Positions 1 to 64,000 of a stretch of DNA of 64,000 nucleotides are shown piece by piece (the stretch's first letter is position 1; the number at the start of each line of letters is the position of its first letter). The DNA is taken from the NCBI GenBank assembly GCA_043800705.1, contig JAZDMS010000021.1, positions 21,527-85,526 of the forward strand, read 5' to 3'. This stretch comes from Candidatus Altiarchaeota archaeon (lineage in GTDB: Archaea; Altiarchaeota; Altiarchaeia; IMC4; SCGC-AAA252-I15). The position numbers were made by a program, and so were the translations under genes. The notes under the pieces are model-generated. The model was not told where the DNA came from, searched no databases, and saw nothing but the letters and a program-made list of their open reading frames with translations.

Positions 1-1
1 C

Positions 2-253
2 GCCATCGGAAGCAACATGGTGAACATAACCCTCGTCCTCGGGGCTGCGGCGCTCATCAGCCCCATAACGGTGAATCTCCAGATATTCAATGCCGCGCTG
101 CTTTTCGCGGTGGTCGCGAACATGCTCTTCTTCTACATAGCAGTCGTCAAAAGGCAGTTCGACAGAAGGAGCGGGATGATAATGCTGGCAACATACGCAT
201 TCTACCTGATACTGATATTCGGCCTACAGTCCTCGGAGCTGCTCCCGGCCTGA
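2..253 (+). CDS. Ca2+/Na+ antiporter (CaCA family), C-terminal part; 5'-truncated by the window edge
   Basis: The frame is open from base 2 and reads AIGSNMVNITLVLG (alpha-repeat GSN motif), followed by three hydrophobic helices. Confidence 0.8.
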   Translation, partial: AIGSNMVNITLVLGAAALISPITVNLQIFNAALLFAVVANMLFFYIAVVKRQFDRRSGMIMLATYAFYLILIFGLQSSELLPA

Positions 254-264
254 GCCGGGGAGGC

Positions 265-1227
265 CTACGTGACCGTTGCGGAAAGCTCGTCTATGCTCGC
301 CATCTCATCCGAGGACAGCCTGAGGCCCATCGCCTTCGCGCTCTCCTGTGCCTGGGAGGCTTTGCTCGCTCCCGGGATGGCGACTATGGTTTCGCCGTGG
401 AAGCCGACGGTCCATGCCAGGGCGACCTGCGATACGGACGCTTCATGCGACTTCGCCACCGCATCCAGCGCCTCGACAAGCGGCCTTGAGCCCTCGATCT
501 CCTTCTTCAGCCTCATCCGCCTCATGAGCGGGATCCTCCCAAGCAGGCCTGGGTCCTTGTGGAACTTGCCGGTCAGAAGGCCCATCTCGAGGGGCGAGTA
601 TGCGATGATCGTAGTGCCTAATTCCACTGCGGCATCGAGCACGCCGTTGCCCTCGATGCTGCGGTCCAGGAGGCTGTATCGGACCTGGTTGGATGCGAGC
701 GGGTAGCCCCTCGTCTCCAAAGCAGCGTGCGCCTTCCTCATCTGGGGCGCGCTGAAGTTGCTGACACCGACCGCCCGGATCTTGTGCGCATCGAGCAGGT
801 CCGCCATCGCGTCCATCTCCGCCTTCCTCGACGACAGGGATGCGGGGAAATGTATCTGGTGGAGGTCGAGGTGATAGGGCGAGAGGTTCGATATCCTGGA
901 GCCTATCGTCTTCCTGATCGACGACGCGGTCCGCAGGAAGGGGCTCCACTTGGTTGCTATAACCGCATGCCCCACCGAGACGCCCGCAGCCTGGAGGCCG
1001 TGGGACAGCGCTCGCTCGGAGCGGCCGAAGCCGTACATCTCGGCGGTGTCGAACCAGTTGATGCCCCCATCCGATGCGGCCTTGACTATCTCGTCCGTCT
1101 CCTTTTGGGCGATGGCCGCCCACATCCCGGTCGCCCCGCCTTTTCCTTCGGAGAACTGCCAGGTCCCTAGGCCGATGGGAGTCACTTCTATGCCGGATTT
1201 GCCGAGGCGACGCATCTTCGCAGCCAT
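265..1227 (-). CDS. Aldo/keto reductase
   Basis: IGLGTWQF, GINWFDTAEMYG, IATK, VGVSNFS, IAYSPL and IPGAS motifs. Confidence 0.95.
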   Translation of the reverse strand: MAAKMRRLGKSGIEVTPIGLGTWQFSEGKGGATGMWAAIAQKETDEIVKAASDGGINWFDTAEMYGFGRSERALSHGLQAAGVSVGHAVIATKWSPFLRTASSIRKTIGSRISNLSPYHLDLHQIHFPASLSSRKAEMDAMADLLDAHKIRAVGVSNFSAPQMRKAHAALETRGYPLASNQVRYSLLDRSIEGNGVLDAAVELGTTIIAYSPLEMGLLTGKFHKDPGLLGRIPLMRRMRLKKEIEGSRPLVEALDAVAKSHEASVSQVALAWTVGFHGETIVAIPGASKASQAQESAKAMGLRLSSDEMASIDELSATVT

Positions 1228-1301
1228 GTAGGAGATTGGAACCCGGAATATTAATACGCGCCAACCAACTTCTTCCGGAAGCCGGACAGGGACATGAAAC
1301 G

Positions 1302-2072
1302 CTAGAACCTCATCCGCTTGAAGGCGTATATGCCGGCCATCACAGTGACAACCGCGAACCCGGAGAGGACTGCAAAATCAAAAGCCATAGGGAATGTCGA
1401 CGACCCTATCAGCGCGGCCCTGAGGCCGTCGACGGAGTACGTGACAGGGTCTATGAGCACGAACGGCGCGAGCCACCCGGGCAGCTGGTCGATGGGGAAA
1501 AGCGCCCCGGAGAGGAAGAACATCGGGAATATGAGGAAGCTCGACACCATCTGGAAGCCCTCCGGGCTCTCCATCTGTGAGCCTATGATGAGGCCGACGC
1601 TGACGAGACCAACGGTGGTGACGGCGAGGAATGCCAGAGAAATGGCCAGTGTGGCGGGAGTCAAGATGAGGCCGTCCATCAGGCCCGCCGCCGAGAACGC
1701 GTAGCCTATTGCTAGGAGTATGAGTATCTGGAGCATGGTGTCCGTGGAGCCCCCGACGACCTTGCCGAGGAACATTACGCTCCGGGAGACCGGGGACACC
1801 AGCACCTCCTTGAGGAAGTCGATCTTCTTGTCCCAGACGATGTAGACGCCGAAGAAGACCGACGTGAAAAGGACCGCCTGCACGAGCACTCCGGGGAATA
1901 TGAACGTCTGGTAGTTGACGCCGCTTATCGAGACCGAGGACCCGAGGCCGCCGCCGATTATCACGAACCAGAGTATGGGGTTGACTATGGATGCGACGAC
2001 CCTGGAGCGCTCCCTCATGAAGACCTTCATCTCCCTGTACCACATCGCGTAGATGCCCGTCAACGCGCTCAT
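1302..2072 (-). CDS. ABC-2 type exporter permease
   Basis: Six hydrophobic segments, FFLSGALFP and DPVTYSVDGLR motifs; overlaps the ATPase gene. Confidence 0.93.
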   Translation of the reverse strand: MSALTGIYAMWYREMKVFMRERSRVVASIVNPILWFVIIGGGLGSSVSISGVNYQTFIFPGVLVQAVLFTSVFFGVYIVWDKKIDFLKEVLVSPVSRSVMFLGKVVGGSTDTMLQILILLAIGYAFSAAGLMDGLILTPATLAISLAFLAVTTVGLVSVGLIIGSQMESPEGFQMVSSFLIFPMFFLSGALFPIDQLPGWLAPFVLIDPVTYSVDGLRAALIGSSTFPMAFDFAVLSGFAVVTVMAGIYAFKRMRF

Positions 2073-3037
2073 TTTCTGCCCCTCGCAGCCATCGCCTTTT
2101 CAGCCCACCCGCCTTCCGGGGAGTCCTCCCTGATAGCCCTGCCGGTGTAGTGTATGAACACGTCCTCGAGGGACGGCGAGCGGACTTCGACGGACTTTAT
2201 CTTTCCGCAGATGCCCAGTATCTCCTGCAGGTGGATGCTGGCGTCTTCGACGGTCAGGCATACTTCGCCTTCGAACCGCTGGACCTTCCTGACGTAGCTG
2301 AGCCCTTGAAGCGCCTTGATATCCGGCCGAGCTGCCTTCAGGCGTATGATGTCCCCGCCGAGTTCCTTCTTCAGCTTTTTGGGGGCGCCCATGACGACGA
2401 TCTTCCCGCGGTCTATCACGGCAAGCCTGTCGCACAGGCGGTCGGCCTCCTCCATGTAATGGGTCGTGATGATGATCGTGATCCTCTCCTCCTTCGCCAT
2501 CCGCTTGATGTACTCCCAGATGTGGCCGCGCGACTGCGGGTCGAGGCCGAGAGTCGGCTCGTCGAGGAAAAGGACCTTGGGGTGGTGCATGAGGCCCCTT
2601 CCTATCTCGAGCCTCCGTCTCATCCCTCCGGAGTAGTTTTTCACCCGGTCGTCCTTGCGGTCCGTGAGGTCGACGAGGGCCAGGACCTCCCTGATCCGCT
2701 TCTCCCTCAGGTCGGAGGGCATGTCGTAGAGCCAGCCGTGGAGCTTGAGGTTCTCGTAGCCTGTCAGTATCTCGTCAGAGCTCGGGTCCTGGAACACGAT
2801 GCCTATGGATTTCCTCACCTTCTCCGGCTGCCTGACGATGTCGTGGCCCCCGACCTTCGCGGACCCCGACGTCGGCTCCTTCAGGGTCGTCAGCATCATC
2901 AGTATCGTGGTCTTGCCCGCGCCGTTTGGGCCCAGGAGGCCGAATATCTCCCCCTCCCTGATCCGGAGGTTGAGAGCGTCGACTGCGACGAGCGTCCCAT
3001 ACTCCTTCGTCAGGTCCTTGGTCTCAATGACGTGCAT
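2069..3037 (-). CDS. ABC transporter ATP-binding protein (DrrA-like)
   Basis: Walker A GPNGAGKT, signature YSGGM, Walker B LFLDEPT. Confidence 0.95.
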   Translation of the reverse strand: MHVIETKDLTKEYGTLVAVDALNLRIREGEIFGLLGPNGAGKTTILMMLTTLKEPTSGSAKVGGHDIVRQPEKVRKSIGIVFQDPSSDEILTGYENLKLHGWLYDMPSDLREKRIREVLALVDLTDRKDDRVKNYSGGMRRRLEIGRGLMHHPKVLFLDEPTLGLDPQSRGHIWEYIKRMAKEERITIIITTHYMEEADRLCDRLAVIDRGKIVVMGAPKKLKKELGGDIIRLKAARPDIKALQGLSYVRKVQRFEGEVCLTVEDASIHLQEILGICGKIKSVEVRSPSLEDVFIHYTGRAIREDSPEGGWAEKAMAARGRK

Positions 3038-3106
3038 GATATGTTCCCTCCTTCGCCGAGATATGAATTAAGGGCATCGCGAGTATAAGCATTCGCGTTA
3101 CCGACG

Positions 3107-4264
3107 CTATACCTTGCCGCGTGTACCGGCTTTTCCTAGCCATCCCAGGCGGGATTTCAAAGTTATCGCCTTGTGGGGGCACAGCTCATGGCAGCAGTAG
3201 CATCGTATGCACCTTCCCAGGTCCATGCGGGCCTTGTCGGAGACCGTTATCGCCTTTGCAGGGCAGTTCTGGGCGCATATCCCGCATCTGACGCAGTTTT
3301 TTCCCGCGACGGGGTAGGGGACGAGCAGCGCCAGCGCAAAGGACCGTAGAGCCTTCGAGGACATTACCCTGCCGACGATCCCTTTCGCCCCCGATGCCGG
3401 CTTGAAGGGGACCATGACGTCGGCTATCTTCGCGCCGACGACTTCGATGTCCGAGACCTCTTGGGAACACAGTCCGCGGGCCATCGCCTGCCTCAGGATC
3501 ACCACGTCCGCCGCGTTCATTCCGATCACTGATGTGGCGACGACGTCCAACGCGACGCTGTCCCCGCTCGCAAGTATTACTCCGGCCTTCTTCGGGCTCC
3601 CCTGCGCGCCGGGACCGTCCCCCTCCAATCCGACGACGCCGTCCATTATGCTGAGTGCCGGCTTCACGTGGCAGAGGATGTCAAGGAGCATGTCCGAGAA
3701 CATCGCCGGGTCCGGGAACCTTAGGTGATATGTCGGCTTGATGAGTCCTGGGACGAGCCCGAACAGTATCTTCGTCGCTCCCGTGAACTGGGTCAGTGTG
3801 TGTGTCTTCATCTTGGGGAGCGTGATGACAAGCTCGACATCGTCGAGGACTGCGATGAGATCCATGCGTTTGAGCAGTTTGGCCCCCGGTATGGACCTCA
3901 CGACCGCCGCCGTATCATAGTTCAGCATTGCGCCAGTCTCGTCTGCGACGGCCCTGTAGCCGCATCGTTCGTAGGCCGCATCCAGGGCCTTCCTGTTGAA
4001 CGGGCCGCCGGGGCTGTCGGCTATTATCGGGATCCCGCCGGCGGACTGCACCTGGCGGACCACGGCCTTTACCACTTCCGGATGCGTGGCTATGGACTGT
4101 TCCGGGGACGATGCCGCCAGCATGTTCACCTTCAGAAGCACCCTGTCCCCCTTTTTCACGAACCTGCCCATCCCGCCAAGAAGGGACAGAGCCTGTGCCA
4201 CGGATGATTCCACTTCCTGTGCGCCGTATGTGGCGCACCGCACGATGGCAACCAGGGGAGCCAT
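3107..4264 (-). CDS. DUF362-domain protein with a C-terminal 2x[4Fe-4S] ferredoxin domain
   Basis: VLLKVN, THP, PKMKTH and GLEGDGP motifs; two CxxCxxCxxxCP motifs. Confidence 0.9.
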   Translation of the reverse strand: MAPLVAIVRCATYGAQEVESSVAQALSLLGGMGRFVKKGDRVLLKVNMLAASSPEQSIATHPEVVKAVVRQVQSAGGIPIIADSPGGPFNRKALDAAYERCGYRAVADETGAMLNYDTAAVVRSIPGAKLLKRMDLIAVLDDVELVITLPKMKTHTLTQFTGATKILFGLVPGLIKPTYHLRFPDPAMFSDMLLDILCHVKPALSIMDGVVGLEGDGPGAQGSPKKAGVILASGDSVALDVVATSVIGMNAADVVILRQAMARGLCSQEVSDIEVVGAKIADVMVPFKPASGAKGIVGRVMSSKALRSFALALLVPYPVAGKNCVRCGICAQNCPAKAITVSDKARMDLGRCIRCYCCHELCPHKAITLKSRLGWLGKAGTRGKV

Positions 4265-4388
4265 AGGGCAGTATGATGGAGCATGGGATTAAATGCAAGG
4301 AGGGGGGTCCAAAACTGGCGTTTTCGCCGAGGTTTCCCAGAGGATATTTTTAAGTTCATGTGCGGATAGTTAATTCTGATGCTTTTTT

Positions 4389-4874
4389 ATGACAGATAAT
4401 CCAACGGGCATGGCTTCGAGCTCGAAGACCCTTCGTTCGATCACACTGAAGGAGCCTTTGGTCGTGAATCCCCAGATGTCCATCTTCGAAGCTACGAAAC
4501 TCATGGCAGCCAAGAACATCGACTCGGTCATCGTCGTCGGTTTGACTGGAAACCCGGACACGCCCCCGTCGCTTAGGAAGCCCCAGATACACGGAATCGT
4601 CACAGTCAAGGACGTCTCGAGCAGGGTCATCGCCAAAGGCCTCGACCCCGCCAGGGTGACGGTTGCACAGGTGATGACCTCTCCGATTCAGTCGGTCTCC
4701 ATCGACACGACGCTATACAAGGTCGTCATGATGATGAACCAGAACAACTTCAGGCAGGTGCCGGTCGTGGAAGGCGACAAGGTGGTCGGGCTGGTGACGG
4801 CCACGATGCTCAACACATCCATAATCAACGACATAGTGGATGACATCCGCCTGCTCACGACCATATTCAGGTGA
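4389..4874 (+). CDS. CBS-domain pair protein
   Basis: GIVTVKD, VMTSPI and RQVPVVEGDKVVGLVT. Confidence 0.88.
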   Translation: MTDNPTGMASSSKTLRSITLKEPLVVNPQMSIFEATKLMAAKNIDSVIVVGLTGNPDTPPSLRKPQIHGIVTVKDVSSRVIAKGLDPARVTVAQVMTSPIQSVSIDTTLYKVVMMMNQNNFRQVPVVEGDKVVGLVTATMLNTSIINDIVDDIRLLTTIFR

Positions 4875-4878
4875 GGGC

Positions 4879-5241
4879 CTAACCGAACGCTAATCCTGAT
4901 ATGACAGGCAGCACCAGGTATATCAGCAGCACCGTCAGGAACACATAGGATACCACGCTGATCACGATCGTCTGCATCTGGGAGCGGACGTCTTCCGCCC
5001 TGCAGGCGCCCCCCGACCTCCTTCTGACCGTCAGATACAGGGAGAGAGCAAGGAACAGCGTGCCTGCCATGACGAAGAACCACTTGTATCGCGGCAGCTT
5101 CAGGGCGGCGGCCGCGCTTCCAGCACCCAATGCGGAAAAAAAAAGGACAAACGCTATGGGGAAGCTGCAGCAGCTCGATGCTACGATCGCCGCCTTCATC
5201 CCGAGCCAGAACCCCTTCAGGCCCGCATCAGAATCCCGCAT
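4879..5241 (-). CDS. MerT-like three-TM heavy-metal transport membrane protein
   Basis: A Cys pair in the first TM (ASSCCSFP), three TM helices and a loop Cys (GGAC). Confidence 0.6.
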   Translation of the reverse strand: MRDSDAGLKGFWLGMKAAIVASSCCSFPIAFVLFFSALGAGSAAAALKLPRYKWFFVMAGTLFLALSLYLTVRRRSGGACRAEDVRSQMQTIVISVVSYVFLTVLLIYLVLPVISGLAFG

Positions 5242-5364
5242 GATCCCCCGACCCAGCCGCCAACGGCGGCAGCTGAATCCGGCTAATTAGGCCGGATCCG
5301 ACGACGCAGTACATATGATCTGATCAACAAAAAAAGTCATCAAATACTCATTTCCGCACCGTAT

Positions 5365-5394
5365 TCAGTGGCAGCGTCCGCAACCTGGGCCCAT
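5365..5394 (-). CDS. Putative 9-aa micro-ORF MGPGCGRCH
   Basis: GAGGTGA RBS 4 nt before the ATG, an upstream TATAAATA box and a downstream T-run. Confidence 0.4.
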   Translation of the reverse strand: MGPGCGRCH

Positions 5395-5475
5395 GTGTTC
5401 ACCTCTCATTTTTAATGTCCGAATACTACATAAGTTACCTGCGTATTTATAGCATCCAGTAACTTCGATGATACC

Positions 5476-5952
5476 ATGAAAGCAAAAGCCAGGAAGCTGA
5501 ACATCGCGCTGAGTCCGGAGGAGTTCTGCCCGACGAGGCAGTCGATACGGATACTGGGCAAGCAGTGGACCCTTTTGATCATCAAGGAGCTGTACTTCGC
5601 TAGGTATCAGCGCCTTGCGTTCATGGAAATCAGCAAGAAGCTCAAGGACGCATCCAGCAAGGTCCTTTCCGAGAGGCTGAAGGAGATGGTCCAGGACGGC
5701 ATAGTCAAAAGGAGGGAGATGCCGGATGCGAAGCCGCCGAGGGTTTACTATTCCATCACACCCAAGGGCAGGGACGCCTGCAGGATAATCGGGGAGTTCA
5801 AGAAGTACGGGATTAAATGGGGCAATAAGACCGAGACGTTCGACTGCAAAAATTACGAGTGCGAACTGTGCACGAAGCAACTGGAAAACGGGGGAATCCC
5901 CGCCCATCACCAGAAACTGGCGGAAAAGATAGGCGCATCGATACAGGTTTAA
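5476..5952 (+). CDS. HxlR/DUF24-family winged-helix regulator with a Cys-rich C-terminal tail
   Basis: CP...ILGKQWTLLII, SSKVLSERLKEM and PPRVYYSITPKG; tail CKNYECELC. Confidence 0.9.
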   Translation: MKAKARKLNIALSPEEFCPTRQSIRILGKQWTLLIIKELYFARYQRLAFMEISKKLKDASSKVLSERLKEMVQDGIVKRREMPDAKPPRVYYSITPKGRDACRIIGEFKKYGIKWGNKTETFDCKNYECELCTKQLENGGIPAHHQKLAEKIGASIQV

Positions 5953-5989
5953 AAAAAAAATCAGGGACATATGGGGTTGACCCCATATG
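5951..5989 (-). terminator. Hairpin plus U-tract between convergent genes
   Basis: CATATGGGG-ttga-CCCCATATG (5968-5989) and A10 at 5951-5960. Confidence 0.6.
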
Positions 5990-5995
5990 CCATCC

Positions 5996-6403
5996 TTACT
6001 TCTGGCTCCAGAGGATGATTGCGATCACTGCCACCGTCACCGCCCCGTACACGACCAGCACGTACTTCAGCGGGATGACGTCGGAAACTATCAGCATCAC
6101 GCCGATTATCAGCGCCAACAGGCCAGTCGTCAGGAAGATCGCCTCGACAATGGTCCTGAACACGGCCTTCTTCAGCGCGATTCCGGTCTTTATGGCTTCG
6201 GCCTTTATCTCCCCCGCCTTCTGTTTGGCGTCCTCCTTGACCTGCTCGATCTTATCCTCGAGCCGATACCTGTCTAGGAAATACTTGAAGAACACCCCCC
6301 CGAGGGAGTCGACGACGTCCATCGCGATCCCGAAGGGGACTCCGCCGAGGATCCCCGGCGCCTTGGCGGTTTTTTTTCTGGCTGCGTCGGCTTTCTGCGC
6401 CAT
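5996..6403 (-). CDS. Two-TM membrane protein, YqjE/holin-like topology
   Basis: Charged helical N-terminal half and two C-terminal TM helices; coupled to the upstream gene. Confidence 0.6.
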   Translation of the reverse strand: MAQKADAARKKTAKAPGILGGVPFGIAMDVVDSLGGVFFKYFLDRYRLEDKIEQVKEDAKQKAGEIKAEAIKTGIALKKAVFRTIVEAIFLTTGLLALIIGVMLIVSDVIPLKYVLVVYGAVTVAVIAIILWSQK

Positions 6404-6404
6404 C

Positions 6405-6707
6405 TTATCTCTTTTTCAGCCTGGACATTATTATGGCGCCCGCCACGGCCCCGAGCACTGCCGCCGCGACTGCGGCGCCGGCCGGGTTCTTCCTGACTTC
6501 GACTTCGATCCGCTTCCTGGCCTTGCCGATGTTCTTCTTCAGCTTCTTGGTCTCCTTGACGACTGTCTTGCCGGATCCTTTGGAGATGCTCTTGTAGTTG
6601 TTCAAGAGCTTCGTCTCTACATCGCTTAGCGCCTTCTGGATGCGCTTCTTCTGTTCTGCACTGACTATCGGTTTTTTTAGAGCATTTGCCTTCTTTTTTG
6701 CGGCCAT
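6405..6707 (-). CDS. ElaB/YqjD (DUF883)-like tail-anchored basic protein
   Basis: Lys-rich body ending VRKNPAGAAVAAAVLGAVAGAIIMSRLKKR; GAGGTGA RBS. Confidence 0.65.
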   Translation of the reverse strand: MAAKKKANALKKPIVSAEQKKRIQKALSDVETKLLNNYKSISKGSGKTVVKETKKLKKNIGKARKRIEVEVRKNPAGAAVAAAVLGAVAGAIIMSRLKKR

Positions 6708-6790
6708 TTTTTTTCACCTCGAGATTGTAGGTTATAGATTTGTGCAAGGATATATAAACGGTGCGTTAAACGGGTGATGCCCGCATCATC

Positions 6791-7879
6791 TCAGGATTTG
6801 TCAAGCAGGTATTCCCATCTCCATTGCGTGTCCTTCAGCACCGCCTTGAGGTGGACCTTCAGCGTATCGCCCTTTTCGACGGCCGTCCTGCCGCCGCTTT
6901 GGAGGAACATGTGCTTCCAGTGCGTCAGGGGCTTCTTGGGGTCCGTCGACAGCGTGACGTTCTCGGAGAGCCTCGCCTCCCAGTACATGACGAAGCCGTG
7001 GAACTCCCCTTCCGATTCCATCACGAACTCGCCGGAATAATCTAGTTTCCGGTTCTCGGTTTCCGGTTCACGGTTTACGGTTTCCGGTTTGCGGTTTGCA
7101 GTTCTCTGTTCCCGGCCAAAACTGAAAACCGAAGACTGAGAACTGAGGACTGAATGCTGTATGCCATTTTCCAAGTCTATCGTAAAGACTTTGACCGGTT
7201 TCGCCAGGTATCTGCACCTGCCCATGTCGCAGTTCCTCACCTCCTTGGGGAACCTCCCGACAGACGAGTAGTCGATGCCGTGGATGCTGCCGAAGAATCC
7301 CAGCCCTACGTCCTTCGACTCGACAGGCACGAGATAGACGTCTATGCGCTCCGGCATTATCCTCCCGCCGGGCTTCAGGAGGCGCCTGGCGTTGGCCACC
7401 TTGTAGGTGAGGCCCTCGTCGGTGAGGCGCATGCCGATGAGTTCGCAGATGATGCAGTCGACGGGGGGCATCTTCAGGTCGCGTATGTCGGCCCTGACGA
7501 ATTCGACGTTGCTTAGGCCGTTATTTTTCGCGACGCTTCGCGCGACTTCGATGATTTCCGCGGGCTCGACACCTATGACCGAGCCTGCGCCAGCCTTTGC
7601 CGCGAGCATCGCCAGTATGCCGGTCCCTGTGCCCACATCCAGCACCCGGTCGCCTGGCTTCACGGACTCCCTGATAGCGGCCTCGAACGCCCGCATCCTT
7701 ACCTCGTCCTTGAGGAGGGTCTGGTGGACCTCGATCTTCGACCACGTGTACTGGTATGCGGTGTCGGTGAAGAAGTATGCGGCCATGAGCCCGTCGAGAG
7801 CCAGAGTGGCGTCCGACAGGCGCATTATAAGGTCCCGCCATAGGATGCGGGGGGATGCTGACAGTCGTGGCAGTTGCAT
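6791..7879 (-). CDS. Protein-arginine N-methyltransferase (PRMT)-like SAM-dependent methyltransferase
   Basis: HQTLLKDEVR, VLDVGTGTGIL, double-E loop CELIGMRLTDE, THW loop STDPKKPLTHWK. Confidence 0.85.
   Translation of the reverse strand: MQLPRLSASPRILWRDLIMRLSDATLALDGLMAAYFFTDTAYQYTWSKIEVHQTLLKDEVRMRAFEAAIRESVKPGDRVLDVGTGTGILAMLAAKAGAGSVIGVEPAEIIEVARSVAKNNGLSNVEFVRADIRDLKMPPVDCIICELIGMRLTDEGLTYKVANARRLLKPGGRIMPERIDVYLVPVESKDVGLGFFGSIHGIDYSSVGRFPKEVRNCDMGRCRYLAKPVKVFTIDLENGIQHSVLSSQSSVFSFGREQRTANRKPETVNREPETENRKLDYSGEFVMESEGEFHGFVMYWEARLSENVTLSTDPKKPLTHWKHMFLQSGGRTAVEKGDTLKVHLKAVLKDTQWRWEYLLDKS
7043..7159. repeat. Inverted array of degenerate heptamers, in-frame inside the PRMT-like gene
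   Basis: Ten CGGTTTC-like units, a 5-nt spacer and six AAAACTG-like units; 117 bp = 39 codons. Confidence 0.9.
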
Positions 7880-7881
7880 TT

Positions 7882-8397
7882 TTACCGGGTCATTATGTAG
7901 GCGCCGTCCTTTCCGCCGTCGATCTCCTTCAGCTTCACCCTGATCTCCTCGCTGACGGATGTAGGGATCTTCGCCCCGACAAAGTCGGCTGTTATGGGAA
8001 GCTCCCTGTGTCCGCGGTCTATCAGCACGGCGGTCTTGATGCTCCTTGGCCTGCCCTGGCCCATGACGGCATCCAATGCGGCCCGGATCGTCCTACCCGT
8101 GGACATTACGTCGTCTACGAGGATCACGTCCTTGTCGGTTATGCTGAAGGGTATGTCGGAACGGTCCTCGGTGCTTTCGGATTTCAGGTCGTCCCTGTGG
8201 GGGCGGGCGTCAAGGGAGCCTACCTTGACCCCCTTGCCGAGGTCCTTCGCGATCCTTCTGGCGAGGTTGTCCCCCCGTGTGATTATTCCAAGGACGACCA
8301 TGTTCTTCGTGTCGGGGTACTCTGCGAGTATGGCCTTCGCGATCTTCGCGAGATTCCAGCCGATCTCCCCGTCGTCCATCACCTGTTTGACGCTCAT
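7882..8397 (-). CDS. pyrR: PyrR (pyrimidine regulator / uracil phosphoribosyltransferase)
   Basis: GIITRG, HRDD, VILVDDVMSTGRTIRAALDA and DRGHRELPITADFVG. Confidence 0.9.
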   Translation of the reverse strand: MSVKQVMDDGEIGWNLAKIAKAILAEYPDTKNMVVLGIITRGDNLARRIAKDLGKGVKVGSLDARPHRDDLKSESTEDRSDIPFSITDKDVILVDDVMSTGRTIRAALDAVMGQGRPRSIKTAVLIDRGHRELPITADFVGAKIPTSVSEEIRVKLKEIDGGKDGAYIMTR

Positions 8398-9029
8398 ATT
8401 CTGGACCTCCTTATGAGGCTGCGGACGATCTCGATTGCCCCAAGCGAGTCCTTCTTGCTCACTATGAGAAAGGTGCTTTCGTAGCTTGATGACACTTCGA
8501 CGACGTTGATCGACGCGCCCCCCAGCGCCATCATCAGCTGCGCGATGACGCCGGGCGTCTGCACGATCTCCGCAGGGCTCGTTATTATTATCGCCGAAAG
8601 GTCGCTTATTGTCTTTAGTAGCTCCCCCTTTTTATAGTCCAACAGTTCGATCGATGCGTCGTCAACGAAGACCGTCGACGTGTCGATGCCCTGGACCTTG
8701 ACGTAGAAGGCCGGCTGCCTCGCCGGCTGCGTCATTATCTGCGGCTTGCCCCTCATGTAGAGGATTGTGATGTCATCCATCAGCTGCAGCCTGCTTCTCC
8801 CCAGGATGCTCGAATACCTGGCTTCCGTGTCGGCCTTCACCCTGAGCCCGATGCGCTGGAGGGTGACTGCTATGGTGGATATGCCCGCCTTCTGCCCTGC
8901 GGCCTTGGATACCTCGGGCTGTATCCGCTGAGCCAGGCGACGATTGTTAACGATCCCCATCCGCATGGCGTCGAGTATCCTCAGGTCGGAATGGATGACC
9001 TCATCGACCGCCTTGGATATCGGCTTCAT
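8394..9029 (-). CDS. Archaeal ACT-domain regulatory protein
   Basis: N-terminal helical domain (GIVNNRRLA); C-terminal ACT-like TPGVIAQLMMALGGASINVVEVSS. Confidence 0.75.
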   Translation of the reverse strand: MKPISKAVDEVIHSDLRILDAMRMGIVNNRRLAQRIQPEVSKAAGQKAGISTIAVTLQRIGLRVKADTEARYSSILGRSRLQLMDDITILYMRGKPQIMTQPARQPAFYVKVQGIDTSTVFVDDASIELLDYKKGELLKTISDLSAIIITSPAEIVQTPGVIAQLMMALGGASINVVEVSSSYESTFLIVSKKDSLGAIEIVRSLIRRSRI

Positions 9030-9077
9030 TGATACACCTTTGTAATGATTATAACAACCTGGTTATAAATGTATCAA
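9029..9077. promoter_or_regulatory. Divergent promoter region with nested inverted repeats
   Basis: TTATAAC-N6-GTTATAA (9049-9068) nested within TTGATACA...TGTATCAA. Confidence 0.45.
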
Positions 9078-9132
9078 ATACACGCAGGGGTTATATCCTT
9101 GTTACATCATATCATGTTACGGTGGTTTACCC

Positions 9133-10425
9133 ATGGACGACAAGAGCATCGACGTAAGGGACATAATAAAGAAGATTGACGCAACACCTAAGCCGAAGGT
9201 GAAGAGGGCATGCCTGGCTTACTCGGGCGGCCTGGACTCGACCCTTGGCGTAGAGTTCCTGAGGAAGGTCTACAAATGCGACGACATCGTCGCTGTCACG
9301 CTCGACGTGGGCCAGGGGGAGGACGAGATAAAGGACTCGGAGATGAAGGCGAAGAAGTGCGGAATCAAGCCGATAATGGTGGACGTGAAGGACGAGTTCA
9401 CCGAGGTATGGCTGAAGAATGCGATCCGCGCCAACTCCAGCTACAACGGATACCCGGTAGCCACGTCGATGACAAGGCAGCTTGTCGCCGAGAAGGTGGC
9501 TTTAGAGGCCGTCAGGAACGGCTGCGACGCCATATTGGAGGGATGCACGGGCAAGGGCAACGACCAGTACAGGATGCACAACGTCATCACATACTTCGCA
9601 CCCGGGATCGAGATCCTCCAGCCGGTGAGGGACTTCGACCTGACCCGCTACGAGGAGGAGGCATTGGTCAAGCTGTGGAACGTCCCGGTCAGCGAGGGGA
9701 TAACCGGAGGAGACGACAAGACCATGTGGTGCCGCTCCATAGCATCAGGCGCAGTCGACCTCAACCAGGAGCTCCCGGACGACATATGGATGTGGCTGGT
9801 GCCAGCAGAGAAGGCTCCGGACAAGGCGACGACCATAGAGATCGAATTCGAGGAAGGCGTCCCCGTCGCCATGAACGGCAGGAGGATGAAGCTCGGCGAA
9901 CTTGTCATGCAGCTGAACGTAGTCGCGGGCAGGAACGGCATAGGGAAGATCGACATGTTCGAGGACGGCATCATGAACATGAAGAGCAGGGAGATCTACG
10001 AGGCCCCCGCAGCCGCAGTCATCCTGAAGTTGCACAGCGACCTGGAGCAGTGGTGCCTGACCAAGGACGAGATACAGTTCAAGAAGACCGTCGATGCCAG
10101 GTGGGCATATATGGTCTACCACGGCGAATGGTATCACCCCCTCAAGGAGGACCTCGACGCGTTCATAGAGAAGAGCCAGGAGTTCTGCAGCGCCAAATAC
10201 AAGGTGACGCTCTACAAGGGCAACGTCGACATCGTCTCCAGGGAATCGGACACAGGCCTGTTCAACAGGGAGATGAGGTCGATCAAGACCCGCGGCTTCA
10301 ACCAGCAATGGGCGATCGGCTCCACGAAGGTCGCGTCCCTGCAATGGCTGATAATGGCAAAAGCAGGCCGCGCAAAGTCCAGGCAGAAGAAGCCGGCAGC
10401 GAAGCCGAAGCCGCAGGCGGCGTAG
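9133..10425 (+). CDS. Argininosuccinate-synthase-like protein (divergent paralogue)
   Basis: AYSGGLDS, GCTGKGNDQ and KSREIYEAP retained; the YSxDxN, SxE and ENR motifs are altered. Confidence 0.85.
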   Translation: MDDKSIDVRDIIKKIDATPKPKVKRACLAYSGGLDSTLGVEFLRKVYKCDDIVAVTLDVGQGEDEIKDSEMKAKKCGIKPIMVDVKDEFTEVWLKNAIRANSSYNGYPVATSMTRQLVAEKVALEAVRNGCDAILEGCTGKGNDQYRMHNVITYFAPGIEILQPVRDFDLTRYEEEALVKLWNVPVSEGITGGDDKTMWCRSIASGAVDLNQELPDDIWMWLVPAEKAPDKATTIEIEFEEGVPVAMNGRRMKLGELVMQLNVVAGRNGIGKIDMFEDGIMNMKSREIYEAPAAAVILKLHSDLEQWCLTKDEIQFKKTVDARWAYMVYHGEWYHPLKEDLDAFIEKSQEFCSAKYKVTLYKGNVDIVSRESDTGLFNREMRSIKTRGFNQQWAIGSTKVASLQWLIMAKAGRAKSRQKKPAAKPKPQAA

Positions 10426-10433
10426 ACGGGATA

Positions 10434-10583
10434 AAGTCTTCGGTCCCCGGTCTTCGGCCCGCAGTCTTGGCCGAAGACCCACTTTTATTCTTAAAAAAGG
10501 GTTCACATATATGGAAGTCCACGGTTTTCGGTCCTCGGTCTTGAAGACGGGGGACTGAGAACTGAAAACCGGAGACGGCAGAC
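10434..10583. repeat. Two intergenic clusters of degenerate heptamer repeats, partly inverted
   Basis: CGGTCTT-like units at 10434-10468 and 10515-10542; complementary AAGACGG/AGAACTG/AAAACCG units at 10544-10583. Confidence 0.85.
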
Positions 10584-10632
10584 ACCATCAATTCGGATAA
10601 AACAAAGGTAAAAAGGGAATAAGGTCAAGAAA

Positions 10633-12135
10633 ATGGCAAAACTGTGGGGAGGACGGTTCCAGAAGGAGTTCGCGAAGGGCGTCGAAGACTTCGTGCAGTC
10701 GGTCGAGGTCGACCGCGAGATGGTATCGGAGGACATCTGGGGAAGCGAAGCCCATGCGATAATGCTCGCCAAATGCGGCATCATATCCGGCCACGACCTG
10801 AAGAAGATCCTCCACTGGCTGGAGAAGGCGAGGCAGGACTTCGAATCCGGTAAGCTCACACTCGACAAGGCCGACGAGGACGTACACATGAACGTGGAGA
10901 AGTACGTCACAGGCGGCGCGGGCATTGAGTACGGCGGGAAGCTGCACACCGCCCGAAGCCGCAACGACCAGGTCCTCGTGGACGCGAAGCTCCACATCAG
11001 GTTCAAGATCATAGACGTGAAGCGCAGGATAATCGGTCTACAGAGGGTCTTTCTCAGGATTGCGGAGGAGAACATCGAGACGCCCGTGCCGGGATACACC
11101 CACACCCAGGACGCGCAACCGATCACGCTCGCCTACTGGGCGACGGCCTACGTGAGCATGCTCATGAGGGACCTGGAGAGGCTCGACCACGCCTACCTGT
11201 CCGTCGACACCAACCCCCTGGGCTCGTGCGCCCTCGCGGGGACGAGCTTCCCCATCGACAGGAGGATGACTACGAGGCTCCTTGGGTTCCGCGACGTCCA
11301 CAGGCACAGCCTCGACGCCATATCATCGAGGGACTTCATAGCGGAGACCATGTGCGCGCTCGCGATACTCATGAGCAACCTCAGCAAGCTCTCCGAGGAG
11401 ATGGTCTACTGGAGCACATACGAGTTCCACATACTCGAGCTGGACGACAGCTACACCGCAGGCTCGTCGATCATGCCGCAGAAGAAGAACCCATGCGTCG
11501 CTGAGCTCGTCCGCGGCAGGACAGGGCGCATATACGGCAGCCTAATGCAGCTTCTGACCATGATGAAGGGCATCCCGATGGGCTACAACAGGGACCTGCA
11601 GGAGGACAAGCCCCCCCTGTGGAACTCCCTCAAGGTCATGGAAGCCACCCTCGAAGTCGTCACCGGCATGGTTGACACGATGAAGATCAACAAGGAGCGC
11701 CTGGCGCACCTGTCCGGCGCTAACTTCACGACCGCAACGGAGCTGGCCAATCACCTCGTCCGCGAGCGCGGCCTGAGCTTCCGCGAATGCCACCACATAG
11801 TCGGCTCCCTGGTCGGCGAACTCAGCCGCAAGGGGAAGAACTTCATGGACTTCGACGAGGTGCACGCGATACTCAAGAAACAGGGCGTCGAAGTGGGCTT
11901 CGACGAGATGAGGCAGATCTTCGACCCGAGGAACAACATCAGGACCTATAAGAGCCTCGGCAGCACATCGCCGAAGGAGGTGTCCGCCATGATCGCAGAC
12001 TTCAAGAAGCAGACGGCAAAGAACGTGAAGATCGCGGACGCGCAAGAGGAGCGCATAGCCTCGGCCCGCAACCGCACGGTGAAGATCATAAAAGACGTCC
12101 TTTCCGGGAAGGACATAAAAGGCATAAAGGTTTAG
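10633..12135 (+). CDS. argH: Argininosuccinate lyase
   Basis: [25 protein letters not shown] and [11 protein letters not shown]. Confidence 0.97.
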
Positions 12136-12145
12136 GTCGGATAAA

Positions 12146-13360
12146 ATGGCAAAAAATATTGTTTTGGCTTATTCGGGAGGTTTGGACACGAGCGTGATAC
12201 TGAAGTGGCTCATCGACAAAGGATACGACGTCGTAGCATACGTCGCCGACGTCGGCCAAGGCGACGATTTCGAGAAGGTCAGGCAGAAGGCCCTCAAGGT
12301 CGGGGCGAAGAAGGTCTACGTCGAGGACATGAAGGAGGAGTTCGTGACCGGCTTCGTCTGGCGCGCGCTGAAATCCAACGCCATATACGAGGGCAAATAC
12401 CTCCTAGGGACGTCGATTGCGAGGCCTATCATCGCGAAGAGGCAGATCGAGATTGCGAGGAGGGAGAAGATTTCCGCGGTATCGCACGGTGCGACCGGCA
12501 AGGGCAACGACCAGGTCCGCTTCGAGGTGACGTACATGACCCTGATGCCCGAATGCGAGATAATCGCCCCCTGGAAGGACGAGGAGTTCCTTACGCAGTT
12601 CCAGGGCAGGGAGGACATGCTCGATTACGCGGCGAAGAACGGGATACAGGTGGATGCGACGAAGAAGAAGCCGTACTCCAGCGACGAGAACATCATGCAC
12701 AAGAGCTTCGAGGCCGGAGTCCTCGAGGACCCGGGCGCGGCGCCGCCTCCTGACATGTTCACGAAGACGGTGTCGCCGAAGGCTGCGCCGGACAGGGAGA
12801 CGAAGGTGTCGGTCACGTTCGAGAAGGGCGTCCCTGTCAGGGTCGAATCAGGCGGGACCGTGAAGACGAAGCCGGTTGAGATCCTCACCTTCCTGAACAA
12901 ATTGGGCGGCGAGAACGGCATCGGCCGCATAGACCTCGTCGAGAACCGCTATGTGGGGATGAAGAGCCGCGGAGTCTACGAGACGCCGGGTTACACGATT
13001 CTGCGGGTGGCGCACCTTGACATTGAGGGCCTTACGATGGACAGGGAGGTGCAGCACCTGAGGGACATGCTGTCTCCGAAGATCGCAGAACTCATGTATA
13101 ACGGCTTCTGGTACGCGCCTGAGATGGAGTTTTTGATGGCCGCGGTCGACGAGAGCCAGAAATACGTCTCCGGCACGGTGAACCTGACCCTCTATAAGGG
13201 CAACGTGACCGTGAACGGGAGGACGTCAGAGAACAGCCTCTACGACGCGAACATAGCCAGCATGGATGTCCATGGAAAATACAATCAAATGGACAGCGTA
13301 GGGTTCATAAAATTGAACGCGCTGCGTCTGAGGTTGTGGGCCAGCAAACACGGGAAGTAG
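12146..13360 (+). CDS. argG: Argininosuccinate synthase (canonical)
   Basis: [40 protein letters not shown] and [17 protein letters not shown]. Confidence 0.97.
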
Positions 13361-13585
13361 ATTTCGTCAGTGCTGCCGAAAGTTAGCACATGTTTCTTTC
13401 TTTTTCGCCAGCGTTTTTCTTTCTTTGGCAAAGAAAGAAAAAGGCTGCAGATACATCCAGATGGACTCGGTAGGGTTTATCAAGTTGAACGCGCTGCGTC
13501 TGAGGTTGTGGGCCAGCAAACACGGGAAGTAGATTTCGTCAGTGCTGCCGAAGGTGGCACACTTTTTCTTTCTTTTTTCGTCAAC
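13277..13585 (+). repeat. Tandem duplication of the argG 3' end and its downstream flank
   Basis: 68-bp exact repeat at 13313-13380 and 13485-13552 (offset 172), with degenerate extensions on both sides. Confidence 0.95.
13409..13447. repeat. REP-like palindrome between the duplicated copies
   Basis: CAGC-g-TTTTTCTTTCTTT-ggc-AAAGAAAGAAAAA-g-GCTG. Confidence 0.75.
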
Positions 13586-13586
13586 A

Positions 13587-13663
13587 TTAGACAGAGGACC
13601 GAATACTGTAGACCGCAGACAGAAGACAGAGGACCGAAGACTGTAGACCGCAGACAGGGGATC
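13587..13663. repeat. Direct array of ~11 degenerate heptamers
   Basis: gaggacc gaatact gtagacc gcagaca gaagaca gaggacc gaagact gtagacc gcagaca, with a 35-bp higher-order period. Confidence 0.9.
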
Positions 13664-13665
13664 GT

Positions 13666-14280
13666 TTAGTCGTCGGGTGCCTGTTCGTTGAGTACGCATC
13701 CCTGGCCTTTGACGCATCTCATGTTGTTCTGGCAGGTTTCGAGCTTCGTGTATACGGCCTCGTACTGGCAGCATTTCTCCCCTGTCTTCTTGTCCTGCTC
13801 GCAGAGGGGGTTCAGGAGGTCCTTGTATACCTCGTCGTTCTTGCATTTGAAGTCGCTGTAGCTGGAGACCCCGCAGTCGCTGTTTGCTGTGCATGCTTTG
13901 CAGACCGGCGGCGGAGTCATCGTGGTCGTCGTGGGTATTATCATGATGCCTGCGCAGTTCTGGGCGCACTGCCAGCATTCGGTGTATTTAGAGGGAGTTG
14001 GCATAGTCGAGCCGGTAGTCGAGTCGCTTTGGCATACGGGGCAGGTCTGGCACTTCGGGCATTCGACGACTTTGCCGTCTGTCGATGTTGATATCGCAGG
14101 GCACTGGTTTTGGGCGTCTTTGACGCTTCCGTCGGAGCAGACGTATTTTGTGACCGTGTTCGTCTGTGTTCCGCCTTCGGCCGGCTTCAGGAACCATATG
14201 CTCGATCCGCCGAACAGTATCCCCAGGAGGAGGGCTATCGCCATTAGGACGGCGGTTAACACGATCTCTATTCTCTCCAT
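13666..14280 (-). CDS. Membrane-anchored Cys-rich hypothetical protein
   Basis: N-terminal TM, YVCSDG motif, Thr/Pro linkers and many Cys residues. Confidence 0.75.
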   Translation of the reverse strand: MERIEIVLTAVLMAIALLLGILFGGSSIWFLKPAEGGTQTNTVTKYVCSDGSVKDAQNQCPAISTSTDGKVVECPKCQTCPVCQSDSTTGSTMPTPSKYTECWQCAQNCAGIMIIPTTTTMTPPPVCKACTANSDCGVSSYSDFKCKNDEVYKDLLNPLCEQDKKTGEKCCQYEAVYTKLETCQNNMRCVKGQGCVLNEQAPDD

Positions 14281-14327
14281 TGACCTACTTATGGTGATTA
14301 AGCCTTAAAAATGTTGCATCGGCGCCC

Positions 14328-14897
14328 TTAGGACCGCCCGTATTTCCCGATAAGCTGCGTTTTGGCCAATATCCGGCCTTCCATGGCCTTCAGGAGTTCT
14401 GCTTTTCCAGCCGTCTTCGGCAGGCCCAGTTTTCGGTCGAGCGCATATGCCTTGAATACGTACCTGTGCACGCCGCTTGGCGGGCACGGTCCGCCGTATC
14501 CGGTGGTTCCGAAGCTGGTCCTCCCTTCCGTGCCCCACATTGGCGAACCCTCCCCGATGGAGGGATTGCGGGGGTCTATGTCCCAGAGCACCCAGTGGAC
14601 CCAGTCTCCGGCCGGGGCGTCGGGGTCGTCTACGATCAACGCGACCGAGGCTGTTCCCGGCGGCTGGCCTTCCAGTCGCAGGGGCGGATTCACGTCTGCT
14701 CCGTCGCAGGTGTATTTTTTCGGTATCGTCCCGCCGTCTTCGAATGCCGCGCTTGTCAGCTTCATAGCCTCCACCTCCTTTGGATTATCCTGCCCGGCTG
14801 CCACTGCCTCATCGGTCGGCCCGGGCCCGTCATCGCCTTGTCCTCCGATGCAGCCTGCCAGGAGCAACGCCCCCAATAGGGGGACCATCCGCTTCAC
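14328..14897 (-). CDS. YbhB/YbcL (PEBP/RKIP) family lipoprotein
   Basis: LLAGC lipobox, DDPDAP, WVHW and YGGPCPPSGVHRY. Confidence 0.93.
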   Translation of the reverse strand: MKRMVPLLGALLLAGCIGGQGDDGPGPTDEAVAAGQDNPKEVEAMKLTSAAFEDGGTIPKKYTCDGADVNPPLRLEGQPPGTASVALIVDDPDAPAGDWVHWVLWDIDPRNPSIGEGSPMWGTEGRTSFGTTGYGGPCPPSGVHRYVFKAYALDRKLGLPKTAGKAELLKAMEGRILAKTQLIGKYGRS

Positions 14898-14994
14898 GAA
14901 TGATTATTCGTCAGCGTGTAAAAAAGCGGTTGGTTCGGTCCCGGCCGAAGAAAAACGTGTGTTTTTATCTGGGTCTGCGGCGGATTATCCTAAC

Positions 14995-16893
14995 GTGAAA
15001 GCATACGTCCAGATTGGGATCCTCACGTGCCTCCTCTTTTTTTCCTTTGCGGCGGGGGCCTATGTCCTGAAATCCGATGATGTAGTCGCATCAGGCATCG
15101 AAAATGTCACATGGGCCGGCCTGAGGGGTATAACGAACCATAGCTTCGTGACGCCGACCACTATAGCGGCCCGTTCGGGGAACGGGAAGGCCGACGACTG
15201 GGCGTATGATCCCGGATCGGTTTCAGCGGACGGGATAATGGCGGCTTCCGCATCGGGGGGCATCCTGAACGGGCTAAGCCAGGGTTTGTTGATGAAATCC
15301 GCCCCACGGATGATGGCGGAGTCTGCGGCCTCTGATACCATCGGCTTCTCTGCCGGCGGGGCCAAGGACGTCAACAGCTTCAGGGAAAACATCAGAAACG
15401 GTTTCCTCCCGTTGGAATCCGACATAACCTATGAAGGCCTGTTCTACGATTACTCGTTCGACACCGGGCGGCAGAAGGCGTGTTCGAAGCTCTTTTGTCC
15501 GTCGTACTCTTACGCGGTCTCCAAGGATCCGCTCTCCGGGAGGGATGACGTCTATCTTTCCGTGGGCCTCGATTCCGGGATGAGGCAGGAGGACTTCGAG
15601 AGGAAGAGGCTCAATCTCGTGATCGTGCTGGACGTTTCGGGTTCTATGGGCTCGCAGTTTGACAGGTACTACTATGACAGGGCCGGTGGGAGGGCATCCT
15701 CCGAGCCGGACGCCGATGCCGGAAGGTCGAAGATGGAGGTGGCGACGAAGTCCGTCAACGCCCTCCTGGACCGGCTTGACGAAGGAGACCGTGTGGGAAT
15801 CGTCCTCTTCGACCAGTCTTCGTATCTGGCCAAGCCGATGAACAGGGTCGGAGACACGGACATGGATGCGATAAAGGCCCACGTCCTGTCCATCCGCCCG
15901 AGGGGTTCGACGAACATGGAGGCCGGGATGCGAATGGGGACCGAGTTGTTCGGAGAATACCTGGAAGCGGACCCGTCAGAGTACGAGAACAGGGTCATCT
16001 TCCTCACGGACGCGATGCCCAACACGGGCCAGACAGGCGAGGAAAGCCTGCTTGGCCAGCTTCGGAGGAATGCCGACAAGGGCATATACGCCACATTCAT
16101 CGGCATCGGCGTCGACTTCAACACGGAACTTGCCGGGGGGATAACGAAGGTGCGGGGCGCCAACTACTACAGCGTCCATTCCCCGAAGGAGTTCGAGGAG
16201 AGGATGGCTGACGGATTCGACTACATGGTGAGCCCGCTCGTATTCGACCTCAGGCTATCGCTCGACTCCCCCGGATATGAGATATTGAAAGTCTACGGTT
16301 CGCCGGAGGCCGACGAGGCAACGGGAGACATAATGAGGATAAACACGCTCTTCCCGTCAAAAAACGATGCCGGAGAAGTCAAGGGCGGGATCGTCCTACT
16401 GAAGCTCAGGAAAACCTCCGATGACGGCACCTTGCGCCTTAAGGTCTCCTACGAGGACAGAAACGGCAGAAGGGAATACGTGAAGGAGGATGTCGAGGTC
16501 GAAGATGTTCGACCGGACGATTACCCAAACAGCGGCATACGCAAGGGCATACTCCTGGCAAGGTACGCAGACCTCATGAAGAGCTGGATAATCGACGAAC
16601 GGGAGGGGGCTGCGATCCAGGCCCCGGTCAGCCCATATGTGAACGAGGATGTCGGCATAAGGTGTCCGCGCCCCATCCCGCCAAGGCTCGGCCGGTGGGA
16701 GAGGCAGTCTATGCCCCTGATTGTGAGCGGGGGATATCCGCGGACGTTCGGAAGGTTCGAAACATATTTCCGTTACGAGATGGCGGAGATAGGCGACGAT
16801 TCCCTCGGCAGGGAGGTCGAAGTCCTCGGCATGCTCGGCCCGAGTGCCCGGAAATACGGGGGGAAGGTTGACGACTGGGCAGGTACCGGTTAG
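14995..16893 (+). CDS. Exported von Willebrand factor type A domain protein
   Basis: A probable GTG start gives an N-terminal TM; MIDAS DVSGS, GSTNM and FLTDAMPN. The longer tracked ORF overlaps the opposite-strand gene. Confidence 0.85.
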   Translation: MKAYVQIGILTCLLFFSFAAGAYVLKSDDVVASGIENVTWAGLRGITNHSFVTPTTIAARSGNGKADDWAYDPGSVSADGIMAASASGGILNGLSQGLLMKSAPRMMAESAASDTIGFSAGGAKDVNSFRENIRNGFLPLESDITYEGLFYDYSFDTGRQKACSKLFCPSYSYAVSKDPLSGRDDVYLSVGLDSGMRQEDFERKRLNLVIVLDVSGSMGSQFDRYYYDRAGGRASSEPDADAGRSKMEVATKSVNALLDRLDEGDRVGIVLFDQSSYLAKPMNRVGDTDMDAIKAHVLSIRPRGSTNMEAGMRMGTELFGEYLEADPSEYENRVIFLTDAMPNTGQTGEESLLGQLRRNADKGIYATFIGIGVDFNTELAGGITKVRGANYYSVHSPKEFEERMADGFDYMVSPLVFDLRLSLDSPGYEILKVYGSPEADEATGDIMRINTLFPSKNDAGEVKGGIVLLKLRKTSDDGTLRLKVSYEDRNGRREYVKEDVEVEDVRPDDYPNSGIRKGILLARYADLMKSWIIDEREGAAIQAPVSPYVNEDVGIRCPRPIPPRLGRWERQSMPLIVSGGYPRTFGRFETYFRYEMAEIGDDSLGREVEVLGMLGPSARKYGGKVDDWAGTG

Positions 16894-16934
16894 TTACCGC
16901 CCGGTTTATATCTTCCTCCGTCATTTCTTACCCG

Positions 16935-17573
16935 ATGAAAGCCCTTCCCGGGACATTGGTCCTGTTTCTCGCGCTCTCAGGGTGCTTGAGCGGCAGCAAC
17001 GTTACGCCGCTTTCCGGCGTGGAGGTCAGGGAGTACAATGGGGAGAGGCTGTCCTCGGTCGGAGACTTCAGGGAGAACTCGATTAAAGGCCCGCAGTATG
17101 TGAACATCAGCGCATACAGGCTGGAGGTCGACGGACTGGTTGATAGTCCGCGCAGATACGCATATGAGGAGGTCCTCGCCCGCGACAGATACTCCAAGGC
17201 CGTCCGCCTGGACTGCGTCGAAGGCTGGAGCGTCGACATCCTCTGGGAGGGAGTGCTGGTGAGGGACCTTCTGGATGATGCTAGGCCGAAGCCGGAGGCC
17301 AACACGGTCATACTCTATGCCGCCGACGGATATTCGACGTCGTTCCCATTGTCATACTTCGCCGACAGGGACATCCTCTTGGCGTACGGGATGAACAACG
17401 TCACGATCCCGCCGGAGAGGGGCTTCCCGTTCCATCTGGTGGCGGAGGACAAATGGGGGTACAAGTGGATAAAATGGGTGACGAGGATAGAGCTCTCGGA
17501 CGACCCCGAACACCAGGGTTACTGGGAGACCAGGGGGTACAGCAATTCTGGAGACAGGGATAAGCCGTTTTAA
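16935..17573 (+). CDS. Molybdopterin-dependent oxidoreductase (sulfite oxidase/MsrP-like), lipoprotein
   Basis: LSGC lipobox, CVEGWS, RGFPFHLV, GYKWIKW and GYWE. Confidence 0.9.
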   Translation: MKALPGTLVLFLALSGCLSGSNVTPLSGVEVREYNGERLSSVGDFRENSIKGPQYVNISAYRLEVDGLVDSPRRYAYEEVLARDRYSKAVRLDCVEGWSVDILWEGVLVRDLLDDARPKPEANTVILYAADGYSTSFPLSYFADRDILLAYGMNNVTIPPERGFPFHLVAEDKWGYKWIKWVTRIELSDDPEHQGYWETRGYSNSGDRDKPF

Positions 17574-17595
17574 ATGCCGGATTGGATAGCTAACA

Positions 17596-17757
17596 ATGGC
17601 TAAATGGAAATGCATCCCGTGCGGATTCATATACGACGAAGAAAAAGGGATCCCTGGATCCGGGATAAAGGCGGGAACGAGATTCAAGGACCTTCCCGCA
17701 GACTGGGTGTGTCCCGTATGCGGAGCGACCAAGGACCTTTTTGAAGAGATGAGGTAG
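17596..17757 (+). CDS. Rubredoxin (not in the ORF track)
   Basis: Manual translation: [18 protein letters not shown]...[24 protein letters not shown]. Confidence 0.95.
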
Positions 17758-17782
17758 CGGGGATTAATCCGCGGTTTTTTCG

Positions 17783-18145
17783 TTATCGCGAGGATTTCGC
17801 CTCTTCCCCCATTGCAGTTTCCAAATCCCTTAACTCTTTCGGGATATGCCCGTTTTTCTGGGGATAATGGCCTATCATGGATTTTAGGAATTCTTCCTTT
17901 CTGCCCGAATTCTTCGGCCGGTATATGACCCGGATGGATGATTCGCCGATAATGCCTTTGATGCTGAAGAAGTATTCTTTGTCGAGGGTGAAGAACGGCT
18001 TTCTTATGTCATCCAGTACCGTGACTTCCCCGAAGGCGCGAAGGTATTTCACGAATCCTTCCGTGACGGGGCAGTCAAGGAGGTATTCCATGATGAGGCC
18101 GCCGTCGAAGCAGTTCTCCGAATCGGCTTCCTTGAGGATTCTCAT
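17783..18145 (-). CDS. Hypothetical protein (120 aa)
   Basis: ATGA overlap with the upstream desulfurase-family gene; begins MRILKEADSENCFDG. Confidence 0.65.
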   Translation of the reverse strand: MRILKEADSENCFDGGLIMEYLLDCPVTEGFVKYLRAFGEVTVLDDIRKPFFTLDKEYFFSIKGIIGESSIRVIYRPKNSGRKEEFLKSMIGHYPQKNGHIPKELRDLETAMGEEAKSSR

Positions 18146-19302
18146 CTTTTTCCCTTGCCTGGGCTTCGGGCGATCTCTCTGACCGCGTCTTGCGCATTCC
18201 GGCATTCTTTTTCGGTGTTCAGACATGACGGGCTCAGCCGGACGCATCCTTTGCCGCCGTCTATCCTGAGGTGGGCGAGGGGGGCGCAGTGGAGGCCGGG
18301 CCGCGAGACGATGCCGTATTCGTGCAGGAGGATATAGGACACGTCGGCGTTGTCGAGGCCTTGTATGTTGAATGATATTATCGGCAGGTCGGGCTTTCCG
18401 TTGTAGAGGGTTATGTTGCCTTCCTTTGCCAGCGCCCTGATTATGGAATCCGCCAGTGACATTGTTTTTTTCCTGACCTTCGCCTGGCCTCTTCTTTCGA
18501 TATACCTTAGGCCGGCGCATAGGGAGGCGATTCCGGGGTAGTTGGGGGTCCCCGCCTCGAAGCGGTAAGGCATCTGGATGGGATGCGCCTCCTGCCCCGA
18601 TCGTATCCCGGTTCCGCCCTGCCTTATGGGCTCTATGGATTCCGGGTCGCGTATGTGGAATCCTCCCACGCCGGGGAGGCTGAAGAGGTACTTGTGGCCG
18701 GTGAATACGAAGGCGTCCGCTCCGAGGATGGTGAGGTCGATGTCGGTTAGCCCTGCCGTCTGGGCTGCGTCGACCACGAGGTAGACTCCCCGCTCATGCA
18801 GGATTCGGGACATGCGCGGGATGTCCTGGACGCTCCCCATGACGTTGCTTCCATGGGTCAGCACCGCCAAGGCTGTTTCGTCCCGTATGGCCTCTCCGAC
18901 TGCTGCAGGATCAACATGCCCCCTGTCGTCGAACGGGACGACCGACAGGTCGATCCGTCCCTTCCTCCGGAGCTCATAAAGGGGCCGAAGCACCGAATTA
19001 TGTTCGAGTTCCGTCGTTATGGCATGGAATCTGCCGTCTTTTTTAGCGGCGAAGCCGTGGATGAGCGTGTTCAACGCGTCGGTCGCGTTGGCTGAGAAGG
19101 CGAAGTTTTCCGGATTTTCGGCATGATAGAGCCCCGCCAATGCCTGCCTTGCGAGGGTGGGATAGTCTTTGGATCCGTTGGTCATTCCCCGCCCGGACTC
19201 ATAGTAGGGGCGTTTGAAGGATTCGTCGGCCGCCTTTAGGACTGACGACGGCTTCGGCCAGGTCGTCGCGGCATTGTTGAGGTATGTCAGCTTCCGTGCC
19301 AT
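18142..19302 (-). CDS. Cysteine desulfurase family (class V PLP enzyme)
   Basis: YLNNAATTWPKP, EHNSV, DAAQTAG, FTGHK, EAGTPN and RPGLHCAP. Confidence 0.93.
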   Translation of the reverse strand: MARKLTYLNNAATTWPKPSSVLKAADESFKRPYYESGRGMTNGSKDYPTLARQALAGLYHAENPENFAFSANATDALNTLIHGFAAKKDGRFHAITTELEHNSVLRPLYELRRKGRIDLSVVPFDDRGHVDPAAVGEAIRDETALAVLTHGSNVMGSVQDIPRMSRILHERGVYLVVDAAQTAGLTDIDLTILGADAFVFTGHKYLFSLPGVGGFHIRDPESIEPIRQGGTGIRSGQEAHPIQMPYRFEAGTPNYPGIASLCAGLRYIERRGQAKVRKKTMSLADSIIRALAKEGNITLYNGKPDLPIISFNIQGLDNADVSYILLHEYGIVSRPGLHCAPLAHLRIDGGKGCVRLSPSCLNTEKECRNAQDAVREIARSPGKGKR

Positions 19303-19361
19303 TGTTTATTCCTCAGCCCATACGCCTTAATTACATTGGGGGCATAATAAAGTGCGCCAGC

Positions 19362-20063
19362 ATGGACAGTTCCACAGTGATTTTGGGCACCGCAGCCTCC
19401 ATAGGATTTATCCACACGATTCTTGGCCCCGACCATTATGTGCCCTTCGTCGCTATGGCGAAGGCCCGCGGGTGGAGCCTGGGCAGGACGATGCTGATCA
19501 CCTTCCTGTGCGGCCTCGGCCATGTGGCCAGTTCGGTCGTCCTTGGATTCATCGGATTGGGCTTCGGCGTGGCGGTCTTGCATCTTGAGGGGGTCGAATC
19601 TTTCAGGGGGGAGGTTGCAGGATGGCTGCTCATAATGTTCGGCCTAGTCTACGCCGTCTGGGGTGTTCGAAAGGCGTTGTCTTCAAGGAAGCATGCCCAC
19701 GTGCATCATCACGGCAGCGTCGCTCATTCTCATGGTCACGGCCACGGAGGGGGCCATTCCCACATCCACGGCCAGGAATCCAACATAACGCCATGGATCC
19801 TCTTCACCATCTTCGTGTTCGGCCCGTGCGAGCCGCTCATACCGCTTTTGATATATCCTGCGGCGAATGGCGGCATTGCGCTCGCTGCCATGGCGGCATT
19901 CGTGTTCTCTGCGGCAACCGTATCGACGATGTTGGCGATAGTCTTTGCAGTATCTGTCGGGATCGCCAATGTCAGTGCCAGGGCGCTTCAGCCGTGGTCG
20001 CATGCGCTGGCTGGCACATCGATATTCCTCTGCGGAGCCGGCATCAGGCTTCTCGGGCTGTAG
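19362..20063 (+). CDS. Nickel/cobalt permease (UreH/NiCoT-like) with a His-rich loop
   Basis: HTILGPDH, a His-rich loop and GPCEP; adjacent to hypF. Confidence 0.8.
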   Translation: MDSSTVILGTAASIGFIHTILGPDHYVPFVAMAKARGWSLGRTMLITFLCGLGHVASSVVLGFIGLGFGVAVLHLEGVESFRGEVAGWLLIMFGLVYAVWGVRKALSSRKHAHVHHHGSVAHSHGHGHGGGHSHIHGQESNITPWILFTIFVFGPCEPLIPLLIYPAANGGIALAAMAAFVFSAATVSTMLAIVFAVSVGIANVSARALQPWSHALAGTSIFLCGAGIRLLGL

Positions 20064-20087
20064 GCTTTTTAGGGCCCTAATTGTAGT

Positions 20088-22274
20088 ATGTTTGTGTACA
20101 GGTTCACTGTGAGGGGCGTTGTCCAGGGCGTCGGCTTCAGGCCGTACATCTACCGGAAGGCCAGGGAACGGGGCCTGGTCGGATACGTGAAGAACGCCGG
20201 GGGCTGTGTCGAGATCGTCGTCGACGACAGAGACTTCATCGGGAGGTTGACGGACCTGCCGCCTCTGGCCAGGATCACGGAACACTCGGTCGGATCATAC
20301 GGCGGGGGGGAGACGTTCAGGGGATTCACGATACGCGGGAGCTCCCCCTCCGAGGGGCAGACGCAGATGCCCCCCGACATCTTCATGTGCGGCGACTGCC
20401 TCAGGGAGCTGAGGGACCCCGGTGATCGCCGCCACGGCTACTACTTCATAACATGCACGAACTGCGGCCCCAGGTTCTCCATGACATATGACAGCCCATA
20501 CGACCGGCCGAACACCGCCATGGGGGAGTTCAGGATGTGCCAGTCATGCAGGAGGGAATACGAAGACCCGGCGGACCGAAGATACCACGCACAGACGATA
20601 GCATGCGGGGACTGCGGCCCCAGGCTTCTTCTGAAAAAGGGCAGGAGGGACATTAGCTGCGGGACGGACAGGGAGACAATACGCAAAGCCGTGGATGTGA
20701 TCCGTTCAGGGCAGCCTGTCGCCATCAAAGGCGTCGGCGGGTTCCACATGTGCTCGCTCACGGACGATAAAAACGTGAAAATGGTAAGGAAGGCCCTCGG
20801 AAGGCCGAATAAGCCGTTCGCCATCATGGTGCGGGACTTGGACATGCTTAAGGAGACGGCAAGGTTCTCCCCATACGAGGCTGAGCTGATCGCAGGCCCT
20901 CAAAGGCCGATCCTCGTATTGGCGAAGAAAAATCAGTCCGACTTCGGCCTCGTATCCGAACTTGACACGATAGGGGTGATGCTGCCGTATACGGCGCTTC
21001 ATTATCTCCTCTTTGACTGCCTGGATGAGCCTCTCCTGATGACCTCCTGCAACATCCCGGGGGAGCCGGTCGCCGTCTCCGAGAGGCTGGCGGAGTATTA
21101 CCTCACCCACGAGAGGAGGATCGTCAACAGGTGCGACGATTCAGTCCTTAAGTCCGTCGGCGGAAGCGCTCTATATCTGAGGAGGTCGAGAGGGTATGCC
21201 CCCTTGTCGGTCCCGCTCCCCATCGTGGTGGAGGACACCATCGCATTGGGGGCCGAATCGAACAACGCCGTCTTGGCCGCCAAGGGGAGGGAGTGTAGTC
21301 TTTCCCAGCACATAGGCGAGTGCTCGAAGCTTGAGACTTTCGAGTTCATGAAGGAGGCGGTCCGGAACCTCGTCAGGCTCGGCGGCCTGAAGCCCGGGAT
21401 CGTGGCCTGCGACATGCATCCGGGATACAATTCCACGGCATATGCCCTGGAGCTGGCGGATGAATTCGATGCGAGGCTCGTCAGGGTCCAGCATCATAAG
21501 GCCCATGTGGCCTCCGTCGCGGCGGAGCACGGGTTCACCGGCTACGTCGGGATAGCGATGGACGGGATGGGCTACGGGGAGGACGGGACGGTCTGGGGAG
21601 GGGAGGTGTTCGACGTCGAGGGAGGGGGCGACTTCACACGGATCGGGAGCCTGCAGGAGCAGCCCCAGCTTGGAGGCGACTTTGCAGTCCTTCATCCGAG
21701 GAGGATGCTCTTCGGGATATTGGCTGGAATCCTTGACGAGCGGGAGCTGGCGATGCTGAAGCTCTTCAACGGGAAGGACAGCAGGCTCTACCGCAATCTA
21801 CTTGACAGCCGCTTCAACACGCCCATGACCTCGAGCGCGGGACGCATCCTCGACGCAGTCGCCGCCCTCCTTCGCGTCTGCGACGACAGGACATACGACG
21901 GCAGGCCTGCGATGATGCTGGAGGGCGTCGCGAGTAAGCCGCTGAGGCTCGAGCCCGTCGTCGAGCGCCTAGACGGCAGGGAGGTCCTGTCCACTGACGC
22001 CTTGTTCAGGTTCCTCCTTGAAAACAGAGGACTGAAGACAGGGAACCTCGCGGCCACGGCCCAGATGTACCTTGCCCAGGGACTCTATAGTATAGCCTCG
22101 GAGGCCGCAGAACGCGGCTGCAAACCCATTGTGCTGTCCGGGGGGGTGGCGTATAACCGGATGATAACCGGGTACATGCTCGGTAGGGGGGTTTCCATCA
22201 ACAGGGACATACCCTGCGGAGACGGGGGGATATGCTACGGCCAGGCGTACCTTGCGAACGTCAGGGGTCAGTGA
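20088..22274 (+). CDS. hypF: Carbamoyltransferase HypF
   Basis: GVVQGVGFRP, Zn fingers, KGVGGFH, QHHKAH and DGGICYGQ. Confidence 0.97.
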   Translation: MFVYRFTVRGVVQGVGFRPYIYRKARERGLVGYVKNAGGCVEIVVDDRDFIGRLTDLPPLARITEHSVGSYGGGETFRGFTIRGSSPSEGQTQMPPDIFMCGDCLRELRDPGDRRHGYYFITCTNCGPRFSMTYDSPYDRPNTAMGEFRMCQSCRREYEDPADRRYHAQTIACGDCGPRLLLKKGRRDISCGTDRETIRKAVDVIRSGQPVAIKGVGGFHMCSLTDDKNVKMVRKALGRPNKPFAIMVRDLDMLKETARFSPYEAELIAGPQRPILVLAKKNQSDFGLVSELDTIGVMLPYTALHYLLFDCLDEPLLMTSCNIPGEPVAVSERLAEYYLTHERRIVNRCDDSVLKSVGGSALYLRRSRGYAPLSVPLPIVVEDTIALGAESNNAVLAAKGRECSLSQHIGECSKLETFEFMKEAVRNLVRLGGLKPGIVACDMHPGYNSTAYALELADEFDARLVRVQHHKAHVASVAAEHGFTGYVGIAMDGMGYGEDGTVWGGEVFDVEGGGDFTRIGSLQEQPQLGGDFAVLHPRRMLFGILAGILDERELAMLKLFNGKDSRLYRNLLDSRFNTPMTSSAGRILDAVAALLRVCDDRTYDGRPAMMLEGVASKPLRLEPVVERLDGREVLSTDALFRFLLENRGLKTGNLAATAQMYLAQGLYSIASEAAERGCKPIVLSGGVAYNRMITGYMLGRGVSINRDIPCGDGGICYGQAYLANVRGQ

Positions 22275-23008
22275 CGGTGGTGTCCTCCGATCATGCGCTC
22301 TCTTGCGCGCTGCAGGAAGCGGGCGGCCTGCATGAATCCTTTCCCGTCCTTGATTGATGCCTTCACCACAGTCGCCTGCGGGTTGATGCCGCTAAGATCA
22401 TGGAGGTAGGCCGTCTCATTGAAGCCGACGTGTTTCTTCAGGTCGTACTTGGAGATGATTATCATGTCGGCGTCCCGGAATATGATCGGGTATTTCCTCG
22501 GCTTGTCGGACCCCTCCGTCGTCGAGCTGACCACGACGTTCACATGCTGTCCGACGTTGACCCCGGCGGGGCAGACGAGGTTGCCGACGTTCTCTATGAA
22601 CAGGAACCGTTTGCCTTCCAGGCGCAGCTCCTTCAGGGCTTTTTCCACCATCGCCGCGTTGAGGTGGCATCCGCTGTGGGTGTTTATCTGGGCCGTGTCT
22701 ATCCCCAATGCGTTCAGGCGTCTCTTGTCCACGTCGGATTCGAGGTCGCCTTGGATTACGGCGACGTCCTTCCGGGGTATGCTCCTGCAGAGGTTCCCTA
22801 TCACGGTCGTCTTTCCCGAGCCGGGGGCCCCCATGAAATTGACGGACAGCATCCCCAGGTGGAGGAGGTCGTGCGCCAGCTGCGAGGCGAGCCGGTCGTT
22901 GGCTTCGGTTACCGACCGTCCGACGATTATGGTCTTCTCAAGGCATGGTCTATGCCCTTTTTCAGTTCCCTTGTGTCCGCATCCGCATTCCCTGCACATC
23001 TCATTCAC
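22268..23008 (-). CDS. hypB: Hydrogenase nickel-incorporation GTPase HypB
   Basis: MCRECGC, GAPGSGKT, CHL, ENVGNLVCPA and EGSDKPRKYP. Confidence 0.96.
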   Translation of the reverse strand: MNEMCRECGCGHKGTEKGHRPCLEKTIIVGRSVTEANDRLASQLAHDLLHLGMLSVNFMGAPGSGKTTVIGNLCRSIPRKDVAVIQGDLESDVDKRRLNALGIDTAQINTHSGCHLNAAMVEKALKELRLEGKRFLFIENVGNLVCPAGVNVGQHVNVVVSSTTEGSDKPRKYPIIFRDADMIIISKYDLKKHVGFNETAYLHDLSGINPQATVVKASIKDGKGFMQAARFLQRARERMIGGHHRH

Positions 23009-23345
23009 CCGTTATCTTCGCAATCTTGAACTCCCTGCCCCGGATTATCTCCACGTCAGTCGATTCGCATTTCGTGCAGTATAGGAGGATCCCGTCCTTG
23101 AGGCTGCCTTTCTTCCCGCATCTTCGGCACTTTACCATGCCTTTAACGACCTTTATGTGCAGCCTGGCCTTCGGCCAGCCCTCGTCGTCCCTCAGCGTCT
23201 CGAAGTAGAATGCTACGCATTCCTTGACGTAGGGGGTCAGCTGCCCCAGCTCCAAGCATATGTCATGCGGAGCCTTTATGCCGCCCTTCTCGCACTCCGA
23301 CCGCACTATCTCGATCATCCCCATCGTCGCCGCCAGTTCGTGCAT
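23001..23345 (-). CDS. hypA: Hydrogenase maturation metallochaperone HypA
   Basis: MHE N-terminus, two CxxC motifs and GREF. Confidence 0.94.
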   Translation of the reverse strand: MHELAATMGMIEIVRSECEKGGIKAPHDICLELGQLTPYVKECVAFYFETLRDDEGWPKARLHIKVVKGMVKCRRCGKKGSLKDGILLYCTKCESTDVEIIRGREFKIAKITGE

Positions 23346-23364
23346 TTTTCGACCCGGTTTTTCC

Positions 23365-24354
23365 TTAGCATATCCGTGGCACTATCCGTCCCGTCGGCCA
23401 TGGCATTATCCTCCTGCCCAGCATCGTGTCGACCACGACCTTGTCTCCTTTCGTTATCTGGCCGATTATGGCCGCGTCGGGATTGTATCTTTTTAGCCTT
23501 TTTTCGACGGTTTTTGCGTTCTTCCTTGCCGCTATCGCTATGAATCTTCCCTCGGATGCGAGCTCGTAGAGGTCTATTCCGAGCATCTCAGTCACCGTCC
23601 TGGCCTCCTTCTTGGCGGGGATCGTTTCCTCCTCGAGAAGCATACCGACCCCGTATTTTCCGCATATCTCGTTGAGGACGGACGCCATGCCGCCGCGGGT
23701 CGGGTCCTTCGCCAGCTTGAGGAGGCCTTTGACGGCTGCAATCTCATCCAGGAGGGGTTTGGAGTCGGTGACTATGCCGGTCTCGTAGTCGAACCGCTTC
23801 GACAACAGGGCGACGGCGTGTTCTCCGAGGCCTCCGGACAGGATGATCCTGTCGCCGGATACCGGCTTCTTCGTCAGAAGCTCGCCCTTGCCCGCGATGC
23901 CGACTGCGGAGGAGTTGATTATCATCTTGTCGAGCTTCCCGCGGTCCATCACCTTCGTGTCCCCGGTGGCTATCGGGACGCCTGTCTCGGCGGAGATCCT
24001 GCCGATGGACTCCACTATCCGTCTCAGGTCCTTCTTCGGGAAACCCTCCTCTATGACGAAGCCGAGGGAGAGGCCGAGCGGCCTTCCTCCCATGACTGCG
24101 ATGTCGTTTATGGTGCCGCATGCCGCGAGCTGGCCTATGTCGCCGCCTGGGAAGAACAGGGGGTCGATGACGAACGAGTCCGTGGTGAACAGGAGGGCCC
24201 GGCCGTCTCTAAGGTCGAATGTCGACGAGTCGCAATCGACGTTCCTCCATCGTCCCCGGCTGCCGAATCCGTAGGATGCTATCAGCTTCGACATCTCCAT
24301 TCCGCCCGAGCCTTCCGATAGGCTGACTATTTCCTCGTCCATTTCATTTTCCAA
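23365..24354 (-). CDS. hypE: Hydrogenase maturation protein HypE
   Basis: TTDSFV, GTIND, GDTKV, DPTRGG and C-terminal PRIC. Confidence 0.96.
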   Translation of the reverse strand: MENEMDEEIVSLSEGSGGMEMSKLIASYGFGSRGRWRNVDCDSSTFDLRDGRALLFTTDSFVIDPLFFPGGDIGQLAACGTINDIAVMGGRPLGLSLGFVIEEGFPKKDLRRIVESIGRISAETGVPIATGDTKVMDRGKLDKMIINSSAVGIAGKGELLTKKPVSGDRIILSGGLGEHAVALLSKRFDYETGIVTDSKPLLDEIAAVKGLLKLAKDPTRGGMASVLNEICGKYGVGMLLEEETIPAKKEARTVTEMLGIDLYELASEGRFIAIAARKNAKTVEKRLKRYNPDAAIIGQITKGDKVVVDTMLGRRIMPWPTGRIVPRIC

Positions 24355-25381
24355 AGCGGTAGTATATGGCGCAGCTTCCCTCCTCTGAAACCATGCAAGC
24401 GCCTTTAGGATGCTCCGGGCTGCAAGCCCTCCGGTAGAGCGGGCACCCGGTCGGCTGTATGAGGCCTTTCAGGATTTCGCCGCAGCGGCAGCCGGTCTTC
24501 TTCGGGGCCGGGACCCTGTCCAGGAGCGCCTTGTGGACGGCCTTCGCATCCAATGAGCCGTCCCTGACCTCGAGGCCCGACTTTGGAATCGTCCCCAGGC
24601 CCCTCCACTCGCAGTCTGAATGCGTGAAATGCCGCTCAAGGAGCCTCCGGGCCTTTCTGTTGCCTTCTTCCTTCACCGCCTCCGGGTATCCGTTGACGAC
24701 GATGTCTCTGCCGTCCCGGATGAGTTCGAGAAGTAGCATTATCCCGCGCAGGATCCGCTCCGGCGTGAACCCTGATATGACCTGAGGGACTTTTATGCGC
24801 CGGTACGGCTTTACCCCGATGATCGTCGACACGTGGCCCGGGTCGATGAAACCGTCCACCCTGACCTCCCCCGCCATTAGGGCCTCAAGGGCTGGGGGGA
24901 CGAGCCTGTGGGAGGAGTATACAGAGACGCCGTTTTCCAGAAGGTATGCCGTCATGGGCGCCGTCGTCTCGAAGCCTATCCCGAAAAAGGCGGTATCTGG
25001 GTGTGCCTTCTTCAGTGTGACGGCCTCCGTCGCCGAGTAGACCTCGAAGACCCTGCCGCCCCGGGCCCTTGCCTGTTCGAGGCTGTGCCTGGACCCCGGG
25101 ACCCGCATCATGTCGCCGTATGTCGCGACCGGTATTCCGCACATCGCCAGCTCTATCACGCAGTCTATGTCCCTTTGGGGGGTGACGCATACGGGGCAGC
25201 CCGGGCCTGAGATGAGCCTCACGTTCTTCGGGAGGATGTCGCGGATGCCATACCGCATTATGACGTTGGTGTGGCCGCCGCATATCTCCATGATGGTGAT
25301 GTCGGCTCCGATATCAGCGGCGGTCTCGCCTATCCTTCGGAGGTGGGTGTCGATGGCCTTCCGTTCATCCATCGTTGGCAT
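24344..25381 (-). CDS. hypD: Hydrogenase maturation protein HypD
   Basis: MEICGGHT, GPGCPVC, GFETT, PGHVS and CMVSEEGSC. Confidence 0.96.
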   Translation of the reverse strand: MPTMDERKAIDTHLRRIGETAADIGADITIMEICGGHTNVIMRYGIRDILPKNVRLISGPGCPVCVTPQRDIDCVIELAMCGIPVATYGDMMRVPGSRHSLEQARARGGRVFEVYSATEAVTLKKAHPDTAFFGIGFETTAPMTAYLLENGVSVYSSHRLVPPALEALMAGEVRVDGFIDPGHVSTIIGVKPYRRIKVPQVISGFTPERILRGIMLLLELIRDGRDIVVNGYPEAVKEEGNRKARRLLERHFTHSDCEWRGLGTIPKSGLEVRDGSLDAKAVHKALLDRVPAPKKTGCRCGEILKGLIQPTGCPLYRRACSPEHPKGACMVSEEGSCAIYYRFGK

Positions 25382-25607
25382 CCTCCGCCCTCGCGAGTTC
25401 GGCGTATTCCCTGATGAGGCTGAGCGACTCTTCCGCATCCTTTGGGGCGAGCTTCTCGATGGCGAACCCCGCGTGGACGAGGACGTAGTCCCCCCTCTTG
25501 GGGGAGTCTATCATCGAGACGTTCGTCTTCTTCCGGAGGCCGCCGTAGTCGACAGTCGCGATTTCGCCCGTTAGTCCGATTATCTTCGCAGGTATCGCGT
25601 AGCACAT
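25365..25607 (-). CDS. hypC: Hydrogenase chaperone HypC
   Basis: MCYAIPAK and GDYVLVHAGFAI. Confidence 0.95.
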   Translation of the reverse strand: MCYAIPAKIIGLTGEIATVDYGGLRKKTNVSMIDSPKRGDYVLVHAGFAIEKLAPKDAEESLSLIREYAELARAEDANDG

Positions 25608-25757
25608 ATCCTTGTCCTCGACTCCCCCTAAGCCGCCCCGGGGGGAGCGCATCCATCACTATGATAGGGGGATTGTTTTTAAGTACCTCGGGCAGGCATT
25701 GCCGGGCCTGATCAGGGGAATATTGCATAGGTGACTTTTTAGGCTTCCACGGCCGTA

Positions 25758-26441
25758 TCATGCCGGGGGCTTCTTTGCGGTGGCATCTATGGTCTTCCTC
25801 TTCAGGTGTCCCTTGTTCCGGATGGGCGGGTATTCGTTCGTTTTCACCTCTACGTCCGTGAAGGCATCCAGTAGCGCATGCACTTCCTCCTCTTCGAAGA
25901 AGTGGCATATGAGGCCGCTCTTCTTCAGGTGCGTGTTTCGTTCGAGGACGATGCGGATGTTGGCCGTAGCCTGCCTGAAGTCGCCGACCGAGAAGTCCGA
26001 GAAGTATAATGCGCCTCCCGGCTTCAGCACCCGGAAGACCTCCCTGACCGCTTCTTTCCTGCCTCCCTCCTGCAGGTTATCGAGGATGAAGTGGACGACT
26101 GCCGCGTCGAATCCGGAGTCCCTGTATGGCAGGGCGCGGATGTCCGCCTTTTCAAGCGCAATTCTCGGGTCCTTGAACCCTTCCCGGCAGAGTTTCAACG
26201 CCTCCTGTGAATGGTCGAATGCGTGAACGCTCCTGGGCTCCCGTCTCAGAATGGCCTTCAGGGTTTTTCCGTTTCCGACTCCAGCCTCCAGGACGACCCC
26301 CCCGCAGAGGCCGTGGGGGAGGTCTTTGCGCTCCTTGGACCAGATGCGGCCTCTGAGTCGGTAGTCCCTGTCCCAGACTTTTTGCTGGTTTTTTACCAGG
26401 TTCTCCGGCAGGTTGAAGGATGGATGGACTTTCTTGGTCAT
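25758..26441 (-). CDS. Class I SAM-dependent methyltransferase
   Basis: VLEAGVGNGK and RVLKPGG; its start overlaps the upstream stop codon. Confidence 0.88.
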   Translation of the reverse strand: MTKKVHPSFNLPENLVKNQQKVWDRDYRLRGRIWSKERKDLPHGLCGGVVLEAGVGNGKTLKAILRREPRSVHAFDHSQEALKLCREGFKDPRIALEKADIRALPYRDSGFDAAVVHFILDNLQEGGRKEAVREVFRVLKPGGALYFSDFSVGDFRQATANIRIVLERNTHLKKSGLICHFFEEEEVHALLDAFTDVEVKTNEYPPIRNKGHLKRKTIDATAKKPPA

Positions 26442-27484
26442 ATGCCCTGCTCTTGGTCCGCCGCAATGTCCGAGAGGTCTTGGATCGTCTGCACGGCAGC
26501 GATGACCGTGTTTTCCCGGTCGTATATCGGGGCTGCGGTCATCAGGACCTGTTTTTTCCCGCCCATCATCCAGCTCCTGACGTAGTATGCTCCGGGTATG
26601 AGGGGGGAGGGTTTTACGGCATCGTATTCTCCCAGTATCGCGGCTTCTTTCCCGTCGATTACCGTGTCGGCGAGAGTTGGCCTCTTTTCGTCGTAGAATG
26701 CCTTCCACTGGTCTTTGGTCCCTAGGATGTTCGCTTGCCTGAGGCCAGTGAGCCCCTCCATGGCCCGGTTCCATAAGACGACGCGGTGTTCGGGGTCTAT
26801 GACGAACAGGGGAACGCTTGTGCCGTCTATTATCAGCTTAAGCTCCGACTCGACCTTCTTCTTGTCTGTGACGTCCTCTATCAGCAGGAGGAGGGACTTG
26901 ACGTCTCCCGCCTCGTCCTTTAGCGGCACGCCATGATAGTGCCGGATCGTCTTCTTCCCGCTGGTGTGGGAAGTGTATGCTATGTCGTCCACGTCGAAGG
27001 GCTTTCCCGCAAGCCCCATGCTAAAGTATCCGAAAAGGCCCGATTCGCGCGTTGACTGCAGGTCGAGGACGCTCAGTCCGATGAGGTCTTCTTCGGTCCT
27101 CACGCCCGCTATGTACCGCATCGACGGGCTGGCATACTCTATCACGCCCTCATTTGAGACCATCAGCATTCCCAGGGGGGAGTTGTCGACTATGTCCTTT
27201 TTCAGGCTCATGGAATCCTTGAGCTCCCGTGTGCGCTCCGCCACGGTGGCCTCGAGCCGGGTCTCATATCTCGAATACGCCAGCAGGGCGATGGTCGCAT
27301 ACGCGGTTATGATGATGATGCTAAGGTTCGCAAGAACCTTGTTGCGGAAATCAAGCCCCATATCCGTCCTGATTTCGATGGCTATGAGGGACAGTATCAG
27401 GATGAGCGCCGTCAGGGTTATGAACAGCAGGTTGGCGAGCGCCCGGAAACCTAGCTTCTTGTCTTTTTGTGCGGGAGTGTCCAT
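26438..27484 (-). CDS. Membrane protein with two PAS domains and no output domain
   Basis: Two TM helices, LEATVAERTREL linker, PAS ends EDVTDKK and IQDLS. Confidence 0.85.
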   Translation of the reverse strand: MDTPAQKDKKLGFRALANLLFITLTALILILSLIAIEIRTDMGLDFRNKVLANLSIIIITAYATIALLAYSRYETRLEATVAERTRELKDSMSLKKDIVDNSPLGMLMVSNEGVIEYASPSMRYIAGVRTEEDLIGLSVLDLQSTRESGLFGYFSMGLAGKPFDVDDIAYTSHTSGKKTIRHYHGVPLKDEAGDVKSLLLLIEDVTDKKKVESELKLIIDGTSVPLFVIDPEHRVVLWNRAMEGLTGLRQANILGTKDQWKAFYDEKRPTLADTVIDGKEAAILGEYDAVKPSPLIPGAYYVRSWMMGGKKQVLMTAAPIYDRENTVIAAVQTIQDLSDIAADQEQGI

Positions 27485-27678
27485 AATCTGTCCGGACTGG
27501 ATATTTAGCCCTGATGCATTAAAGCGAAACTGCCATTATCCTTGGCCTTTTTAGGGTATAATAGCACGGTTGTGGGGGAGTATTGGCCGGTAAGGTTTAA
27601 GGACGTATCTTGAAGGGTGTTACCGCATCCAGTCTAGGAAAAAATGGTGAAAAAATAGCCTAAGGTAGCCAAAAAAAA

Positions 27679-27873
27679 TCATAATTTGGCTACCTTGTCT
27701 GCCTTGGGTCCCCTGTCGCCTTCGACTACTTCGAAGCTGACCCTGTCGCCTTCGTTGAGCTGGACGCCTTCCTGCACTCCGCTCTGGTGGACGAAGTAGT
27801 CCTTCTTGTCGTCTCCGGTGATGAAGCCGAAACGCTTCATCCTGTTGTAGAACTTCACAGTTCCTTCTGTCAT
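27679..27873 (-). CDS. csp: Cold-shock domain protein
   Basis: GTVKFYN, FGFI (RNP1), YFVH (RNP2) and RGPKA. Confidence 0.95.
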   Translation of the reverse strand: MTEGTVKFYNRMKRFGFITGDDKKDYFVHQSGVQEGVQLNEGDRVSFEVVEGDRGPKADKVAKL

Positions 27874-27898
27874 TTTTGTATACCTCCTGTATTGTTGA

Positions 27899-29785
27899 TT
27901 AGAGTAACCTTATGCTGTCCAGGTTCTTCGGGGCCGAGGACTCGAATCCGAACATCTCGTAGAGCGTCATGGACAGGTTAAGGGTCTTGCTCGCCTCCCC
28001 GTGCATGGTGATAGCCCTCTTCGGCTTCGGCGATATCTTCTTCGCGTATCCGAGAAGCTGCCTGCGGTCCGCGTGCCCGCTGAATCCGTCGACGGTCTTT
28101 ACGCCGATCTTCACCTTCACGGCCCTCGTCTTCCCGTTCTCTTCGTGGGTGTATTCGTTGAGGCCGTTCTGGATCCTCCTGCCGAGGCTGCCTTCGCTCT
28201 GGTATCCGACGAACGTGATCGTGTTCTTCTCGTCGTGGGCGAGGGCCTTGAAGTATTCGACGCTCGGGCCGCCGGTCATCATCCCCGACGTCGCGAGTAT
28301 GACGCATGGGTCGGGGCTTTCGACGATGCCCTGCCTCTTCTTGTGCTCGACCCGCTCGAACGCGTCGACGAGGAACGGGTTGTAGCCGTTGAATATCCTG
28401 TGCTTTATGTGCTTCTTCAGGTATTCTGGGTATGATGTGTGGATCGCCGTGGCCTCCCATATCATGCCGTCGAGGTAGACCGGGACGTCGAGTTCGCCGA
28501 AGCGGAACGCGTTCTCGAGGACCATCATGACCTCCTGGCTCCTTCCGACGCTGAACACCGGGATGACGACCTTGCCCTTGTTGGCGATGGTCCGCTTGAT
28601 TGTGTCGATGAGTATGACTTCCGCGTCGCGCCTCTTCGGCTGCGCGTCGTACCTCCCGCCGTACGTGGACTCCATGATGAGGGTCTCGCAGCGGGGGAAG
28701 TCGTAGTGCGCGGCCTCAAGGAGCCTCGTGTCGCCGAACTTGAAGTCGCCGGTGTAGACCATGTTGTGGAGGCCTTCGCCGATGTGGAAGTGGCAGATGC
28801 TGGAGCCGAGGATGTGGCCCGCGTTGTAGAGCGTCAGGTGTATGTCTGGGGTGATGTCCGCGACCTCCATGTATTCGAGGGGGATGGTGTGCTTTATCAT
28901 CTCCCTGACCTCTTTGGAGCCGAACGGCAGCTCATTCTGCCCCTTGGCGCCGATCTCGACGGCGTCGAGGACCAAGAGGGCCATGAGGTCCCTTGTTGGT
29001 TCCGTGCAGTATAGGGGGCCTTCGTAGCCGTATTTGTAGAGGTAGGGGACGAATCCGCAGTGGTCCAGGTGCGCGTGCGATATGACGACCGCGTCCAGGT
29101 CGCTTGTCGCAAGGTTCATGGCCCTGAGGTCCGGGTACCGGTCCGTGTCCTGTGCGGCCACGTTTATTCCGCAGTCGAGGAGGATGTTGCTTGCCGGCGT
29201 CTGCATGAGTACGCACGATCTGCCGACCTGCTGCGCCCCTCCGAGGGGCGTGACCCGGATGTAGTCGCATTCGGCCCTCGGCTTGCGGTAGATGTTCTTG
29301 CCGACGGTCTTGAGAATCTTCTGCCTCTCCTTCCCGTTGTCGAAGAGCGTCTTCCTTATCGAGCGGACGGTCTCCGACTGTATGGGCGGCTTTCTAAGGA
29401 GCTTCGGCGTCCACCTTATGCGTCTTGTGATCTCATCCAGCGTGTCGCCGTGTTTGCCGATGACCAGGCCGAGCTTCTCGGCCTCGATCCTGACCTCCTG
29501 GAAGTTCTCGTCGAATTCTATGTCGACGATGTTCGCTTCGGGGGGGATTATCTCCTGGATGATCTTCTTCGCCTCGATGGGGTCCATGACGGACTCTGCG
29601 GTGCTCCTGACGATTATCCTCTTCTTCAGGGAGGTCGCGAGGTTCCTCACCTCGTTGCCGTGCTCGACGAAATATGGAAGGTCGTGGGTGTACAATATCA
29701 CCTTGGGGCCTTCGACGTCGACGCGCACGATCTTGCCGGCAGGCGCCGTCTCTTCGACTATGCGCTGTATCTCCTTAAACTCCAT
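27899..29785 (-). CDS. fttA: Beta-CASP ribonuclease aCPSF1 (FttA)
   Basis: N-terminal KH domains (GLVIGKHG), HAHLDH, AGHILGS, MESTYGG and GFSGH. Confidence 0.96.
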   Translation of the reverse strand: MEFKEIQRIVEETAPAGKIVRVDVEGPKVILYTHDLPYFVEHGNEVRNLATSLKKRIIVRSTAESVMDPIEAKKIIQEIIPPEANIVDIEFDENFQEVRIEAEKLGLVIGKHGDTLDEITRRIRWTPKLLRKPPIQSETVRSIRKTLFDNGKERQKILKTVGKNIYRKPRAECDYIRVTPLGGAQQVGRSCVLMQTPASNILLDCGINVAAQDTDRYPDLRAMNLATSDLDAVVISHAHLDHCGFVPYLYKYGYEGPLYCTEPTRDLMALLVLDAVEIGAKGQNELPFGSKEVREMIKHTIPLEYMEVADITPDIHLTLYNAGHILGSSICHFHIGEGLHNMVYTGDFKFGDTRLLEAAHYDFPRCETLIMESTYGGRYDAQPKRRDAEVILIDTIKRTIANKGKVVIPVFSVGRSQEVMMVLENAFRFGELDVPVYLDGMIWEATAIHTSYPEYLKKHIKHRIFNGYNPFLVDAFERVEHKKRQGIVESPDPCVILATSGMMTGGPSVEYFKALAHDEKNTITFVGYQSEGSLGRRIQNGLNEYTHEENGKTRAVKVKIGVKTVDGFSGHADRRQLLGYAKKISPKPKRAITMHGEASKTLNLSMTLYEMFGFESSAPKNLDSIRLL

Positions 29786-29839
29786 CGTAATATTCCACAG
29801 TAAGCAAACTACTGTCCAGTCATAGGATTGGTTTGATCC

Positions 29840-30463
29840 TTATTTTGCGCCCAGATACGGCTTCATCTCATCCTCGGTGTAGCTCTTGTAGCCGTCCTTC
29901 GTGATGGTCACAAGCTCCATGCCGTCGCCGGTGTGAGAATCCCTCGCAAGCGCGCTCCTGAGCGCCTTAATCGCCACGGGAATGTTCTCCTGGACGGTCC
30001 TGTTCTCGCTGTAGTCCTGGTCCAGGACGCCGTATGCCATCGGGCTGCCGGAGCCTGTAGAGGCCATCTGCTCCTCTATGAGGCCCCCTATCGGGTCGAG
30101 CGTGAATATCTTCGACTCTCCCCGCACGTATCCGCCGATTATCAGCTGGACCATGTAGGGGAAGTATTTGCTGCCTTGGAGTATGTTAGCCATCAGGACG
30201 CTCACGGATTGGGTGCTCATCTTCTCCCCGTTGTTCATCTCGTAGAGCCTGGCCTCCGCCTGGATGAGCCGCATCAGGGATTCAGCATCGCCGACGCTGC
30301 CTGCGACGGTCGAGCCCACGCAGTCGTTTATGTTGAAGCTCTTCTTGGCCTTCTTGCTGGCTATGAAGCCGCCCCAGCTGGCCCTCTTGTCGGTCGCGAA
30401 TACGACCCCGTCGCTGCACGTCAATCCGATGGTTGTAGTACCTTCCAAAATTTTAGATTCCAA
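29840..30463 (-). CDS. psmB: Proteasome subunit beta
   Basis: GTTTIG, DKRAS, AGSVGD and TGSGS; probable TTG start after GGAGG. Confidence 0.96.
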   Translation of the reverse strand: MESKILEGTTTIGLTCSDGVVFATDKRASWGGFIASKKAKKSFNINDCVGSTVAGSVGDAESLMRLIQAEARLYEMNNGEKMSTQSVSVLMANILQGSKYFPYMVQLIIGGYVRGESKIFTLDPIGGLIEEQMASTGSGSPMAYGVLDQDYSENRTVQENIPVAIKALRSALARDSHTGDGMELVTITKDGYKSYTEDEMKPYLGAK

Positions 30464-30555
30464 AGAAACCGCCTCCAATAGAAGTAAGGCTTTAAAATTA
30501 TTGTAGAAACTATATGGCATCATGCCTATATAAATGAACCGGTATTCCGCGACTT

Positions 30556-30620
30556 TGCTCCTAAATACTGTTTTGCTCCTTTTTATTTGGGGTTGCTCCT
30601 TTTTAACGAAAACTGCTCCT
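30556..30620 (+). repeat. Left-end TGCTCCT box array
   Basis: Boxes start at 30556, 30574, 30594 and 30614. Confidence 0.93.
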
Positions 30621-30623
30621 TTA

Positions 30624-31232
30624 CTATTGGTTTGAACGGTCTATATCATCTATTTTATCGTTTTTTGTGATTATGGTCATTTTTCTTTCGCTGAGATTTA
30701 TTGAGGATAACATAGGCTCATATAACTCAAAAAATTTCTCAAGGTCAAACCATTGGTCATCTAGTCCTTGAATAATCTTTCCATTTCTACAAGAGAGTAT
30801 TCCTTCTGCAAAGGGGCCCCAATTAGTATATCTCCACCACATTGCCCCTCTCTTTAGAGTTGATTCATAAGGAAAATTAGGTCGTGCAAAAATTGTATGA
30901 TATAAGCCAGTACATTGCCCTATGCGTTCATAAAATCTAGGCAGTGCGTAATAAATTATTCCATTAAATTTATTTTGAAGAAGGTTATGCTGTTCTTTAT
31001 CTAACTCCCAATAGATAGTCCTGCCATTACACTTGGCAGCCTTGAATTGTAAACCAAAAATTTTGTTACCAACTCTAAAAAGTTCATCTGCTGGGAACCT
31101 GGATTCTTGTTTAGGGCTTAGGCTTATCCATTCAACAGCAAAACCCCGCCTTCTAAAATATTCTTCGATACAGGGTACGATTCGTATTGTATACTCCCTT
31201 TCTATGAGTCGGGGATATGTTATTTTAATCAC
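30624..31232 (-). CDS. Putative PD-(D/E)XK nuclease (QxK variant)
   Basis: N-terminal E helix (IEREY), ESRFPAD and GLQFKA. Confidence 0.6.
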   Translation of the reverse strand: MIKITYPRLIEREYTIRIVPCIEEYFRRRGFAVEWISLSPKQESRFPADELFRVGNKIFGLQFKAAKCNGRTIYWELDKEQHNLLQNKFNGIIYYALPRFYERIGQCTGLYHTIFARPNFPYESTLKRGAMWWRYTNWGPFAEGILSCRNGKIIQGLDDQWFDLEKFFELYEPMLSSINLSERKMTIITKNDKIDDIDRSNQ

Positions 31233-31246
31233 CCATTTTGTAGTGC

Positions 31247-32419
31247 CTAACTTACTAATATCTCGTGAACATCCGTCATAATTTTTTTAACTTCCGGTTT
31301 TGTATGTTCTTTTGCTTCGACATATGGAAGATATGTTTTTTTAGTGTCTGAATTAACAATCTTTTTTGAGAGTTCCTTTAGTTCATAATAGAAGGTGTGC
31401 ATCTTATGAACCTTAAGTCCAGGTAACACATGTTGGGGAGTATAAATCTCTTCTAGTGAATACTTTTTACATGTCGGACAAGTACAATGGGGGTCTTTTT
31501 TTATTATCTCATTTTTTCTGTATGCTCCATAGTCGTCTGTTAGCATATACCTACATTTTTCTGGTACTAGTGGTCCTCCCCCCCAAATTACGTTTGATAT
31601 TGTGTCTATCCCATACGCATGGACAAGAACATCGGTAGCTGGTGATATGCCTTTCGTGGATTTCCTATTTGTGGCGACATTGAAAGCATGTAGGTAATAT
31701 TTTTCGTTTTTTTCGCTATTACCTTTAATTTTCAACGAATTGCGGATAGTACGGATAACTGCTCTTAAGAGGGCAGAAGGATAAGATGAACCACTAAAAT
31801 CTACTCCGAATATCCTACATTCCTTGTCCTGCCTCAAATATTCTTTTACTATATCTGCCGCCAAGCTCACATCATCTAAACGAGGGATATATGCCATCAT
31901 TGGCTTTTCGTAATTAAACGTTTGGATTTCGTTTATAGTTCGTTCAATTACCTTTCCCACTATCTTTCTACTACTTACCCCGCCGGGTATGGGCGTAACC
32001 ACTATATCCGTGCCAGTTTCAAGTTCGGCTCCAACGATACTAGACGCTTGTAAATCAGTTATCGTGTGATGCGGATAGATTACTCCATCGACATCGTAAG
32101 TATTTGGTATTCTCGGATACACTATGTTTATGGTTTTTCTAGGGTTGAGTAGCCTAGCAGAAAGCCTATTTTGTAAATCGGTTATAGCTGATGCGGACGT
32201 CCCAATCTGGCTAAAGGTATCATACCCTAGATTTTCACCTGCAATATTGATGGTCGAATCAGGGTACTCATAGCCAGCTATCTTAGCGTATATCTCAGCA
32301 TCCCTGCTGGTTATCCCATGAATAGGCCCAATGGCCTTTTTACCGTTAATCTCAAGACTTAAGCTCCTAGCAAGGCTTACACTGTCTTGTCCTATCACTT
32401 CTAATTCAAAAGAGGTCAT
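31247..32419 (-). CDS. tRNA-guanine transglycosylase (TGT)-fold protein, divergent
   Basis: TGT-like N-terminus (FELEVIGQD..AR), YLHAFNV, AYGIDT and the Zn site CTCPTC...H. Confidence 0.7.
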   Translation of the reverse strand: MTSFELEVIGQDSVSLARSLSLEINGKKAIGPIHGITSRDAEIYAKIAGYEYPDSTINIAGENLGYDTFSQIGTSASAITDLQNRLSARLLNPRKTINIVYPRIPNTYDVDGVIYPHHTITDLQASSIVGAELETGTDIVVTPIPGGVSSRKIVGKVIERTINEIQTFNYEKPMMAYIPRLDDVSLAADIVKEYLRQDKECRIFGVDFSGSSYPSALLRAVIRTIRNSLKIKGNSEKNEKYYLHAFNVATNRKSTKGISPATDVLVHAYGIDTISNVIWGGGPLVPEKCRYMLTDDYGAYRKNEIIKKDPHCTCPTCKKYSLEEIYTPQHVLPGLKVHKMHTFYYELKELSKKIVNSDTKKTYLPYVEAKEHTKPEVKKIMTDVHEILVS

Positions 32420-32450
32420 AGATAGTATATAGTTGCTTGGATTTAAAAGG

Positions 32451-32606
32451 TTATCGGTTGGTTACACCATTTTGTTTCCTAAGTTCATGTAGAATTGCCG
32501 TCTCAACAAATTTGCCTATTGTAAGGTCTAAATCTATCGATTTCTTCTTTGCTTCCTTCCATACCTCTTTGTCTAGCCTTAGACTAACTGTAGTTCTTTC
32601 TGTCAT
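32451..32606 (-). CDS. Small ribbon-helix-helix-like DNA-binding protein (not in the ORF track)
   Basis: Manual translation: MTERTTVSLRLDKEVWKEAKKKSIDLDLTIGKFVETAILHELRK; GTGAT RBS. Confidence 0.7.
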   Translation of the reverse strand: MTERTTVSLRLDKEVWKEAKKKSIDLDLTIGKFVETAILHELRKQNGVTNR

Positions 32607-32701
32607 ATTTATCACATTATATTATGTAATATTGCATTCAAATATTTAAATAAAAGTGTAAACAATAATGTAATAATGTAATAATTTTAACCCTAGTTAC
32701 C

Positions 32702-33907
32702 TTAATATGCCGTAAATGTTGGATTTACCCCTAATTCATGCATTTCCTGTATCAGTACGCAGATATTGTGGCAGATGAACTTGCATAGTAGCTCGTTCAC
32801 CTGCGCCTTGTATTTCTTCGATTTCAGTTTGTCGCCGAACTTCGCCTTAACCATATTCATCGTGGATTCTACGTTGCTTCTTTGGTGGTAGTGCTGTAGG
32901 AACTCCTCTCGGTTCAGTTGAAAGTAGTGGTACATTCTCGTCCACGTTAATGAACCTCTGCTTTTACCGGTGTCATTTTTCTTGAACGGCAGGTAAGCAG
33001 TCGCCCCTATCTTGTTCGCCAAGTTGTAGTTATCTCTGCTCGTGTATGCTTTATCGGCAGTTATCTCCTTGATTTCAAAACCGCCCTCGTAAGCTTCTGT
33101 TATCAATGGAGCGAACTGCGGGCAGTCTGCTCCGTTCTCTGGCGTGATTTTTGCGGAGGCTATCACGTTGGTTTTCGTGCCGACAAGAACGTGCGCCTTA
33201 ACCCAATGATGCTGTCGTCTCGTATTGTGTTTCTCGACGCAGTATTGGTTGAATTGTGTGCTTCGGAATCCTGTGCTGTCAGGCCCGAATGTCGTCTCGA
33301 CGCTTTTCAACGGCAGGGCAGATACCGTAAGGAGCTTGTGCAGTATCGGCGTTATGTCCTCCCTCGGCAGGAACTTGTTGATTGCGTTGAAGTTCGGAGT
33401 CTTGCTAACCTGCTCCCTCTCCTGGGCGTTCCGGTATAGTGTGTGCGCTCTCCTGCTCGACAGACCTGAGTAGACCTTCTGGATAGAGCAGAACAAATCA
33501 TCTCTCAGGCTTATCGGCTTGCGCCCTACAAGGTTAGGGTCACGCTGTGGCTCGTCCACGTTGTCCACTAAGTCCCGCAGGAGCTTGTCGAAAAATGTTA
33601 TCTCCTGCGTCTGTGCCTTGTTATAAGCCGTCCAGTCCTGTTTGTATGTGACTTTCTTGGTTTCAGTCACGGTGGTTGTTCCGTTCTTTTCAACGGTCTT
33701 GCTGATGGTGTGCATCACTGCGTAGCTGTGCTTGCAGGTCACACCCCTAGTCTGGCAGTCTGGGCAGTCGCATACGTAGCGTCCTTCTTTGCGCTGGACG
33801 AAGTATGCGCCGCTCCCGCCTTGTGCTGGCACTATCCACCCATGCTTTGTCTGTTCTAAGCCGCCTTTTTCAGCGATTTGTATTCCTCTCATTTCCCGTG
33901 CATCCAT
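32702..33907 (-). CDS. DDE transposase (IS4/IS5-like) with an N-terminal SWIM zinc finger
   Basis: CDCPDCQTRGVTCKH; catalytic segments DSTGF, ADKAY and YHQRSNVE. Confidence 0.92.
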   Translation of the reverse strand: MDAREMRGIQIAEKGGLEQTKHGWIVPAQGGSGAYFVQRKEGRYVCDCPDCQTRGVTCKHSYAVMHTISKTVEKNGTTTVTETKKVTYKQDWTAYNKAQTQEITFFDKLLRDLVDNVDEPQRDPNLVGRKPISLRDDLFCSIQKVYSGLSSRRAHTLYRNAQEREQVSKTPNFNAINKFLPREDITPILHKLLTVSALPLKSVETTFGPDSTGFRSTQFNQYCVEKHNTRRQHHWVKAHVLVGTKTNVIASAKITPENGADCPQFAPLITEAYEGGFEIKEITADKAYTSRDNYNLANKIGATAYLPFKKNDTGKSRGSLTWTRMYHYFQLNREEFLQHYHQRSNVESTMNMVKAKFGDKLKSKKYKAQVNELLCKFICHNICVLIQEMHELGVNPTFTAY

Positions 33908-33920
33908 TTACATCACCTAC

Positions 33921-33957
33921 TATATACCTATATAGTATATTACTCCATAGGTATATA
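33921..33957. promoter_or_regulatory. Inverted repeat in the divergent transposase / Zn-finger promoter
   Basis: TATATACCTAT-N15-ATAGGTATATA overlapping TATA-like sequence. Confidence 0.55.
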
Positions 33958-34040
33958 AATACTTATCGGTGATGGGATATGTTTATTGGAGTATATACTT
34001 GGTATTTATATACCTGAAAATAATATACTACCTGATAAAG

Positions 34041-34205
34041 ATGGCGTCGAAGGTTGAAATCAAAGTTATGGGCTATCATTGCGAACGATGCGGATACGAA
34101 TGGGTGCCAAGGAACGATAAAGTCTCTCCGAGAGTGTGCCCAAAATGTAAAAGCCCCTACTGGGACAAACCGAGGAAAAAACAAGCTCAAGGAGGAATAA
34201 GTTAA
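34041..34205 (+). CDS. Small C4 zinc-ribbon protein
   Basis: CERCGYEW...VCPKCKSPYW. Confidence 0.8.
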   Translation: MASKVEIKVMGYHCERCGYEWVPRNDKVSPRVCPKCKSPYWDKPRKKQAQGGIS

Positions 34206-34281
34206 ATATTTTTCTATCGCTCTCTTTGTACACCTATTTAAGCTAAGCTAGTTTAGATAGTAATTGCATGATGAAGTAGAT

Positions 34282-34872
34282 ATGGCAACTGAGGTTAGGG
34301 ATTATTTCATCTTAGATGTAGAGACTAGTCCTATTGATTTTGAAGCATATGATACTCTCTCTGAAGAGGAAAAATTAAAAAAGCTGAATCCAATTGATTC
34401 AAGGATAGTAGCAATTGGTATTCGGTATCGTGGTGTAGACACTATATTTTCTCAGGAGGATGAAAAAGAATTATTAGATGAATTTTGGTTACATTGGAAA
34501 ACAATAATTAAAGGTGGTAATCTAATCAAAGTTGTTGGATTCAATATAAATAATTTTGATTTACCATTCATTATTACTAGAAGTTATTTCCATGGAGTCG
34601 AAATATCCCCTTTTGTATTGAAAGATTTTATTATTGACATACGAGATAAAATTTCCGCTTATAGATACGGTCCTTGTAGAGGTACCTTAAAAGATTTTGG
34701 GCCTTGTGCAGGAGCAACAGTAATGGATATTGATGGAAGTGCTGTTCCTAAGCTCTACCATGAGGGCAAGACTGAGGAAATAATTAAATATCTAAAAAAT
34801 GACTTACTAATGACAGATAAGGTTTTTCAGAGAATACGTGATACCAAAATAGTTTATATTGATAGGTGGTAA
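34282..34872 (+). CDS. DEDDy 3'-5' exonuclease (RNase H-like fold)
   Basis: ExoI LDVET, ExoII GFNINNFDLPF, ExoIII YLKND. Confidence 0.85.
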   Translation: MATEVRDYFILDVETSPIDFEAYDTLSEEEKLKKLNPIDSRIVAIGIRYRGVDTIFSQEDEKELLDEFWLHWKTIIKGGNLIKVVGFNINNFDLPFIITRSYFHGVEISPFVLKDFIIDIRDKISAYRYGPCRGTLKDFGPCAGATVMDIDGSAVPKLYHEGKTEEIIKYLKNDLLMTDKVFQRIRDTKIVYIDRW

Positions 34873-34875
34873 CTT

Positions 34876-35442
34876 ATGGATAAACTTCCCGCATCCAAAA
34901 AAGTAGAGGACGATGCTAATGACTCTGAAAATAAGTACGCTACAGTAAGCCTACAAGTCAACAATAAGCTGAAAGAAGCTATATTCTACATCGTCTCAAA
35001 ATGCAATGAAAAACCAAGTTTTGGAAGAGTAAACTTATGGAAACTATTGTATTTCTCAGATTTTAATTTCTATAAGAAGCACTATGTCTCGATAACGGGG
35101 GAAGAATATAGAAAGTTGGACCTGGGCCCAGGACCAGTTCATTTTGATACTACTATAAATGCCCTTACCTCTGAAGGGTTTATTGAAGAAAAGAAGCGGG
35201 GAGGAGCAAAATATGACCCTTATGTGTATACTATAAAAAAAGATATGAAGATTACCCATCTGGCCCCACAAGAATTAAGGCAAATTGACAACGTTATTCA
35301 TAAGTTAGGTGATTGTTCAGCTACTAAAATTAGCGAAATATCTCATAAGGATACCCCGTGGAAAGTTACTGACGATAAAGAGATAATAGATTATGACCTC
35401 GTTTTTTATAGGCATGACGCGGTTGCGGCTCAAGTAGAATAA
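34876..35442 (+). CDS. Panacea (DUF4065/SocA-like) antitoxin
   Basis: LWKLLYFSDF, ITGEEY...GP and ISEISHKDTPW. Confidence 0.88.
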   Translation: MDKLPASKKVEDDANDSENKYATVSLQVNNKLKEAIFYIVSKCNEKPSFGRVNLWKLLYFSDFNFYKKHYVSITGEEYRKLDLGPGPVHFDTTINALTSEGFIEEKKRGGAKYDPYVYTIKKDMKITHLAPQELRQIDNVIHKLGDCSATKISEISHKDTPWKVTDDKEIIDYDLVFYRHDAVAAQVE

Positions 35443-35443
35443 A

Positions 35444-35827
35444 ATGGACTCCGATTATGTGGAGGAATTTTATCCCCCCTTCAATAGTCATTTTAAAGCG
35501 TGCTTAAAAAACTTTAGACATACGTTTGAGGAAGATTTTGGGCGGCTTAGAAAAGTTGTTTTAATTGAAAGGGAATCTGCAAGCTGCACTGATAAAATCG
35601 CTAATCTAGGTAGTGAGGTATCGTTACCAGTATATAAAATCCATATGCACGTTAAACAAGCAAGTGGAAAAATTGGCCGTGTTATATTCATACTAGACAA
35701 ACCACAAAAAAGGATAGTGTACGTTGATATTTACACAAAAAACAAACAATCAAACCACGATTCTAAGTGGATAAGAGAAGCATATACGTGGTATGTGGAA
35801 TATATTAGTAAAGTACCTCCTTATTAA
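35444..35827 (+). CDS. RelE/HigB-like toxin
   Basis: VYKI...GKIGRVIF...IVYVDIYTK; starts 1 nt after the antitoxin stop. Confidence 0.6.
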   Translation: MDSDYVEEFYPPFNSHFKACLKNFRHTFEEDFGRLRKVVLIERESASCTDKIANLGSEVSLPVYKIHMHVKQASGKIGRVIFILDKPQKRIVYVDIYTKNKQSNHDSKWIREAYTWYVEYISKVPPY

Positions 35828-35860
35828 CAATACATCAGGACCAGGACCATGAGCTACATT

Positions 35861-35938
35861 TGCTCCTTTTTACCCCCGGCTGCTCCTAAATGGTTTTAGA
35901 TGCTCCTTTATGCTGCTCCTATTTGAAGTTAAGGAGCA
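35861..35938 (+). repeat. Right-end TGCTCCT box array
   Basis: Direct boxes at 35861, 35881, 35901 and 35914; one inverted AGGAGCA at 35932. Confidence 0.93.
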
Positions 35939-36001
35939 AAGCCGGTATTCCGCCGGTTGCCGTGGTTCTCCCTTTTTTATCGGGCAATCCAAGTATATTT
36001 G

Positions 36002-37084
36002 ATGTCCCGCCTCTTCAAGAGCCGGAATAAGAAGCTCGGCATGCCGCCCGGGACGCCGGTCTTCGTCGGCGATGCGAAGAGCGCCCCCACCAGGATCACC
36101 GTGATCGACTACGACGTGAACAGGTATGAGGAGCGGGAGATCGCCTCCGTGGACGAGTGCGCGGTATTCAAGGAGTCCCCGTCTGTCACGTGGATGAACA
36201 TCGTGGGGGTCCAGGACGTCCCGGTCATTCAGAAGATCGGCGAATGCTTCAAATTCCATCCCCTGCTCATAGAGGACATAGTCAACACGGACCACCGCCC
36301 CAAGATAGAGGATTTCGGGGACTACATCTTCATAGTCCTGAAGATGCTGCAGTACGACAAGGCGAAGAAGGCGGTAAAGGTCGAGCACTCGTGCCTCGTC
36401 GTGGGCGCCAACTTCGTCCTTCTCTTCCAGGAGGACGCCGGCGACGTCTTCGACCCGATCCGCGAGCGCATCAAGGCCGGCAAGAGCCAGCTGAGAAGGA
36501 GCGGGCCGGACTACCTCACCTACAGGCTGATCGACGCGATCGTCGACAACTACTTCACGGTTTTGGAGGAGATCGGGGAGGATATAGAGTCCCTGGAGGA
36601 TGAGGTCGTGGGCAAGCCTAGCGTCGGGACACTGGAGGCCATCCACCGGCTGAAGAAGGAGATGATATTCCTCAGGAGGTCCGTCTGGCCGCTGAGGGAG
36701 GCGATCCTGGCCATGGAAAGGAGCGAGAACCCCCTGATCAGGAAGACGACGAAGGTCTACCTCCGCGACGTCTACGACCATACGGTCCACATCATAGATA
36801 CACTGGAGACGTTCAGGGACATCGTCTCCGGGATGCTGGACATCTACCTGTCGAGCATCAACAACAAGCTCAACGAGGTGATGAGGGTCCTTACCGTCAT
36901 CGCCACATTCTTCATGCCCCTCACGTTCCTGGCCGGGGTCTACGGGATGAACTTCCACGTCGAGAAGAGCCCCTTTAACATGCCTGAGCTGACCTGGTAC
37001 TTCGGATACCCCCTCTTCTGGACCGCCTGCATCCTGATATCGGCAGTGATGTGGTTGTATTTCAGAGGGAAAAAGTGGATGTGA
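36002..37084 (+). CDS. corA: Magnesium/cobalt transporter CorA
   Basis: GMPPGT, HPLLIEDI, RPKIE, YGMNF and MPEL. Confidence 0.96.
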   Translation: MSRLFKSRNKKLGMPPGTPVFVGDAKSAPTRITVIDYDVNRYEEREIASVDECAVFKESPSVTWMNIVGVQDVPVIQKIGECFKFHPLLIEDIVNTDHRPKIEDFGDYIFIVLKMLQYDKAKKAVKVEHSCLVVGANFVLLFQEDAGDVFDPIRERIKAGKSQLRRSGPDYLTYRLIDAIVDNYFTVLEEIGEDIESLEDEVVGKPSVGTLEAIHRLKKEMIFLRRSVWPLREAILAMERSENPLIRKTTKVYLRDVYDHTVHIIDTLETFRDIVSGMLDIYLSSINNKLNEVMRVLTVIATFFMPLTFLAGVYGMNFHVEKSPFNMPELTWYFGYPLFWTACILISAVMWLYFRGKKWM

Positions 37085-38031
37085 AGGGGATTCTGAAAAG
37101 CAGGGGCGCATTTGCGGGGGCCGCGTACGCGGCCGTCTCTTACGCCGTGATCGCGGCCCTCAGCTACGGGAGTCCTTTTGTCATTTCCGGCTCTTGGGCC
37201 TTTCTGTTCGTCGCCCCCATCTACCTGACACATGCCATCCTGATATTCGTCGTCTGACTCCCTTTCGCACTCCTTGGAATGCGCTTTTATGACCTTGGAA
37301 TGCGCTTTGATGACCTGGCTATGCCGGTCCTGACTCTCGCCAATATTATCCTGTGGGCTTTCCTTGGCGCATACATCCAGCATTTGAAACTGTTGTCTTT
37401 GAAAAAACGAAATATTCCATTCTACTTTTCAGTTGCGGTCATCCTGTACAACCTGCTCACAGTCGGCTGTATCGGCTGCAATTACGGCACCGTCCTATTG
37501 TCGCTCGTCCTTGTTTTTGCGGCATGGATTATCTGGGCTGACCTTACGATGCCGGTCTTAATAGCCCATCTCCTGGTGTTTTTCATGATCTCCCAGCTCG
37601 GAGGCTTCTGCCCCTGCGGCCCGATGGGGCCGACGGCGACGGGCTTCGCGAAGCTGAAGCCGCAGCTTGCGGGCACATACGTCACAGGCCATTTAGGCAC
37701 TACGAATTTCATCTTCACCAACGGGGCTGCCGGGACGATACGGGTGCAGAGCGTCGCGGTAGAGGACCTGGTCTCGCCGGTCGCATCGCCTTGCGCCGGC
37801 GCCAATGCGCTTCAGTCGAATTCGGCGGACCTGGTCGGCGAGAATGCAGACTCGAGGACTGTCGTGGTCCCATACGGCGAGAACCTCAGGATCTCCAACC
37901 AGGGCTGCCTCTCGGCCATGGAGACGGGGGAGGTCTACAACGCGAGGGTCCGGATCACATACGCGATAGACGTGAACGGAAAAAGAACCCTCGCGACGGA
38001 AACGGGGACGATAAGGGGGCCGGCGGAATGA
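37081..38031 (+). pseudogene. Multi-TM protein with a pilin-like C-terminal domain, interrupted by an in-frame TGA at 37255-37257
   Basis: The two tracked ORFs are in one frame and together align with the downstream paralogue. Confidence 0.7.
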
Positions 38032-38927
38032 TGTTGGACCTTCTGAGACGCAGGGGCGCTTTCGCTGGGGCGGCTTATGCGGTCTTCGGGGTTCTGGCTC
38101 AGGCTGCCCTAGCCTACGGCCATCCCCCGGGGCTGGACATCTCGTCTGCTTTCATTCTCATCTTTGCGCCGCTAAACCTTACGATGGCCGTCTTAATGTT
38201 CGCGTTGACTTTGCCGTTCCGATTTGTTGGATTAGACAGAGTTGCGGAAATGCTGTTTCCCGCCGTTTACCCTGCGAACTTCATCTTATGGGCGGTTATC
38301 GGGGACTTCTTTGAACGCAAGACATCTCTGAAAATATCCCGACGTATCATACCATTCATCGTCTCGGCTTTGGCCATATCCTACAATGTCGGGTCAGGCT
38401 GCGTTTCATGCCATTATAACGTCTTTCTTGGGTCGTTTTTCGTGGCGCTGGCGGCATGGGTCATCTGGTCCGAATTGACGGTGCCGGTGGTGTTCTTCCA
38501 TCTGATGATTTTCCTGGTCATATCCCAGCTTGGGATATTCGGCTGCTCTTGCGGACCTATGATAGCAAATTCTTATGGGTTTGTTAAAATCAAGCCTGTA
38601 TTGCCGGCGACTGGTATGAACAGTGGAGGGAACATCTCTGTGATCATGACAAACGGTGTCGGGGGGAATGTCTCGATCGATGCTGAGGGGATAGTATTGG
38701 CTGATCTTGTCAGCGGCGGAAACTGCTCCGGGGTCCGGTTGACTGTGTCTGAAGGACGGGAGGATGCTATACCGCCGGGCACCAACGTTGGGATAGATGC
38801 AAAATGCCCGCCATTGCCGGCAGGTGACATCTACAAAATTAGATTTACAATCCCATACGAGGCCGCAATCAACGGGAAGACGGAGAAAAGAACGGAATCC
38901 GGGACTATAAGTGGGCCGGTGGAGTGA
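38028..38927 (+). CDS. Multi-TM protein with a pilin-like C-terminal domain (intact paralogue)
   Basis: RGAFAGAAY, ISQLGIF, GFVKIKP, TNGVG and ESGTISGPVE. Confidence 0.8.
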   Translation: MMLDLLRRRGAFAGAAYAVFGVLAQAALAYGHPPGLDISSAFILIFAPLNLTMAVLMFALTLPFRFVGLDRVAEMLFPAVYPANFILWAVIGDFFERKTSLKISRRIIPFIVSALAISYNVGSGCVSCHYNVFLGSFFVALAAWVIWSELTVPVVFFHLMIFLVISQLGIFGCSCGPMIANSYGFVKIKPVLPATGMNSGGNISVIMTNGVGGNVSIDAEGIVLADLVSGGNCSGVRLTVSEGREDAIPPGTNVGIDAKCPPLPAGDIYKIRFTIPYEAAINGKTEKRTESGTISGPVE

Positions 38928-38928
38928 G

Positions 38929-39999
38929 CTATTTTTTCCCCTTCCTCTGCGTTTTCAGATCGTCGTAGAGTTCCTTTCCCTTGTCTGCGGAAAGGGGTAT
39001 CAGCTCGTCCATGCCGAGTGTTAGTTTGTGTTTCGATCCCTGCTTCGCCCCCCTTGCCGTCAGGGTCTTCTCCACCATGGGGGTGACGATGTTCCTGTAG
39101 GTGTTCCATTCGGGGGCGAACTTCATCTCGAGGCCGCAGTCCTTAGAGAGCCTTTGTATGAGGACGTATGGGCTGAGGTGTTCTAGGAAGTCCGAGACCA
39201 GGTTCACGTATTCGTCGAATCCGAGGCTCTTGTAGGCGCCGGTCTGCCACATGTTGGCGAGGCGGGTGTCCTTCATGACGACGAGGGGGTAGAGCTTTAT
39301 CGCGTCTACTCCGATCGCGGATATTATCCTCGCGGTCTCCATCATCTCGTCTTGGGATTCCCCCGGCATGCCGAGTATTATGAAGGCGAGCAGGGGGATG
39401 TCCCTTGCGTGGCATTCGTCGGTTGCCCTTATGAGCTCGGCGAGGCCGTGCTGCCTGTTGGTCTCCCTGAGGGTGTGCTGGTGGACGGTCTGCTGGCCTG
39501 CCTCGACCCAGACCTCGTACCCTGATTTTTTGTATTCGGCGAGCAGGTCCAGGACTTCGTCGGGGAGGCAGTCCGGCCTGGTGCCCACAGTGAATCCGAG
39601 AATGTCCTTGTTTGCCTTGACGGTCTCGTCGAATATCCTCCTTAGCTTGTCCAACGGGGCGTATGTGTTCGTCCCGAACGCTATGTATACGAGGCCTTTC
39701 TCCCCTGCGCCCATCTCCTGATAGTGGGCTACCATCGCGTTAATCTGTTCGGTGAATCCCTTGTCTATGACCTCCCTGAAGGCCGGATACGTGAACTGTT
39801 TAGCCTGGCTGGGGCAGAATATGCACCCGTTCTCTGAGAGGCGGCCGTCCCAGTTGGGGCAGACGAAGGCCGCATTCAGCGGAACCTTGAATATCCTGTA
39901 ACCGTGAATCTTACGCTCATACTGGCCGTATGCGCTGTACAGTAGGCCCTCACGATAGAGGCCGTCGACGACGGATTTGTCGATTATCTGCTTGATCAT
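38929..39999 (-). CDS. TIGR01212 (YhcC-like) radical SAM protein
   Basis: CPNWDG...GCIFC, TNTYA, GTRPDCL and ILGMPGE. Confidence 0.9.
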   Translation of the reverse strand: MIKQIIDKSVVDGLYREGLLYSAYGQYERKIHGYRIFKVPLNAAFVCPNWDGRLSENGCIFCPSQAKQFTYPAFREVIDKGFTEQINAMVAHYQEMGAGEKGLVYIAFGTNTYAPLDKLRRIFDETVKANKDILGFTVGTRPDCLPDEVLDLLAEYKKSGYEVWVEAGQQTVHQHTLRETNRQHGLAELIRATDECHARDIPLLAFIILGMPGESQDEMMETARIISAIGVDAIKLYPLVVMKDTRLANMWQTGAYKSLGFDEYVNLVSDFLEHLSPYVLIQRLSKDCGLEMKFAPEWNTYRNIVTPMVEKTLTARGAKQGSKHKLTLGMDELIPLSADKGKELYDDLKTQRKGKK

Positions 40000-40103
40000 C
40001 GGATTAGGTACTAGCTCTTTGTCGTTTATATTCCCCACCAACCAGATAATACCCGATATTGAGTAGAACATCATTTTTAAGTAGTAAGTCTTATAGTTGT
40101 CTG

Positions 40104-40724
40104 ATGTTGGACGCGGCCTTGGAGGAACTCAGGAAAGGCAGGATGATTTTACTGCACGATTCCAGCGACAGGGAGAACGAGGTGGATATAGTCATCAACG
40201 GCCCGTTTACGACCCCTGAGACCATCCGGACGATGAGGAAGGACGCCGGCGGCCTCATATGCCTGGCAATCAGCAGGGAGAACGCATCCAGGCTCTCCCT
40301 CCCATACATGACGGACCTGATGTCGGCGTCCAACGATACAGTCCGAAGGCTCATCCCGGAGCGCACGGCCTACGGCGACAAGCCCGCGTTCTCGCTGTCC
40401 ATCAACCATAGAAAGACATACACGGGCATCACCGACAACGACAGGGCCCTGACAATCACGGAGTTCGCGAAGACCGAAAACCGAAAACTGCTGACTGAAA
40501 ACTTTTATGCGCCGGGCCACGTCCACCTGCTCATCGCAAAGACGCTGAAGGAGCGCAAGGGCCACACTGAACTGTCCATCGAGCTGGCGAAGAGGGGGGG
40601 ACTCAACGAGACGATGGTGCTCTGCGAGATGATGGCCGACGACCACAATGCGCTCTCGTTCGATGGGGCAAAGGCGTACGCGAAAAAGCACGGCCTGCTC
40701 ATGGTCGACGGAGGGGAGCTGTGA
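40104..40724 (+). CDS. ribB: 3,4-dihydroxy-2-butanone-4-phosphate synthase
   Basis: DRENEVD, GGLIC, TGITDNDR, PGHV, GHTE and CEMM. Confidence 0.95.
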   Translation: MLDAALEELRKGRMILLHDSSDRENEVDIVINGPFTTPETIRTMRKDAGGLICLAISRENASRLSLPYMTDLMSASNDTVRRLIPERTAYGDKPAFSLSINHRKTYTGITDNDRALTITEFAKTENRKLLTENFYAPGHVHLLIAKTLKERKGHTELSIELAKRGGLNETMVLCEMMADDHNALSFDGAKAYAKKHGLLMVDGGEL

Positions 40725-41179
40725 GGATCGGCGTCGTCGACACGACGTTCGCGAGGGCGGACATGGGGAAAATAGTCGTCAACGAGATACGGGACAGCTT
40801 CGGCGACATCGTCGTCGTGAGGAGGACAGTGCCGGGAGTAAAGGACCTGCCCGTCGAATGCCTGAACCTCCTATCGGAATGCGACATAGTCGTCGCATGC
40901 GGGATGCCCGGCGCTCAGGAGATGGACAAGGTCTGCGCCCACGAGGCCTCGACCGGCCTCATACAGGCGCAGCTGATGACAGGCAAGCACATCATAGAGG
41001 CCTTCGTCCATGAGGATGAGGAGACCGAAGACAGAGGACTGAAGACCTTGGTTGAGGACAGGTGCCGAAAGCACGCCAGGAACGCGGTGATGCTCCTCAA
41101 GGATCCGGCCTGGTTCACGAGGAACGCGGGCAGGGGGATGAGGCAGGGAAGGGACGACGCAGGATCATTATATCTTTGA
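40721..41179 (+). CDS. ribC: Archaeal-type riboflavin synthase
   Basis: IGVVDTTFAR, TVPGVKDLP, HEAS, FVHEDE and RQG. Confidence 0.95.
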   Translation: MRIGVVDTTFARADMGKIVVNEIRDSFGDIVVVRRTVPGVKDLPVECLNLLSECDIVVACGMPGAQEMDKVCAHEASTGLIQAQLMTGKHIIEAFVHEDEETEDRGLKTLVEDRCRKHARNAVMLLKDPAWFTRNAGRGMRQGRDDAGSLYL

Positions 41180-41195
41180 AAGAGGTGCAACGTAT

Positions 41196-41645
41196 ATGGA
41201 CAAAGTGAGGTTGGGCTTCGTGGTCGGCGAATTCAACGCAGACATAACGCAGCTGATGATGGAAAGGGCTAAGGCGCATGCGGATTTCCTCGAGTGCGAG
41301 GTGACCCACATAGTCAGGGTCCCGGGGGCATTCGACATCCCGTACGCAATCAAGGGGCTGATGGAACGCGACGACGTCGACGCAGTGGTCGCATTGGGGG
41401 CCGTCTTGGAGGGGGACACCGACCATGACCAGGTCGTCGCACAGCATGCGGCGAGGAAGATGATGGACCTGTCGCTGGAATACGGCAAGGCCGTGGGCCT
41501 GGGGATCTCAGGACCGGGTATGAGCCGGGCGCAGGGACAGGCCAGGATAGACGACTACGCCCGCCGGGGCGTGGAGTCGGCTGTCAAGCTGACCAGGAGG
41601 ATGCATGAGCTCAGGAAGAAGAACGCACCCCAGGTGATAGGGTGA
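41196..41645 (+). CDS. ribH: 6,7-dimethyl-8-ribityllumazine synthase
   Basis: EFN, VPGAFDIP and LGAVLEGDTDH. Confidence 0.95.
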   Translation: MDKVRLGFVVGEFNADITQLMMERAKAHADFLECEVTHIVRVPGAFDIPYAIKGLMERDDVDAVVALGAVLEGDTDHDQVVAQHAARKMMDLSLEYGKAVGLGISGPGMSRAQGQARIDDYARRGVESAVKLTRRMHELRKKNAPQVIG

Positions 41646-42286
41646 GGAAGAAGGCCAAGAAAGCCGACGCCTCGTGCAGAGGGCATGTGATGTCCCGGCC
41701 TGCGGCTAGGATAGTCGCATCTTCGCAGGATGCGGCGCTTCCGACGATGTTCGGCAGCTTCAGTGCGAAGGCCTTCCGGGACCAGGACGGCAGGGAGCAT
41801 CTGGCAGTCTACAAGGGCGACATCGCCTCGAAGGACGTGCCAGTCAGGCTGCATTCGCAGTGCACGACGGGGGACATATTCCACAGCCTGCGCTGCGACT
41901 GCGGGCAGCAGCTGGAAATGGCCTTGAACCACATCGAACGCAAAGGCAAGGGAGCGGTCATCTACCTGGCGCAGGAGGGCCGCGGCATAGGCCTCCTGAA
42001 CAAGATCAACGCCTACGTGCTGCAGGAGAGGGGCCTTGACACCGTCGAAGCCAACGAGATGCTCGGCTTCGCGTCCGACGGCCGCGGCTACGCCGAAGCC
42101 GCTGAGATCCTGAGGATCCTCGGAATCAGGTCGGTTAGGCTGATGACCAACAACCCGCAGAAGATCAATGACCTTTCGTGCCACGGCATCGAAGTCGCCG
42201 GCCGCATACCCGTTAGGGTCAAGCCCAACAGGGTCAACAGGAGGTACATGCAGACGAAGAAGACGAAGATGAACCATTTCCTATGA
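41642..42286 (+). CDS. ribA: GTP cyclohydrolase II
   Basis: VRLHSQCTTGD, RCDCG, QEGRGIGL and LMTNNP; the start may be further downstream. Confidence 0.95.
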   Translation: MRKKAKKADASCRGHVMSRPAARIVASSQDAALPTMFGSFSAKAFRDQDGREHLAVYKGDIASKDVPVRLHSQCTTGDIFHSLRCDCGQQLEMALNHIERKGKGAVIYLAQEGRGIGLLNKINAYVLQERGLDTVEANEMLGFASDGRGYAEAAEILRILGIRSVRLMTNNPQKINDLSCHGIEVAGRIPVRVKPNRVNRRYMQTKKTKMNHFL

Positions 42287-43341
42287 AAGACGAGGATTAT
42301 ATGAGGCGTGCGCTCGAGCTCTCACTCCGGGGCAACCCCTCGCCCAACCCCTACGTCGGCGCTGTCATCGTCAAGGACGGGGAGATCATATCCGAAGGGT
42401 ATCACCATATGGCCGGGATGGCCCACGCCGAAGTCGAGGCCATGAGGGGGGCCGACGCAAAAGGCGCCACGCTCTACGCCACATTGGAGCCGTGCAGCCA
42501 CTTCGGCCGCACGCCGCCGTGCACGAAGGCCATAATCGCCGCAGGGCTCGCCGAGGTCGTATACGCCGTCGACGACCCGACGGAGAAGGTGAAGGGGAGG
42601 GAGGAGCTGGAGGCCGCGGGGGTGAAGGTCAGGAGCGGGCTCCTGGCGAAGGAGTGCGAACGAGTCAACGAGGTCTTCTTCCACTATTCCAGGACCGGCA
42701 GGCCGTTCGTCCTATTGAAGGCCGCGATGTCCGCGGACGGGCAGATAGCCTCTAAGACGGGACAGAGCAAGTGGGTGACAGGCGACGAGACGAGGAAGCT
42801 GGTCCATGTCATCCGCAGCAGGTACGACGCCATACTCGTCGGGATAAACACCGTATTGAAGGACGACCCGGAATTGACGGCAAGGGTCGTAGGCGGAAGG
42901 GACCCTTTGAGGGTGATACTTGACAGCATGCTCAGGACCCCGGAAGACGCCAAGGTCCTCCGGGACAACAACGTGATAATCGCCACGACGGACGGGGCCG
43001 ACACCTCGCGCCTCGAGGCCCTTGAGAGGAAGGCCACAGTCTGGGCGGTCGGAAGGCAGGAGGTAGACCTCGTCAGACTGATGGAGAAGCTCGGGAAGAA
43101 GGGCGTGACGTCTGTGCTCATCGAAGGCGGGGCGACGGTGAACTATGCCGCCGTCAAGGCCGGCATAGTCGACAAGTTCATGCTCTGCATGGCGCCGAAG
43201 CTGATGCTCGGGGAGAACACGCCGGCGTTCAGGGGAGAGGGGATAGAGGCGCTGGATAATGCCTTGAAGCTAAGGTTCGAGTCAGTGACCAAAGTCGGCG
43301 ACGACCTTGTGATAGAGGCCTATCCGTTTATACATGGATGA
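42283..43341 (+). CDS. ribD: Bifunctional deaminase/reductase RibD
   Basis: PNPYVG, HAE, LEPCSHFGRTPPC, DDPELTAR and IEGG. Confidence 0.95.
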   Translation: MKDEDYMRRALELSLRGNPSPNPYVGAVIVKDGEIISEGYHHMAGMAHAEVEAMRGADAKGATLYATLEPCSHFGRTPPCTKAIIAAGLAEVVYAVDDPTEKVKGREELEAAGVKVRSGLLAKECERVNEVFFHYSRTGRPFVLLKAAMSADGQIASKTGQSKWVTGDETRKLVHVIRSRYDAILVGINTVLKDDPELTARVVGGRDPLRVILDSMLRTPEDAKVLRDNNVIIATTDGADTSRLEALERKATVWAVGRQEVDLVRLMEKLGKKGVTSVLIEGGATVNYAAVKAGIVDKFMLCMAPKLMLGENTPAFRGEGIEALDNALKLRFESVTKVGDDLVIEAYPFIHG

Positions 43342-43366
43342 TATATTGTCCATATCAGGTGATTTC

Positions 43367-43651
43367 ATGGATGTTGAGTCTGTCAGATTGGGCGAGCGCG
43401 GCCAGGTGGTCATACCCCAGGATTTCCGCAGGGAGTTGAGGCTGCGTGGCGGGGATAAGATGCTGGCTGTGCTTGCCGACAACAAGATTGTGCTGGAGGC
43501 CATGAGGGATGTCAAGTCGGAGTCGATGGGACAGCTCAAGGAGGACGTGGCGGACCTCAAGGTCTGCGCTAGTTTCTGGGAGGATGTGAAAGCCGGCAGG
43601 GTCATCAGGCAAAGCGGGGAGGAATTCCTGCGCGAGCTCGAGAAATTGTAG
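43367..43651 (+). CDS. AbrB/MazE/SpoVT-family DNA-binding protein (antitoxin-like)
   Basis: ERGQVVIPQDFRRELRL; GGTGA RBS before the ATG at 43367. Confidence 0.85.
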   Translation: MDVESVRLGERGQVVIPQDFRRELRLRGGDKMLAVLADNKIVLEAMRDVKSESMGQLKEDVADLKVCASFWEDVKAGRVIRQSGEEFLRELEKL

Positions 43652-43958
43652 AGATAGTGCGGAAGCCGGCATTCGAACAGGGTATACGACAGAAAATAGA
43701 TTGGAGGAAACGTTTCTGGCAACGAATGAACTCCTTGGGCGGGATGCGCCGAAGTCATGCGGATCCGCTCTGGTCTCGTGAGGTGACAGGACCGCTCATT
43801 GACGCACCCCGCCGGGGTTTGGGGTTTATTCACTGTCTCTTCCCCCCCTGGTTGGTGTGATGGATAATAATTCTGCCAGGCGGCACATAAGGTTTCCTAC
43901 CTGGTTTTTGCATCCGATGTGGCAGGCTTTTTTTAACATAAGACGTATTCGATAGTGG

Positions 43959-45473
43959 ATGACCCGCGCAGGCACGCATCACAGGCGCCACAGAAAGGAC
44001 ATAGGCAAGGACGTCATACTCGTCCTCGGCATGGCGGCCGTATTGGTCGTCCTCGTATGGATCATCGCCAAGTCCGCAGGCGGCAAAGACATCGCCAAGG
44101 CAAACGTCTCCGGATCCTCGGCGGCCAACGCCACCGCCAGGCAGCCCGCGGTCGCAGGCCAGTTCTACCCGTCGGACAAGGAGGAGCTTTCGGCAACGGT
44201 CGAGTCGCTCCTGAAGGAGGCTCCCGACTACCCCGACGTCTGGGGGGTCAGGGGGCTCATCGCACCCCACGCCGGATACCAGTATTCAGGCTCCACTGCG
44301 GCCTACGGATACAGGCAGCTTAGGATGAGCAGGTACGGGACCGTCATCGTGATGGGCCCAAGCCATAGGGTCTACCTCGACAAAGCCTACATACCGGACG
44401 CAGACTACTACGAGACCCCCCTAGGGAGGGTTCCCATCTCCCCGAAGGCGAAGGAGATGATGAAGGAGGGCATCTTCGCATCGAAGCCCGACGGACAGGA
44501 CTCCAGGGAACACAGCATCGAAGTGCAGGTGCCGTTCCTCCAGAAGGTCCTCCCCCCGTTTCAGATCATCCCCATCATGGTCGGCGACGTCGACCCTGAC
44601 AGGCTGGCGGACGTCCTTGACAGATACGCGGACGACGACACCCTCATCGTCGCGTCATCGGACCTGTCGCATTATCTGACCTACGATGAGTGCGCAAAGA
44701 GGGACAGGGCAACGGTCGGCGCCATGCTGGAGATGGAACCGGACAGGATCGGCCAAGGCGACGCATGCGGGCAGATACCGGTCCAAGCCCTCCTGATGCT
44801 GGCGAAGAAGAGGGGTTGGAGGAGCCGCCCGTTCGACATGACAAACAGCGGAGACACGACGGGAGACAACGGCAGCGTCGTCGGCTACGCCTCGATAGGC
44901 TTCTATGACGGTCTGACCCCTGCGGAGGATCAGATGCTCCTGGATATCGCCCAAAAGACGCTCGAAAGCAGATTCGCCGGAGGGCATCTGACCGTAGACG
45001 AGGGGAAGCTGCCTCCGAAGCTGCTCGAGAAAAGGGGCTGCTTCGTTACGCTGAACAAGGGCGGACAGCTTAGAGGATGCGTCGGCAGCCTGAGCGCGCA
45101 GGACAAGCTGTACAGGTGCGTGCAGTCGAACGCGGTCAACGCAGCCCTCAACGACGGCAGATTCGACCCGGTAGTGAATGATGAGCTTCGCGACATAAGG
45201 ATCGAGGTGTCGGTGCTGACGGAGCCGCTGCCGCTTGCGCATTCGAGCCCCGAGGACCTGAAGGCGAAACTCATCCCCAAGGTCGACGGAGTCATCCTGC
45301 GAAGCGGGGAGAGGCAGTCCACGTATCTGCCAGTGGTCTGGGAACAGCTGCCGGAAAAGGAGGATTTCCTGAGCCAGCTGTGCCTGAAGCAGGGCAGCCC
45401 CGGGGACTGCTGGAAGAGCGCGGAAATATACACGTATCAGGCGCAGGAGTTCCACCAGGACGGATTCAGATAA
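43959..45473 (+). CDS. AmmeMemoRadiSam protein B + protein A fusion with an N-terminal TM
   Basis: RQPAVAGQFYP, PHAGY, EHSIEVQ, SSDLSHY (Memo domain); LRGCVG, IEVSVLT, TYLP (AMMECR1 domain). Confidence 0.92.
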   Translation: MTRAGTHHRRHRKDIGKDVILVLGMAAVLVVLVWIIAKSAGGKDIAKANVSGSSAANATARQPAVAGQFYPSDKEELSATVESLLKEAPDYPDVWGVRGLIAPHAGYQYSGSTAAYGYRQLRMSRYGTVIVMGPSHRVYLDKAYIPDADYYETPLGRVPISPKAKEMMKEGIFASKPDGQDSREHSIEVQVPFLQKVLPPFQIIPIMVGDVDPDRLADVLDRYADDDTLIVASSDLSHYLTYDECAKRDRATVGAMLEMEPDRIGQGDACGQIPVQALLMLAKKRGWRSRPFDMTNSGDTTGDNGSVVGYASIGFYDGLTPAEDQMLLDIAQKTLESRFAGGHLTVDEGKLPPKLLEKRGCFVTLNKGGQLRGCVGSLSAQDKLYRCVQSNAVNAALNDGRFDPVVNDELRDIRIEVSVLTEPLPLAHSSPEDLKAKLIPKVDGVILRSGERQSTYLPVVWEQLPEKEDFLSQLCLKQGSPGDCWKSAEIYTYQAQEFHQDGFR

Positions 45474-45476
45474 CGC

Positions 45477-45980
45477 TCACTGTCGGGGGATATAGTCTTT
45501 TCCCCTTGCGAAATCCTTCAGGTTGTTCATGTACACAGTCGTGGCAGAACTCGATGACATGGGGCGGACGAACGACTCCATCGTGACCAATGTGAGTGTC
45601 TTTTCCGGCAGGCCGGATTCCGCCAACGCCTTCAGAACCCTAAAGACCGGCTGTGACCCGTCCGTGGCGTCGGCGCCCAGCACGCCGCTCTGTGGAGAGT
45701 GCACGTAAAGAAGCGTCACATCCGCTCCCGCCTTAGCCAGGTAGCCTATGACCAGGCCATATTGGTCCGTTTCCCCCTGAATCGCCTCTTTAGGATTCTG
45801 GTCGGTTGCCGCCACAGACCTGGCCTTCCCTGTCGAACGGTCCAGGACGAACTTTACTTTGCCGGAGTCGACTGCCAGGGCCTGCTGAACAGCAGCCTTG
45901 ACGTTCGCCCTGAAATCTTCAGCGGCCAGCAGGCCAGGGACCGGATGCTCGGCCTGTGCCCGCCTCTGAGAATATGGCAT
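45477..45980 (-). CDS. Hypothetical protein
   Basis: Fills the intergenic gap; ATG lies downstream of a TATA-like box; no recognised motif. Confidence 0.5.
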   Translation of the reverse strand: MPYSQRRAQAEHPVPGLLAAEDFRANVKAAVQQALAVDSGKVKFVLDRSTGKARSVAATDQNPKEAIQGETDQYGLVIGYLAKAGADVTLLYVHSPQSGVLGADATDGSQPVFRVLKALAESGLPEKTLTLVTMESFVRPMSSSSATTVYMNNLKDFARGKDYIPRQ

Positions 45981-46082
45981 GTAAGGTATAAGGCGGCCTG
46001 TGGATTTATATGGCTGCGTCCTTGGATCCCCCCTGTGTCGGCAGCAGCACATGCAGGCCCAGGGGGTCCGCTTTGTCCCGGC

Positions 46083-47228
46083 TCAGGTTACGCATGCAGC
46101 GGGGGCGTCGCCCGGGACCGATGTGAGGTTCGTTTCGCATCCTGCGAAACCCGGATTGTAGGCGCAGTAACCGGCCTTGACAGCCTCCGCAGTTACGGCG
46201 TTGAAGGGGTATTTGTTGTTGACGTACCATGTCGGGCTGCCTGCGACCTTCAGGTCCTTGGCCAGTTTGAGGTTCCTCTGAAGGAGGCCTTTGCCTTCTT
46301 CGCCTTCGGCGCATTTTCCAACCAGGTCCGCGTCCATTCCGCTGGCTGTGGCGCAATTTCGCCAGTCTCCGTCCATGTCGGCGTTTCTGCACCATATGTA
46401 GTCCATGTACTTGTGGTTGTCCGGGTAGTTCTTGAAGGCGCAGATGCCCCGGAGGTCGTCGTCGACCTCATCCTGTCCGTGGAGGCTGGAGAATCCGCCG
46501 ACGTAGTCGGCGATGTAGTTCACCCTGAAATCCACCCCTTCGAGGGCCGGCAGGACTTCCTTCATAGCATCCAGCGCCATGATGCCGTATGGGCAGCGGC
46601 TCATCACGAACAGCTCAAGCCGGCCTTTCATCTCCCGTCTGCAGCTCGGGCGGCCGTAGCACCTTTCCTCTATGCAGTGCAGGTATGTGGCGTCGCAGTA
46701 CGGGTCCCATGAGGATTCGACATTCAGGCTCAGATAGGGGCCGGCCTCGGAGAGGTATCTTTCCAGGACGGAATGATTCTTATGCGCCTTTATCCCGGGC
46801 TCGAAGAGTACGGCGGGCAGGTACCTGACCCCCGACGCGTTGTATAGCCCATCGCCGTCCGGGGAGTCGACGTCGAGCCTTAGAAATGACGCGCCAGGCA
46901 GGATCTCCAGAAGCGGCTGCTCGAACCTGCGCGTGTCGCATGCGAGGCACCTGCGGTCGTTGAGGATGATGACGGGTATGCGTGGGGGCGCTGCCGTGGA
47001 CGACGAGGCCGGATCAGGATGGGCGGCCGGCAGGCCCTCCTCGATGGACTCGGGAGCGCCCAGCCAGATTATCAGGGACGAGATGATGATGATGCCCAGG
47101 ACGAGTATGATGTGTACGTTGATATTCTCGGGCGCCGGGTCTGCAGCGTCGTTCGTCTGTGCCCCGCATGCCTTGCAGTATGATGCGGCAAGGCTGATTT
47201 CGGCTCCGCATCGGAGGCAGGCTGGCAT
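46083..47228 (-). CDS. Zinc-ribbon + TM + thioredoxin-like (DsbA/GILT-like) protein
   Basis: N-terminal CxxC...CxxC, TM, LELFVMSRCPYG, SLHG and GSPT. Confidence 0.75.
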   Translation of the reverse strand: MPACLRCGAEISLAASYCKACGAQTNDAADPAPENINVHIILVLGIIIISSLIIWLGAPESIEEGLPAAHPDPASSSTAAPPRIPVIILNDRRCLACDTRRFEQPLLEILPGASFLRLDVDSPDGDGLYNASGVRYLPAVLFEPGIKAHKNHSVLERYLSEAGPYLSLNVESSWDPYCDATYLHCIEERCYGRPSCRREMKGRLELFVMSRCPYGIMALDAMKEVLPALEGVDFRVNYIADYVGGFSSLHGQDEVDDDLRGICAFKNYPDNHKYMDYIWCRNADMDGDWRNCATASGMDADLVGKCAEGEEGKGLLQRNLKLAKDLKVAGSPTWYVNNKYPFNAVTAEAVKAGYCAYNPGFAGCETNLTSVPGDAPAACVT

Positions 47229-47250
47229 CGGATAAATACAGGCAGCACCG

Positions 47251-47388
47251 CTATATAACGTCTTTCGGCCCCGCCCGCATCCTGTTCGCTAATTCTCCGA
47301 ATTGTCTGGCCAGTTCCGGCAGCTTCTCGGGGCCGAATAGCAGGAATGCCGCCGCCAGCACCGCCATGATCTCCGTGTTTCCGAGCAT
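47251..47388 (-). CDS. tatA: TatA/TatB-family subunit (not in the ORF track)
   Basis: Manual translation: MLGNTEIMAVLAAAFLLFGPEKLPELARQFG. Confidence 0.9.
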   Translation of the reverse strand: MLGNTEIMAVLAAAFLLFGPEKLPELARQFGELANRMRAGPKDVI

Positions 47389-47391
47389 CTT

Positions 47392-48087
47392 TTAGCCTCC
47401 TGCGATCTTCGAAGTGATTATGCCGGTCTCGTAAAGCAGCATCATCGGCGCTGACAGGATGAGCTGGGGGATTATCGTCGGGTCAGGGGTGATTATTCCG
47501 GCTGCGAGGATGATGAACACGATCGAGTGCCGCCTGTACTGCGAAAGGGTGCCGGCCTTCAAGAACCCCAGCCTGCCCAATACGGCGGTGATGAGCGGCC
47601 ACTGGAACAGGAATCCAAGCGCGAGAAGGATGGTGGTCACGAAAGAAATCGTAGAAGCAAGCGACAGCATCGGCGTGGCCAGGGGCTCCGAGCTGTCAAG
47701 GAGGAATCTCAGCGCCGTCGGGACAAGGATGAAGTATCCGAACGCCACTCCGGCGAGGAAGAGGGAGACTGACGGAACGATAAGGAAGAGCATCATCTTC
47801 CTCTCCTGCCGCCTCAATGCGGGATCGAGGAACGCCCACATGTGGTAGACGGTGGCGGGGAGCGCGAGGATGAATCCCATAAGGAGCGAGACGTTCACGT
47901 AGGCTGTGACGGCCTCGGCGGGGTCGATGATGACGAGGGATGCGTCAGGGAGCATGTCGGACTTGATCTTCAGGAGCATCGGCTGCGCCAGGGGGTACGA
48001 GGCGACCGACGCGATGAGGAACACTATGAGCGCCGATACGGTCCTTCGCCTGAGCTCGATGAGGTGGTCCGTGAATGAATCCGTCAC
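47392..48087 (-). CDS. tatC: Twin-arginine translocase subunit TatC
   Basis: HLIELRRR, WAFLDPAL, IITPDP and LLYE; GTG start overlapping the upstream tatA stop. Confidence 0.93.
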   Translation of the reverse strand: MTDSFTDHLIELRRRTVSALIVFLIASVASYPLAQPMLLKIKSDMLPDASLVIIDPAEAVTAYVNVSLLMGFILALPATVYHMWAFLDPALRRQERKMMLFLIVPSVSLFLAGVAFGYFILVPTALRFLLDSSEPLATPMLSLASTISFVTTILLALGFLFQWPLITAVLGRLGFLKAGTLSQYRRHSIVFIILAAGIITPDPTIIPQLILSAPMMLLYETGIITSKIAGG

Positions 48088-48227
48088 TTTCCGTCTTCCT
48101 TCTGCGTCTTCTTGAAGGCATTCAACGATTCCCCGACCGCCCTCGCAAGTTCCGGGAGCTTCCTGCCGCCGAAGAAAAGGAGCGCCAAAAACAGGACGAT
48201 CAAAAGCTCCTGCGTGCCTAAAGCCAT
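48084..48227 (-). CDS. tatA: TatA-family subunit (not in the ORF track)
   Basis: Manual translation: MALGTQELLIVLFLALLFFGGRKLPELARAVGESLNAFKK. Confidence 0.92.
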   Translation of the reverse strand: MALGTQELLIVLFLALLFFGGRKLPELARAVGESLNAFKKTQKEDGK

Positions 48228-48249
48228 GATGAGAATATCGCATTACCCC

Positions 48250-49131
48250 TTAAAATGCGTATCTGACGCCCGAAAAAACCGCCAACGCCTCGACGCCTTC
48301 TGCGCCGGCGTCCCGGGTGCTGGTCCAGAGTATCCCCGCCTGGGGGTTCGTCTTAGCCGCTATCTGATCCAGCGCCTCCTGGAGGCCTTCCTGCAGAGGG
48401 GTGTTGGCTGTGAAGTTGATGAGCACGTTTTTGGCCTCCCTTATGTCCGCTCCGATGAGGGCGGAGCCCAGGCACGCGTCCACTGCCTTTCTCAGGCTGG
48501 GGCCGACGCCGTGGCCGATCGTCCCGTAGCCGTTCAGCATCGGCTTGACGTTATCGACGCCGGAGTCCGCTGTCAGTTTCGCCATCCCCTGGACGGCTTC
48601 GAGTAGTATGTGGTTGACTTTCGTGAACGCGTCCCGCAGGGACATGTTCGGGACCATCTGCAGGAACCGGTCGTTCTCTACGACGATTATCAGGTCGCAG
48701 TACGGCCTCAGCCCCTGCAGGCCCTTCTCCGAGTTTGACTGGCAGATCTTCCCCTCCGCGGTGAACGGCAGGTTAACGAACGCGACAACGGTCGAGCCGA
48801 GGCTCTTGGCCGCTTCGGCGACCACGGGAGCGGCGCCGGCGCCGGTGCCTCCGCCGAGGCCCGCTATCAGGAAGGTGAGCTTCGATCCAGCGAGTGCGGA
48901 CTTGATCTTGTCTAGGTCCGCGACCGCGGCCTCCTGGCCTAGTTTCAGGTTGTTTCCGGTGCTCCTGCCTTTTGTGACCTTCAACCCGATAAGGACCTTG
49001 TTCTCGACCTTTCGTTCCAGAAGCGATGCGGCGTCGGTGTTTATGGCGACCAGTCTGCAGCCTTCGCATCCGCCCATCCGCTCCACGGCAGCGCATCCGG
49101 ACCCCCCGACTCCGACGACTTTGAAGGGCAT
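48250..49131 (-). CDS. Divergent, short FtsZ-family protein
   Basis: GVGGSG, AINTD, GLGGGTGAG and PFTAEG; no recognisable T7 NxDxAD loop. Confidence 0.88.
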   Translation of the reverse strand: MPFKVVGVGGSGCAAVERMGGCEGCRLVAINTDAASLLERKVENKVLIGLKVTKGRSTGNNLKLGQEAAVADLDKIKSALAGSKLTFLIAGLGGGTGAGAAPVVAEAAKSLGSTVVAFVNLPFTAEGKICQSNSEKGLQGLRPYCDLIIVVENDRFLQMVPNMSLRDAFTKVNHILLEAVQGMAKLTADSGVDNVKPMLNGYGTIGHGVGPSLRKAVDACLGSALIGADIREAKNVLINFTANTPLQEGLQEALDQIAAKTNPQAGILWTSTRDAGAEGVEALAVFSGVRYAF

Positions 49132-49132
49132 C

Positions 49133-50332
49133 TTAGGCTGCGCTCGAGTACTCCGGACTGTAAGCGTCCTTTCCCGCTGGCAGGCCGTCGTCCGGCTTTG
49201 GCTTCTCCGTCAGCATGTCCTCAAGCCGTTGGATGATGTCGGGGCGCTTTTGCACCCTGGGGTTCTGCATCAGCTCCATGAGAAGCATGCCGGAGTAGTA
49301 GTTGCCGTCCTTCGTTTTCACAGCCTCCGCCGACTGCTCCAGGATCGCTGCGGAGCTGGGCTTCTCGCCCTCCTCGCCCATTAGCCGCTGGGACGCCTTC
49401 GACGCCGCGTCTATGAGGTCGGCGTTGCCGAACCCTTCGATTTTGCCCAGGGGGGTCTGTTTCATGAGCTGGTCGGCGGACTCCAGCGCCCTCCGCTGTT
49501 CTGCAGCGCCCATATGGCTCTGCCAAAGTGATTTCTGAACCCGCTCGGCATCCTCAGAAGCCGCGTTCGCCGAGTCATCGATTACCGTTGCGGCTTCTTC
49601 GACTCCGGAGACGTCGCCTGCGGACGCTGACGATGACAGGTCGGTCAAACCTTCGGCAGCCTTCGCCTCAAGCCTGGAGATCCGTGATTTGTTCACCAAA
49701 TCTTTGGGGTCGACCGAGTCGGCAGCAGATGATATCTCATCCCCCTGCGGCTGGGTTAGGCGCCCGCCTTCGCCGAGGACCGTGCTCGCCAGCTCGGCGG
49801 CCTCCTTGGCGATGTCGCCCTCGCGTGCGGCCAGTTTTTCCGAAGCCTGCTTGGCTGCCTGGTCGGCGTCTATGATGCTTGGCGATTTTCCCGCCGTCTC
49901 GTCAACCGGCATGCCGGGCCCTATCGAGCTCGCATCCGCGATGGCCGGATTCTCATCGACGTCCGACTGCCGCAGTTGGCGTTTCAATGTCCGGCCGTCC
50001 GGCCTCTTCTCGATGACCTTGCCGTCCGATGCGATTGCGGCTTCATCATCCTGTCCGAGGGCCGGCCCGTCAATGGGTTTAGGCTTCGGGCCCATATGGT
50101 TCGTTTCGACGACGTCGAGGTCATTCTGCAGGTCGGCCATCAGGATCCGTCTGGCGTGGGGGGACAGGCTGGATTCTAGCGCCTTCGCCCGCTTCTCGTC
50201 GTTCGCCGTCACCGTTTTCAGGGCGGGGTCGCGGTTCTTCACCATGTCCGCAAGCTCCGTCGGGCTCAGTCCTGCCTCCAGGGCTTTATCCTTTATCGCC
50301 GGCTTGAGCCTCACGCGAACCTCTCGGTCCAT
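49133..50332 (-). CDS. Acidic, Ala-rich hypothetical protein
   Basis: 399-aa ORF whose stop lies 1 nt before the start of the FtsZ-like gene. Confidence 0.7.
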   Translation of the reverse strand: MDREVRVRLKPAIKDKALEAGLSPTELADMVKNRDPALKTVTANDEKRAKALESSLSPHARRILMADLQNDLDVVETNHMGPKPKPIDGPALGQDDEAAIASDGKVIEKRPDGRTLKRQLRQSDVDENPAIADASSIGPGMPVDETAGKSPSIIDADQAAKQASEKLAAREGDIAKEAAELASTVLGEGGRLTQPQGDEISSAADSVDPKDLVNKSRISRLEAKAAEGLTDLSSSASAGDVSGVEEAATVIDDSANAASEDAERVQKSLWQSHMGAAEQRRALESADQLMKQTPLGKIEGFGNADLIDAASKASQRLMGEEGEKPSSAAILEQSAEAVKTKDGNYYSGMLLMELMQNPRVQKRPDIIQRLEDMLTEKPKPDDGLPAGKDAYSPEYSSAA

Positions 50333-50385
50333 GGTTAATCACGGGCAGTCTGGATTTAAATCCGTTTAAATGCGGCAGTTCTAAT

Positions 50386-51345
50386 GTGTCTTTGATGCAG
50401 AATGAGCTTCGGAGGGATTATTTCCTCGACAGGCAGGTGATAATCGCCGTCGGCAGGGGGAAGAGGCCCACCGACTTCAAGCACGCATGCGCGAACGAAT
50501 CTGACACCAAAGCCGGCTGCTTCTTCTGCCCAGGCAGCGAATCCTCCACGCCCCCGGAGATCATGAGGGTCGGAGAGGGGGGGAAGTGGGCCATACGGGT
50601 CTTCCCGAACAAGTTCCCGGCCGTCACAGTGGAGGAGGGGGGATCTGACGAGCAGATGATGCCGGCATACGGCAGGCACGAGATCGTCGTCGAAACCCCG
50701 GACCACGACAGGACCGTCGCAGACCTGAGCCCGGAGGAGATATCGAAGGTCATCGGGATCTATTCGCAGAGAGTGCAGGACATGCTCCGGGACCCGAGGG
50801 TGAAATACGCCCTGGTGTTCAAAAACCACGGAAGGATCGCTGGCGCCTCGCTCGCACACTCGCACACCCAGATAGTCAGCCTCCCGGTAGTCCCGAAACT
50901 GGTCAGGGAGGAGGCGAAAGCAGCCGGAGAATACAGCCAGAAACACGGCTCATGCCCCATCTGCGACGCCATGAAAAATGAGATGAACGGCCCGAGAAGG
51001 ATCTGGGATGACGAATACGCCTGCGCCTTCGCCCCGTACGCATCGAGGAGCCCCCTGGAGGCGTGGGTGATGCCGAAACGGCACATAAGGTCGCTTAAGG
51101 AACTCACGGACCAGGAATGCCTCAGCTTCGCAAAAGGCATGAAAACCATCCTATCCAGGCTGAAAAGCCTGGAAGACGCCCCCTACAACATGTATTTCCA
51201 CCTCAGCCCAGAGGGCGGAGACCTGCACCTGCACCTGGAAGTGCTCCCGAGACTGTCGATATTCGCCGGATTCGAACTTGGCTCGGATGTCATAATCAAC
51301 ACGATGACTCCGGAGGCAGCTTCCGAATTTTACCGCTCGGGATAG
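50386..51345 (+). CDS. galT: Galactose-1-phosphate uridylyltransferase family
   Basis: RGKRP, CFFCPG, PNKFPA, GASLAHSHTQ and AGFELG. Confidence 0.93.
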   Translation: MSLMQNELRRDYFLDRQVIIAVGRGKRPTDFKHACANESDTKAGCFFCPGSESSTPPEIMRVGEGGKWAIRVFPNKFPAVTVEEGGSDEQMMPAYGRHEIVVETPDHDRTVADLSPEEISKVIGIYSQRVQDMLRDPRVKYALVFKNHGRIAGASLAHSHTQIVSLPVVPKLVREEAKAAGEYSQKHGSCPICDAMKNEMNGPRRIWDDEYACAFAPYASRSPLEAWVMPKRHIRSLKELTDQECLSFAKGMKTILSRLKSLEDAPYNMYFHLSPEGGDLHLHLEVLPRLSIFAGFELGSDVIINTMTPEAASEFYRSG

Positions 51346-51378
51346 GTTTATAATCGCATAACCGTAATATTTCCCGAT

Positions 51379-53262
51379 ATGAGACATTTTTTGGCGGTCC
51401 TAGTCCTGATGCTTGTGCTGAGCGCCCCCGTAAGCGCGCAGGAGACGAGCCTAAGCCCATACTTCGACGACAGGGTCCTGCCTAACATCAACGAGAGGGT
51501 CACGGTGTTGAAGACCTGGATGGCGGACATCAACGACGACGGCAAGGAGGAGCTGATGGTGGTCACATCCGGCGGCGACAACAGCTACAACACCGCCAAC
51601 AAGAACCAGATAAACGTATACGGCGAAAACGGGACGAAGATCTGGAAATACGGCGTCGACGACAGGATAAGGTCCATCATAATTTACGACATCAACAACG
51701 ACCGCATGCTCGAGACCATAGTCGCATCGGGCCAGACCCTGAACAAGATCCAGAGGGGGACCATAAGGATCCTCGGCGCCGACGGGAAGCTCGACAGAAG
51801 CTACGACTCGACAGCCATAATGTTCGACATAGGCCTTGGAGACATCGAGGGCGACAGGTACTACGACATCGCAGGCGGGTCTGAGAAGAGGGTTTTCCTT
51901 TTTCGCGCCTTCGGGGAGAGGATCTGGATGTATCCGCCCCACCAGGCCGTGCTCCTGAACGAGTCCGTGACCGCAGTCGTCCTGGACGACGTGGACAAGG
52001 ACGGGAAACAGGAGGTCGTCGCCGCTTCGGATTATATATATTACCTGGACGGGGTTGACGGGACCGAGATATATAAGCTGGACCTGGAGCCCGATCTCCC
52101 GCTGAAAAAGAAGGGCTACAAGTTCCTGAAGACCGCAAACCTCGGGGGGATATACAGGGACACCATCGCGGTCACCTCAGCGGACAGGATCGTGGCTGTG
52201 AGGATAAAGGAGGTGAAAACCGACACTCTCGGGAGAAAGTACACCTTTGAGAACGAATGGGAGGCGAAGCTCGGCTGCGGGGTGAAGGACATCCTCCTGA
52301 GCATGGCTAACGACAAATACGACAATATCCTTGTGGCATGCTCGGACAACAAGATATACATGATCAACCGCAACGGCGGCATCGCATGGAGCTATCTCCT
52401 GGACGGGGAGCCGACGAGCATATACCTGGAGGACGTGGACTCGGACGGGAACGATGACATCCTCGCATCGGTTTCCAGCGGCTCCATCTACGCATTGGAT
52501 CTCTCGGGGTACTTCATGTGGAGGTACTCTACAGCCGCCCCCCTTCTGAAAGTGGCGGCAGGAGACATGGCAGGCGACGGAAACAAGGTCATCGTGGCGG
52601 TCTCTGGCGAGCCGAAGGTGATGGCGTACAGGATCAACGAATCGTACACGGAAAGGAGAAAGGCCAACACGCTGTTCTACCTCGGAAGGGACGAGTTCCT
52701 GGCATCCAAGAACATCATCCAATCCCTCGGACACCTCAAGGAGGCGAAGGCCATCTTTGACAGGCTGGGGGACGAACAGATGGCCCAGACAGCCCAGACA
52801 TACATCACCAAGATCGAGAACCTGCTGAGCAAGAACCATGAAAAGGAGGCGGACATATTGTACGCCAGGGCCGACGAATACTACCAGACAGGCGACTATG
52901 AAAACGCCCTGACGTTCCTTGACAAGGCGACCAGGCTCTACCAGGAATACAACAACAACGACGGCCTTGTGAAATGCGAACTTATGAGGATGCAAATCGA
53001 GCTGATAAGGAAGACGCCGCCGACCGCGACGCTGCCCCCGACCACATCGACGACGATCCCGGAAGAGGCCGCGGACAACACCCAGGCGCTGGTCATCCTG
53101 GGCGCCTTCGTCTTGGCAGCGGCCGCCATCGTCGCCCTCAAGGTCAGGTCCGCCAGGGCCAATCAGGCAGCCGAAGACGACGGCTTCGGCGGCTCGAAGG
53201 ACATGTGGGAGAAGGAGAGGACGGAGGAAGATGGCAAAATCAACGGAGGAGATAAAACATGA
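51379..53262 (+). CDS. Surface protein: FG-GAP-like beta-propeller + TPR-like helices + C-terminal TM
   Basis: Signal peptide, repeated DINDDGKEE/DVDKDGKQE motifs, Thr/Pro linker and TM. Confidence 0.85.
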   Translation: MRHFLAVLVLMLVLSAPVSAQETSLSPYFDDRVLPNINERVTVLKTWMADINDDGKEELMVVTSGGDNSYNTANKNQINVYGENGTKIWKYGVDDRIRSIIIYDINNDRMLETIVASGQTLNKIQRGTIRILGADGKLDRSYDSTAIMFDIGLGDIEGDRYYDIAGGSEKRVFLFRAFGERIWMYPPHQAVLLNESVTAVVLDDVDKDGKQEVVAASDYIYYLDGVDGTEIYKLDLEPDLPLKKKGYKFLKTANLGGIYRDTIAVTSADRIVAVRIKEVKTDTLGRKYTFENEWEAKLGCGVKDILLSMANDKYDNILVACSDNKIYMINRNGGIAWSYLLDGEPTSIYLEDVDSDGNDDILASVSSGSIYALDLSGYFMWRYSTAAPLLKVAAGDMAGDGNKVIVAVSGEPKVMAYRINESYTERRKANTLFYLGRDEFLASKNIIQSLGHLKEAKAIFDRLGDEQMAQTAQTYITKIENLLSKNHEKEADILYARADEYYQTGDYENALTFLDKATRLYQEYNNNDGLVKCELMRMQIELIRKTPPTATLPPTTSTTIPEEAADNTQALVILGAFVLAAAAIVALKVRSARANQAAEDDGFGGSKDMWEKERTEEDGKINGGDKT

Positions 53263-55136
53263 GGACACGCGCAAAGGTTTACGCTTTTTTGGCGCTCTAT
53301 CTGGCTGCATTCGCGGTTGCGGCGGCGCCCAGCCAGTTCGAGGCGGACGTATTTTACAATTCCGCCCAGGGATACATCCGCGACGGAGACTATGAGAACG
53401 CCCTCATGAGCATCTACAGGTCCAGGGAGATATACGTCAGCCTGAACAACACCCTGGCGATCAAGCGCTGCGACACGTCCATAGAACAGATCGGGTCCCT
53501 CCTTTCACCCCCGCAGCTTGCGGAGAAATACTACAACATCGCGGGAACCTACTTCACCCAGGGCACCGACGACGCCGAGGTCCTGCAGAGGTCCATCCTC
53601 ATGGCGACGAAGGCCAAGGAGATATATGAGACCAGCGGGGGCTCTACGAGCAGCCAATTGAAGACCGAAGACCTCATCGAGAGCGCAAGGAAGAGGGTGT
53701 CGGAGCTGGTGAACCAGTGCGTGCGGGACGGCGACGGACTGTATGAGAAGGCGCAGAACGCCTTCTTCGCGAACTACTTCATCGAGGCGCGGGATTTCGC
53801 GCTGAACGCCAGCGAGAAATACACGGGATGCAGATACACCCGCGGCATAGAGGCGGCCGGGACCCTGATGGGGTCCATCAACGCCAGAATGAACGACATC
53901 AGGGTGCAGGCGAAGGCCGGCTACGATTCCGCGCTGCAGTACTATACGAAGAACACCCCGGACGACAACCTGAAATGCATCCTCCTGGCAAACAGCTCGC
54001 AGGTGCTCTACAAGCAGATAAACGACCAGGAAGGCTACCAGGCCTCCCAGACCCTCATCTCAAGGTGCAGGGGGGGGATAAACGAATTCGAGGAGCAGAG
54101 GAAGAAGGAGGCGAGGGACTACATGGACGAGGCCAGGCGTTTGTACATCCTCATGGACTGCGTGAATTCCACCGAGAACGCCAACAAGGCCAAGGGGATA
54201 TACAACACGTTCCTGAAGGCGGCAGCCGAGGAGGAGGCGTACAAGCCATCCACTGAGAGGGTGAAGTCCGCCTATTTCGGGTCGCTCATCAACGACGTCA
54301 ATTCCCTCCTGTCCAGGATCACGAAAAGCTGCCAGGCTGACCAGATGCTCAGGACCGCGGAGGAGTTCTACAAGAAAAGCCAGGAGTACTACCTCTCCAA
54401 CAACCTCAACGAGGCCCTGGCCTATGTGAACAACGCCAAGATCATCTTCACCAACTTCAACAACTACGTCGGCATATCCAAATGCAACACCATCATCGAA
54501 GCGATCAACACGAGGATCAACAACCACAACGAAGCCAGCGTCTACATGGCCAATGCTGAGATGTACCTCGCGTTCGCGGAATTCGACAGGGCGCAGCTTG
54601 AGGCGTCCAACGCCAAGGCGATATACGTCCAGGTCTACGACCGCGAGAACGAGGAGAAGGCGGTCAAGTTCCTGGCGACGGTGGATGAGGGCAGAGCCAA
54701 CCTATCCAAGGCGAACAAGCTCTACGGGAGCGCCCAGAAGTTCTTCGACGCGAAGGACTGCACGAGCGCCATACCCGAGAGCGAGAATGCGCTGGCCCTT
54801 TTCAAGGCGATAAACTACACCCTGGGCATCGAGAGGTCGGCCAACATCATAGCCACCTGCCAGAAGAGGCAGCAGCAGGAATGGGACGACCTCGTGAAGA
54901 ACTCGACGATCGTCGGCGTCCTGGTCATCCTGTCCGCAGCCCTCATTTACCAGTTCACGGTGCGCAGAAAGGCTCTGGACAGGGATTACGTCCAGAGGAA
55001 GAACATTGCCGAGGAGGGCATCAGGAGGAAGGAGGAGGAGATGACGATCAGGACCGAGGAGACGACCAAGTCGATGGTCGACGACGAGCTTAGGAAGCTG
55101 ATCGACGCGGAGAGGGAGAAGCTGGATGGCAACTGA
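53259..55136 (+). CDS. Surface TPR-like helical-repeat protein with a C-terminal TM
   Basis: Signal peptide, repeated AKxIY helical units with Cys, TM and a charged tail. Confidence 0.8.
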   Translation: MRTRAKVYAFLALYLAAFAVAAAPSQFEADVFYNSAQGYIRDGDYENALMSIYRSREIYVSLNNTLAIKRCDTSIEQIGSLLSPPQLAEKYYNIAGTYFTQGTDDAEVLQRSILMATKAKEIYETSGGSTSSQLKTEDLIESARKRVSELVNQCVRDGDGLYEKAQNAFFANYFIEARDFALNASEKYTGCRYTRGIEAAGTLMGSINARMNDIRVQAKAGYDSALQYYTKNTPDDNLKCILLANSSQVLYKQINDQEGYQASQTLISRCRGGINEFEEQRKKEARDYMDEARRLYILMDCVNSTENANKAKGIYNTFLKAAAEEEAYKPSTERVKSAYFGSLINDVNSLLSRITKSCQADQMLRTAEEFYKKSQEYYLSNNLNEALAYVNNAKIIFTNFNNYVGISKCNTIIEAINTRINNHNEASVYMANAEMYLAFAEFDRAQLEASNAKAIYVQVYDRENEEKAVKFLATVDEGRANLSKANKLYGSAQKFFDAKDCTSAIPESENALALFKAINYTLGIERSANIIATCQKRQQQEWDDLVKNSTIVGVLVILSAALIYQFTVRRKALDRDYVQRKNIAEEGIRRKEEEMTIRTEETTKSMVDDELRKLIDAEREKLDGN

Positions 55137-56580
55137 GGCGCTGGATCGGATCACGGACATCTCGAAGAGGAGGGGGATCGTCTACCCCTCGTTCGAGATA
55201 TACGGGGGCGTCGGCGGGTTCATAGACTACGGGCCCATCGGCTCGAGGATCAAGCAGAACGTCGAAGACCTCTTCAGGAGGCACTACGTCGTCGCCGACG
55301 GATGCTTCGAGGTCCAATGCCCGACGGTCAGCCCCGAAGACGTCTGGATAGCGTCGGGCCACGTCAAGGGCTTCGCAGACCTCCTCGTGGAATGCCAGAA
55401 ATGCTCCGAAGGCTACAGGGCGGACAAGCTCCTGTCCGAGAAGGGCGTCGAAGCCGAGGGCAAGCCCGCGGACGCCGTGGAGGCCCTCATAGCCGAGAAG
55501 GGCGTCGTATGCCCCGAATGCGGCGGCAGGCTCTCCAAGCCCTACAGCTACAACCTCATGTTCGGGACCACGGTCGGGACCGGAAGCAGGAAGAGGACCG
55601 CCTACCTCAGGCCGGAGACGGCGCAGACGACGTATCTCGCCTTCAGGAGGCTGTGGGAGTTCGCAAGGCGAAAGCTGCCTTTCGGCGTCATCCAGATAGG
55701 CCACTCCTTCCGCAACGAGATATCCCCGAGGCAGGGGATGATAAGGCTCAGGGAGTTCAACCAGGCCGAGATACAGTACTTCATGGACCCGGATGACAAG
55801 AAGGCCCCGAGGTTCCAGGAGGTCGCAGGCAGGAGCGTGAAGATAACCGACAAGGACGGGAAGGCCTGGGAGACGACCATCGGCGAAGCCCATGAGAGGG
55901 GCATAATCCCGATACAGTTCATAGCGTACCAGCTTGGGAAGGCCATGGGCGTCTTCGAGGACATGGGGATAGACGGTACGAAGCTCCAGCTGAGGCAGCA
56001 CAGGGAGGACGAGAGGGCCTTCTACTCCTCGGACACATGGGACGTGGAATACGTCAGCGGCGCATACGGGCGCGTGGAGCTCGTCGGCATAGCCGACCGC
56101 ACCGACTACGACCTTAGCCAGCACATGAAACAGAGCAGGGAGGACATGAACGTCAACATCGACGGCAGGAAATTCATACCCCACGTCGTCGAAGTCGCCT
56201 ACGGCATCGACAGGCCGATCTACTGCATACTCGAAAGCTGCTACAGGGAGGAGGGCGAACGCGCCTACTTCAGCTTCCCCAGGAAGGTCGCCCCCTACAT
56301 CGCGGGCGTCTTCTCGCTCGTGAAGAAGGACGGCATAGACGGGAAGGCGGAGCAGGTCTTCCAATCCCTGAGGGAAAAGGGGCTCTACGTCTTCCTCGAC
56401 CACGCCGGAAGCATCGGCAAACGCTATGCGAGGACCGACGAAGTCGGCGTCCCCTACTCGATAACCGTCGACTACGACAGCATCAAGGACGAGTCGGTGA
56501 CTGTCAGGTCGAGGGACGACAAAAGCCAGAAAAGGGTGAAAATATCGGATTTGCGGCCCTTCCTCACAGGTAACCCGTAG
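55126..56580 (+). CDS. glyS: Glycine--tRNA ligase (archaeal/eukaryotic type)
   Basis: EIYGG, LRPETAQ, FRNEISPRQGMIRLREF and GSIGKRYAR. Confidence 0.97.
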   Translation: MATEALDRITDISKRRGIVYPSFEIYGGVGGFIDYGPIGSRIKQNVEDLFRRHYVVADGCFEVQCPTVSPEDVWIASGHVKGFADLLVECQKCSEGYRADKLLSEKGVEAEGKPADAVEALIAEKGVVCPECGGRLSKPYSYNLMFGTTVGTGSRKRTAYLRPETAQTTYLAFRRLWEFARRKLPFGVIQIGHSFRNEISPRQGMIRLREFNQAEIQYFMDPDDKKAPRFQEVAGRSVKITDKDGKAWETTIGEAHERGIIPIQFIAYQLGKAMGVFEDMGIDGTKLQLRQHREDERAFYSSDTWDVEYVSGAYGRVELVGIADRTDYDLSQHMKQSREDMNVNIDGRKFIPHVVEVAYGIDRPIYCILESCYREEGERAYFSFPRKVAPYIAGVFSLVKKDGIDGKAEQVFQSLREKGLYVFLDHAGSIGKRYARTDEVGVPYSITVDYDSIKDESVTVRSRDDKSQKRVKISDLRPFLTGNP

Positions 56581-58078
56581 GCCGGACGGCGTTGAGGAGA
56601 TGGTTTATCCAGTCGTTTGTGGCCTCCACCATCCTGTGCCTGATGACTTTTCGGTCCATGTGGGCGCATTCCCGCTTTAGGTCCTGGAACAGCGAGGAAA
56701 GCTGCGTGTCGGAGACGACCTGATTCAGCCACGGCTGGAAGTCGTTCACGTCCGAACGCAGATGGTAGTCGAGGCTGGACAGCTCGACATGCTTCAGGAC
56801 GTTGGCGAATTCCAGCAGGCTCAGCGCCCTGAGCCCTGTGAAGGAGACCCTGTTGCCTTCGAGCTTGTTGAAGTAGAAGCCCTCGTCGGGGCTTACAGTC
56901 CTGAGGCTGAAGCGCGGGTCGTCGCGGACCTCATGCAGCTGGATGAACCGCTTCAGCGTCCCGCTCACCAGGGAATTCACGGATATGCCGATGTTTGGCC
57001 ATATCCTGGAGCCGTTGATGACTGAGACGTTGTTCTCCAAGAGGCAGTTGCCTCCGATCATGACGTCTGACTGTATGGTGCCGCCTGAGCCTATCCTGCA
57101 GCCTTCCGCGATGAGGCTGGATGAGACGTCCTCGCCGGAGCCGACTTCTATGTTCTCGAAAAGGACTGCGCCGTTGATGACGGAATACTCTCTGACGGTC
57201 ACTCCGGAGCCGAGGACCGTGTAGGGGCCGATGACGCAGCCCTTGTCGATGGTCACGCCGTCTCCGATGAGGACGGGGCCGAATATCTGGCTGTGCACGC
57301 CCAGCTGGACGTTCTTTCCGAATGCGACGGCGCCTTCGATCTTCCCGTCTATGATGGTGCAGTCGGGTATCTCGGCAGCGAGCCTGTTCAAAAGCCACTT
57401 CTTGGCTGCGTTGTAGCCTTCCGGCCTGCCGACGTCTACCCAGAAGGCGTCGACCATCTGTGCGAAGAGGCTCTGGCGCTCCAGGAGTATGGGGAAGAGG
57501 TCCTTCGCGAAGTCGTAAAACGTCCCCGAAGGGATGTGCTCTAGGGCCTGCGGCTCCAGCACGTATATGCCGGTGTTCGCCAGGTCGGTGGTGCACTCGT
57601 TCATCAGGGGCTTCTCGTGGAATCTCCTGACTCGGCCGTCGTCTGCGACGTCGATGACGCCGTAGTTCCACGGGTCCGGCACCCTCAAGGCGGCGATGGT
57701 CGCCAGGCCGGCGTGGTATTTGTGCTGCCTGATCAGGTCTGTGAGGTCGACGTCCGTTATCAGGTCGCCCTGCATCACGATGAACGTGTCGTCGAAGTAG
57801 CCTTTGATGTTCTTCACGCAGCCGGCGGTCCCCAGGGGCTTCTCCTCGGCGGGGTAGGTGAGCTTCATGCCCTTGTATTCGCCTCCGAAGCAGTCGACTA
57901 TATGCTCACGGAGGTAGTTGGTGGTGATGGCGACCTCCGTCACCCCGTGCAGATGCAGGTGGTCGAGGATGTGTTCGGTGACCGGGACATTCAATAGAGG
58001 CAGAAGAGGCTTAGGACGCGACAGCGTAAGCGGCCTCATGCGCGTGCCGAACCCTCCCGCTAACACGACCGCCTTCAT
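56564..58078 (-). CDS. NDP-sugar pyrophosphorylase (ManC/GlmU-like) with a left-handed beta-helix and a C-terminal DUF5752-like domain
   Basis: LAGGFGTRMRPLT, PLGTAG, hexapeptide repeats; tail FYF...SLLEF...YH...NDF..W. Confidence 0.9.
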   Translation of the reverse strand: MKAVVLAGGFGTRMRPLTLSRPKPLLPLLNVPVTEHILDHLHLHGVTEVAITTNYLREHIVDCFGGEYKGMKLTYPAEEKPLGTAGCVKNIKGYFDDTFIVMQGDLITDVDLTDLIRQHKYHAGLATIAALRVPDPWNYGVIDVADDGRVRRFHEKPLMNECTTDLANTGIYVLEPQALEHIPSGTFYDFAKDLFPILLERQSLFAQMVDAFWVDVGRPEGYNAAKKWLLNRLAAEIPDCTIIDGKIEGAVAFGKNVQLGVHSQIFGPVLIGDGVTIDKGCVIGPYTVLGSGVTVREYSVINGAVLFENIEVGSGEDVSSSLIAEGCRIGSGGTIQSDVMIGGNCLLENNVSVINGSRIWPNIGISVNSLVSGTLKRFIQLHEVRDDPRFSLRTVSPDEGFYFNKLEGNRVSFTGLRALSLLEFANVLKHVELSSLDYHLRSDVNDFQPWLNQVVSDTQLSSLFQDLKRECAHMDRKVIRHRMVEATNDWINHLLNAVRPTGYL

Positions 58079-58226
58079 TAGATGCACCTCAGATCCCCCT
58101 CCACCCCCAGGAAGCAGACCGAGTATGTAACCCTTTGGAAGAAGCCGTATATATATGCGGCGGTAACTTTTGGAAATCGGCACCGGATGCGACGCATTCG
58201 CAGAAGAAGAAAACCTCCCCCCAATA

Positions 58227-58427
58227 TTAAAAAATCATCGTGGATTCTTTTGGGACTTTAGTGAGCAATATCCTATTTTTATTTTTTCCGCATTTCTTTT
58301 GAGCATTGTAAAAGACTGCCTTAGGATCATCTCCCTCGGACAATATCTGATTATTGCATATTGCTATCCACTTTCCAACATGCGCACTTAAGTCTGCTCC
58401 CATATAATACTCGTGATTTATTGACAT
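58227..58427 (-). CDS. DUF5678-like small protein
   Basis: GKWIAICNNQILSEGDDP; AT-rich. Confidence 0.7.
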   Translation of the reverse strand: MSINHEYYMGADLSAHVGKWIAICNNQILSEGDDPKAVFYNAQKKCGKNKNRILLTKVPKESTMIF

Positions 58428-58572
58428 ATGGCCACCACAAACAAACAATTCATGCACATTGTACGATATTTTACCTGTTAACATTTAACATTAATGGATT
58501 TTGCGTATAAATGCGGTAGGGTTTGGTTTTTGGTTATCCTCATTCCGAAGACGCCGCTTTAGGGGATGCCGT

Positions 58573-59454
58573 TCATAGCCGTCTGCCGGTTATCTTCTCG
58601 TATGCTTCGACGTACTTCCTGGAGGTCTCCTTTACCACATCGTCCGGCAGCTTCGGCGCCGGCGGCTCCTTGTCCCACTTGATCCGCTCTAGATAGTCCC
58701 TGACGTACTGCTTGTCGTAGCTTCGCTGCGGGCCGCCCGGCCTGTATTGGTCCATGGGCCAGAACCTGGAGGAGTCGGGGGTGAGGGCTTCGTCGATTAG
58801 TAGGAGTTCCCCGTCCTTGAGGCCGAACTCGAATTTCGTGTCTGCGATGATTATGCCCTTGCCTTCGACGCTCTTTCGGGCGCTCTCGTACAGCTCCAGG
58901 GTGTGTTCCCTTATCTTGTGGGCGTTCTCGCCGCCGATGAGCCTTACGACGTCTTCGAATGTTATGTTCAGGTCGTGGCCGGTTTCGGCCTTGGTCGTCG
59001 GCGTGAATATCGGCTCAGGCAGCCTGTCCGATTCGACCAGTCCCCCGGGGAGCCTGATCCCACATATCCGGCCGCTTCTTTGGTATTCCTTCCACCCCGA
59101 CCCGGACAGGTATCCTCTGGCGACGCACTCGACCGGAAGAGGCCTCGCCCTTTCCACCAGCATGCTCCTTCCTTCGAGGATGGCTTTGTGCCGTTGCAGT
59201 TCCTCTGGCAGGGCGTCGACGTCTATCGACAGCATGTGGTTTTCGACGATTCCCTTCGTGCTCTGGAACCAGTATGCGGAGAGCTTGTTGAGGACTTCCC
59301 CCTTGAGGGGTATTCCGTTGGGGAGTATGCTGTCGAATGCGCTTATGCGGTCGGTAGCCACGATGAGCAGGTGGTCGCTCAGGTCGTAGACGTCCCTGAC
59401 CTTCCCCCTGCTTTTGAGCTTCGCGGGCAACGCGGTCTCCAATACTACGGCCAT
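58573..59454 (-). CDS. purC: SAICAR synthetase
   Basis: GKVRDVY, TDRISAFD, ADTKFEFG, TPDSSRFW and SYDKQ. Confidence 0.97.
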   Translation of the reverse strand: MAVVLETALPAKLKSRGKVRDVYDLSDHLLIVATDRISAFDSILPNGIPLKGEVLNKLSAYWFQSTKGIVENHMLSIDVDALPEELQRHKAILEGRSMLVERARPLPVECVARGYLSGSGWKEYQRSGRICGIRLPGGLVESDRLPEPIFTPTTKAETGHDLNITFEDVVRLIGGENAHKIREHTLELYESARKSVEGKGIIIADTKFEFGLKDGELLLIDEALTPDSSRFWPMDQYRPGGPQRSYDKQYVRDYLERIKWDKEPPAPKLPDDVVKETSRKYVEAYEKITGRRL

Positions 59455-59546
59455 CCAAGGTAATAGAGAATTGGGTTATAAAAGTGCCTGTTTATTATCG
59501 CAGGGTCGCATAGATATGGGCGGGTTGGCTTCTTTCAGTGGTAATC

Positions 59547-59714
59547 GTGGGCCGTAAATGCGAGTACTGCGGCGACGCCATGGGGGACGTGCTTGTCGAA
59601 ATAGGCAACCACCTCCTCCTGTGCGGTAAGGCGCCGTTTCGGGACATTGATGACGACATGCTCAGGAGAAACGCCGTCCAGTCCCACATCCTCCGCTCCC
59701 TCCTGAGGAAGTGA
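59547..59714 (+). CDS. Small C2HC zinc-finger-like protein (not in the ORF track)
   Basis: Manual translation: (M)GRKCEYCGDAMGDVLVEIGNHLLLCGKAPF...; GTG start at 59547 or 59538. Confidence 0.55.
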   Translation: MGRKCEYCGDAMGDVLVEIGNHLLLCGKAPFRDIDDDMLRRNAVQSHILRSLLRK

Positions 59715-59721
59715 ACCGCCC

Positions 59722-62700
59722 CTAGAGACGCCCAAGACCCGGCGTCTTCGGCCTCCTGCATGGTTTCATTAGGATGTAGAAGTATGCGCCCATTATCAGG
59801 GTAAGGGCCGCGAGCAGGCCGGACAGGTCGGGGATGGACTCCTTTGCTGGGGCGACCTGCCGTATCGTCGACGTTGTCGAAGAGGATGTCGTCGTGGTCG
59901 ACGTCGAGGACGTCGTTGACGAGGTCGCGGTTTCGGTCGCGGGTACGGCGCCGAGGGTGCTCGTCGTCGTAGTCGACGTCGTCGTGACGCCGAAGAGGTA
60001 CAGTCCGCCGTCGTAGGAGCCTGCCGCGAACTCGAGTAGGCCGTCGGCGTTGACGTCGCCGACGGCGGGGGATGAGCGTACGAGCCCCCCGGTCTTGTAT
60101 TCGAATTCCTTCCAGCCGGAGGCGTTGAGTACGTATACTTTTCCGTCGTCGGAGCCTAAGATCAGCTCGGGGCAGCCGTCGCCGTCGAGGTCTGCTGCGG
60201 CGGGCGACGACCTGATCGGCCCCCCGACCGTCGACTTCATGAGCCTGTCTCCCGTCGAGTTGATGGCGTAGACGCTGCCTGCCGCCGTGCAGGCGAATAT
60301 CTCGTCGCGGCCGTCGCGGTCGACGTCGACGATGGCGGGCGACGACTCGAATGGGCCGTCTGCGGTAAAGTTCCATCTCATCCCGAGCCTGGACTTGGAT
60401 ATGGCTTCGATTGCGCAGCCTTCGGGTCCGCAGACCCGCTCCCCTTCGTCGGAGGCCATCAATCCGTAGTTTATGTCGTAGATGTTCCCGTCCGACGACG
60501 GGGCGATGACGTCCTTCGTCCTCTGCGAGTAGGTGTGCGCCGCCTTGGGGGTGTCGACGTCTCCGTTGGCCTGGAACATCCACACCTTGTATGGGGGGGT
60601 CCTCATGATGTAGAGTATGTTGTCGGTCGAGCCGACCATCACCTCCTTTTTCCCGTCGCCGTCTATGTCGTATGCGCTGGGGGAGGAGACTATCGCATCC
60701 GAGGTCTGATACGTCCACATGAGCTTCCCGCCATGGTCTAGGGCGTATATTTTCCCGTCCTTGGAGCCGAATATCAGCTCCTTCCCGGGGGATGTGTCTA
60801 TGTCCAGTTCTATGGGCGACGAAAGGACCGCGCCCCCCGTCTGATACGACCAAATGACGTCTCCCTTCGGGCCTATTTCCACGAGCCTTCCGTCGGCGGT
60901 GCCTGCGAGGATGCCGACAATCCCGTCACCGTCGGGGTCGGCTGCGGACACCATCGTGACGCTCGAGTTCAGGTCGGCCTTCCAGGCGAGATTGCCGTCT
61001 GATGAAAGGGCGTATACGCCGCCGTCGTATGAGCCGAATATAATGTCCAGTCTGCCGTCCCCCCGCCGGCCCAGGTCCGCCAACACCGGAGACGAAGACA
61101 CCATGTCGCCTGTGTTATAGTCCCATAGGAGGCCGTAATCTTTTAATTTTTGCGGGCTCTGCCCCGCTATCCCGCCATTCTGCCGGTATCCTTTGAGACG
61201 CGCCAGGTCTTCGAGGGAGTAGTTGCTGGCGTATCTGGGGGTGCATGACCACGCGTCGAGGAGGTTGTAGGGGGTCACGTTCAATCCGGTTCTCAGCCTG
61301 CAGGCCCACGACACCTCCGCGTCCGCTATCGGGAGCTCCAGGTTCCCGGACGCGCCGCATTTGAGGCGGACGGTGAAGTCCGTCAGGTTGAACGGGTACT
61401 CGACCGAGTTCCGCCTCACGGAGAGATTGTATGCGGACTCGTTGAATGTGGCGTTGTACTGCCATATCGAACGGATGCCCTTCTCGGGCATCGTGGAGTT
61501 GTACGGGCTGCAGGACCAAGTCGAGTTCTGCCGGCCAGTCGGGTATCCCCGGGCAGAAGAGGCGGAGCATTGGAGCCTGAGCTCCAGGTCCTTCAGGGCG
61601 AGCCCAGGGTCGGACGCATACGCGGCCCAAAGGGGCTTCAGGTCCGCCATGGACCTGTTGGTCTGGTTGAGGCTGCAGCTCCAAGAGGGGGTCATGTTCC
61701 GTGCCGTGTACCGCTCCCTGAGGTCGAGCCATCCGGTCCGGTCCCCGTCGTGTTGGAAGGTCGGCCACTCCTCGAAGGCGAAGAACACCATACCCATCCG
61801 GCCGTTCCCCTTATCGGATTCCACGAGCCTCCCGCCCTCGTCGAGGTAGGCCTCCACAAGGTGCCGCCCATAGGAGACGGTGATGTTCGCAAACACCATC
61901 CTCGTCTGCCCCGGCTCCAACGCCACCTGCGAACGCGAGACGTTCACCCTGTCGACGTATAATGCGACGTCGAAGTCGGCTGCGACGGCGTCGCCCCTGT
62001 TCTTCACTGCGACCGTCACGATCGCACGCCGGCCGGCAGCCACCGACGCAGGCGAGAGGGAAATATCCGCCACCGCCACATCCATCGCCTTCCCATATGC
62101 CCTGATGACCGAGCCCGCAGCGACGACGGGAGCGCCCGTCAAGCACGACGGCCCGTACTTCACGGGATAGGAGACGTTAACGGCCCAAAGCTCCGCCCCC
62201 GACGATGCATCAAGGGCGCGGAAGCCCGCCCCGGCCCCCACATACACGACGCCGCATACGGACACAGGCGACTGCACGCTCTCGTTCAACGCCGCCACCC
62301 ACTTCCTTTCGCCGAAATATGCGCTGACGGAATATATGTTTTTATCCGAAGAGGAGAAGACGACGTTGTCGCCCGAGACTACGGGGGGGCCGTAGACGGT
62401 CCCGTTCGCGGAGACGTTCCAGAGGACCTTCCCGTCGGCCTTGTCCAACGCCAGGACCCTCCTGTCGGCCGCGACCAGCAGTATATCCCCATACGAGCCC
62501 GGAGGGGAGGACATGACGCCCAACGTCCTGTTCCACAAAGGCTTCCCGGTGAGATTGCTGAACGCCCAGATGCGCCGGTCCGCCGAGACGAAGAAGACCT
62601 TCCAATTCTCCGCCAAAGGAGCCGCCGACACCGGCGAACCGACGTTGAATGACCAAAGCCTCTTCCCCGAAGACTCCGAGACCGCGTACACGCGTCCGTC

Positions 62701-63081
62701 GTCGGAGCCGAAATAGACGGAGCCGCTGTCGGCCCTCGGAGAAGACCTCACCCTCGCACCCGTCATGAAAGACCAGGTCCTGTTGCCGGTGCTTCTGTTG
62801 ACCGAATACACTATCCCGTTGTCGGAGCCGAATATGACCCTGTCTCCTGCGAGAAGAGGCGCCGAATAGATGCCGGCCGTCGACGTATAGTTCACCAGTT
62901 GCCTGCCGGTGGACCTGTTCAGGCCGAAAAGCCTCCCCGATGAGGTCCCGACGTAGACGGAGTCTCCATCAGATATGATATCCGTCGATGCGGAGCCCGT
63001 GAGCCGGTACTCCCACGCCAAATGAGGCGAAGCCGATGCTGAAGCTGCCAAAAGCATCAACGCCAACAATACGGACCTCAT
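59722..63081 (-). CDS. Large surface protein: PQQ-type propeller + CARDB + insert + FG-GAP propeller + Thr/Ser linker + TM
   Basis: Signal peptide, SSP..GSDDG repeats, VKNRG/ESDKGN, WPTFQHD and DLDGDG repeats. Confidence 0.9.
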   Translation of the reverse strand: MRSVLLALMLLAASASASPHLAWEYRLTGSASTDIISDGDSVYVGTSSGRLFGLNRSTGRQLVNYTSTAGIYSAPLLAGDRVIFGSDNGIVYSVNRSTGNRTWSFMTGARVRSSPRADSGSVYFGSDDGRVYAVSESSGKRLWSFNVGSPVSAAPLAENWKVFFVSADRRIWAFSNLTGKPLWNRTLGVMSSPPGSYGDILLVAADRRVLALDKADGKVLWNVSANGTVYGPPVVSGDNVVFSSSDKNIYSVSAYFGERKWVAALNESVQSPVSVCGVVYVGAGAGFRALDASSGAELWAVNVSYPVKYGPSCLTGAPVVAAGSVIRAYGKAMDVAVADISLSPASVAAGRRAIVTVAVKNRGDAVAADFDVALYVDRVNVSRSQVALEPGQTRMVFANITVSYGRHLVEAYLDEGGRLVESDKGNGRMGMVFFAFEEWPTFQHDGDRTGWLDLRERYTARNMTPSWSCSLNQTNRSMADLKPLWAAYASDPGLALKDLELRLQCSASSARGYPTGRQNSTWSCSPYNSTMPEKGIRSIWQYNATFNESAYNLSVRRNSVEYPFNLTDFTVRLKCGASGNLELPIADAEVSWACRLRTGLNVTPYNLLDAWSCTPRYASNYSLEDLARLKGYRQNGGIAGQSPQKLKDYGLLWDYNTGDMVSSSPVLADLGRRGDGRLDIIFGSYDGGVYALSSDGNLAWKADLNSSVTMVSAADPDGDGIVGILAGTADGRLVEIGPKGDVIWSYQTGGAVLSSPIELDIDTSPGKELIFGSKDGKIYALDHGGKLMWTYQTSDAIVSSPSAYDIDGDGKKEVMVGSTDNILYIMRTPPYKVWMFQANGDVDTPKAAHTYSQRTKDVIAPSSDGNIYDINYGLMASDEGERVCGPEGCAIEAISKSRLGMRWNFTADGPFESSPAIVDVDRDGRDEIFACTAAGSVYAINSTGDRLMKSTVGGPIRSSPAAADLDGDGCPELILGSDDGKVYVLNASGWKEFEYKTGGLVRSSPAVGDVNADGLLEFAAGSYDGGLYLFGVTTTSTTTTSTLGAVPATETATSSTTSSTSTTTTSSSTTSTIRQVAPAKESIPDLSGLLAALTLIMGAYFYILMKPCRRPKTPGLGRL

Positions 63082-63107
63082 AGGAGAATATTACGGAATG
63101 CTCCGAA

Positions 63108-63146
63108 TAAAAAAGGGGGAAATAATGGGGGATTAACCCCCATTAT
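63108..63146 (-). terminator. Hairpin followed by a U-tract
   Basis: ATAATGGGGG-attaa-CCCCCATTAT, then a T-run on the minus strand. Confidence 0.55.
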
Positions 63147-63151
63147 ATGGG

Positions 63152-64000
63152 TTATTTTCTGCCTTTTCTGCGCTCGAAGTCCGCCCGCTTCATCAGCTGC
63201 GTGTCCCTCGCCCAGACGGCATATCCTGCGATCAGGACCAGCAGGACCAGTAGGTTCCTGAATCCGCCATTCTGGAAGCTGAAATCTCCCAGCGGAGACA
63301 CCGCGTAACCGATGACTAGAGGCTCGCCCTCATCGACCTGCGCCTGCACTACAGGCAGGCTGCCGCCTGTCTGCGTCACCGGTGCGATGGTCGTCGGGGG
63401 CGAAGACGTCTGCGGAACCGGAGGCTGAGTCGTCGACGGAGCCGGAGGCTGAGTCGTCGGCGGAGCCGGAGGCTGAGTCGTCGACACAGGCGGAATCGTC
63501 GCCGGAGGAGCAGGCTGAGTCGTCGCAGTCGGGTGATACTGCTCCCTCTGGATGGTGATGCTCACGGAATCGGTATTAGGCTCCACGGCCGGTGCCGCAG
63601 CCAACGCAGCCAACGCAACCAACGCATCATCTGGCGGACATATCACACTAGCCCCCCCTAACGAGGCCGTTATCGTAAACGTGCCGATGCCCGGGTAGGT
63701 GTGCATGATCGACCCGCCCCTTGAGGAGGGAGTCGTGCATACCGTGCTCGCGGCCGTTGCGCCGTCGCCGAAGTCCCAGGCCACGTCGTAGCAGCCGATG
63801 CTGGTCCCGGGCAGGTTAAAGTTGACGGTCACGTCGACCGGCGCGCTCATGTGCGTGTAGACAGTCCCGCTAAGGGGTGTGACGATCTCAAACGTACCAG
63901 GCAACTGGCACATGCATGCGTCGATCTCCTGGTTCAAGGCGCAGTAACCCGCGCCGCCGCCTTCAACGACACAGTCGCTGTTGGACTGGCAGAAATTCAA
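63152..64000 (-). CDS. PKD-domain surface protein with Pro/Thr repeats and a C-terminal TM; 5'-truncated
   Basis: WDFGDG...HTY motif, TTQPPAP 21-bp repeats around 63410-63530, TM and basic tail. Confidence 0.85.
   Translation of the reverse strand: MNFCQSNSDCVVEGGGAGYCALNQEIDACMCQLPGTFEIVTPLSGTVYTHMSAPVDVTVNFNLPGTSIGCYDVAWDFGDGATAASTVCTTPSSRGGSIMHTYPGIGTFTITASLGGASVICPPDDALVALAALAAAPAVEPNTDSVSITIQREQYHPTATTQPAPPATIPPVSTTQPPAPPTTQPPAPSTTQPPVPQTSSPPTTIAPVTQTGGSLPVVQAQVDEGEPLVIGYAVSPLGDFSFQNGGFRNLLVLLVLIAGYAVWARDTQLMKRADFERRKGRK

Follow-up and report, generated by a model that had tools for sequence, protein, structure and literature searches.

How does one seven-nucleotide word come to be repeated throughout an archaeal genome, both between genes and inside them? 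The question is raised by a 64,000-nt stretch of DNA from Candidatus Altiarchaeota archaeon (GCA_043800705.1 JAZDMS010000021.1:21527-85526; hereafter the window), whose genome we label G000. An earlier note on this DNA had described a dispersed heptamer family that is intergenic and also translated inside genes, and our analysis bears this out as one family with one unit. The consensus of the unit is GNRRACN, with G1, R3, R4, A5 and C6 as fixed positions, and it holds in 115 perfect runs. A separate scan of our own recovered all six arrays at the positions of the earlier note, and the window holds no others by a criterion of at least three units (Table 1).

Table 1. Heptamer arrays in the window and the genes that carry or flank them.
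Feature	Position	Strand	Details
PRMT-like methyltransferase ORF	6791-7879	-	362 aa; host of inverted array; identified from translation and Pfam (Methyltransf_31/25, PRMT_C)
Pyrimidine arm in PRMT-like ORF	7044-7113	+	10 NGTYYNC-type units; - strand translation ...NRKPETVNREPETENRKL
Purine arm in PRMT-like ORF	7117-7151	+	5 GNRRACN units, 3 nt from pyrimidine arm; - strand translation SVLSSQSSVFSF; DNA-fold z-score -1.6 (7040-7156)
argG-argH-argG block	9133-13360	+	Identified by Pfam; arrays fill first spacer and follow block end
Pyrimidine-type array	10435-10469	+	9 nt past first argG stop; DNA-fold z-score -4.3 (10432-10482)
Inverted pair	10516-10584	+	Arms at 10516-10543 (pyrimidine) and 10543-10584 (purine); argH lies 48 nt downstream; DNA-fold z-score -2.5 (10512-10586)
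Single purine-type array	13580-13663	+	After second argG; holds 35-nt block duplicated at 97% identity; DNA-fold z-score +0.6 (13578-13666), no hairpin
hypF array	22020-22047	+	Four perfect units; purine strand is sense; encodes ENRGLKTGN
ribB array	40469-40503	+	Five units, one imperfect; encodes KTENRKLLTEN
ribC-like (DMRL_synthase family) array	41020-41047	+	Four perfect units; encodes ETEDRGLKT

Across G000, 115 runs of at least three perfect in-register units group into 56 loci, about 5 kb in total in a 2.0-Mb assembly. At every long locus, TRF detected a 7-nt period together with multiples of it, and the units there are tandem, head-to-tail and of one consensus. Higher-order periods of 14-56 nt occur inside arrays at 95-100% identity, and these block duplications are very recent and local. 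Such numbers are far from chance: five simulations of a Markov-5 null gave three runs in total, or 0.6 per genome, compared to the 115 observed. The earlier note had raised the concern that short in-gene arrays might occur at the level of shuffled controls, and we found 26 sense and 9 antisense runs in 1810 called ORFs where a codon-order shuffle yielded 0-2 sense and no antisense runs. Given each short in-gene peptide (n = 11) and the codon usage of the genome, the probability of at least three units is just 0.05-0.16, and the signal therefore lies in the DNA and not in the peptide. By our own ORF calls, from a crude caller that also supplied the gene positions, 20 of the 56 loci lie wholly in ORFs and 8 overlap ORF ends.

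The family is patchily distributed. The three-unit pattern matches 343 times in G000, 295 times in one other genome and 0-3 times in each of 29 other relatives (13 matches summed, mean 0.45 per genome). Just 9 of 61 genomes of the phylum match the four-unit pattern. Within the order (49 genomes) these matches number 228 in G000, 193 in G017 and 2 in G038, with none in the other 46, and the four same-genus genomes have no four-unit match and at most one three-unit match. The array family is lineage-specific and recently expanded.

We examined what the arrays do to the genes that carry them. Pfam confirms the identities of the host genes in the window, and all four host ORFs are open, in agreement with the claim that they keep their reading frame. 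Long inverted arrays were in-frame insertions in all four cases tested (of 9), with 27-65 residues added. An Asn_synthase-like gene gains 65 aa and the PRMT-like gene 35 aa, and the other two hosts are MetRS and a TP_methylase/diphthine-synthase-like gene; the MetRS of G017 is without the array insertion. The 35-residue block of the PRMT-like protein is missing from 8 of 8 orthologues, which align to residues 3-237 and 275-360 with a 2-aa gap between. Structure modelling placed the block as a low-confidence coil between two strands (pLDDT <50, residues 242-276), and the gain is accordingly predicted to be a disordered loop.

Short arrays, which are single-arm, behave differently, leaving length unchanged in 6 of 6 tested (of 11): hypF, ribB, ribC, rpe, miaB-like and AIRS-like. 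A short array in a DUF371 gene likewise brought no length change, measured against the Pfam profile. The ribC-like protein shows no length difference to five orthologues; ribB has the same length as four closer orthologues, while a fifth, more distant one has three more residues in the loop, and KTEN is already present at the site in one same-genus relative. Within the window, alignment to orthologues thus separates one insertion, in the PRMT-like gene, from replacement in hypF, ribB and ribC, and the proposal that the repeats create new peptide loops stands for the former and gives way to same-length replacement for the latter three.

In all 11 short arrays the purine strand is the sense strand (binomial p = 0.001). 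At the orthologous sites of repeat-free relatives, heptamer likeness was 0.65-0.73 in four of six genes (hypF, rpe, miaB-like and AIRS-like), within the top 0.2-1.5% of windows over a background of about 0.40; the aligned hypF site in a same-genus relative scored 0.70, in the top 0.5% for that gene. The ribC sites scored 0.55-0.60 (top 5-13%), and the ribB site, with no reliable score, is excluded from this result. Short arrays overwrite variable loops, and in the closest relatives these loops are usually heptamer-like beforehand. The segments concerned are fast-evolving in every lineage: patch distances are 0.41-0.70 among relatives and 0.42-0.63 between G000 and relatives, and one-step conversion is therefore indistinguishable from gradual change. 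A gene-conversion-like, length-neutral process is the simplest reading of the hypF, ribB and ribC arrays, because length is unchanged and because the orthologous site of hypF (though not those of ribB and ribC) and three sites outside the window are heptamer-like. The earlier proposal of an active repeat-writing or gene-conversion process is thereby retained as a conversion-like reading of these three arrays, but not the word active, since the sole public run found comes from a relative about 85-90% alike and gave no bridging contig.

Could the in-gene arrays be repeats mis-joined into genes during assembly of a metagenome bin? Arrays stand at the ends of several contigs (C33:4-178, C1:255-484, C30:497 and C24:1955), so they do break the G000 assembly. 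However, collinear orthologous sequence on both sides and a preserved frame in 10 of 10 tested host genes, together with an independent public-run contig, about 89% alike, that also runs from the PRMT-like gene into the array, make such an artefact extremely improbable.

Many arrays are paired. Pyrimidine-then-purine junctions outnumber the reverse order 27 to 3 (27 of 30 pairs), and of 19 close pairs, 14 have their arms 2-3 nt apart. In the window, array 10435-10469 forms a perfect 11-bp stem with segment 10469-10479. The suggestion that inverted arrays could form hairpins holds as a real potential, although a modest or weak one (z-scores -1.6 to -4.3), and the arms do not co-vary: complementarity within a locus is 0.69, compared to 0.70 to the arms of other loci. 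Recent copying from a master palindrome therefore does not account for the pairs. By eye, flanks of array loci show neither target-site duplication nor a conserved target motif, and array ends are often AGT...ACT, resembling the composition of internal units; no terminal inverted repeats of unique sequence were seen on the arrays.

Hairpins at gene ends could be selected regulatory elements, with inverted arrays acting as bidirectional terminators or RNA-stability hairpins. Of the 36 loci that are not fully contained in an ORF, about 20 border or overlap a stop codon (0-12 nt, counted by eye); array 13580-13663 lies about 2 nt from the stop of a minus-strand ORF at 13666-14280 (9 nt by narrower perfect-run bounds). 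From the arm order, a transcript on either strand would meet the T-rich arm first, and Xanthomonas repeats are likewise clustered within 50 bp of stops (PMC4692102). We nevertheless regard this account as improbable: 20 of the 56 loci are inside ORFs, the same gene ends occur in same-genus genomes without the family, and single-arm arrays near 3' ends have no consistent orientation (about 4-5 vs 4, by our own reading). The fold z-scores are weak and the arms show no compensatory pairing. Rfam gave no matches in window positions 6000-15000 at E up to 0.1, and the arrays show no stable conserved hairpin with compensatory changes, the other mark of a terminator or structured RNA family.

The earlier note had also suggested a link to a four-helix-bundle (4HB) gene of the 23S-IVS/Avd-like kind, and in G000 this link holds: the largest arrays surround a single PF05635/TIGR02436 gene, located beyond the window at contig C1:22662-23024, and the subfamily of this gene tracks array-bearing genomes. 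The ORF is intact, encodes 120 aa (such cassettes have an ORF of some 110-125 aa) and scores 63.9 bits to PF05635 (cut-off 33.8) and 64 bits to TIGR02436 (cut-off 24), as an archaeal subfamily of the 23S-rRNA-IVS-protein family. It lies between protein-coding genes, with about 400 bp of arrays upstream and 80 bp downstream, the upstream arm being pyrimidine-type and the downstream arm purine-type. This is the arm order of the gene-less arrays, which thus look like empty cassettes. The window arrays, which share this word and arm order, are gene-less copies of that kind and belong to no 4HB cassette; the gene is absent from the window, its sole copy being on C1.

Homologues extend the association. 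G017 encodes a protein 59% identical, with complementary arms placed alike; G024 has the gene with 3.9 units upstream, the upstream arm only, and three three-unit matches genome-wide. In G019 a divergent 4HB gene is flanked by another heptamer, GGGATTA, and its product also matches NF033474 at 39.8 bits, below the model cut-off of 80. Of 20 homologous loci in other archaea, 11 have xRAAACY-type heptamers nearby. No neighbouring gene is common to the six Altiarchaeota 4HB loci. Of the 6 genomes of the phylum with this subfamily, 5 have arrays, and of the 55 lacking it, 4 do (Fisher p = 1.2e-4, related genomes not being independent). The array genomes in which no 4HB gene was found are G053 (11 matches), G055 (14), G056 (2) and G038 (2), 80-87% complete, and three genomes of another family (G057, G059 and G060) carry a cognate gene without flanking arrays. 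We found no statement in the literature of a link between a 4HB gene and heptamer arrays.

Ordinary simple-repeat dynamics could dispense with the 4HB gene. A slippage-prone 7-nt word would have arisen in this lineage and nucleated at similar purine-rich sequence, the gene being a passenger. Block duplications at 95-100% identity are slippage at work, short arrays sit at sites that were heptamer-like beforehand, the arms of pairs do not co-vary, and both 4HB genes without arrays and array genomes with no 4HB gene found exist; in addition, heptamers were over-represented among bacterial repeats in a 2007 study cited in PMC4692102. Yet slippage lengthens, whereas all six tested short arrays kept their length, and same-genus genomes share the purine-rich loops but have no four-unit run. 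In arm order (27 to 3) and in their fixed 2-3-nt junction, the paired arrays mirror the cassette, and the word varies between 4HB subfamilies, being GGGATTA in G019 and xRAAACY in the archaeal one. We consider this account doubtful but a serious possibility.

Precedents for dispersed heptamers are bacterial. Rehm et al. 2015 (PMC4692102) describe G-rich heptameric repeats, (GGGAATC)n in Xanthomonas and GGGGA(C/T)T in Nostoc, which resemble those of G000 in being degenerate 7-nt units dispersed over the genome (theirs in about 180 arrays per genome), in being paired (70-75 convergent pairs able to form stem-loops) and in clustering near stop codons (within 50 bp, in some cases overlapping), with the mechanism of spread given as unknown. 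They differ in being bacterial, G-rich and quadruplex-forming with four units preferred, and the paper neither mentions 'S23' nor describes a linked gene. The TAACTGA repeats found in Beggiatoaceae, Cyanobacteria and Bacteroidetes (MacGregor 2015, PMC4679880) are, like ours, patchy across lineages, and a few of their copies lie in ORFs; the patchiness points to horizontal spread, 'but no mechanism is evident', and the main text does not mention archaea. Their forward orientation has stops in all three frames, so in-ORF copies lie at protein ends only (PMC4679880), whereas GNRRACN can be read through and is placed in internal loops. Tandem 7-nt units at many loci far above chance are common to the STRR-like, Xanthomonas and TAACTGA families and to G000; those families are mostly intergenic and under-represented in coding sequence, unlike in G000, where 20 of 56 loci lie in ORFs and ten hosts were confirmed against orthologues. 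The 23S rRNA IVS of Coxiella burnetii (S23p, PF05635; PMC4990558) shares a small 4HB ORF from that Pfam family; just upstream of the start codon are tandem GACAGAT heptamers whose number varies between strains. The element is housed in helix 45 of 23S rRNA, from which RNase III excises it (PMC4990558), whereas the G000 gene stands between protein-coding genes. Unlike in the Coxiella IVS, the G000 heptamers have spread to 55 other loci, including coding sequence.

REP/BIME sequences with their RAYT transposases, and MITEs, are short gene-less palindromic elements in many copies, plausibly descended from a single gene-bearing element, and the G000 arrays are also short, gene-less, multi-copy and palindromic. 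Their stems, however, are degenerate tandem heptamers, their arms lack co-variation and no HUH Y1 transposase match accompanies them. Rickettsia palindromic elements are bacterial and consist of about 100-150 bp of unique sequence, in frame in essential genes and translated as surface segments. They share in-gene palindromic repeats with G000 but are not heptamer arrays, and we know of no description of same-length overwriting by them. Diversity-generating retroelements (DGRs) combine an Avd-like 4HB protein with the overwriting of a coding patch, at constant length, by sequence derived from a template, two features that recur here, but G000 has no reverse transcriptase match and no template/variable repeat pair, and its targets are many unrelated housekeeping genes. 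(REP/BIME, RAYTs and MITEs are named in the introduction of PMC4692102, and PF05635 is mentioned in PMC10053308.)

A further account is spread by a classical enzyme, either a DGR-like reverse transcriptase with an Avd-like 4HB accessory or a RAYT-like HUH transposase moving REP-like hairpins. In its favour, DGR Avd belongs to the 4HB family and NF033474 is matched, below cut-off, by the G019 protein; length-neutral replacement is the product of DGR homing, and RAYTs move REP hairpins. The search for such genes urged by the earlier note matched neither reverse transcriptase (PF00078) nor HUH Y1 transposase (PF01797) in G000, although control genomes gave matches (6 of 14 for PF01797); G000 is just 87.55% complete, so absence is not proven. 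We hold a classical enzyme to be very improbable.

We somewhat favour, at a little better than even, the reading that the six arrays belong to a lineage-specific, degenerate GNRRACN family that goes with one 4HB gene, was seeded by a cassette-dependent process and was then shaped by slippage, conversion and selection. The gene-less hairpins would descend from the 4HB cassette as empty, non-autonomous forms, which the cassette-dependent process seeds at new sites and slipped-strand replication then lengthens or shortens. Array-derived DNA could convert partly similar purine-rich codons over a short patch of the same length, producing the short in-gene arrays, and selection would retain only arrays that are in frame, stop-free and in loops or linkers. 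More speculatively, and in our judgement unlikely, the archaeal PF05635 protein may be the putative sequence-specific factor of a self-propagating repeat system, recognising its own heptamer and promoting short-patch, length-neutral conversion to that heptamer of whatever DNA partly resembles it, with patches then growing by slippage into hairpin arrays.

Dispersed heptamers have been known in bacteria for decades without a mechanism, as PMC4692102 and PMC4679880 state outright. G000 is a clean natural experiment in an archaeon: the family is absent from close relatives, so gains can be polarised, and two outcomes appear in genes, long in-frame insertions (MetRS, diphthine-synthase-like and PRMT-like) and short same-length overwriting. 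It also offers a single candidate partner gene, whose subfamily tracks the repeat across the phylum and whose flanks share their arm order with the gene-less copies, and 4HB protein and heptamer form a hypothesis directly testable for binding and array seeding. If the link is causal, it would explain the spread of such repeats and the origin of new protein segments. If the 4HB protein is indeed such a factor, the system would rewrite and extend surface loops of essential proteins, and a very large protein family of unknown role would gain a function.

All six heptamer arrays located in the window by the earlier note were confirmed by sequence inspection, in a PRMT-like gene, at two argG-related places, in hypF, in ribB and in a ribC-like gene. 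Tandem Repeats Finder reported period 7 or multiples of it at 7045-7154, 10435-10472, 13589-13661 and 40468-40488. Read in register, the unit has the consensus GNRRACN, with G1, A5 and C6 fixed and purines at positions 3 and 4; we refer to runs of this unit as purine arms and to runs of its complement, NGTYYNC, as pyrimidine arms. One block at 9133-13360 holds argH between a pair of argG paralogues (430 and 404 aa), the first of which carries a C-terminal tail rich in lysine and alanine immediately before its array. A long T-rich tract at 13560-13582, about 200 nt beyond the stop of the second argG and directly ahead of the single-arm array, could be a real terminator of the argG block. Elsewhere in the window, the minus-strand region 59722-64000 holds an ORF for a 1119-aa protein, of a repeat-rich secreted type as suggested by sequence alone, and a neighbour with Thr/Pro-rich repeats. 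The latter stem from tandem repeats of 24 and 42 nt at 63407-63525 that bear no relation to the heptamer family.

Genes of the window that carry or adjoin heptamer arrays
Gene	Position in window	Strand	Assigned by
PRMT-like methyltransferase	6791-7879	-	Pfam
argG, first	9133-10425		Pfam
argH	10633-12135		Pfam
argG, second	12146-13360		Pfam
hypF	20088-22274		Pfam
ribB	40059-40724		Pfam
ribC-like, DMRL_synthase family	40721-41179		Pfam

Arrays are in large excess over chance across the genome. Runs of at least three perfect in-register units number 115, compared to 3 in total in five Markov-5 simulations, which preserve hexamer content. The codon-shuffled null proposed in the earlier note also bore out the excess: with codon order shuffled across our own 1810 ORF calls, each replicate yielded 0-2 runs in sense and 0 in antisense, compared with the 26 and 9 observed. 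As a natural null, matches to a 3-unit pattern total 343 in this genome and 295 in G017, a member of the same family but another genus, versus 0-3 each (13 in total) in 29 other related genomes. A synonymous-codon shuffle that keeps each protein was discarded as an unfit null for long arrays, as 6-13 sense runs survive it because the peptides of these arrays are periodic and use a small pool of codons. We instead used a per-peptide test in which the peptide is fixed and codons are drawn from genome usage; the probability of at least three units was 0.05-0.16 per short in-gene array (n = 11), indicating that the signal lies in the DNA. Clustering runs within 200 bp yielded 56 loci covering about 4,976 bases after extension. 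Several contigs of the assembly (2.0 Mb, 43 contigs, 87.55% complete) begin in or beside arrays (C33:4-178, C1:255-484, C30:497-524, C24:1955-2459), so arrays break the assembly and 56 is a lower bound. The window itself spans C18:21527-85526 of this assembly.

Based on our own crude ORF calls (1810 ORFs, 84% coding), 20 of these loci lie inside ORFs, 8 cross ORF ends and 28 are intergenic. The encoded peptides are stereotyped, resembling KTENRKL or PKTEDRR from the purine strand and SSQSSVFS from the pyrimidine strand. Insertion and replacement had been put forward in the earlier note as alternatives for in-gene arrays, and alignment with orthologues divided them by type: long inverted arrays (9 loci) are insertions in all four tested, whereas short single-arm arrays (11 loci) leave length unchanged in all six tested. 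In the PRMT-like protein, a 35-residue block is missing from 8/8 orthologues, four of them from the same genus. MetRS carries about 27-38 additional residues in the linker ahead of its C-terminal domain, which the G017 MetRS lacks; a diphthine-synthase-like TP_methylase protein has about 37-40 and an Asn_synthase-like protein about 65. When the PRMT-like protein was modelled with AlphaFold2 (9-sequence alignment, mean pLDDT 71), residues 242-276 were predicted as a coil of low confidence (pLDDT below 50) that links strands 239-241 and 280-286; the flanks are confident. Further long in-gene arrays are found at C12:26041-28428, C12:49341-50204, C25:68681-70180 and C9:55261-55896, the hosts being, by eye, a large helicase-nuclease-like protein, an NAD_binding_1 oxidoreductase whose domain the array cuts into two parts, an HD-domain protein and an acetyltransferase-like ORF.

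The length-neutral short arrays are those of hypF, ribB and ribC in the window and, elsewhere, of rpe and of two genes named by eye as MiaB-like and AIR-synthase-like; an array in a DUF371 gene agrees with no length change when measured against the Pfam profile. The purine strand is the sense strand in 11/11 short arrays, and the replaced segments are variable, charged loops in which residues are partly retained and codons are shifted to the repeat consensus. The MiaB-like gene, for example, reads RKLETENRK where a same-genus relative has RKLEAEGRR, with synonymous changes in addition. Main rival to a cassette-linked origin is slippage-only repeat dynamics, with the four-helix-bundle (4HB) gene described below as a passenger. 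Such dynamics account for sites that were already heptamer-like: for the hypF, rpe, MiaB-like and AIR-synthase-like genes, four of the six tested, orthologous sites of repeat-free relatives, read in the register of the array found here, meet 0.65-0.73 of the fixed positions against a background of about 0.40, ranking in the top 0.2-1.5% of each gene's windows. Orthologous ribC sites reach just 0.55-0.60 (top 5-13%), and the ribB value is unreliable, as an alignment gap breaks the register and the genome under study itself scored 0.60. Slippage alone leaves the unchanged lengths unexplained. Short in-gene arrays may have arisen when purine-rich codons with partial similarity to the repeat were converted over a short patch, at constant length. 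Because every lineage shows rapid evolution in these loops and patch divergence is saturated among the relatives compared, a single conversion event is indistinguishable from stepwise change.

Among adjoining arms (gap up to 60 nt), 27 pairs follow a pyrimidine-then-purine order on the plus strand and 3 the opposite one. This order reads identically on either strand, and it recurs around the 4HB gene both here and in G017. The gap is 2-3 nt in 14 of 19 close pairs, while 30 of the 56 loci have a single orientation only. Complementarity between arms averages 0.69 within a pair versus 0.70 between loci, arm lengths often differ several-fold, and arrays contain duplicated blocks that are 95-100% identical and have 14-56 nt periods, including a 35-nt block at window 13589-13657 (97% identity). 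Slippage accounts for these local duplications but not for the arm order. We read paired arms as a shared seed design from which each arm then grew locally and independently. The proposal that inverted arrays form hairpins held up in part: the inverted arrays are real, but their folding energies are just modestly better than those of shuffles. No Rfam match was found in 6000-15000 at E up to 0.1.

The link to four-helix-bundle genes suggested in the earlier note was borne out in this genome by profile search, which identified a single PF05635 gene embedded in arrays (C1:22662-23024). PF05635 is present in 5 of 49 genomes of the order. The gene is an intact ORF of 120 aa with a TIGR02436 ('four helix bundle protein') score of 64 bits. 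Its upstream arrays, about 400 bp in all, make up the genome's largest block, and about 80 bp of arrays lie downstream; the upstream block begins at the stop codon of an ORF that by eye is tyrosyl-tRNA-synthetase-like. The locus as a whole (C1:22183-23123; 1013-1946 of extracted locus L025) has about 480 bp of heptamer arrays around the gene, with several nested small hairpins upstream, this ORF on one side and a convergent cysteine-rich ORF on the other. The G017 homologue is 59% identical and has the same array layout, and that of G024, another related genome, is 53-54% identical with 3.9 units upstream. The divergent 4HB gene of G019 has another heptamer at its flanks, GGGATTA together with its complement, a word that resembles the published Xanthomonas GGGAATC repeat. 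It has 7 matches in that genome, 5 of them at the 4HB locus and the rest at only one further place; the reversed-pattern control is uninformative for it, reversal being a cyclic permutation of the repeat. In this locus (L021 1405-2159), GGGATTA-type arrays on both sides are each followed by CTAACNA-type arrays. Slippage leaves this change of heptamer word with 4HB subfamily unexplained.

A subfamily profile built from the three close 4HB homologues matched 6 of 61 phylum genomes (G000, the genome under study, G017, G024, G057, G059 and G060; E at most 5e-54). Arrays occur in 5 of these 6 genomes and in 4 of the 55 that the profile did not match (Fisher p = 1.2e-4, the related genomes not being independent), and the four array-richest genomes all have the gene. 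Counting against a strict link, G057, G059 and G060 lack flanking arrays at the gene, G024 has almost no dispersed arrays, and four incomplete genomes (G053, G055, G056, G038) have arrays and no detected 4HB gene. The six loci share no common neighbouring gene, so the gene context differs each time. Beyond the phylum, the subfamily matched only archaea, at 20 loci mostly in Micrarchaeota but also in Woesearchaeota and others, and heptamers with an xRAAACY core lie near 11 of these.

The distribution of arrays is patchy. Matches to a 4-unit pattern number 228 in this genome, 193 in G017, 2 in G038 and 0 in the other 46 genomes of the order, and none occur in the four same-genus genomes or in the second genome of G017's genus. 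This absence from same-genus genomes is also unexplained by slippage alone. Such matches occur in 9 of the 61 phylum genomes, the remainder being 6 of 8 genomes of one other family (36, 21, 14, 11, 8 and 2 matches), and the reversed pattern gave 0 in every genome. Among public sequencing data, one DNA run matched (word share 0.07), its contigs deriving from a relative about 85-90% alike; one contig passes from the PRMT-like gene into the array at 7043-7089, and none in the run bridges that array. No RNA runs matching the genome were listed.

Of the 36 loci that are not wholly within an ORF, roughly 20 (counted by eye) abut a stop codon or overlap it, by 0-12 nt; examples are those of the first argG and of the ORF that follows the array at 13580-13663, each at 9 nt. 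At the four intergenic loci scanned, arrays do not look as if they split genes, as no flanking pair resembled halves of one gene (six proteins, both flanks covered at two loci); the Pfam architecture is complete in five of the six proteins (KARI, CysRS, hexapeptide transferase, SRAP, Nop), and the sixth has no family. Nor did the genome, at 87.55% complete, yield the enzymes that the earlier note suggested looking for, with no match to PF00078 (reverse transcriptase) or PF01797 (HUH transposase), although control genomes matched.

Known systems for comparison are STRR, Rickettsia palindromic elements, REP/RAYT and DGR Avd. Published reports describe Xanthomonas (GGGAATC)n repeats with 70-75 convergent pairs, stop-codon clustering and lower frequency in coding sequence (Rehm et al. 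2015, PMC4692102), and TAACTGA arrays that are patchily distributed, with 'no mechanism evident' (MacGregor 2015, PMC4679880). The Coxiella IVS report describes a PF05635 ORF with tandem GACAGAT heptamers ahead of its start codon; in another register (GATGACA) that heptamer meets 4/5 fixed GNRRACN positions, possibly by coincidence (PMC4990558). In a literature search with supplementary tables outside its scope, this paper was all that came up for a tie of PF05635/S23p proteins to heptamers; the search found no paper linking PF05635 proteins to dispersed heptamer families and no such family described in archaea.

We propose that the gene-less hairpins derive, as empty forms, from the 4HB cassette (the gene and its heptamer arms); these hairpins would be seeded through a cassette-dependent process, and arrays would then lengthen by slippage. 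Selection would purge arrays that fall out of frame, carry stop codons or lie outside loops. In descriptive terms, the arrays represent in an archaeon the dispersed heptamer repeats that bacteria are known to have, and are unusual in their tie to one 4HB gene, in having a third of their loci in coding sequence, and in combining insertion with same-length overwriting.

Follow-up and report, generated by a model that had tools for sequence, protein, structure and literature searches.

The 64-kb stretch of archaeal DNA analyzed here (the window) contains a sole AT-rich island, a 5,393-bp insert with eight ORFs. Its presence raises the questions of whether the insert is an intact transposon, how its ends would be recognized, and whether it belongs to a described class of mobile elements. 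We estimate a probability of roughly 85% that positions 30551–35943 are an intact, probably autonomous cargo transposon related to IS903, which has six putative transposase sites and belongs to a very large family.

Boundaries and insertion site of the element

The insert is bracketed by an exact 10-bp direct repeat (Table 1), and its terminal 12 nt are inverted repeats identical at 11 of 12 positions (GACTTTGCTCCT at the A end versus GGCTTTGCTCCT, as reverse complement, at the B end); an earlier note on this DNA had described the direct repeat and 12-bp terminal inverted repeats. The element terminates in GAC at the A end and in GGC at the other. On either side, the flanking repeat could be extended to as much as 12 bp (CCGGTATTCCGC). 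A third copy of GGTATTCCGC at position 25131 is unrelated to the element; three matches in the window compare with 0.20 expected, and three were reached in none of 100 shuffles. The GC content is 0.31–0.43 in the insert, 0.48–0.53 in the transposase gene and 0.55–0.61 in the flanks.

Two host genes of opposite orientation, whose products we read as a CorA-type channel and a proteasome beta subunit, are transcribed divergently from the spacer that received the insertion, and no tRNA or Rfam element was found at the site. In a genome of the same genus (G001) and one of the same family (G016) the flanking genes are adjacent, ~250–340 bp apart, and the insert is absent. The single copy of GGTATTCCGC that the earlier note expected in relatives lacking the island is not discernible in these empty sites, as they are too diverged (78% identity in the flanking genes). 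The G001 sequence at the insertion point is ...AAATGCCGGTTGC...

Table 1. Features of the element in the window (positions are those of the window).
Feature	Position	Strand	Basis
Target-site duplication, left copy, GGTATTCCGC	30541..30550	.	exact repeat
A-type end, terminal 12 nt GACTTTGCTCCT, four direct TGCTCCT boxes	30551..30620	+	
Cargo, 202-aa protein, no family match; fold weakly like PD-(D/E)XK nucleases (lead only)	30624..31232	-	
Cargo, 390-aa protein, tRNA-guanine transglycosylase (TGT) fold	31247..32419	-	structure match
Cargo or regulator, 54-aa Arc-like ribbon-helix-helix protein	32451..32615	-	weak matches
Transposase, 401 aa, SWIM-like CxCxnCxH finger and IS5-type DDE core	32702..33907	-	Pfam, homologue alignment
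Palindrome, 17-nt arms, in divergent spacer between transposase and zinc-ribbon genes	33921..33957	.	
Zinc-ribbon protein, 54 aa, divergent from transposase gene	34041..34205	+	
Cargo, 3'-5' exonuclease related to PolB exonuclease domain	34282..34872	+	DNA_pol_B_exo2, 4.7e-12
Cargo, SocA/Panacea-domain antitoxin-like protein	34876..35442	+	8.2e-17
Cargo, 127 aa, no known family; translationally coupled to Panacea gene	35444..35827	+	
B-type end, terminal 12 nt the reverse complement of GGCTTTGCTCCT, five boxes	35861..35943	+	
Target-site duplication, right copy, GGTATTCCGC	35944..35953	.	exact repeat

The transposase

The transposase was expected to combine a SWIM finger with a DDE domain. For the DDE domain, DDE_Tnp_1 (PF01609) matched at 1.6e-19 (70.9 bits against a cut-off of 23), the Y-x2-R-x3-E-x6-K signature is present, and its residues Y340, R343, E347 and K354, as well as D210 and D285, are invariant in 25 homologues. 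The four finger residues (C46, C48, C58 and H60) are invariant in these 25 homologues too, while the SWIM profile itself (PF04434) scored 16.9 bits, below its gathering score of 19.6, and a precomputed match to it is found in 9 of the 120 best homologues; we refer to the finger as SWIM-like. Among seven IS-family models of NCBIfam, the best match was the IS5 model NF033579, at 127.9 bits and a curated cut-off of 140. That both this score and the SWIM score fall under curated cut-offs is to be counted against our reading. Structure prediction for the transposase (pLDDT 75.4) gives an RNase H-like core, with DDE transposases and integrases as its structural matches. The nearest annotated relatives on plasmids are IS5-family transposases of the ISPpa3 and ISPam2 types (not IS903 itself), with ~23% identity confined to aa 91–393, and no plasmid record covering at least 80% of the query was found.

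A large family with shared ends

Searches returned 2,128 homologues of the transposase at E<=1e-3, the top 120 of which are 55–80% identical and 356–427 aa long, and 1,284 representatives of 50%-identity clusters at E<=1e-30. At least 587 loci were confirmed in species-representative genomes. The hosts are archaea and bacteria (Dehalococcoidia, Acidobacteriota, Planctomycetes and others), and the family also occurs in viral contigs, so the suggestion of an archaeal class was not borne out. The description of the class as poorly known has fared better, insofar as no published account of the family was found in full-text literature searches (ISfinder not covered).

The 52 elements delimited were drawn from the 80 best-scoring of the at least 587 loci, and a duplication and inverted repeats were required for their selection. 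In 50 of the 80 kept loci, and also in L015, an exact 9-bp duplication adjoins inverted repeats that match at 10 or more of 14 positions and start (G/A)GCTTTG. In the genome-contig set together with the window and L015, the duplication is 9 bp in 51 elements and 10 bp in three (L087, L096 and the window). Of 20 loci in viral contigs, examined as an independent set, 17 could be delimited likewise, with duplications of 9 bp in 15 and 10 bp in two. The earlier note had advised looking in homologues for the ends, the box arrays and 10-bp duplications; inverted-repeat ends and arrays do recur, and the 10-bp duplication proved to be the minority form. Across the 52 elements the terminus consensus is (G/A)GCTTTG.

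These elements are 2,480–13,394 bp in length and, given these sizes, include no bare IS. Each has one transposase of ~400 aa with the SWIM-like region and IS5-type DDE core, which is the only gene shared by the family: it was present in 49 of 52 ORF sets and in the remaining three was masked by antisense ORFs. This supports the proposal of an intact transposon with passenger genes. The family also has miniature derivatives. One (L016, 8296–8421) is 126 bp long, has a 9-bp duplication and is 93% identical to the window's B end; another (L108, 710–795) is 86 bp long, also with a 9-bp duplication, and lacks the two inner B-end boxes described below, which suggests that these boxes may be dispensable and counts against our reading.

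The GC content of the transposase gene, higher than elsewhere in the insert, could also reflect a composite, in which a simple IS (the transposase alone) is nested in an unrelated AT-rich island that moved by other means. We regard such an origin as highly improbable. No inverted repeats or duplication were found around the transposase gene alone, and profile searches of the insert found no integrase or other recombinase domains. Family-wide, the distant ends co-occur with the transposase and share an element-specific box. Furthermore, two elements on one contig (L045 and L048) have both ends and the transposase in common and differ in cargo: they share solely their first 58 bp (90%) and last ~1,534 bp (84%).

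Box arrays at the ends

The motif TGCTCCT occurs 26 times in the window (8.59 +/- 2.93 expected; 26 reached in none of 100 shuffles), and clusters of four or more boxes are found in the whole 2.0-Mb genome solely at these two ends. At the left end, four boxes on the + strand (30556, 30574, 30594 and 30614; spacings 18, 20 and 20) start at nt 6, 24, 44 and 64 from the element end. At the right end the count is five, one more than had been given for each end: four on the + strand (35861, 35881, 35901 and 35914; spacings 20, 20 and 13), which are oriented like those of the A end, and the terminal box at 35932 on the - strand. The terminal right box is therefore the sole inverted one, as the earlier note had stated.

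That these same-direction, phased arrays are a property of the family is seen when all 52 are scored, each against the 7-nt box of that element, allowing at most one mismatch. The canonical positions are 6, 24 and 44 at one end and, read inward, 6+, 37- and 57- (inverted) at the other. Own-box matches were found in 44 elements at A24, 39 at A44, 48 at B6, 38 at B37 and 37 at B57, and all six sites fit in only 25 of the 52. Boxes taken from other elements fit in 0.2–1.5% of 1,698 pairings, and an element's own box at shifted positions gave 0 of 260 matches. There are 27 distinct box sequences among the elements, each element using the same box throughout. In the more distant viral-contig set the positions are less strictly fixed. 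The window copy has all six canonical boxes exact, plus three extra boxes.

It could be argued that the boxes are operators for a zinc-ribbon or ribbon-helix-helix regulator, or sites for a host factor, with the transposase needing only the terminal 12–16 nt. A zinc-ribbon gene does adjoin the transposase gene in the window, 13 of 49 family elements encode a protein of this type, IS903 functions with simple 18-bp repeats, and the 86-bp L108 derivative bears a duplication, as if transposed, in spite of its missing inner boxes. We nevertheless consider this unlikely. Internal sequence of the terminal inverted repeat recurs in the inner boxes, and across 27 variants the two change together; the transposase is the sole protein in all elements, with the zinc-ribbon gene absent from 36 of 49; and it would be surprising for a host factor to track element-specific sequences across archaea and bacteria. 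The palindrome between the divergent transposase and zinc-ribbon genes (Table 1) may itself be an operator or promoter.

Is the window copy still mobile?

The window element has some unusual traits, namely its 10-bp duplication, its GAC terminus at the A end where the family has GGC, and a transposase that points toward the A-type end, opposite to its orientation in 49 of 52 family members; these count as points against our reading. The element is also single-copy in its own genome (87.5% complete), and no near-identical copy was found in other sequence collections. All of these would suit a genuine family member that has lost its mobility and persists as a small defense or toxin-antitoxin island. 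Such a fate is quite improbable based on the condition of the element: the transposase frame runs its full length and retains every invariant residue, the two duplication copies are identical, and the terminal repeats and boxes are well preserved, as noted above. Further, GAC termini recur in duplication-bearing relatives (L030, L032, the L016 miniature element and L108), 10-bp duplications recur in L087, L096, L143 and L154, and one copy per genome is typical of the family in the host phylum. An intact element that is probably autonomous remains our preferred reading.

Cargo genes

Passenger genes flank the transposase on both sides, as had been proposed. The 390-aa protein matched structure clusters that are 100% PF01702 (TM 0.69), with no match in a Pfam sequence search, and the weak fold resemblance of its 202-aa neighbor makes that protein a possible nuclease. 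The 127-aa protein may be the toxin partner of the Panacea antitoxin. Family cargo is mainly restriction-modification, instead of which the window copy has the TGT-fold protein, the possible nuclease, the exonuclease and the Panacea pair. The TGT-fold and nuclease-like genes sit in the slot usually held by restriction-modification genes.

Relationship to known elements

IS903 is a single-gene element of ~1 kb with simple inverted repeats, and it is not known to have passenger genes or a SWIM N-terminus. Family members differ from it in their size (2.5–13.4 kb; 5,393 bp and eight ORFs in the window), in always having cargo and in their six phased sites. The likeness is in the IS5-type DDE core with its Y-R-E-K signature, the GGCTTTG-type termini and, in the family at large though not in the window copy with its 10 bp, the 9-bp duplication; for IS903B, inverted repeats GGCTTTG... 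and a 9-bp direct repeat are given (PMC10569121). The family's architecture thus matches a defined IS family in its ends and duplication, an outcome that the earlier note had named as refuting its proposal, and departs from it in the SWIM-like N-terminus, the cargo and the box arrays. On sequence grounds, the family is not a wholly new class, as its catalytic core is IS5-type.

The element also resembles transporter IS (tIS), as these are defined in PMC9330008 (passenger genes integral to an IS-type element), and unit transposons, in that an IS-type transposase and ends enclose passenger genes. Unlike in tIS, cargo is the family-wide rule here and not an occasional derivative, the shortest of the 52 elements being 2,480 bp, and it is mainly restriction-modification rather than antibiotic resistance. 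Restriction-modification genes within inverted repeats and a short duplication likewise recall the transposon-like restriction-modification units of Furuta, Abe and Kobayashi (2010), for which 8-bp duplications and 26–65-bp repeats are reported (PMC2853133); the unit cases described there have no linked transposase, and the main text presents no IS5 or 9-bp case.

The six-site, asymmetric layout with its co-varying box is analogous to the ends of Tn7 and phage Mu, which have several transposase-binding sites per end and differing left and right layouts; the sites here are putative, being identified from their sequence pattern. Unlike Tn7 and Mu, the family has an IS5-type, not a TnsB/MuA-type, transposase and a duplication of 9–10 bp rather than 5 bp, and domain searches of the window element found no TnsC/MuB-type ATPase, target-selection protein or second transposition protein. 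The eukaryotic PIF/Harbinger elements have an IS5-related DDE transposase that is recruited by subterminal repeated sites. In Harbinger a separate Myb-like protein binds these sites and the duplication is 3 bp, whereas in the present family the transposase is itself fused to a zinc-finger region and 9–10 bp are duplicated.

Proposed mechanism of transposition

We propose that the transposase recognizes a ~13-nt site (TG, three to five element-specific bases, then (T)AAAGT). Three such sites would lie head-to-tail at one end (nt 6, 24 and 44), and the opposite end would have a terminal site (nt 6) and two inverted sites (nt 37 and 57). With a spacing of ~20 bp, the sites would face the same side of the helix, and a multi-subunit, end-asymmetric transpososome would assemble as a result. 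Cleavage at the GGC/GAC termini would be followed by insertion with a 9–10-bp stagger. Target-site preference in the family is weak and two-fold symmetric (T-rich at -4/-3, A-rich at +11/+12). The transposase core is separated from the short ends by one or two cargo slots, whose contents are freely exchanged; in the window, the TGT-fold protein and possible nuclease occupy one and the exonuclease and Panacea pair the other. Recombination between same-direction boxes of both ends would delete the interior and yield MITE-like derivatives of the kind observed.

Implications and distribution in the host phylum

A 2019 survey of archaeal integrated elements states that DNA transposons with passenger genes were not detected in archaea (PMC6563490). 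The family described here is abundant in archaea and also present in bacteria and viral contigs, and it shows a route by which restriction-modification and other defense genes may pass between genomes and domains. More speculatively, and with somewhat less than even odds as a joint reading, it may be a major class of prokaryotic unit transposons that has so far gone without a name, and the first case recognized in archaea of abundant DDE transposons with cargo; a zinc-finger DNA-binding region and an end-asymmetric transpososome with six sites would be additions to its IS903-like core. Under the same tentative reading, the family would be a cross-domain shuttle for restriction-modification and defense genes, and the TGT-fold protein and nuclease-like neighbor in the window would be a novel pair akin to restriction-modification, in which base exchange serves to mark the DNA.

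The at least 27 matched pairs of transposase and site sequence are a natural series for studying end recognition by a DDE transposase and its discrimination of left from right. Owing to its compactness (one ~400-aa protein and two ~65-bp ends for several kb of cargo), the system is a candidate genetic tool for archaea. Within the host phylum, a transposase match at E<=1e-40 was found in 7 of 61 genomes, the window's own included, and in none of the four other genomes of the same genus, a patchy distribution that fits horizontal gain.

Structure of the Inserted Element

Inspection of the window revealed the 10-mer GGTATTCCGC in direct repeat on either side of an AT-rich insert, as the earlier note had described. 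This 10-mer has three matches in the window against 0.20 expected. The insert termini, GACTTTGCTCCT and, read as the reverse complement, GGCTTTGCTCCT, are identical at 11 of 12 positions. GC content is 0.31-0.43 in the insert and 0.55-0.61 in the flanks, with the transposase gene intermediate (0.48-0.53), and elsewhere the window has no 2-kb stretch below 0.54. The heptamer TGCTCCT occurs 26 times in the window, where 8.59 +/- 2.93 copies would be expected, and the two insert ends are the only clusters of four or more copies in the whole 2.0-Mb genome. The earlier note counted four of these boxes at each end, which is correct for the left end, but the right end has five. Its account of their direction was borne out, in that four right-end boxes are oriented like those on the left and only the terminal one is inverted. 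No integrase, tRNA gene or Rfam family was found in or adjoining the insert.

Table. Features of the window element and of related loci. Positions are in the window unless a locus is named.
Feature	Position	Strand	Remarks
Duplicated 10-mer GGTATTCCGC	30541-30550; 35944-35953
Third copy of the 10-mer	25131
Insert (window element)	30551-35943		5,393 bp
A-end TGCTCCT boxes	30556, 30574, 30594, 30614	+	4 copies
B-end TGCTCCT boxes	35861, 35881, 35901, 35914	+	4 copies
B-end TGCTCCT box	35932	-	fifth copy of B end
Transposase, central ORF	32702-33907	-	401 aa; Pfam DDE_Tnp_1 1.6e-19
Zinc-ribbon protein	34041-34205		54 aa; divergent from transposase
Apparent operon	30624-32615	-	Arc-like, TGT-fold and 202-aa proteins
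Arc-like ribbon-helix-helix protein			one side of transposase; weak matches
TGT-fold protein			same side; 390 aa; TM 0.69 to clusters 100% PF01702
202-aa protein			same side; predicted fold weakly like PD-(D/E)XK nucleases, TM about 0.5
PolB-exonuclease-like 3'-5' exonuclease			other side of transposase
SocA/Panacea antitoxin-like protein			exonuclease side
127-aa protein			exonuclease side; family search without match
Adjacent membrane-type ORFs	37279-38031; 37791-38927	+
Element L045	L045 7117-11243		Methanoregulaceae contig
Element L048	L048 7569-11243		same contig as L045
Short element L016	L016 8296-8421		126 bp
Short element L108	L108 710-795		86 bp; metagenome contig
Distant DDE match L002	G000 contig C41 24996-25640	-	27% identity

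The SWIM finger of the transposase scored 16.9 bits in Pfam, under the gathering score of 19.6, and the top NCBIfam model, an IS5-family one, reached 127.9 bits (cut-off 140). In an alignment of 25 transposase homologues, the finger residues C46, C48, C58 and H60 were invariant, as were D210, D285, Y340, R343, E347 and K354. An AlphaFold model (pLDDT 75.4) predicts a small N-terminal beta/alpha finger domain, followed by a disordered linker, a helical region and an RNase H-like core; in a fold search its matches were all to generic folds of DDE transposases and integrases (TM <=0.33).

Distribution of the Family and Its Target Duplication

A search with the window transposase gave 2,128 homologues at E<=1e-3. 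Of these, the 120 best-matching are 356-427 aa long, 55-80% identical, and named just "transposase" in their sources. Searching 1.84 billion cluster representatives with a profile gave 8,739 matches at E<=1e-3, of which 4,318 passed E<=1e-10 and 1,284 passed E<=1e-30. In several strong representatives (P0125, P0130, P0140 and others) the alignment starts only at profile position ~81-93, and these therefore have a different N-terminus, or none, instead of the SWIM-like finger. Among species-representative genomes (one per species), at least 587 loci were confirmed. The best 80 of these come from archaea (Aenigm-, Micr-, Alti-, Had-, Nano- and Woesearchaeota, Bathyarchaeia, Methanothrix, Methanoregulaceae, Methanoperedens and Thermoplasmata) and from bacteria (Dehalococcoidia, Acidobacteriota, Planctomycetes, Desulfobacteria and others). 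Another 25 loci were on predicted viral contigs of up to 618 kb (L143-L167).

The blind delimitation of elements required an exact direct repeat of 9 nt immediately next to inverted repeats with a match of at least 10/14. This succeeded at 50 of the 80 loci and also for L015, the closest relative at 79% aa identity, which is 6,538 bp long. Five loci (L041, L078, L087, L088 and L100) were left out because their best repeat pair did not have the family terminus, and 25 had no repeat pair; in many of the latter, going by the coordinates, the transposase is near a contig end. All termini have the form (G/A)GCTTTG, apart from a few variants, GCC and GCG among them. The earlier note suggested looking around homologues for shared ends and for 10-bp duplications. 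The duplication is exactly 9 bp in all 51 elements from the blind delimitation, and exactly 10 bp, with the same canonical termini, in the window element, L087 and L096. At L068, L069 and L085 the repeats match at 15-16 of 16 positions and an exact duplication is absent. In the independent viral set, 17 of 20 loci could be delimited in the same manner (five of the 25 were omitted because their transposase matches were incomplete), with a duplication of 9 bp in 15 and 10 bp in two. Target sites have a weak two-fold-symmetric pattern, T-rich at -4/-3 and A-rich at +11/+12.

Arrangement of the End Boxes

Each element was oriented by its transposase, the upstream end being termed A and the downstream end, read inward, B; sites are numbered in nt from the terminus. 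At the A end, an element's own 7-nt box recurs at nt 6, 24 and 44 in a single direction, and at the B end the copy at nt 6 has the same sense and those at nt 37 and 57 are inverted. With one mismatch allowed, own boxes fitted in 44 of 52 elements at A24, 39 at A44, 48 at B6, 38 at B37 and 37 at B57, and all six sites fitted in 25. Boxes borrowed from other elements (at least three differences, 1,698 pairings) fitted in 0.2-1.5% of cases, and own boxes at shifted positions in 0 of 260. There are 27 distinct boxes, for example TGCACGT, TGCTAAT, TGCTCCT, TGTGTAA and TGCCCGA. The box arrays that the earlier note proposed to look for around homologues are a family trait, and the boxes co-vary from element to element. 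Same-direction inner boxes at both ends are therefore the family rule and not an oddity of the window element. In site logos the box is longer, about 13 nt, comprising TG, a variable core and (T)AAAGT.

Besides the six canonical sites, the window copy has three extra boxes (A64, B24-inverted and B77-inverted). Its transposase gene is oriented toward the A end, as in L040 and L099 and unlike the other 49 of 52 elements. In L045 the terminal and nt-37 inverted boxes of the B end lie within a longer near-perfect palindrome (first ~45 nt inward, arms about 17 nt), which might fold into a hairpin immediately 3' of the transposase stop codon.

We hypothesize that the transposase binds all six sites, probably via its N-terminal finger and helical region, and that the ~20-bp phasing would align these sites along one helical face. 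The differing layouts of the A and B ends would make the complex asymmetric. Cleavage would then occur at the GGC/GAC termini, and insertion with a stagger of 9-10 bp.

Cargo and Derivative Elements

The delimited elements are 2,480-13,394 bp long (median 5.1 kb) and none is a bare IS. Upstream of the transposase there are at least 499 bp in 49 of 49 elements (median 2.9 kb), and downstream more than 400 bp in 37 of 49. ORF clustering found the transposase alone to be common to (nearly) all elements. A zinc-ribbon gene divergent from the transposase was considered as a universal second core gene and dropped, since it was found in 13 of 49 elements. Its product has a strongly conserved motif in the window and 12 other elements, C-x-R-C-G-H-x-W ... 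P-R ... V-C-P-x-C-K-S-P-Y-W-x-K-P-R.

Cargo was scanned with Pfam for 149 ORFs of at least 120 aa in 49 elements; L086, L094 and L095, whose genes are masked by antisense ORFs, were excluded. The commonest matches were N6_Mtase (15), Eco57I (13), MmeI_Mtase (10), Methylase_S (5), TaqI_C (5), C-5 methylase (4) with Vsr (4), HNH (4), NYN (4), N6_N4_Mtase (3) and DUF488 (3), and there were several type II restriction endonucleases. PADLOC likewise returned mostly methyltransferase and type IIG models, and a cluster of large type IIG-kind proteins (298-978 aa, median 793) is present in 18 of 52 elements.

In the window element, an apparent operon of the Arc-like protein, the TGT-fold protein (archaeal clusters without Pfam match) and the 202-aa protein sits in the slot usually filled by restriction-modification genes in the family. 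The sequence-family search with the TGT-fold protein gave no match. The predicted fold of the 202-aa protein makes it, as a lead only, a candidate PD-(D/E)XK-like nuclease, and the two proteins may form a pair for restriction and for DNA modification through base exchange. PADLOC models matched none of the seven cargo ORFs of the window element, and its transposase had only a weak, chance-level match (E 0.0042).

L045 and L048 share only their first 58 bp and last ~1.5 kb, the latter comprising a small ORF, the transposase and the B end, and their cargo is unrelated. The space between A end and core is therefore an exchangeable slot. Two short derivatives consist of family ends alone, each with a 9-bp duplication. 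In L016, from a genome of the host's taxonomic family, an A end is joined to a B end, and the element shares 93% identity with the window's B end; L108 has three A boxes and the terminal B box only. The L016 junction falls in a box directly repeated at both ends, which would fit an origin by deletion through recombination between same-direction boxes.

Relationship to Known Transposons

In a passage describing IS903B, its inverted repeats start GGCTTTG and its direct repeat is 9 bp (PMC10569121). The nearest annotated plasmid transposases are IS5-family proteins of the ISPpa3 and ISPam2 types; identity to them is about 23% over residues 91-393, and in no case is the N-terminus covered. Based on the shared termini and duplication and on these nearest transposases, the core machinery is IS903-like. 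The earlier note inferred a poorly described class of archaeal cargo transposons. The likeness to a defined IS family is partial: termini, duplication and catalytic signature resemble those of IS903-type IS, but size, cargo, the N-terminal domain and the want of clear full-length similarity place the element and its family outside the IS903 group as defined. Judged by sequence, the family is best regarded as a distinct, distant branch relative to IS903. It fits the general label of transporter IS, as that term is used in PMC9330008. The layout of the ends is reminiscent of Tn7 and Mu, but their accessory proteins are absent from the element.

Full-text literature searches turned up no paper on the family, though a listing in supplementary files could have escaped, and a literature search with its terminal 12-mers returned primer lists only. 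A passage of a 2019 survey gives passenger-carrying DNA transposons as undetected in archaea (PMC6563490). We consider the novelty of the family provisional.

Insertion Site and Host Genomes

The insert lies between genes that we take to encode a proteasome beta subunit (GTTTIG motif) and a CorA-type channel (YGMNF motif). In genomes of the same genus (G001) and the same family (G016), these two genes are adjacent, about 250-340 bp apart, and the insert is absent; the spacers are too diverged to show a single copy of the 10-mer. The host genome has one transposase copy. In the host phylum, matches at E<=1e-40 were obtained in 7 of 61 genomes (the window's included), nearly always as one copy, and the four other same-genus genomes have none. 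A 32-nt pattern of the window A end had no match in metagenome contigs; a looser three-box pattern found 40 loci, none with the window's cargo. L002, a distant DDE transposase match with one in-frame TAG, falls outside the family. Just downstream of the CorA-type gene, two adjacent ORFs encode similar membrane-type proteins with common stretches (...ISQLG..C.CGPM... and a ...GTI.GP.E end), and have the look of tandem paralogues.
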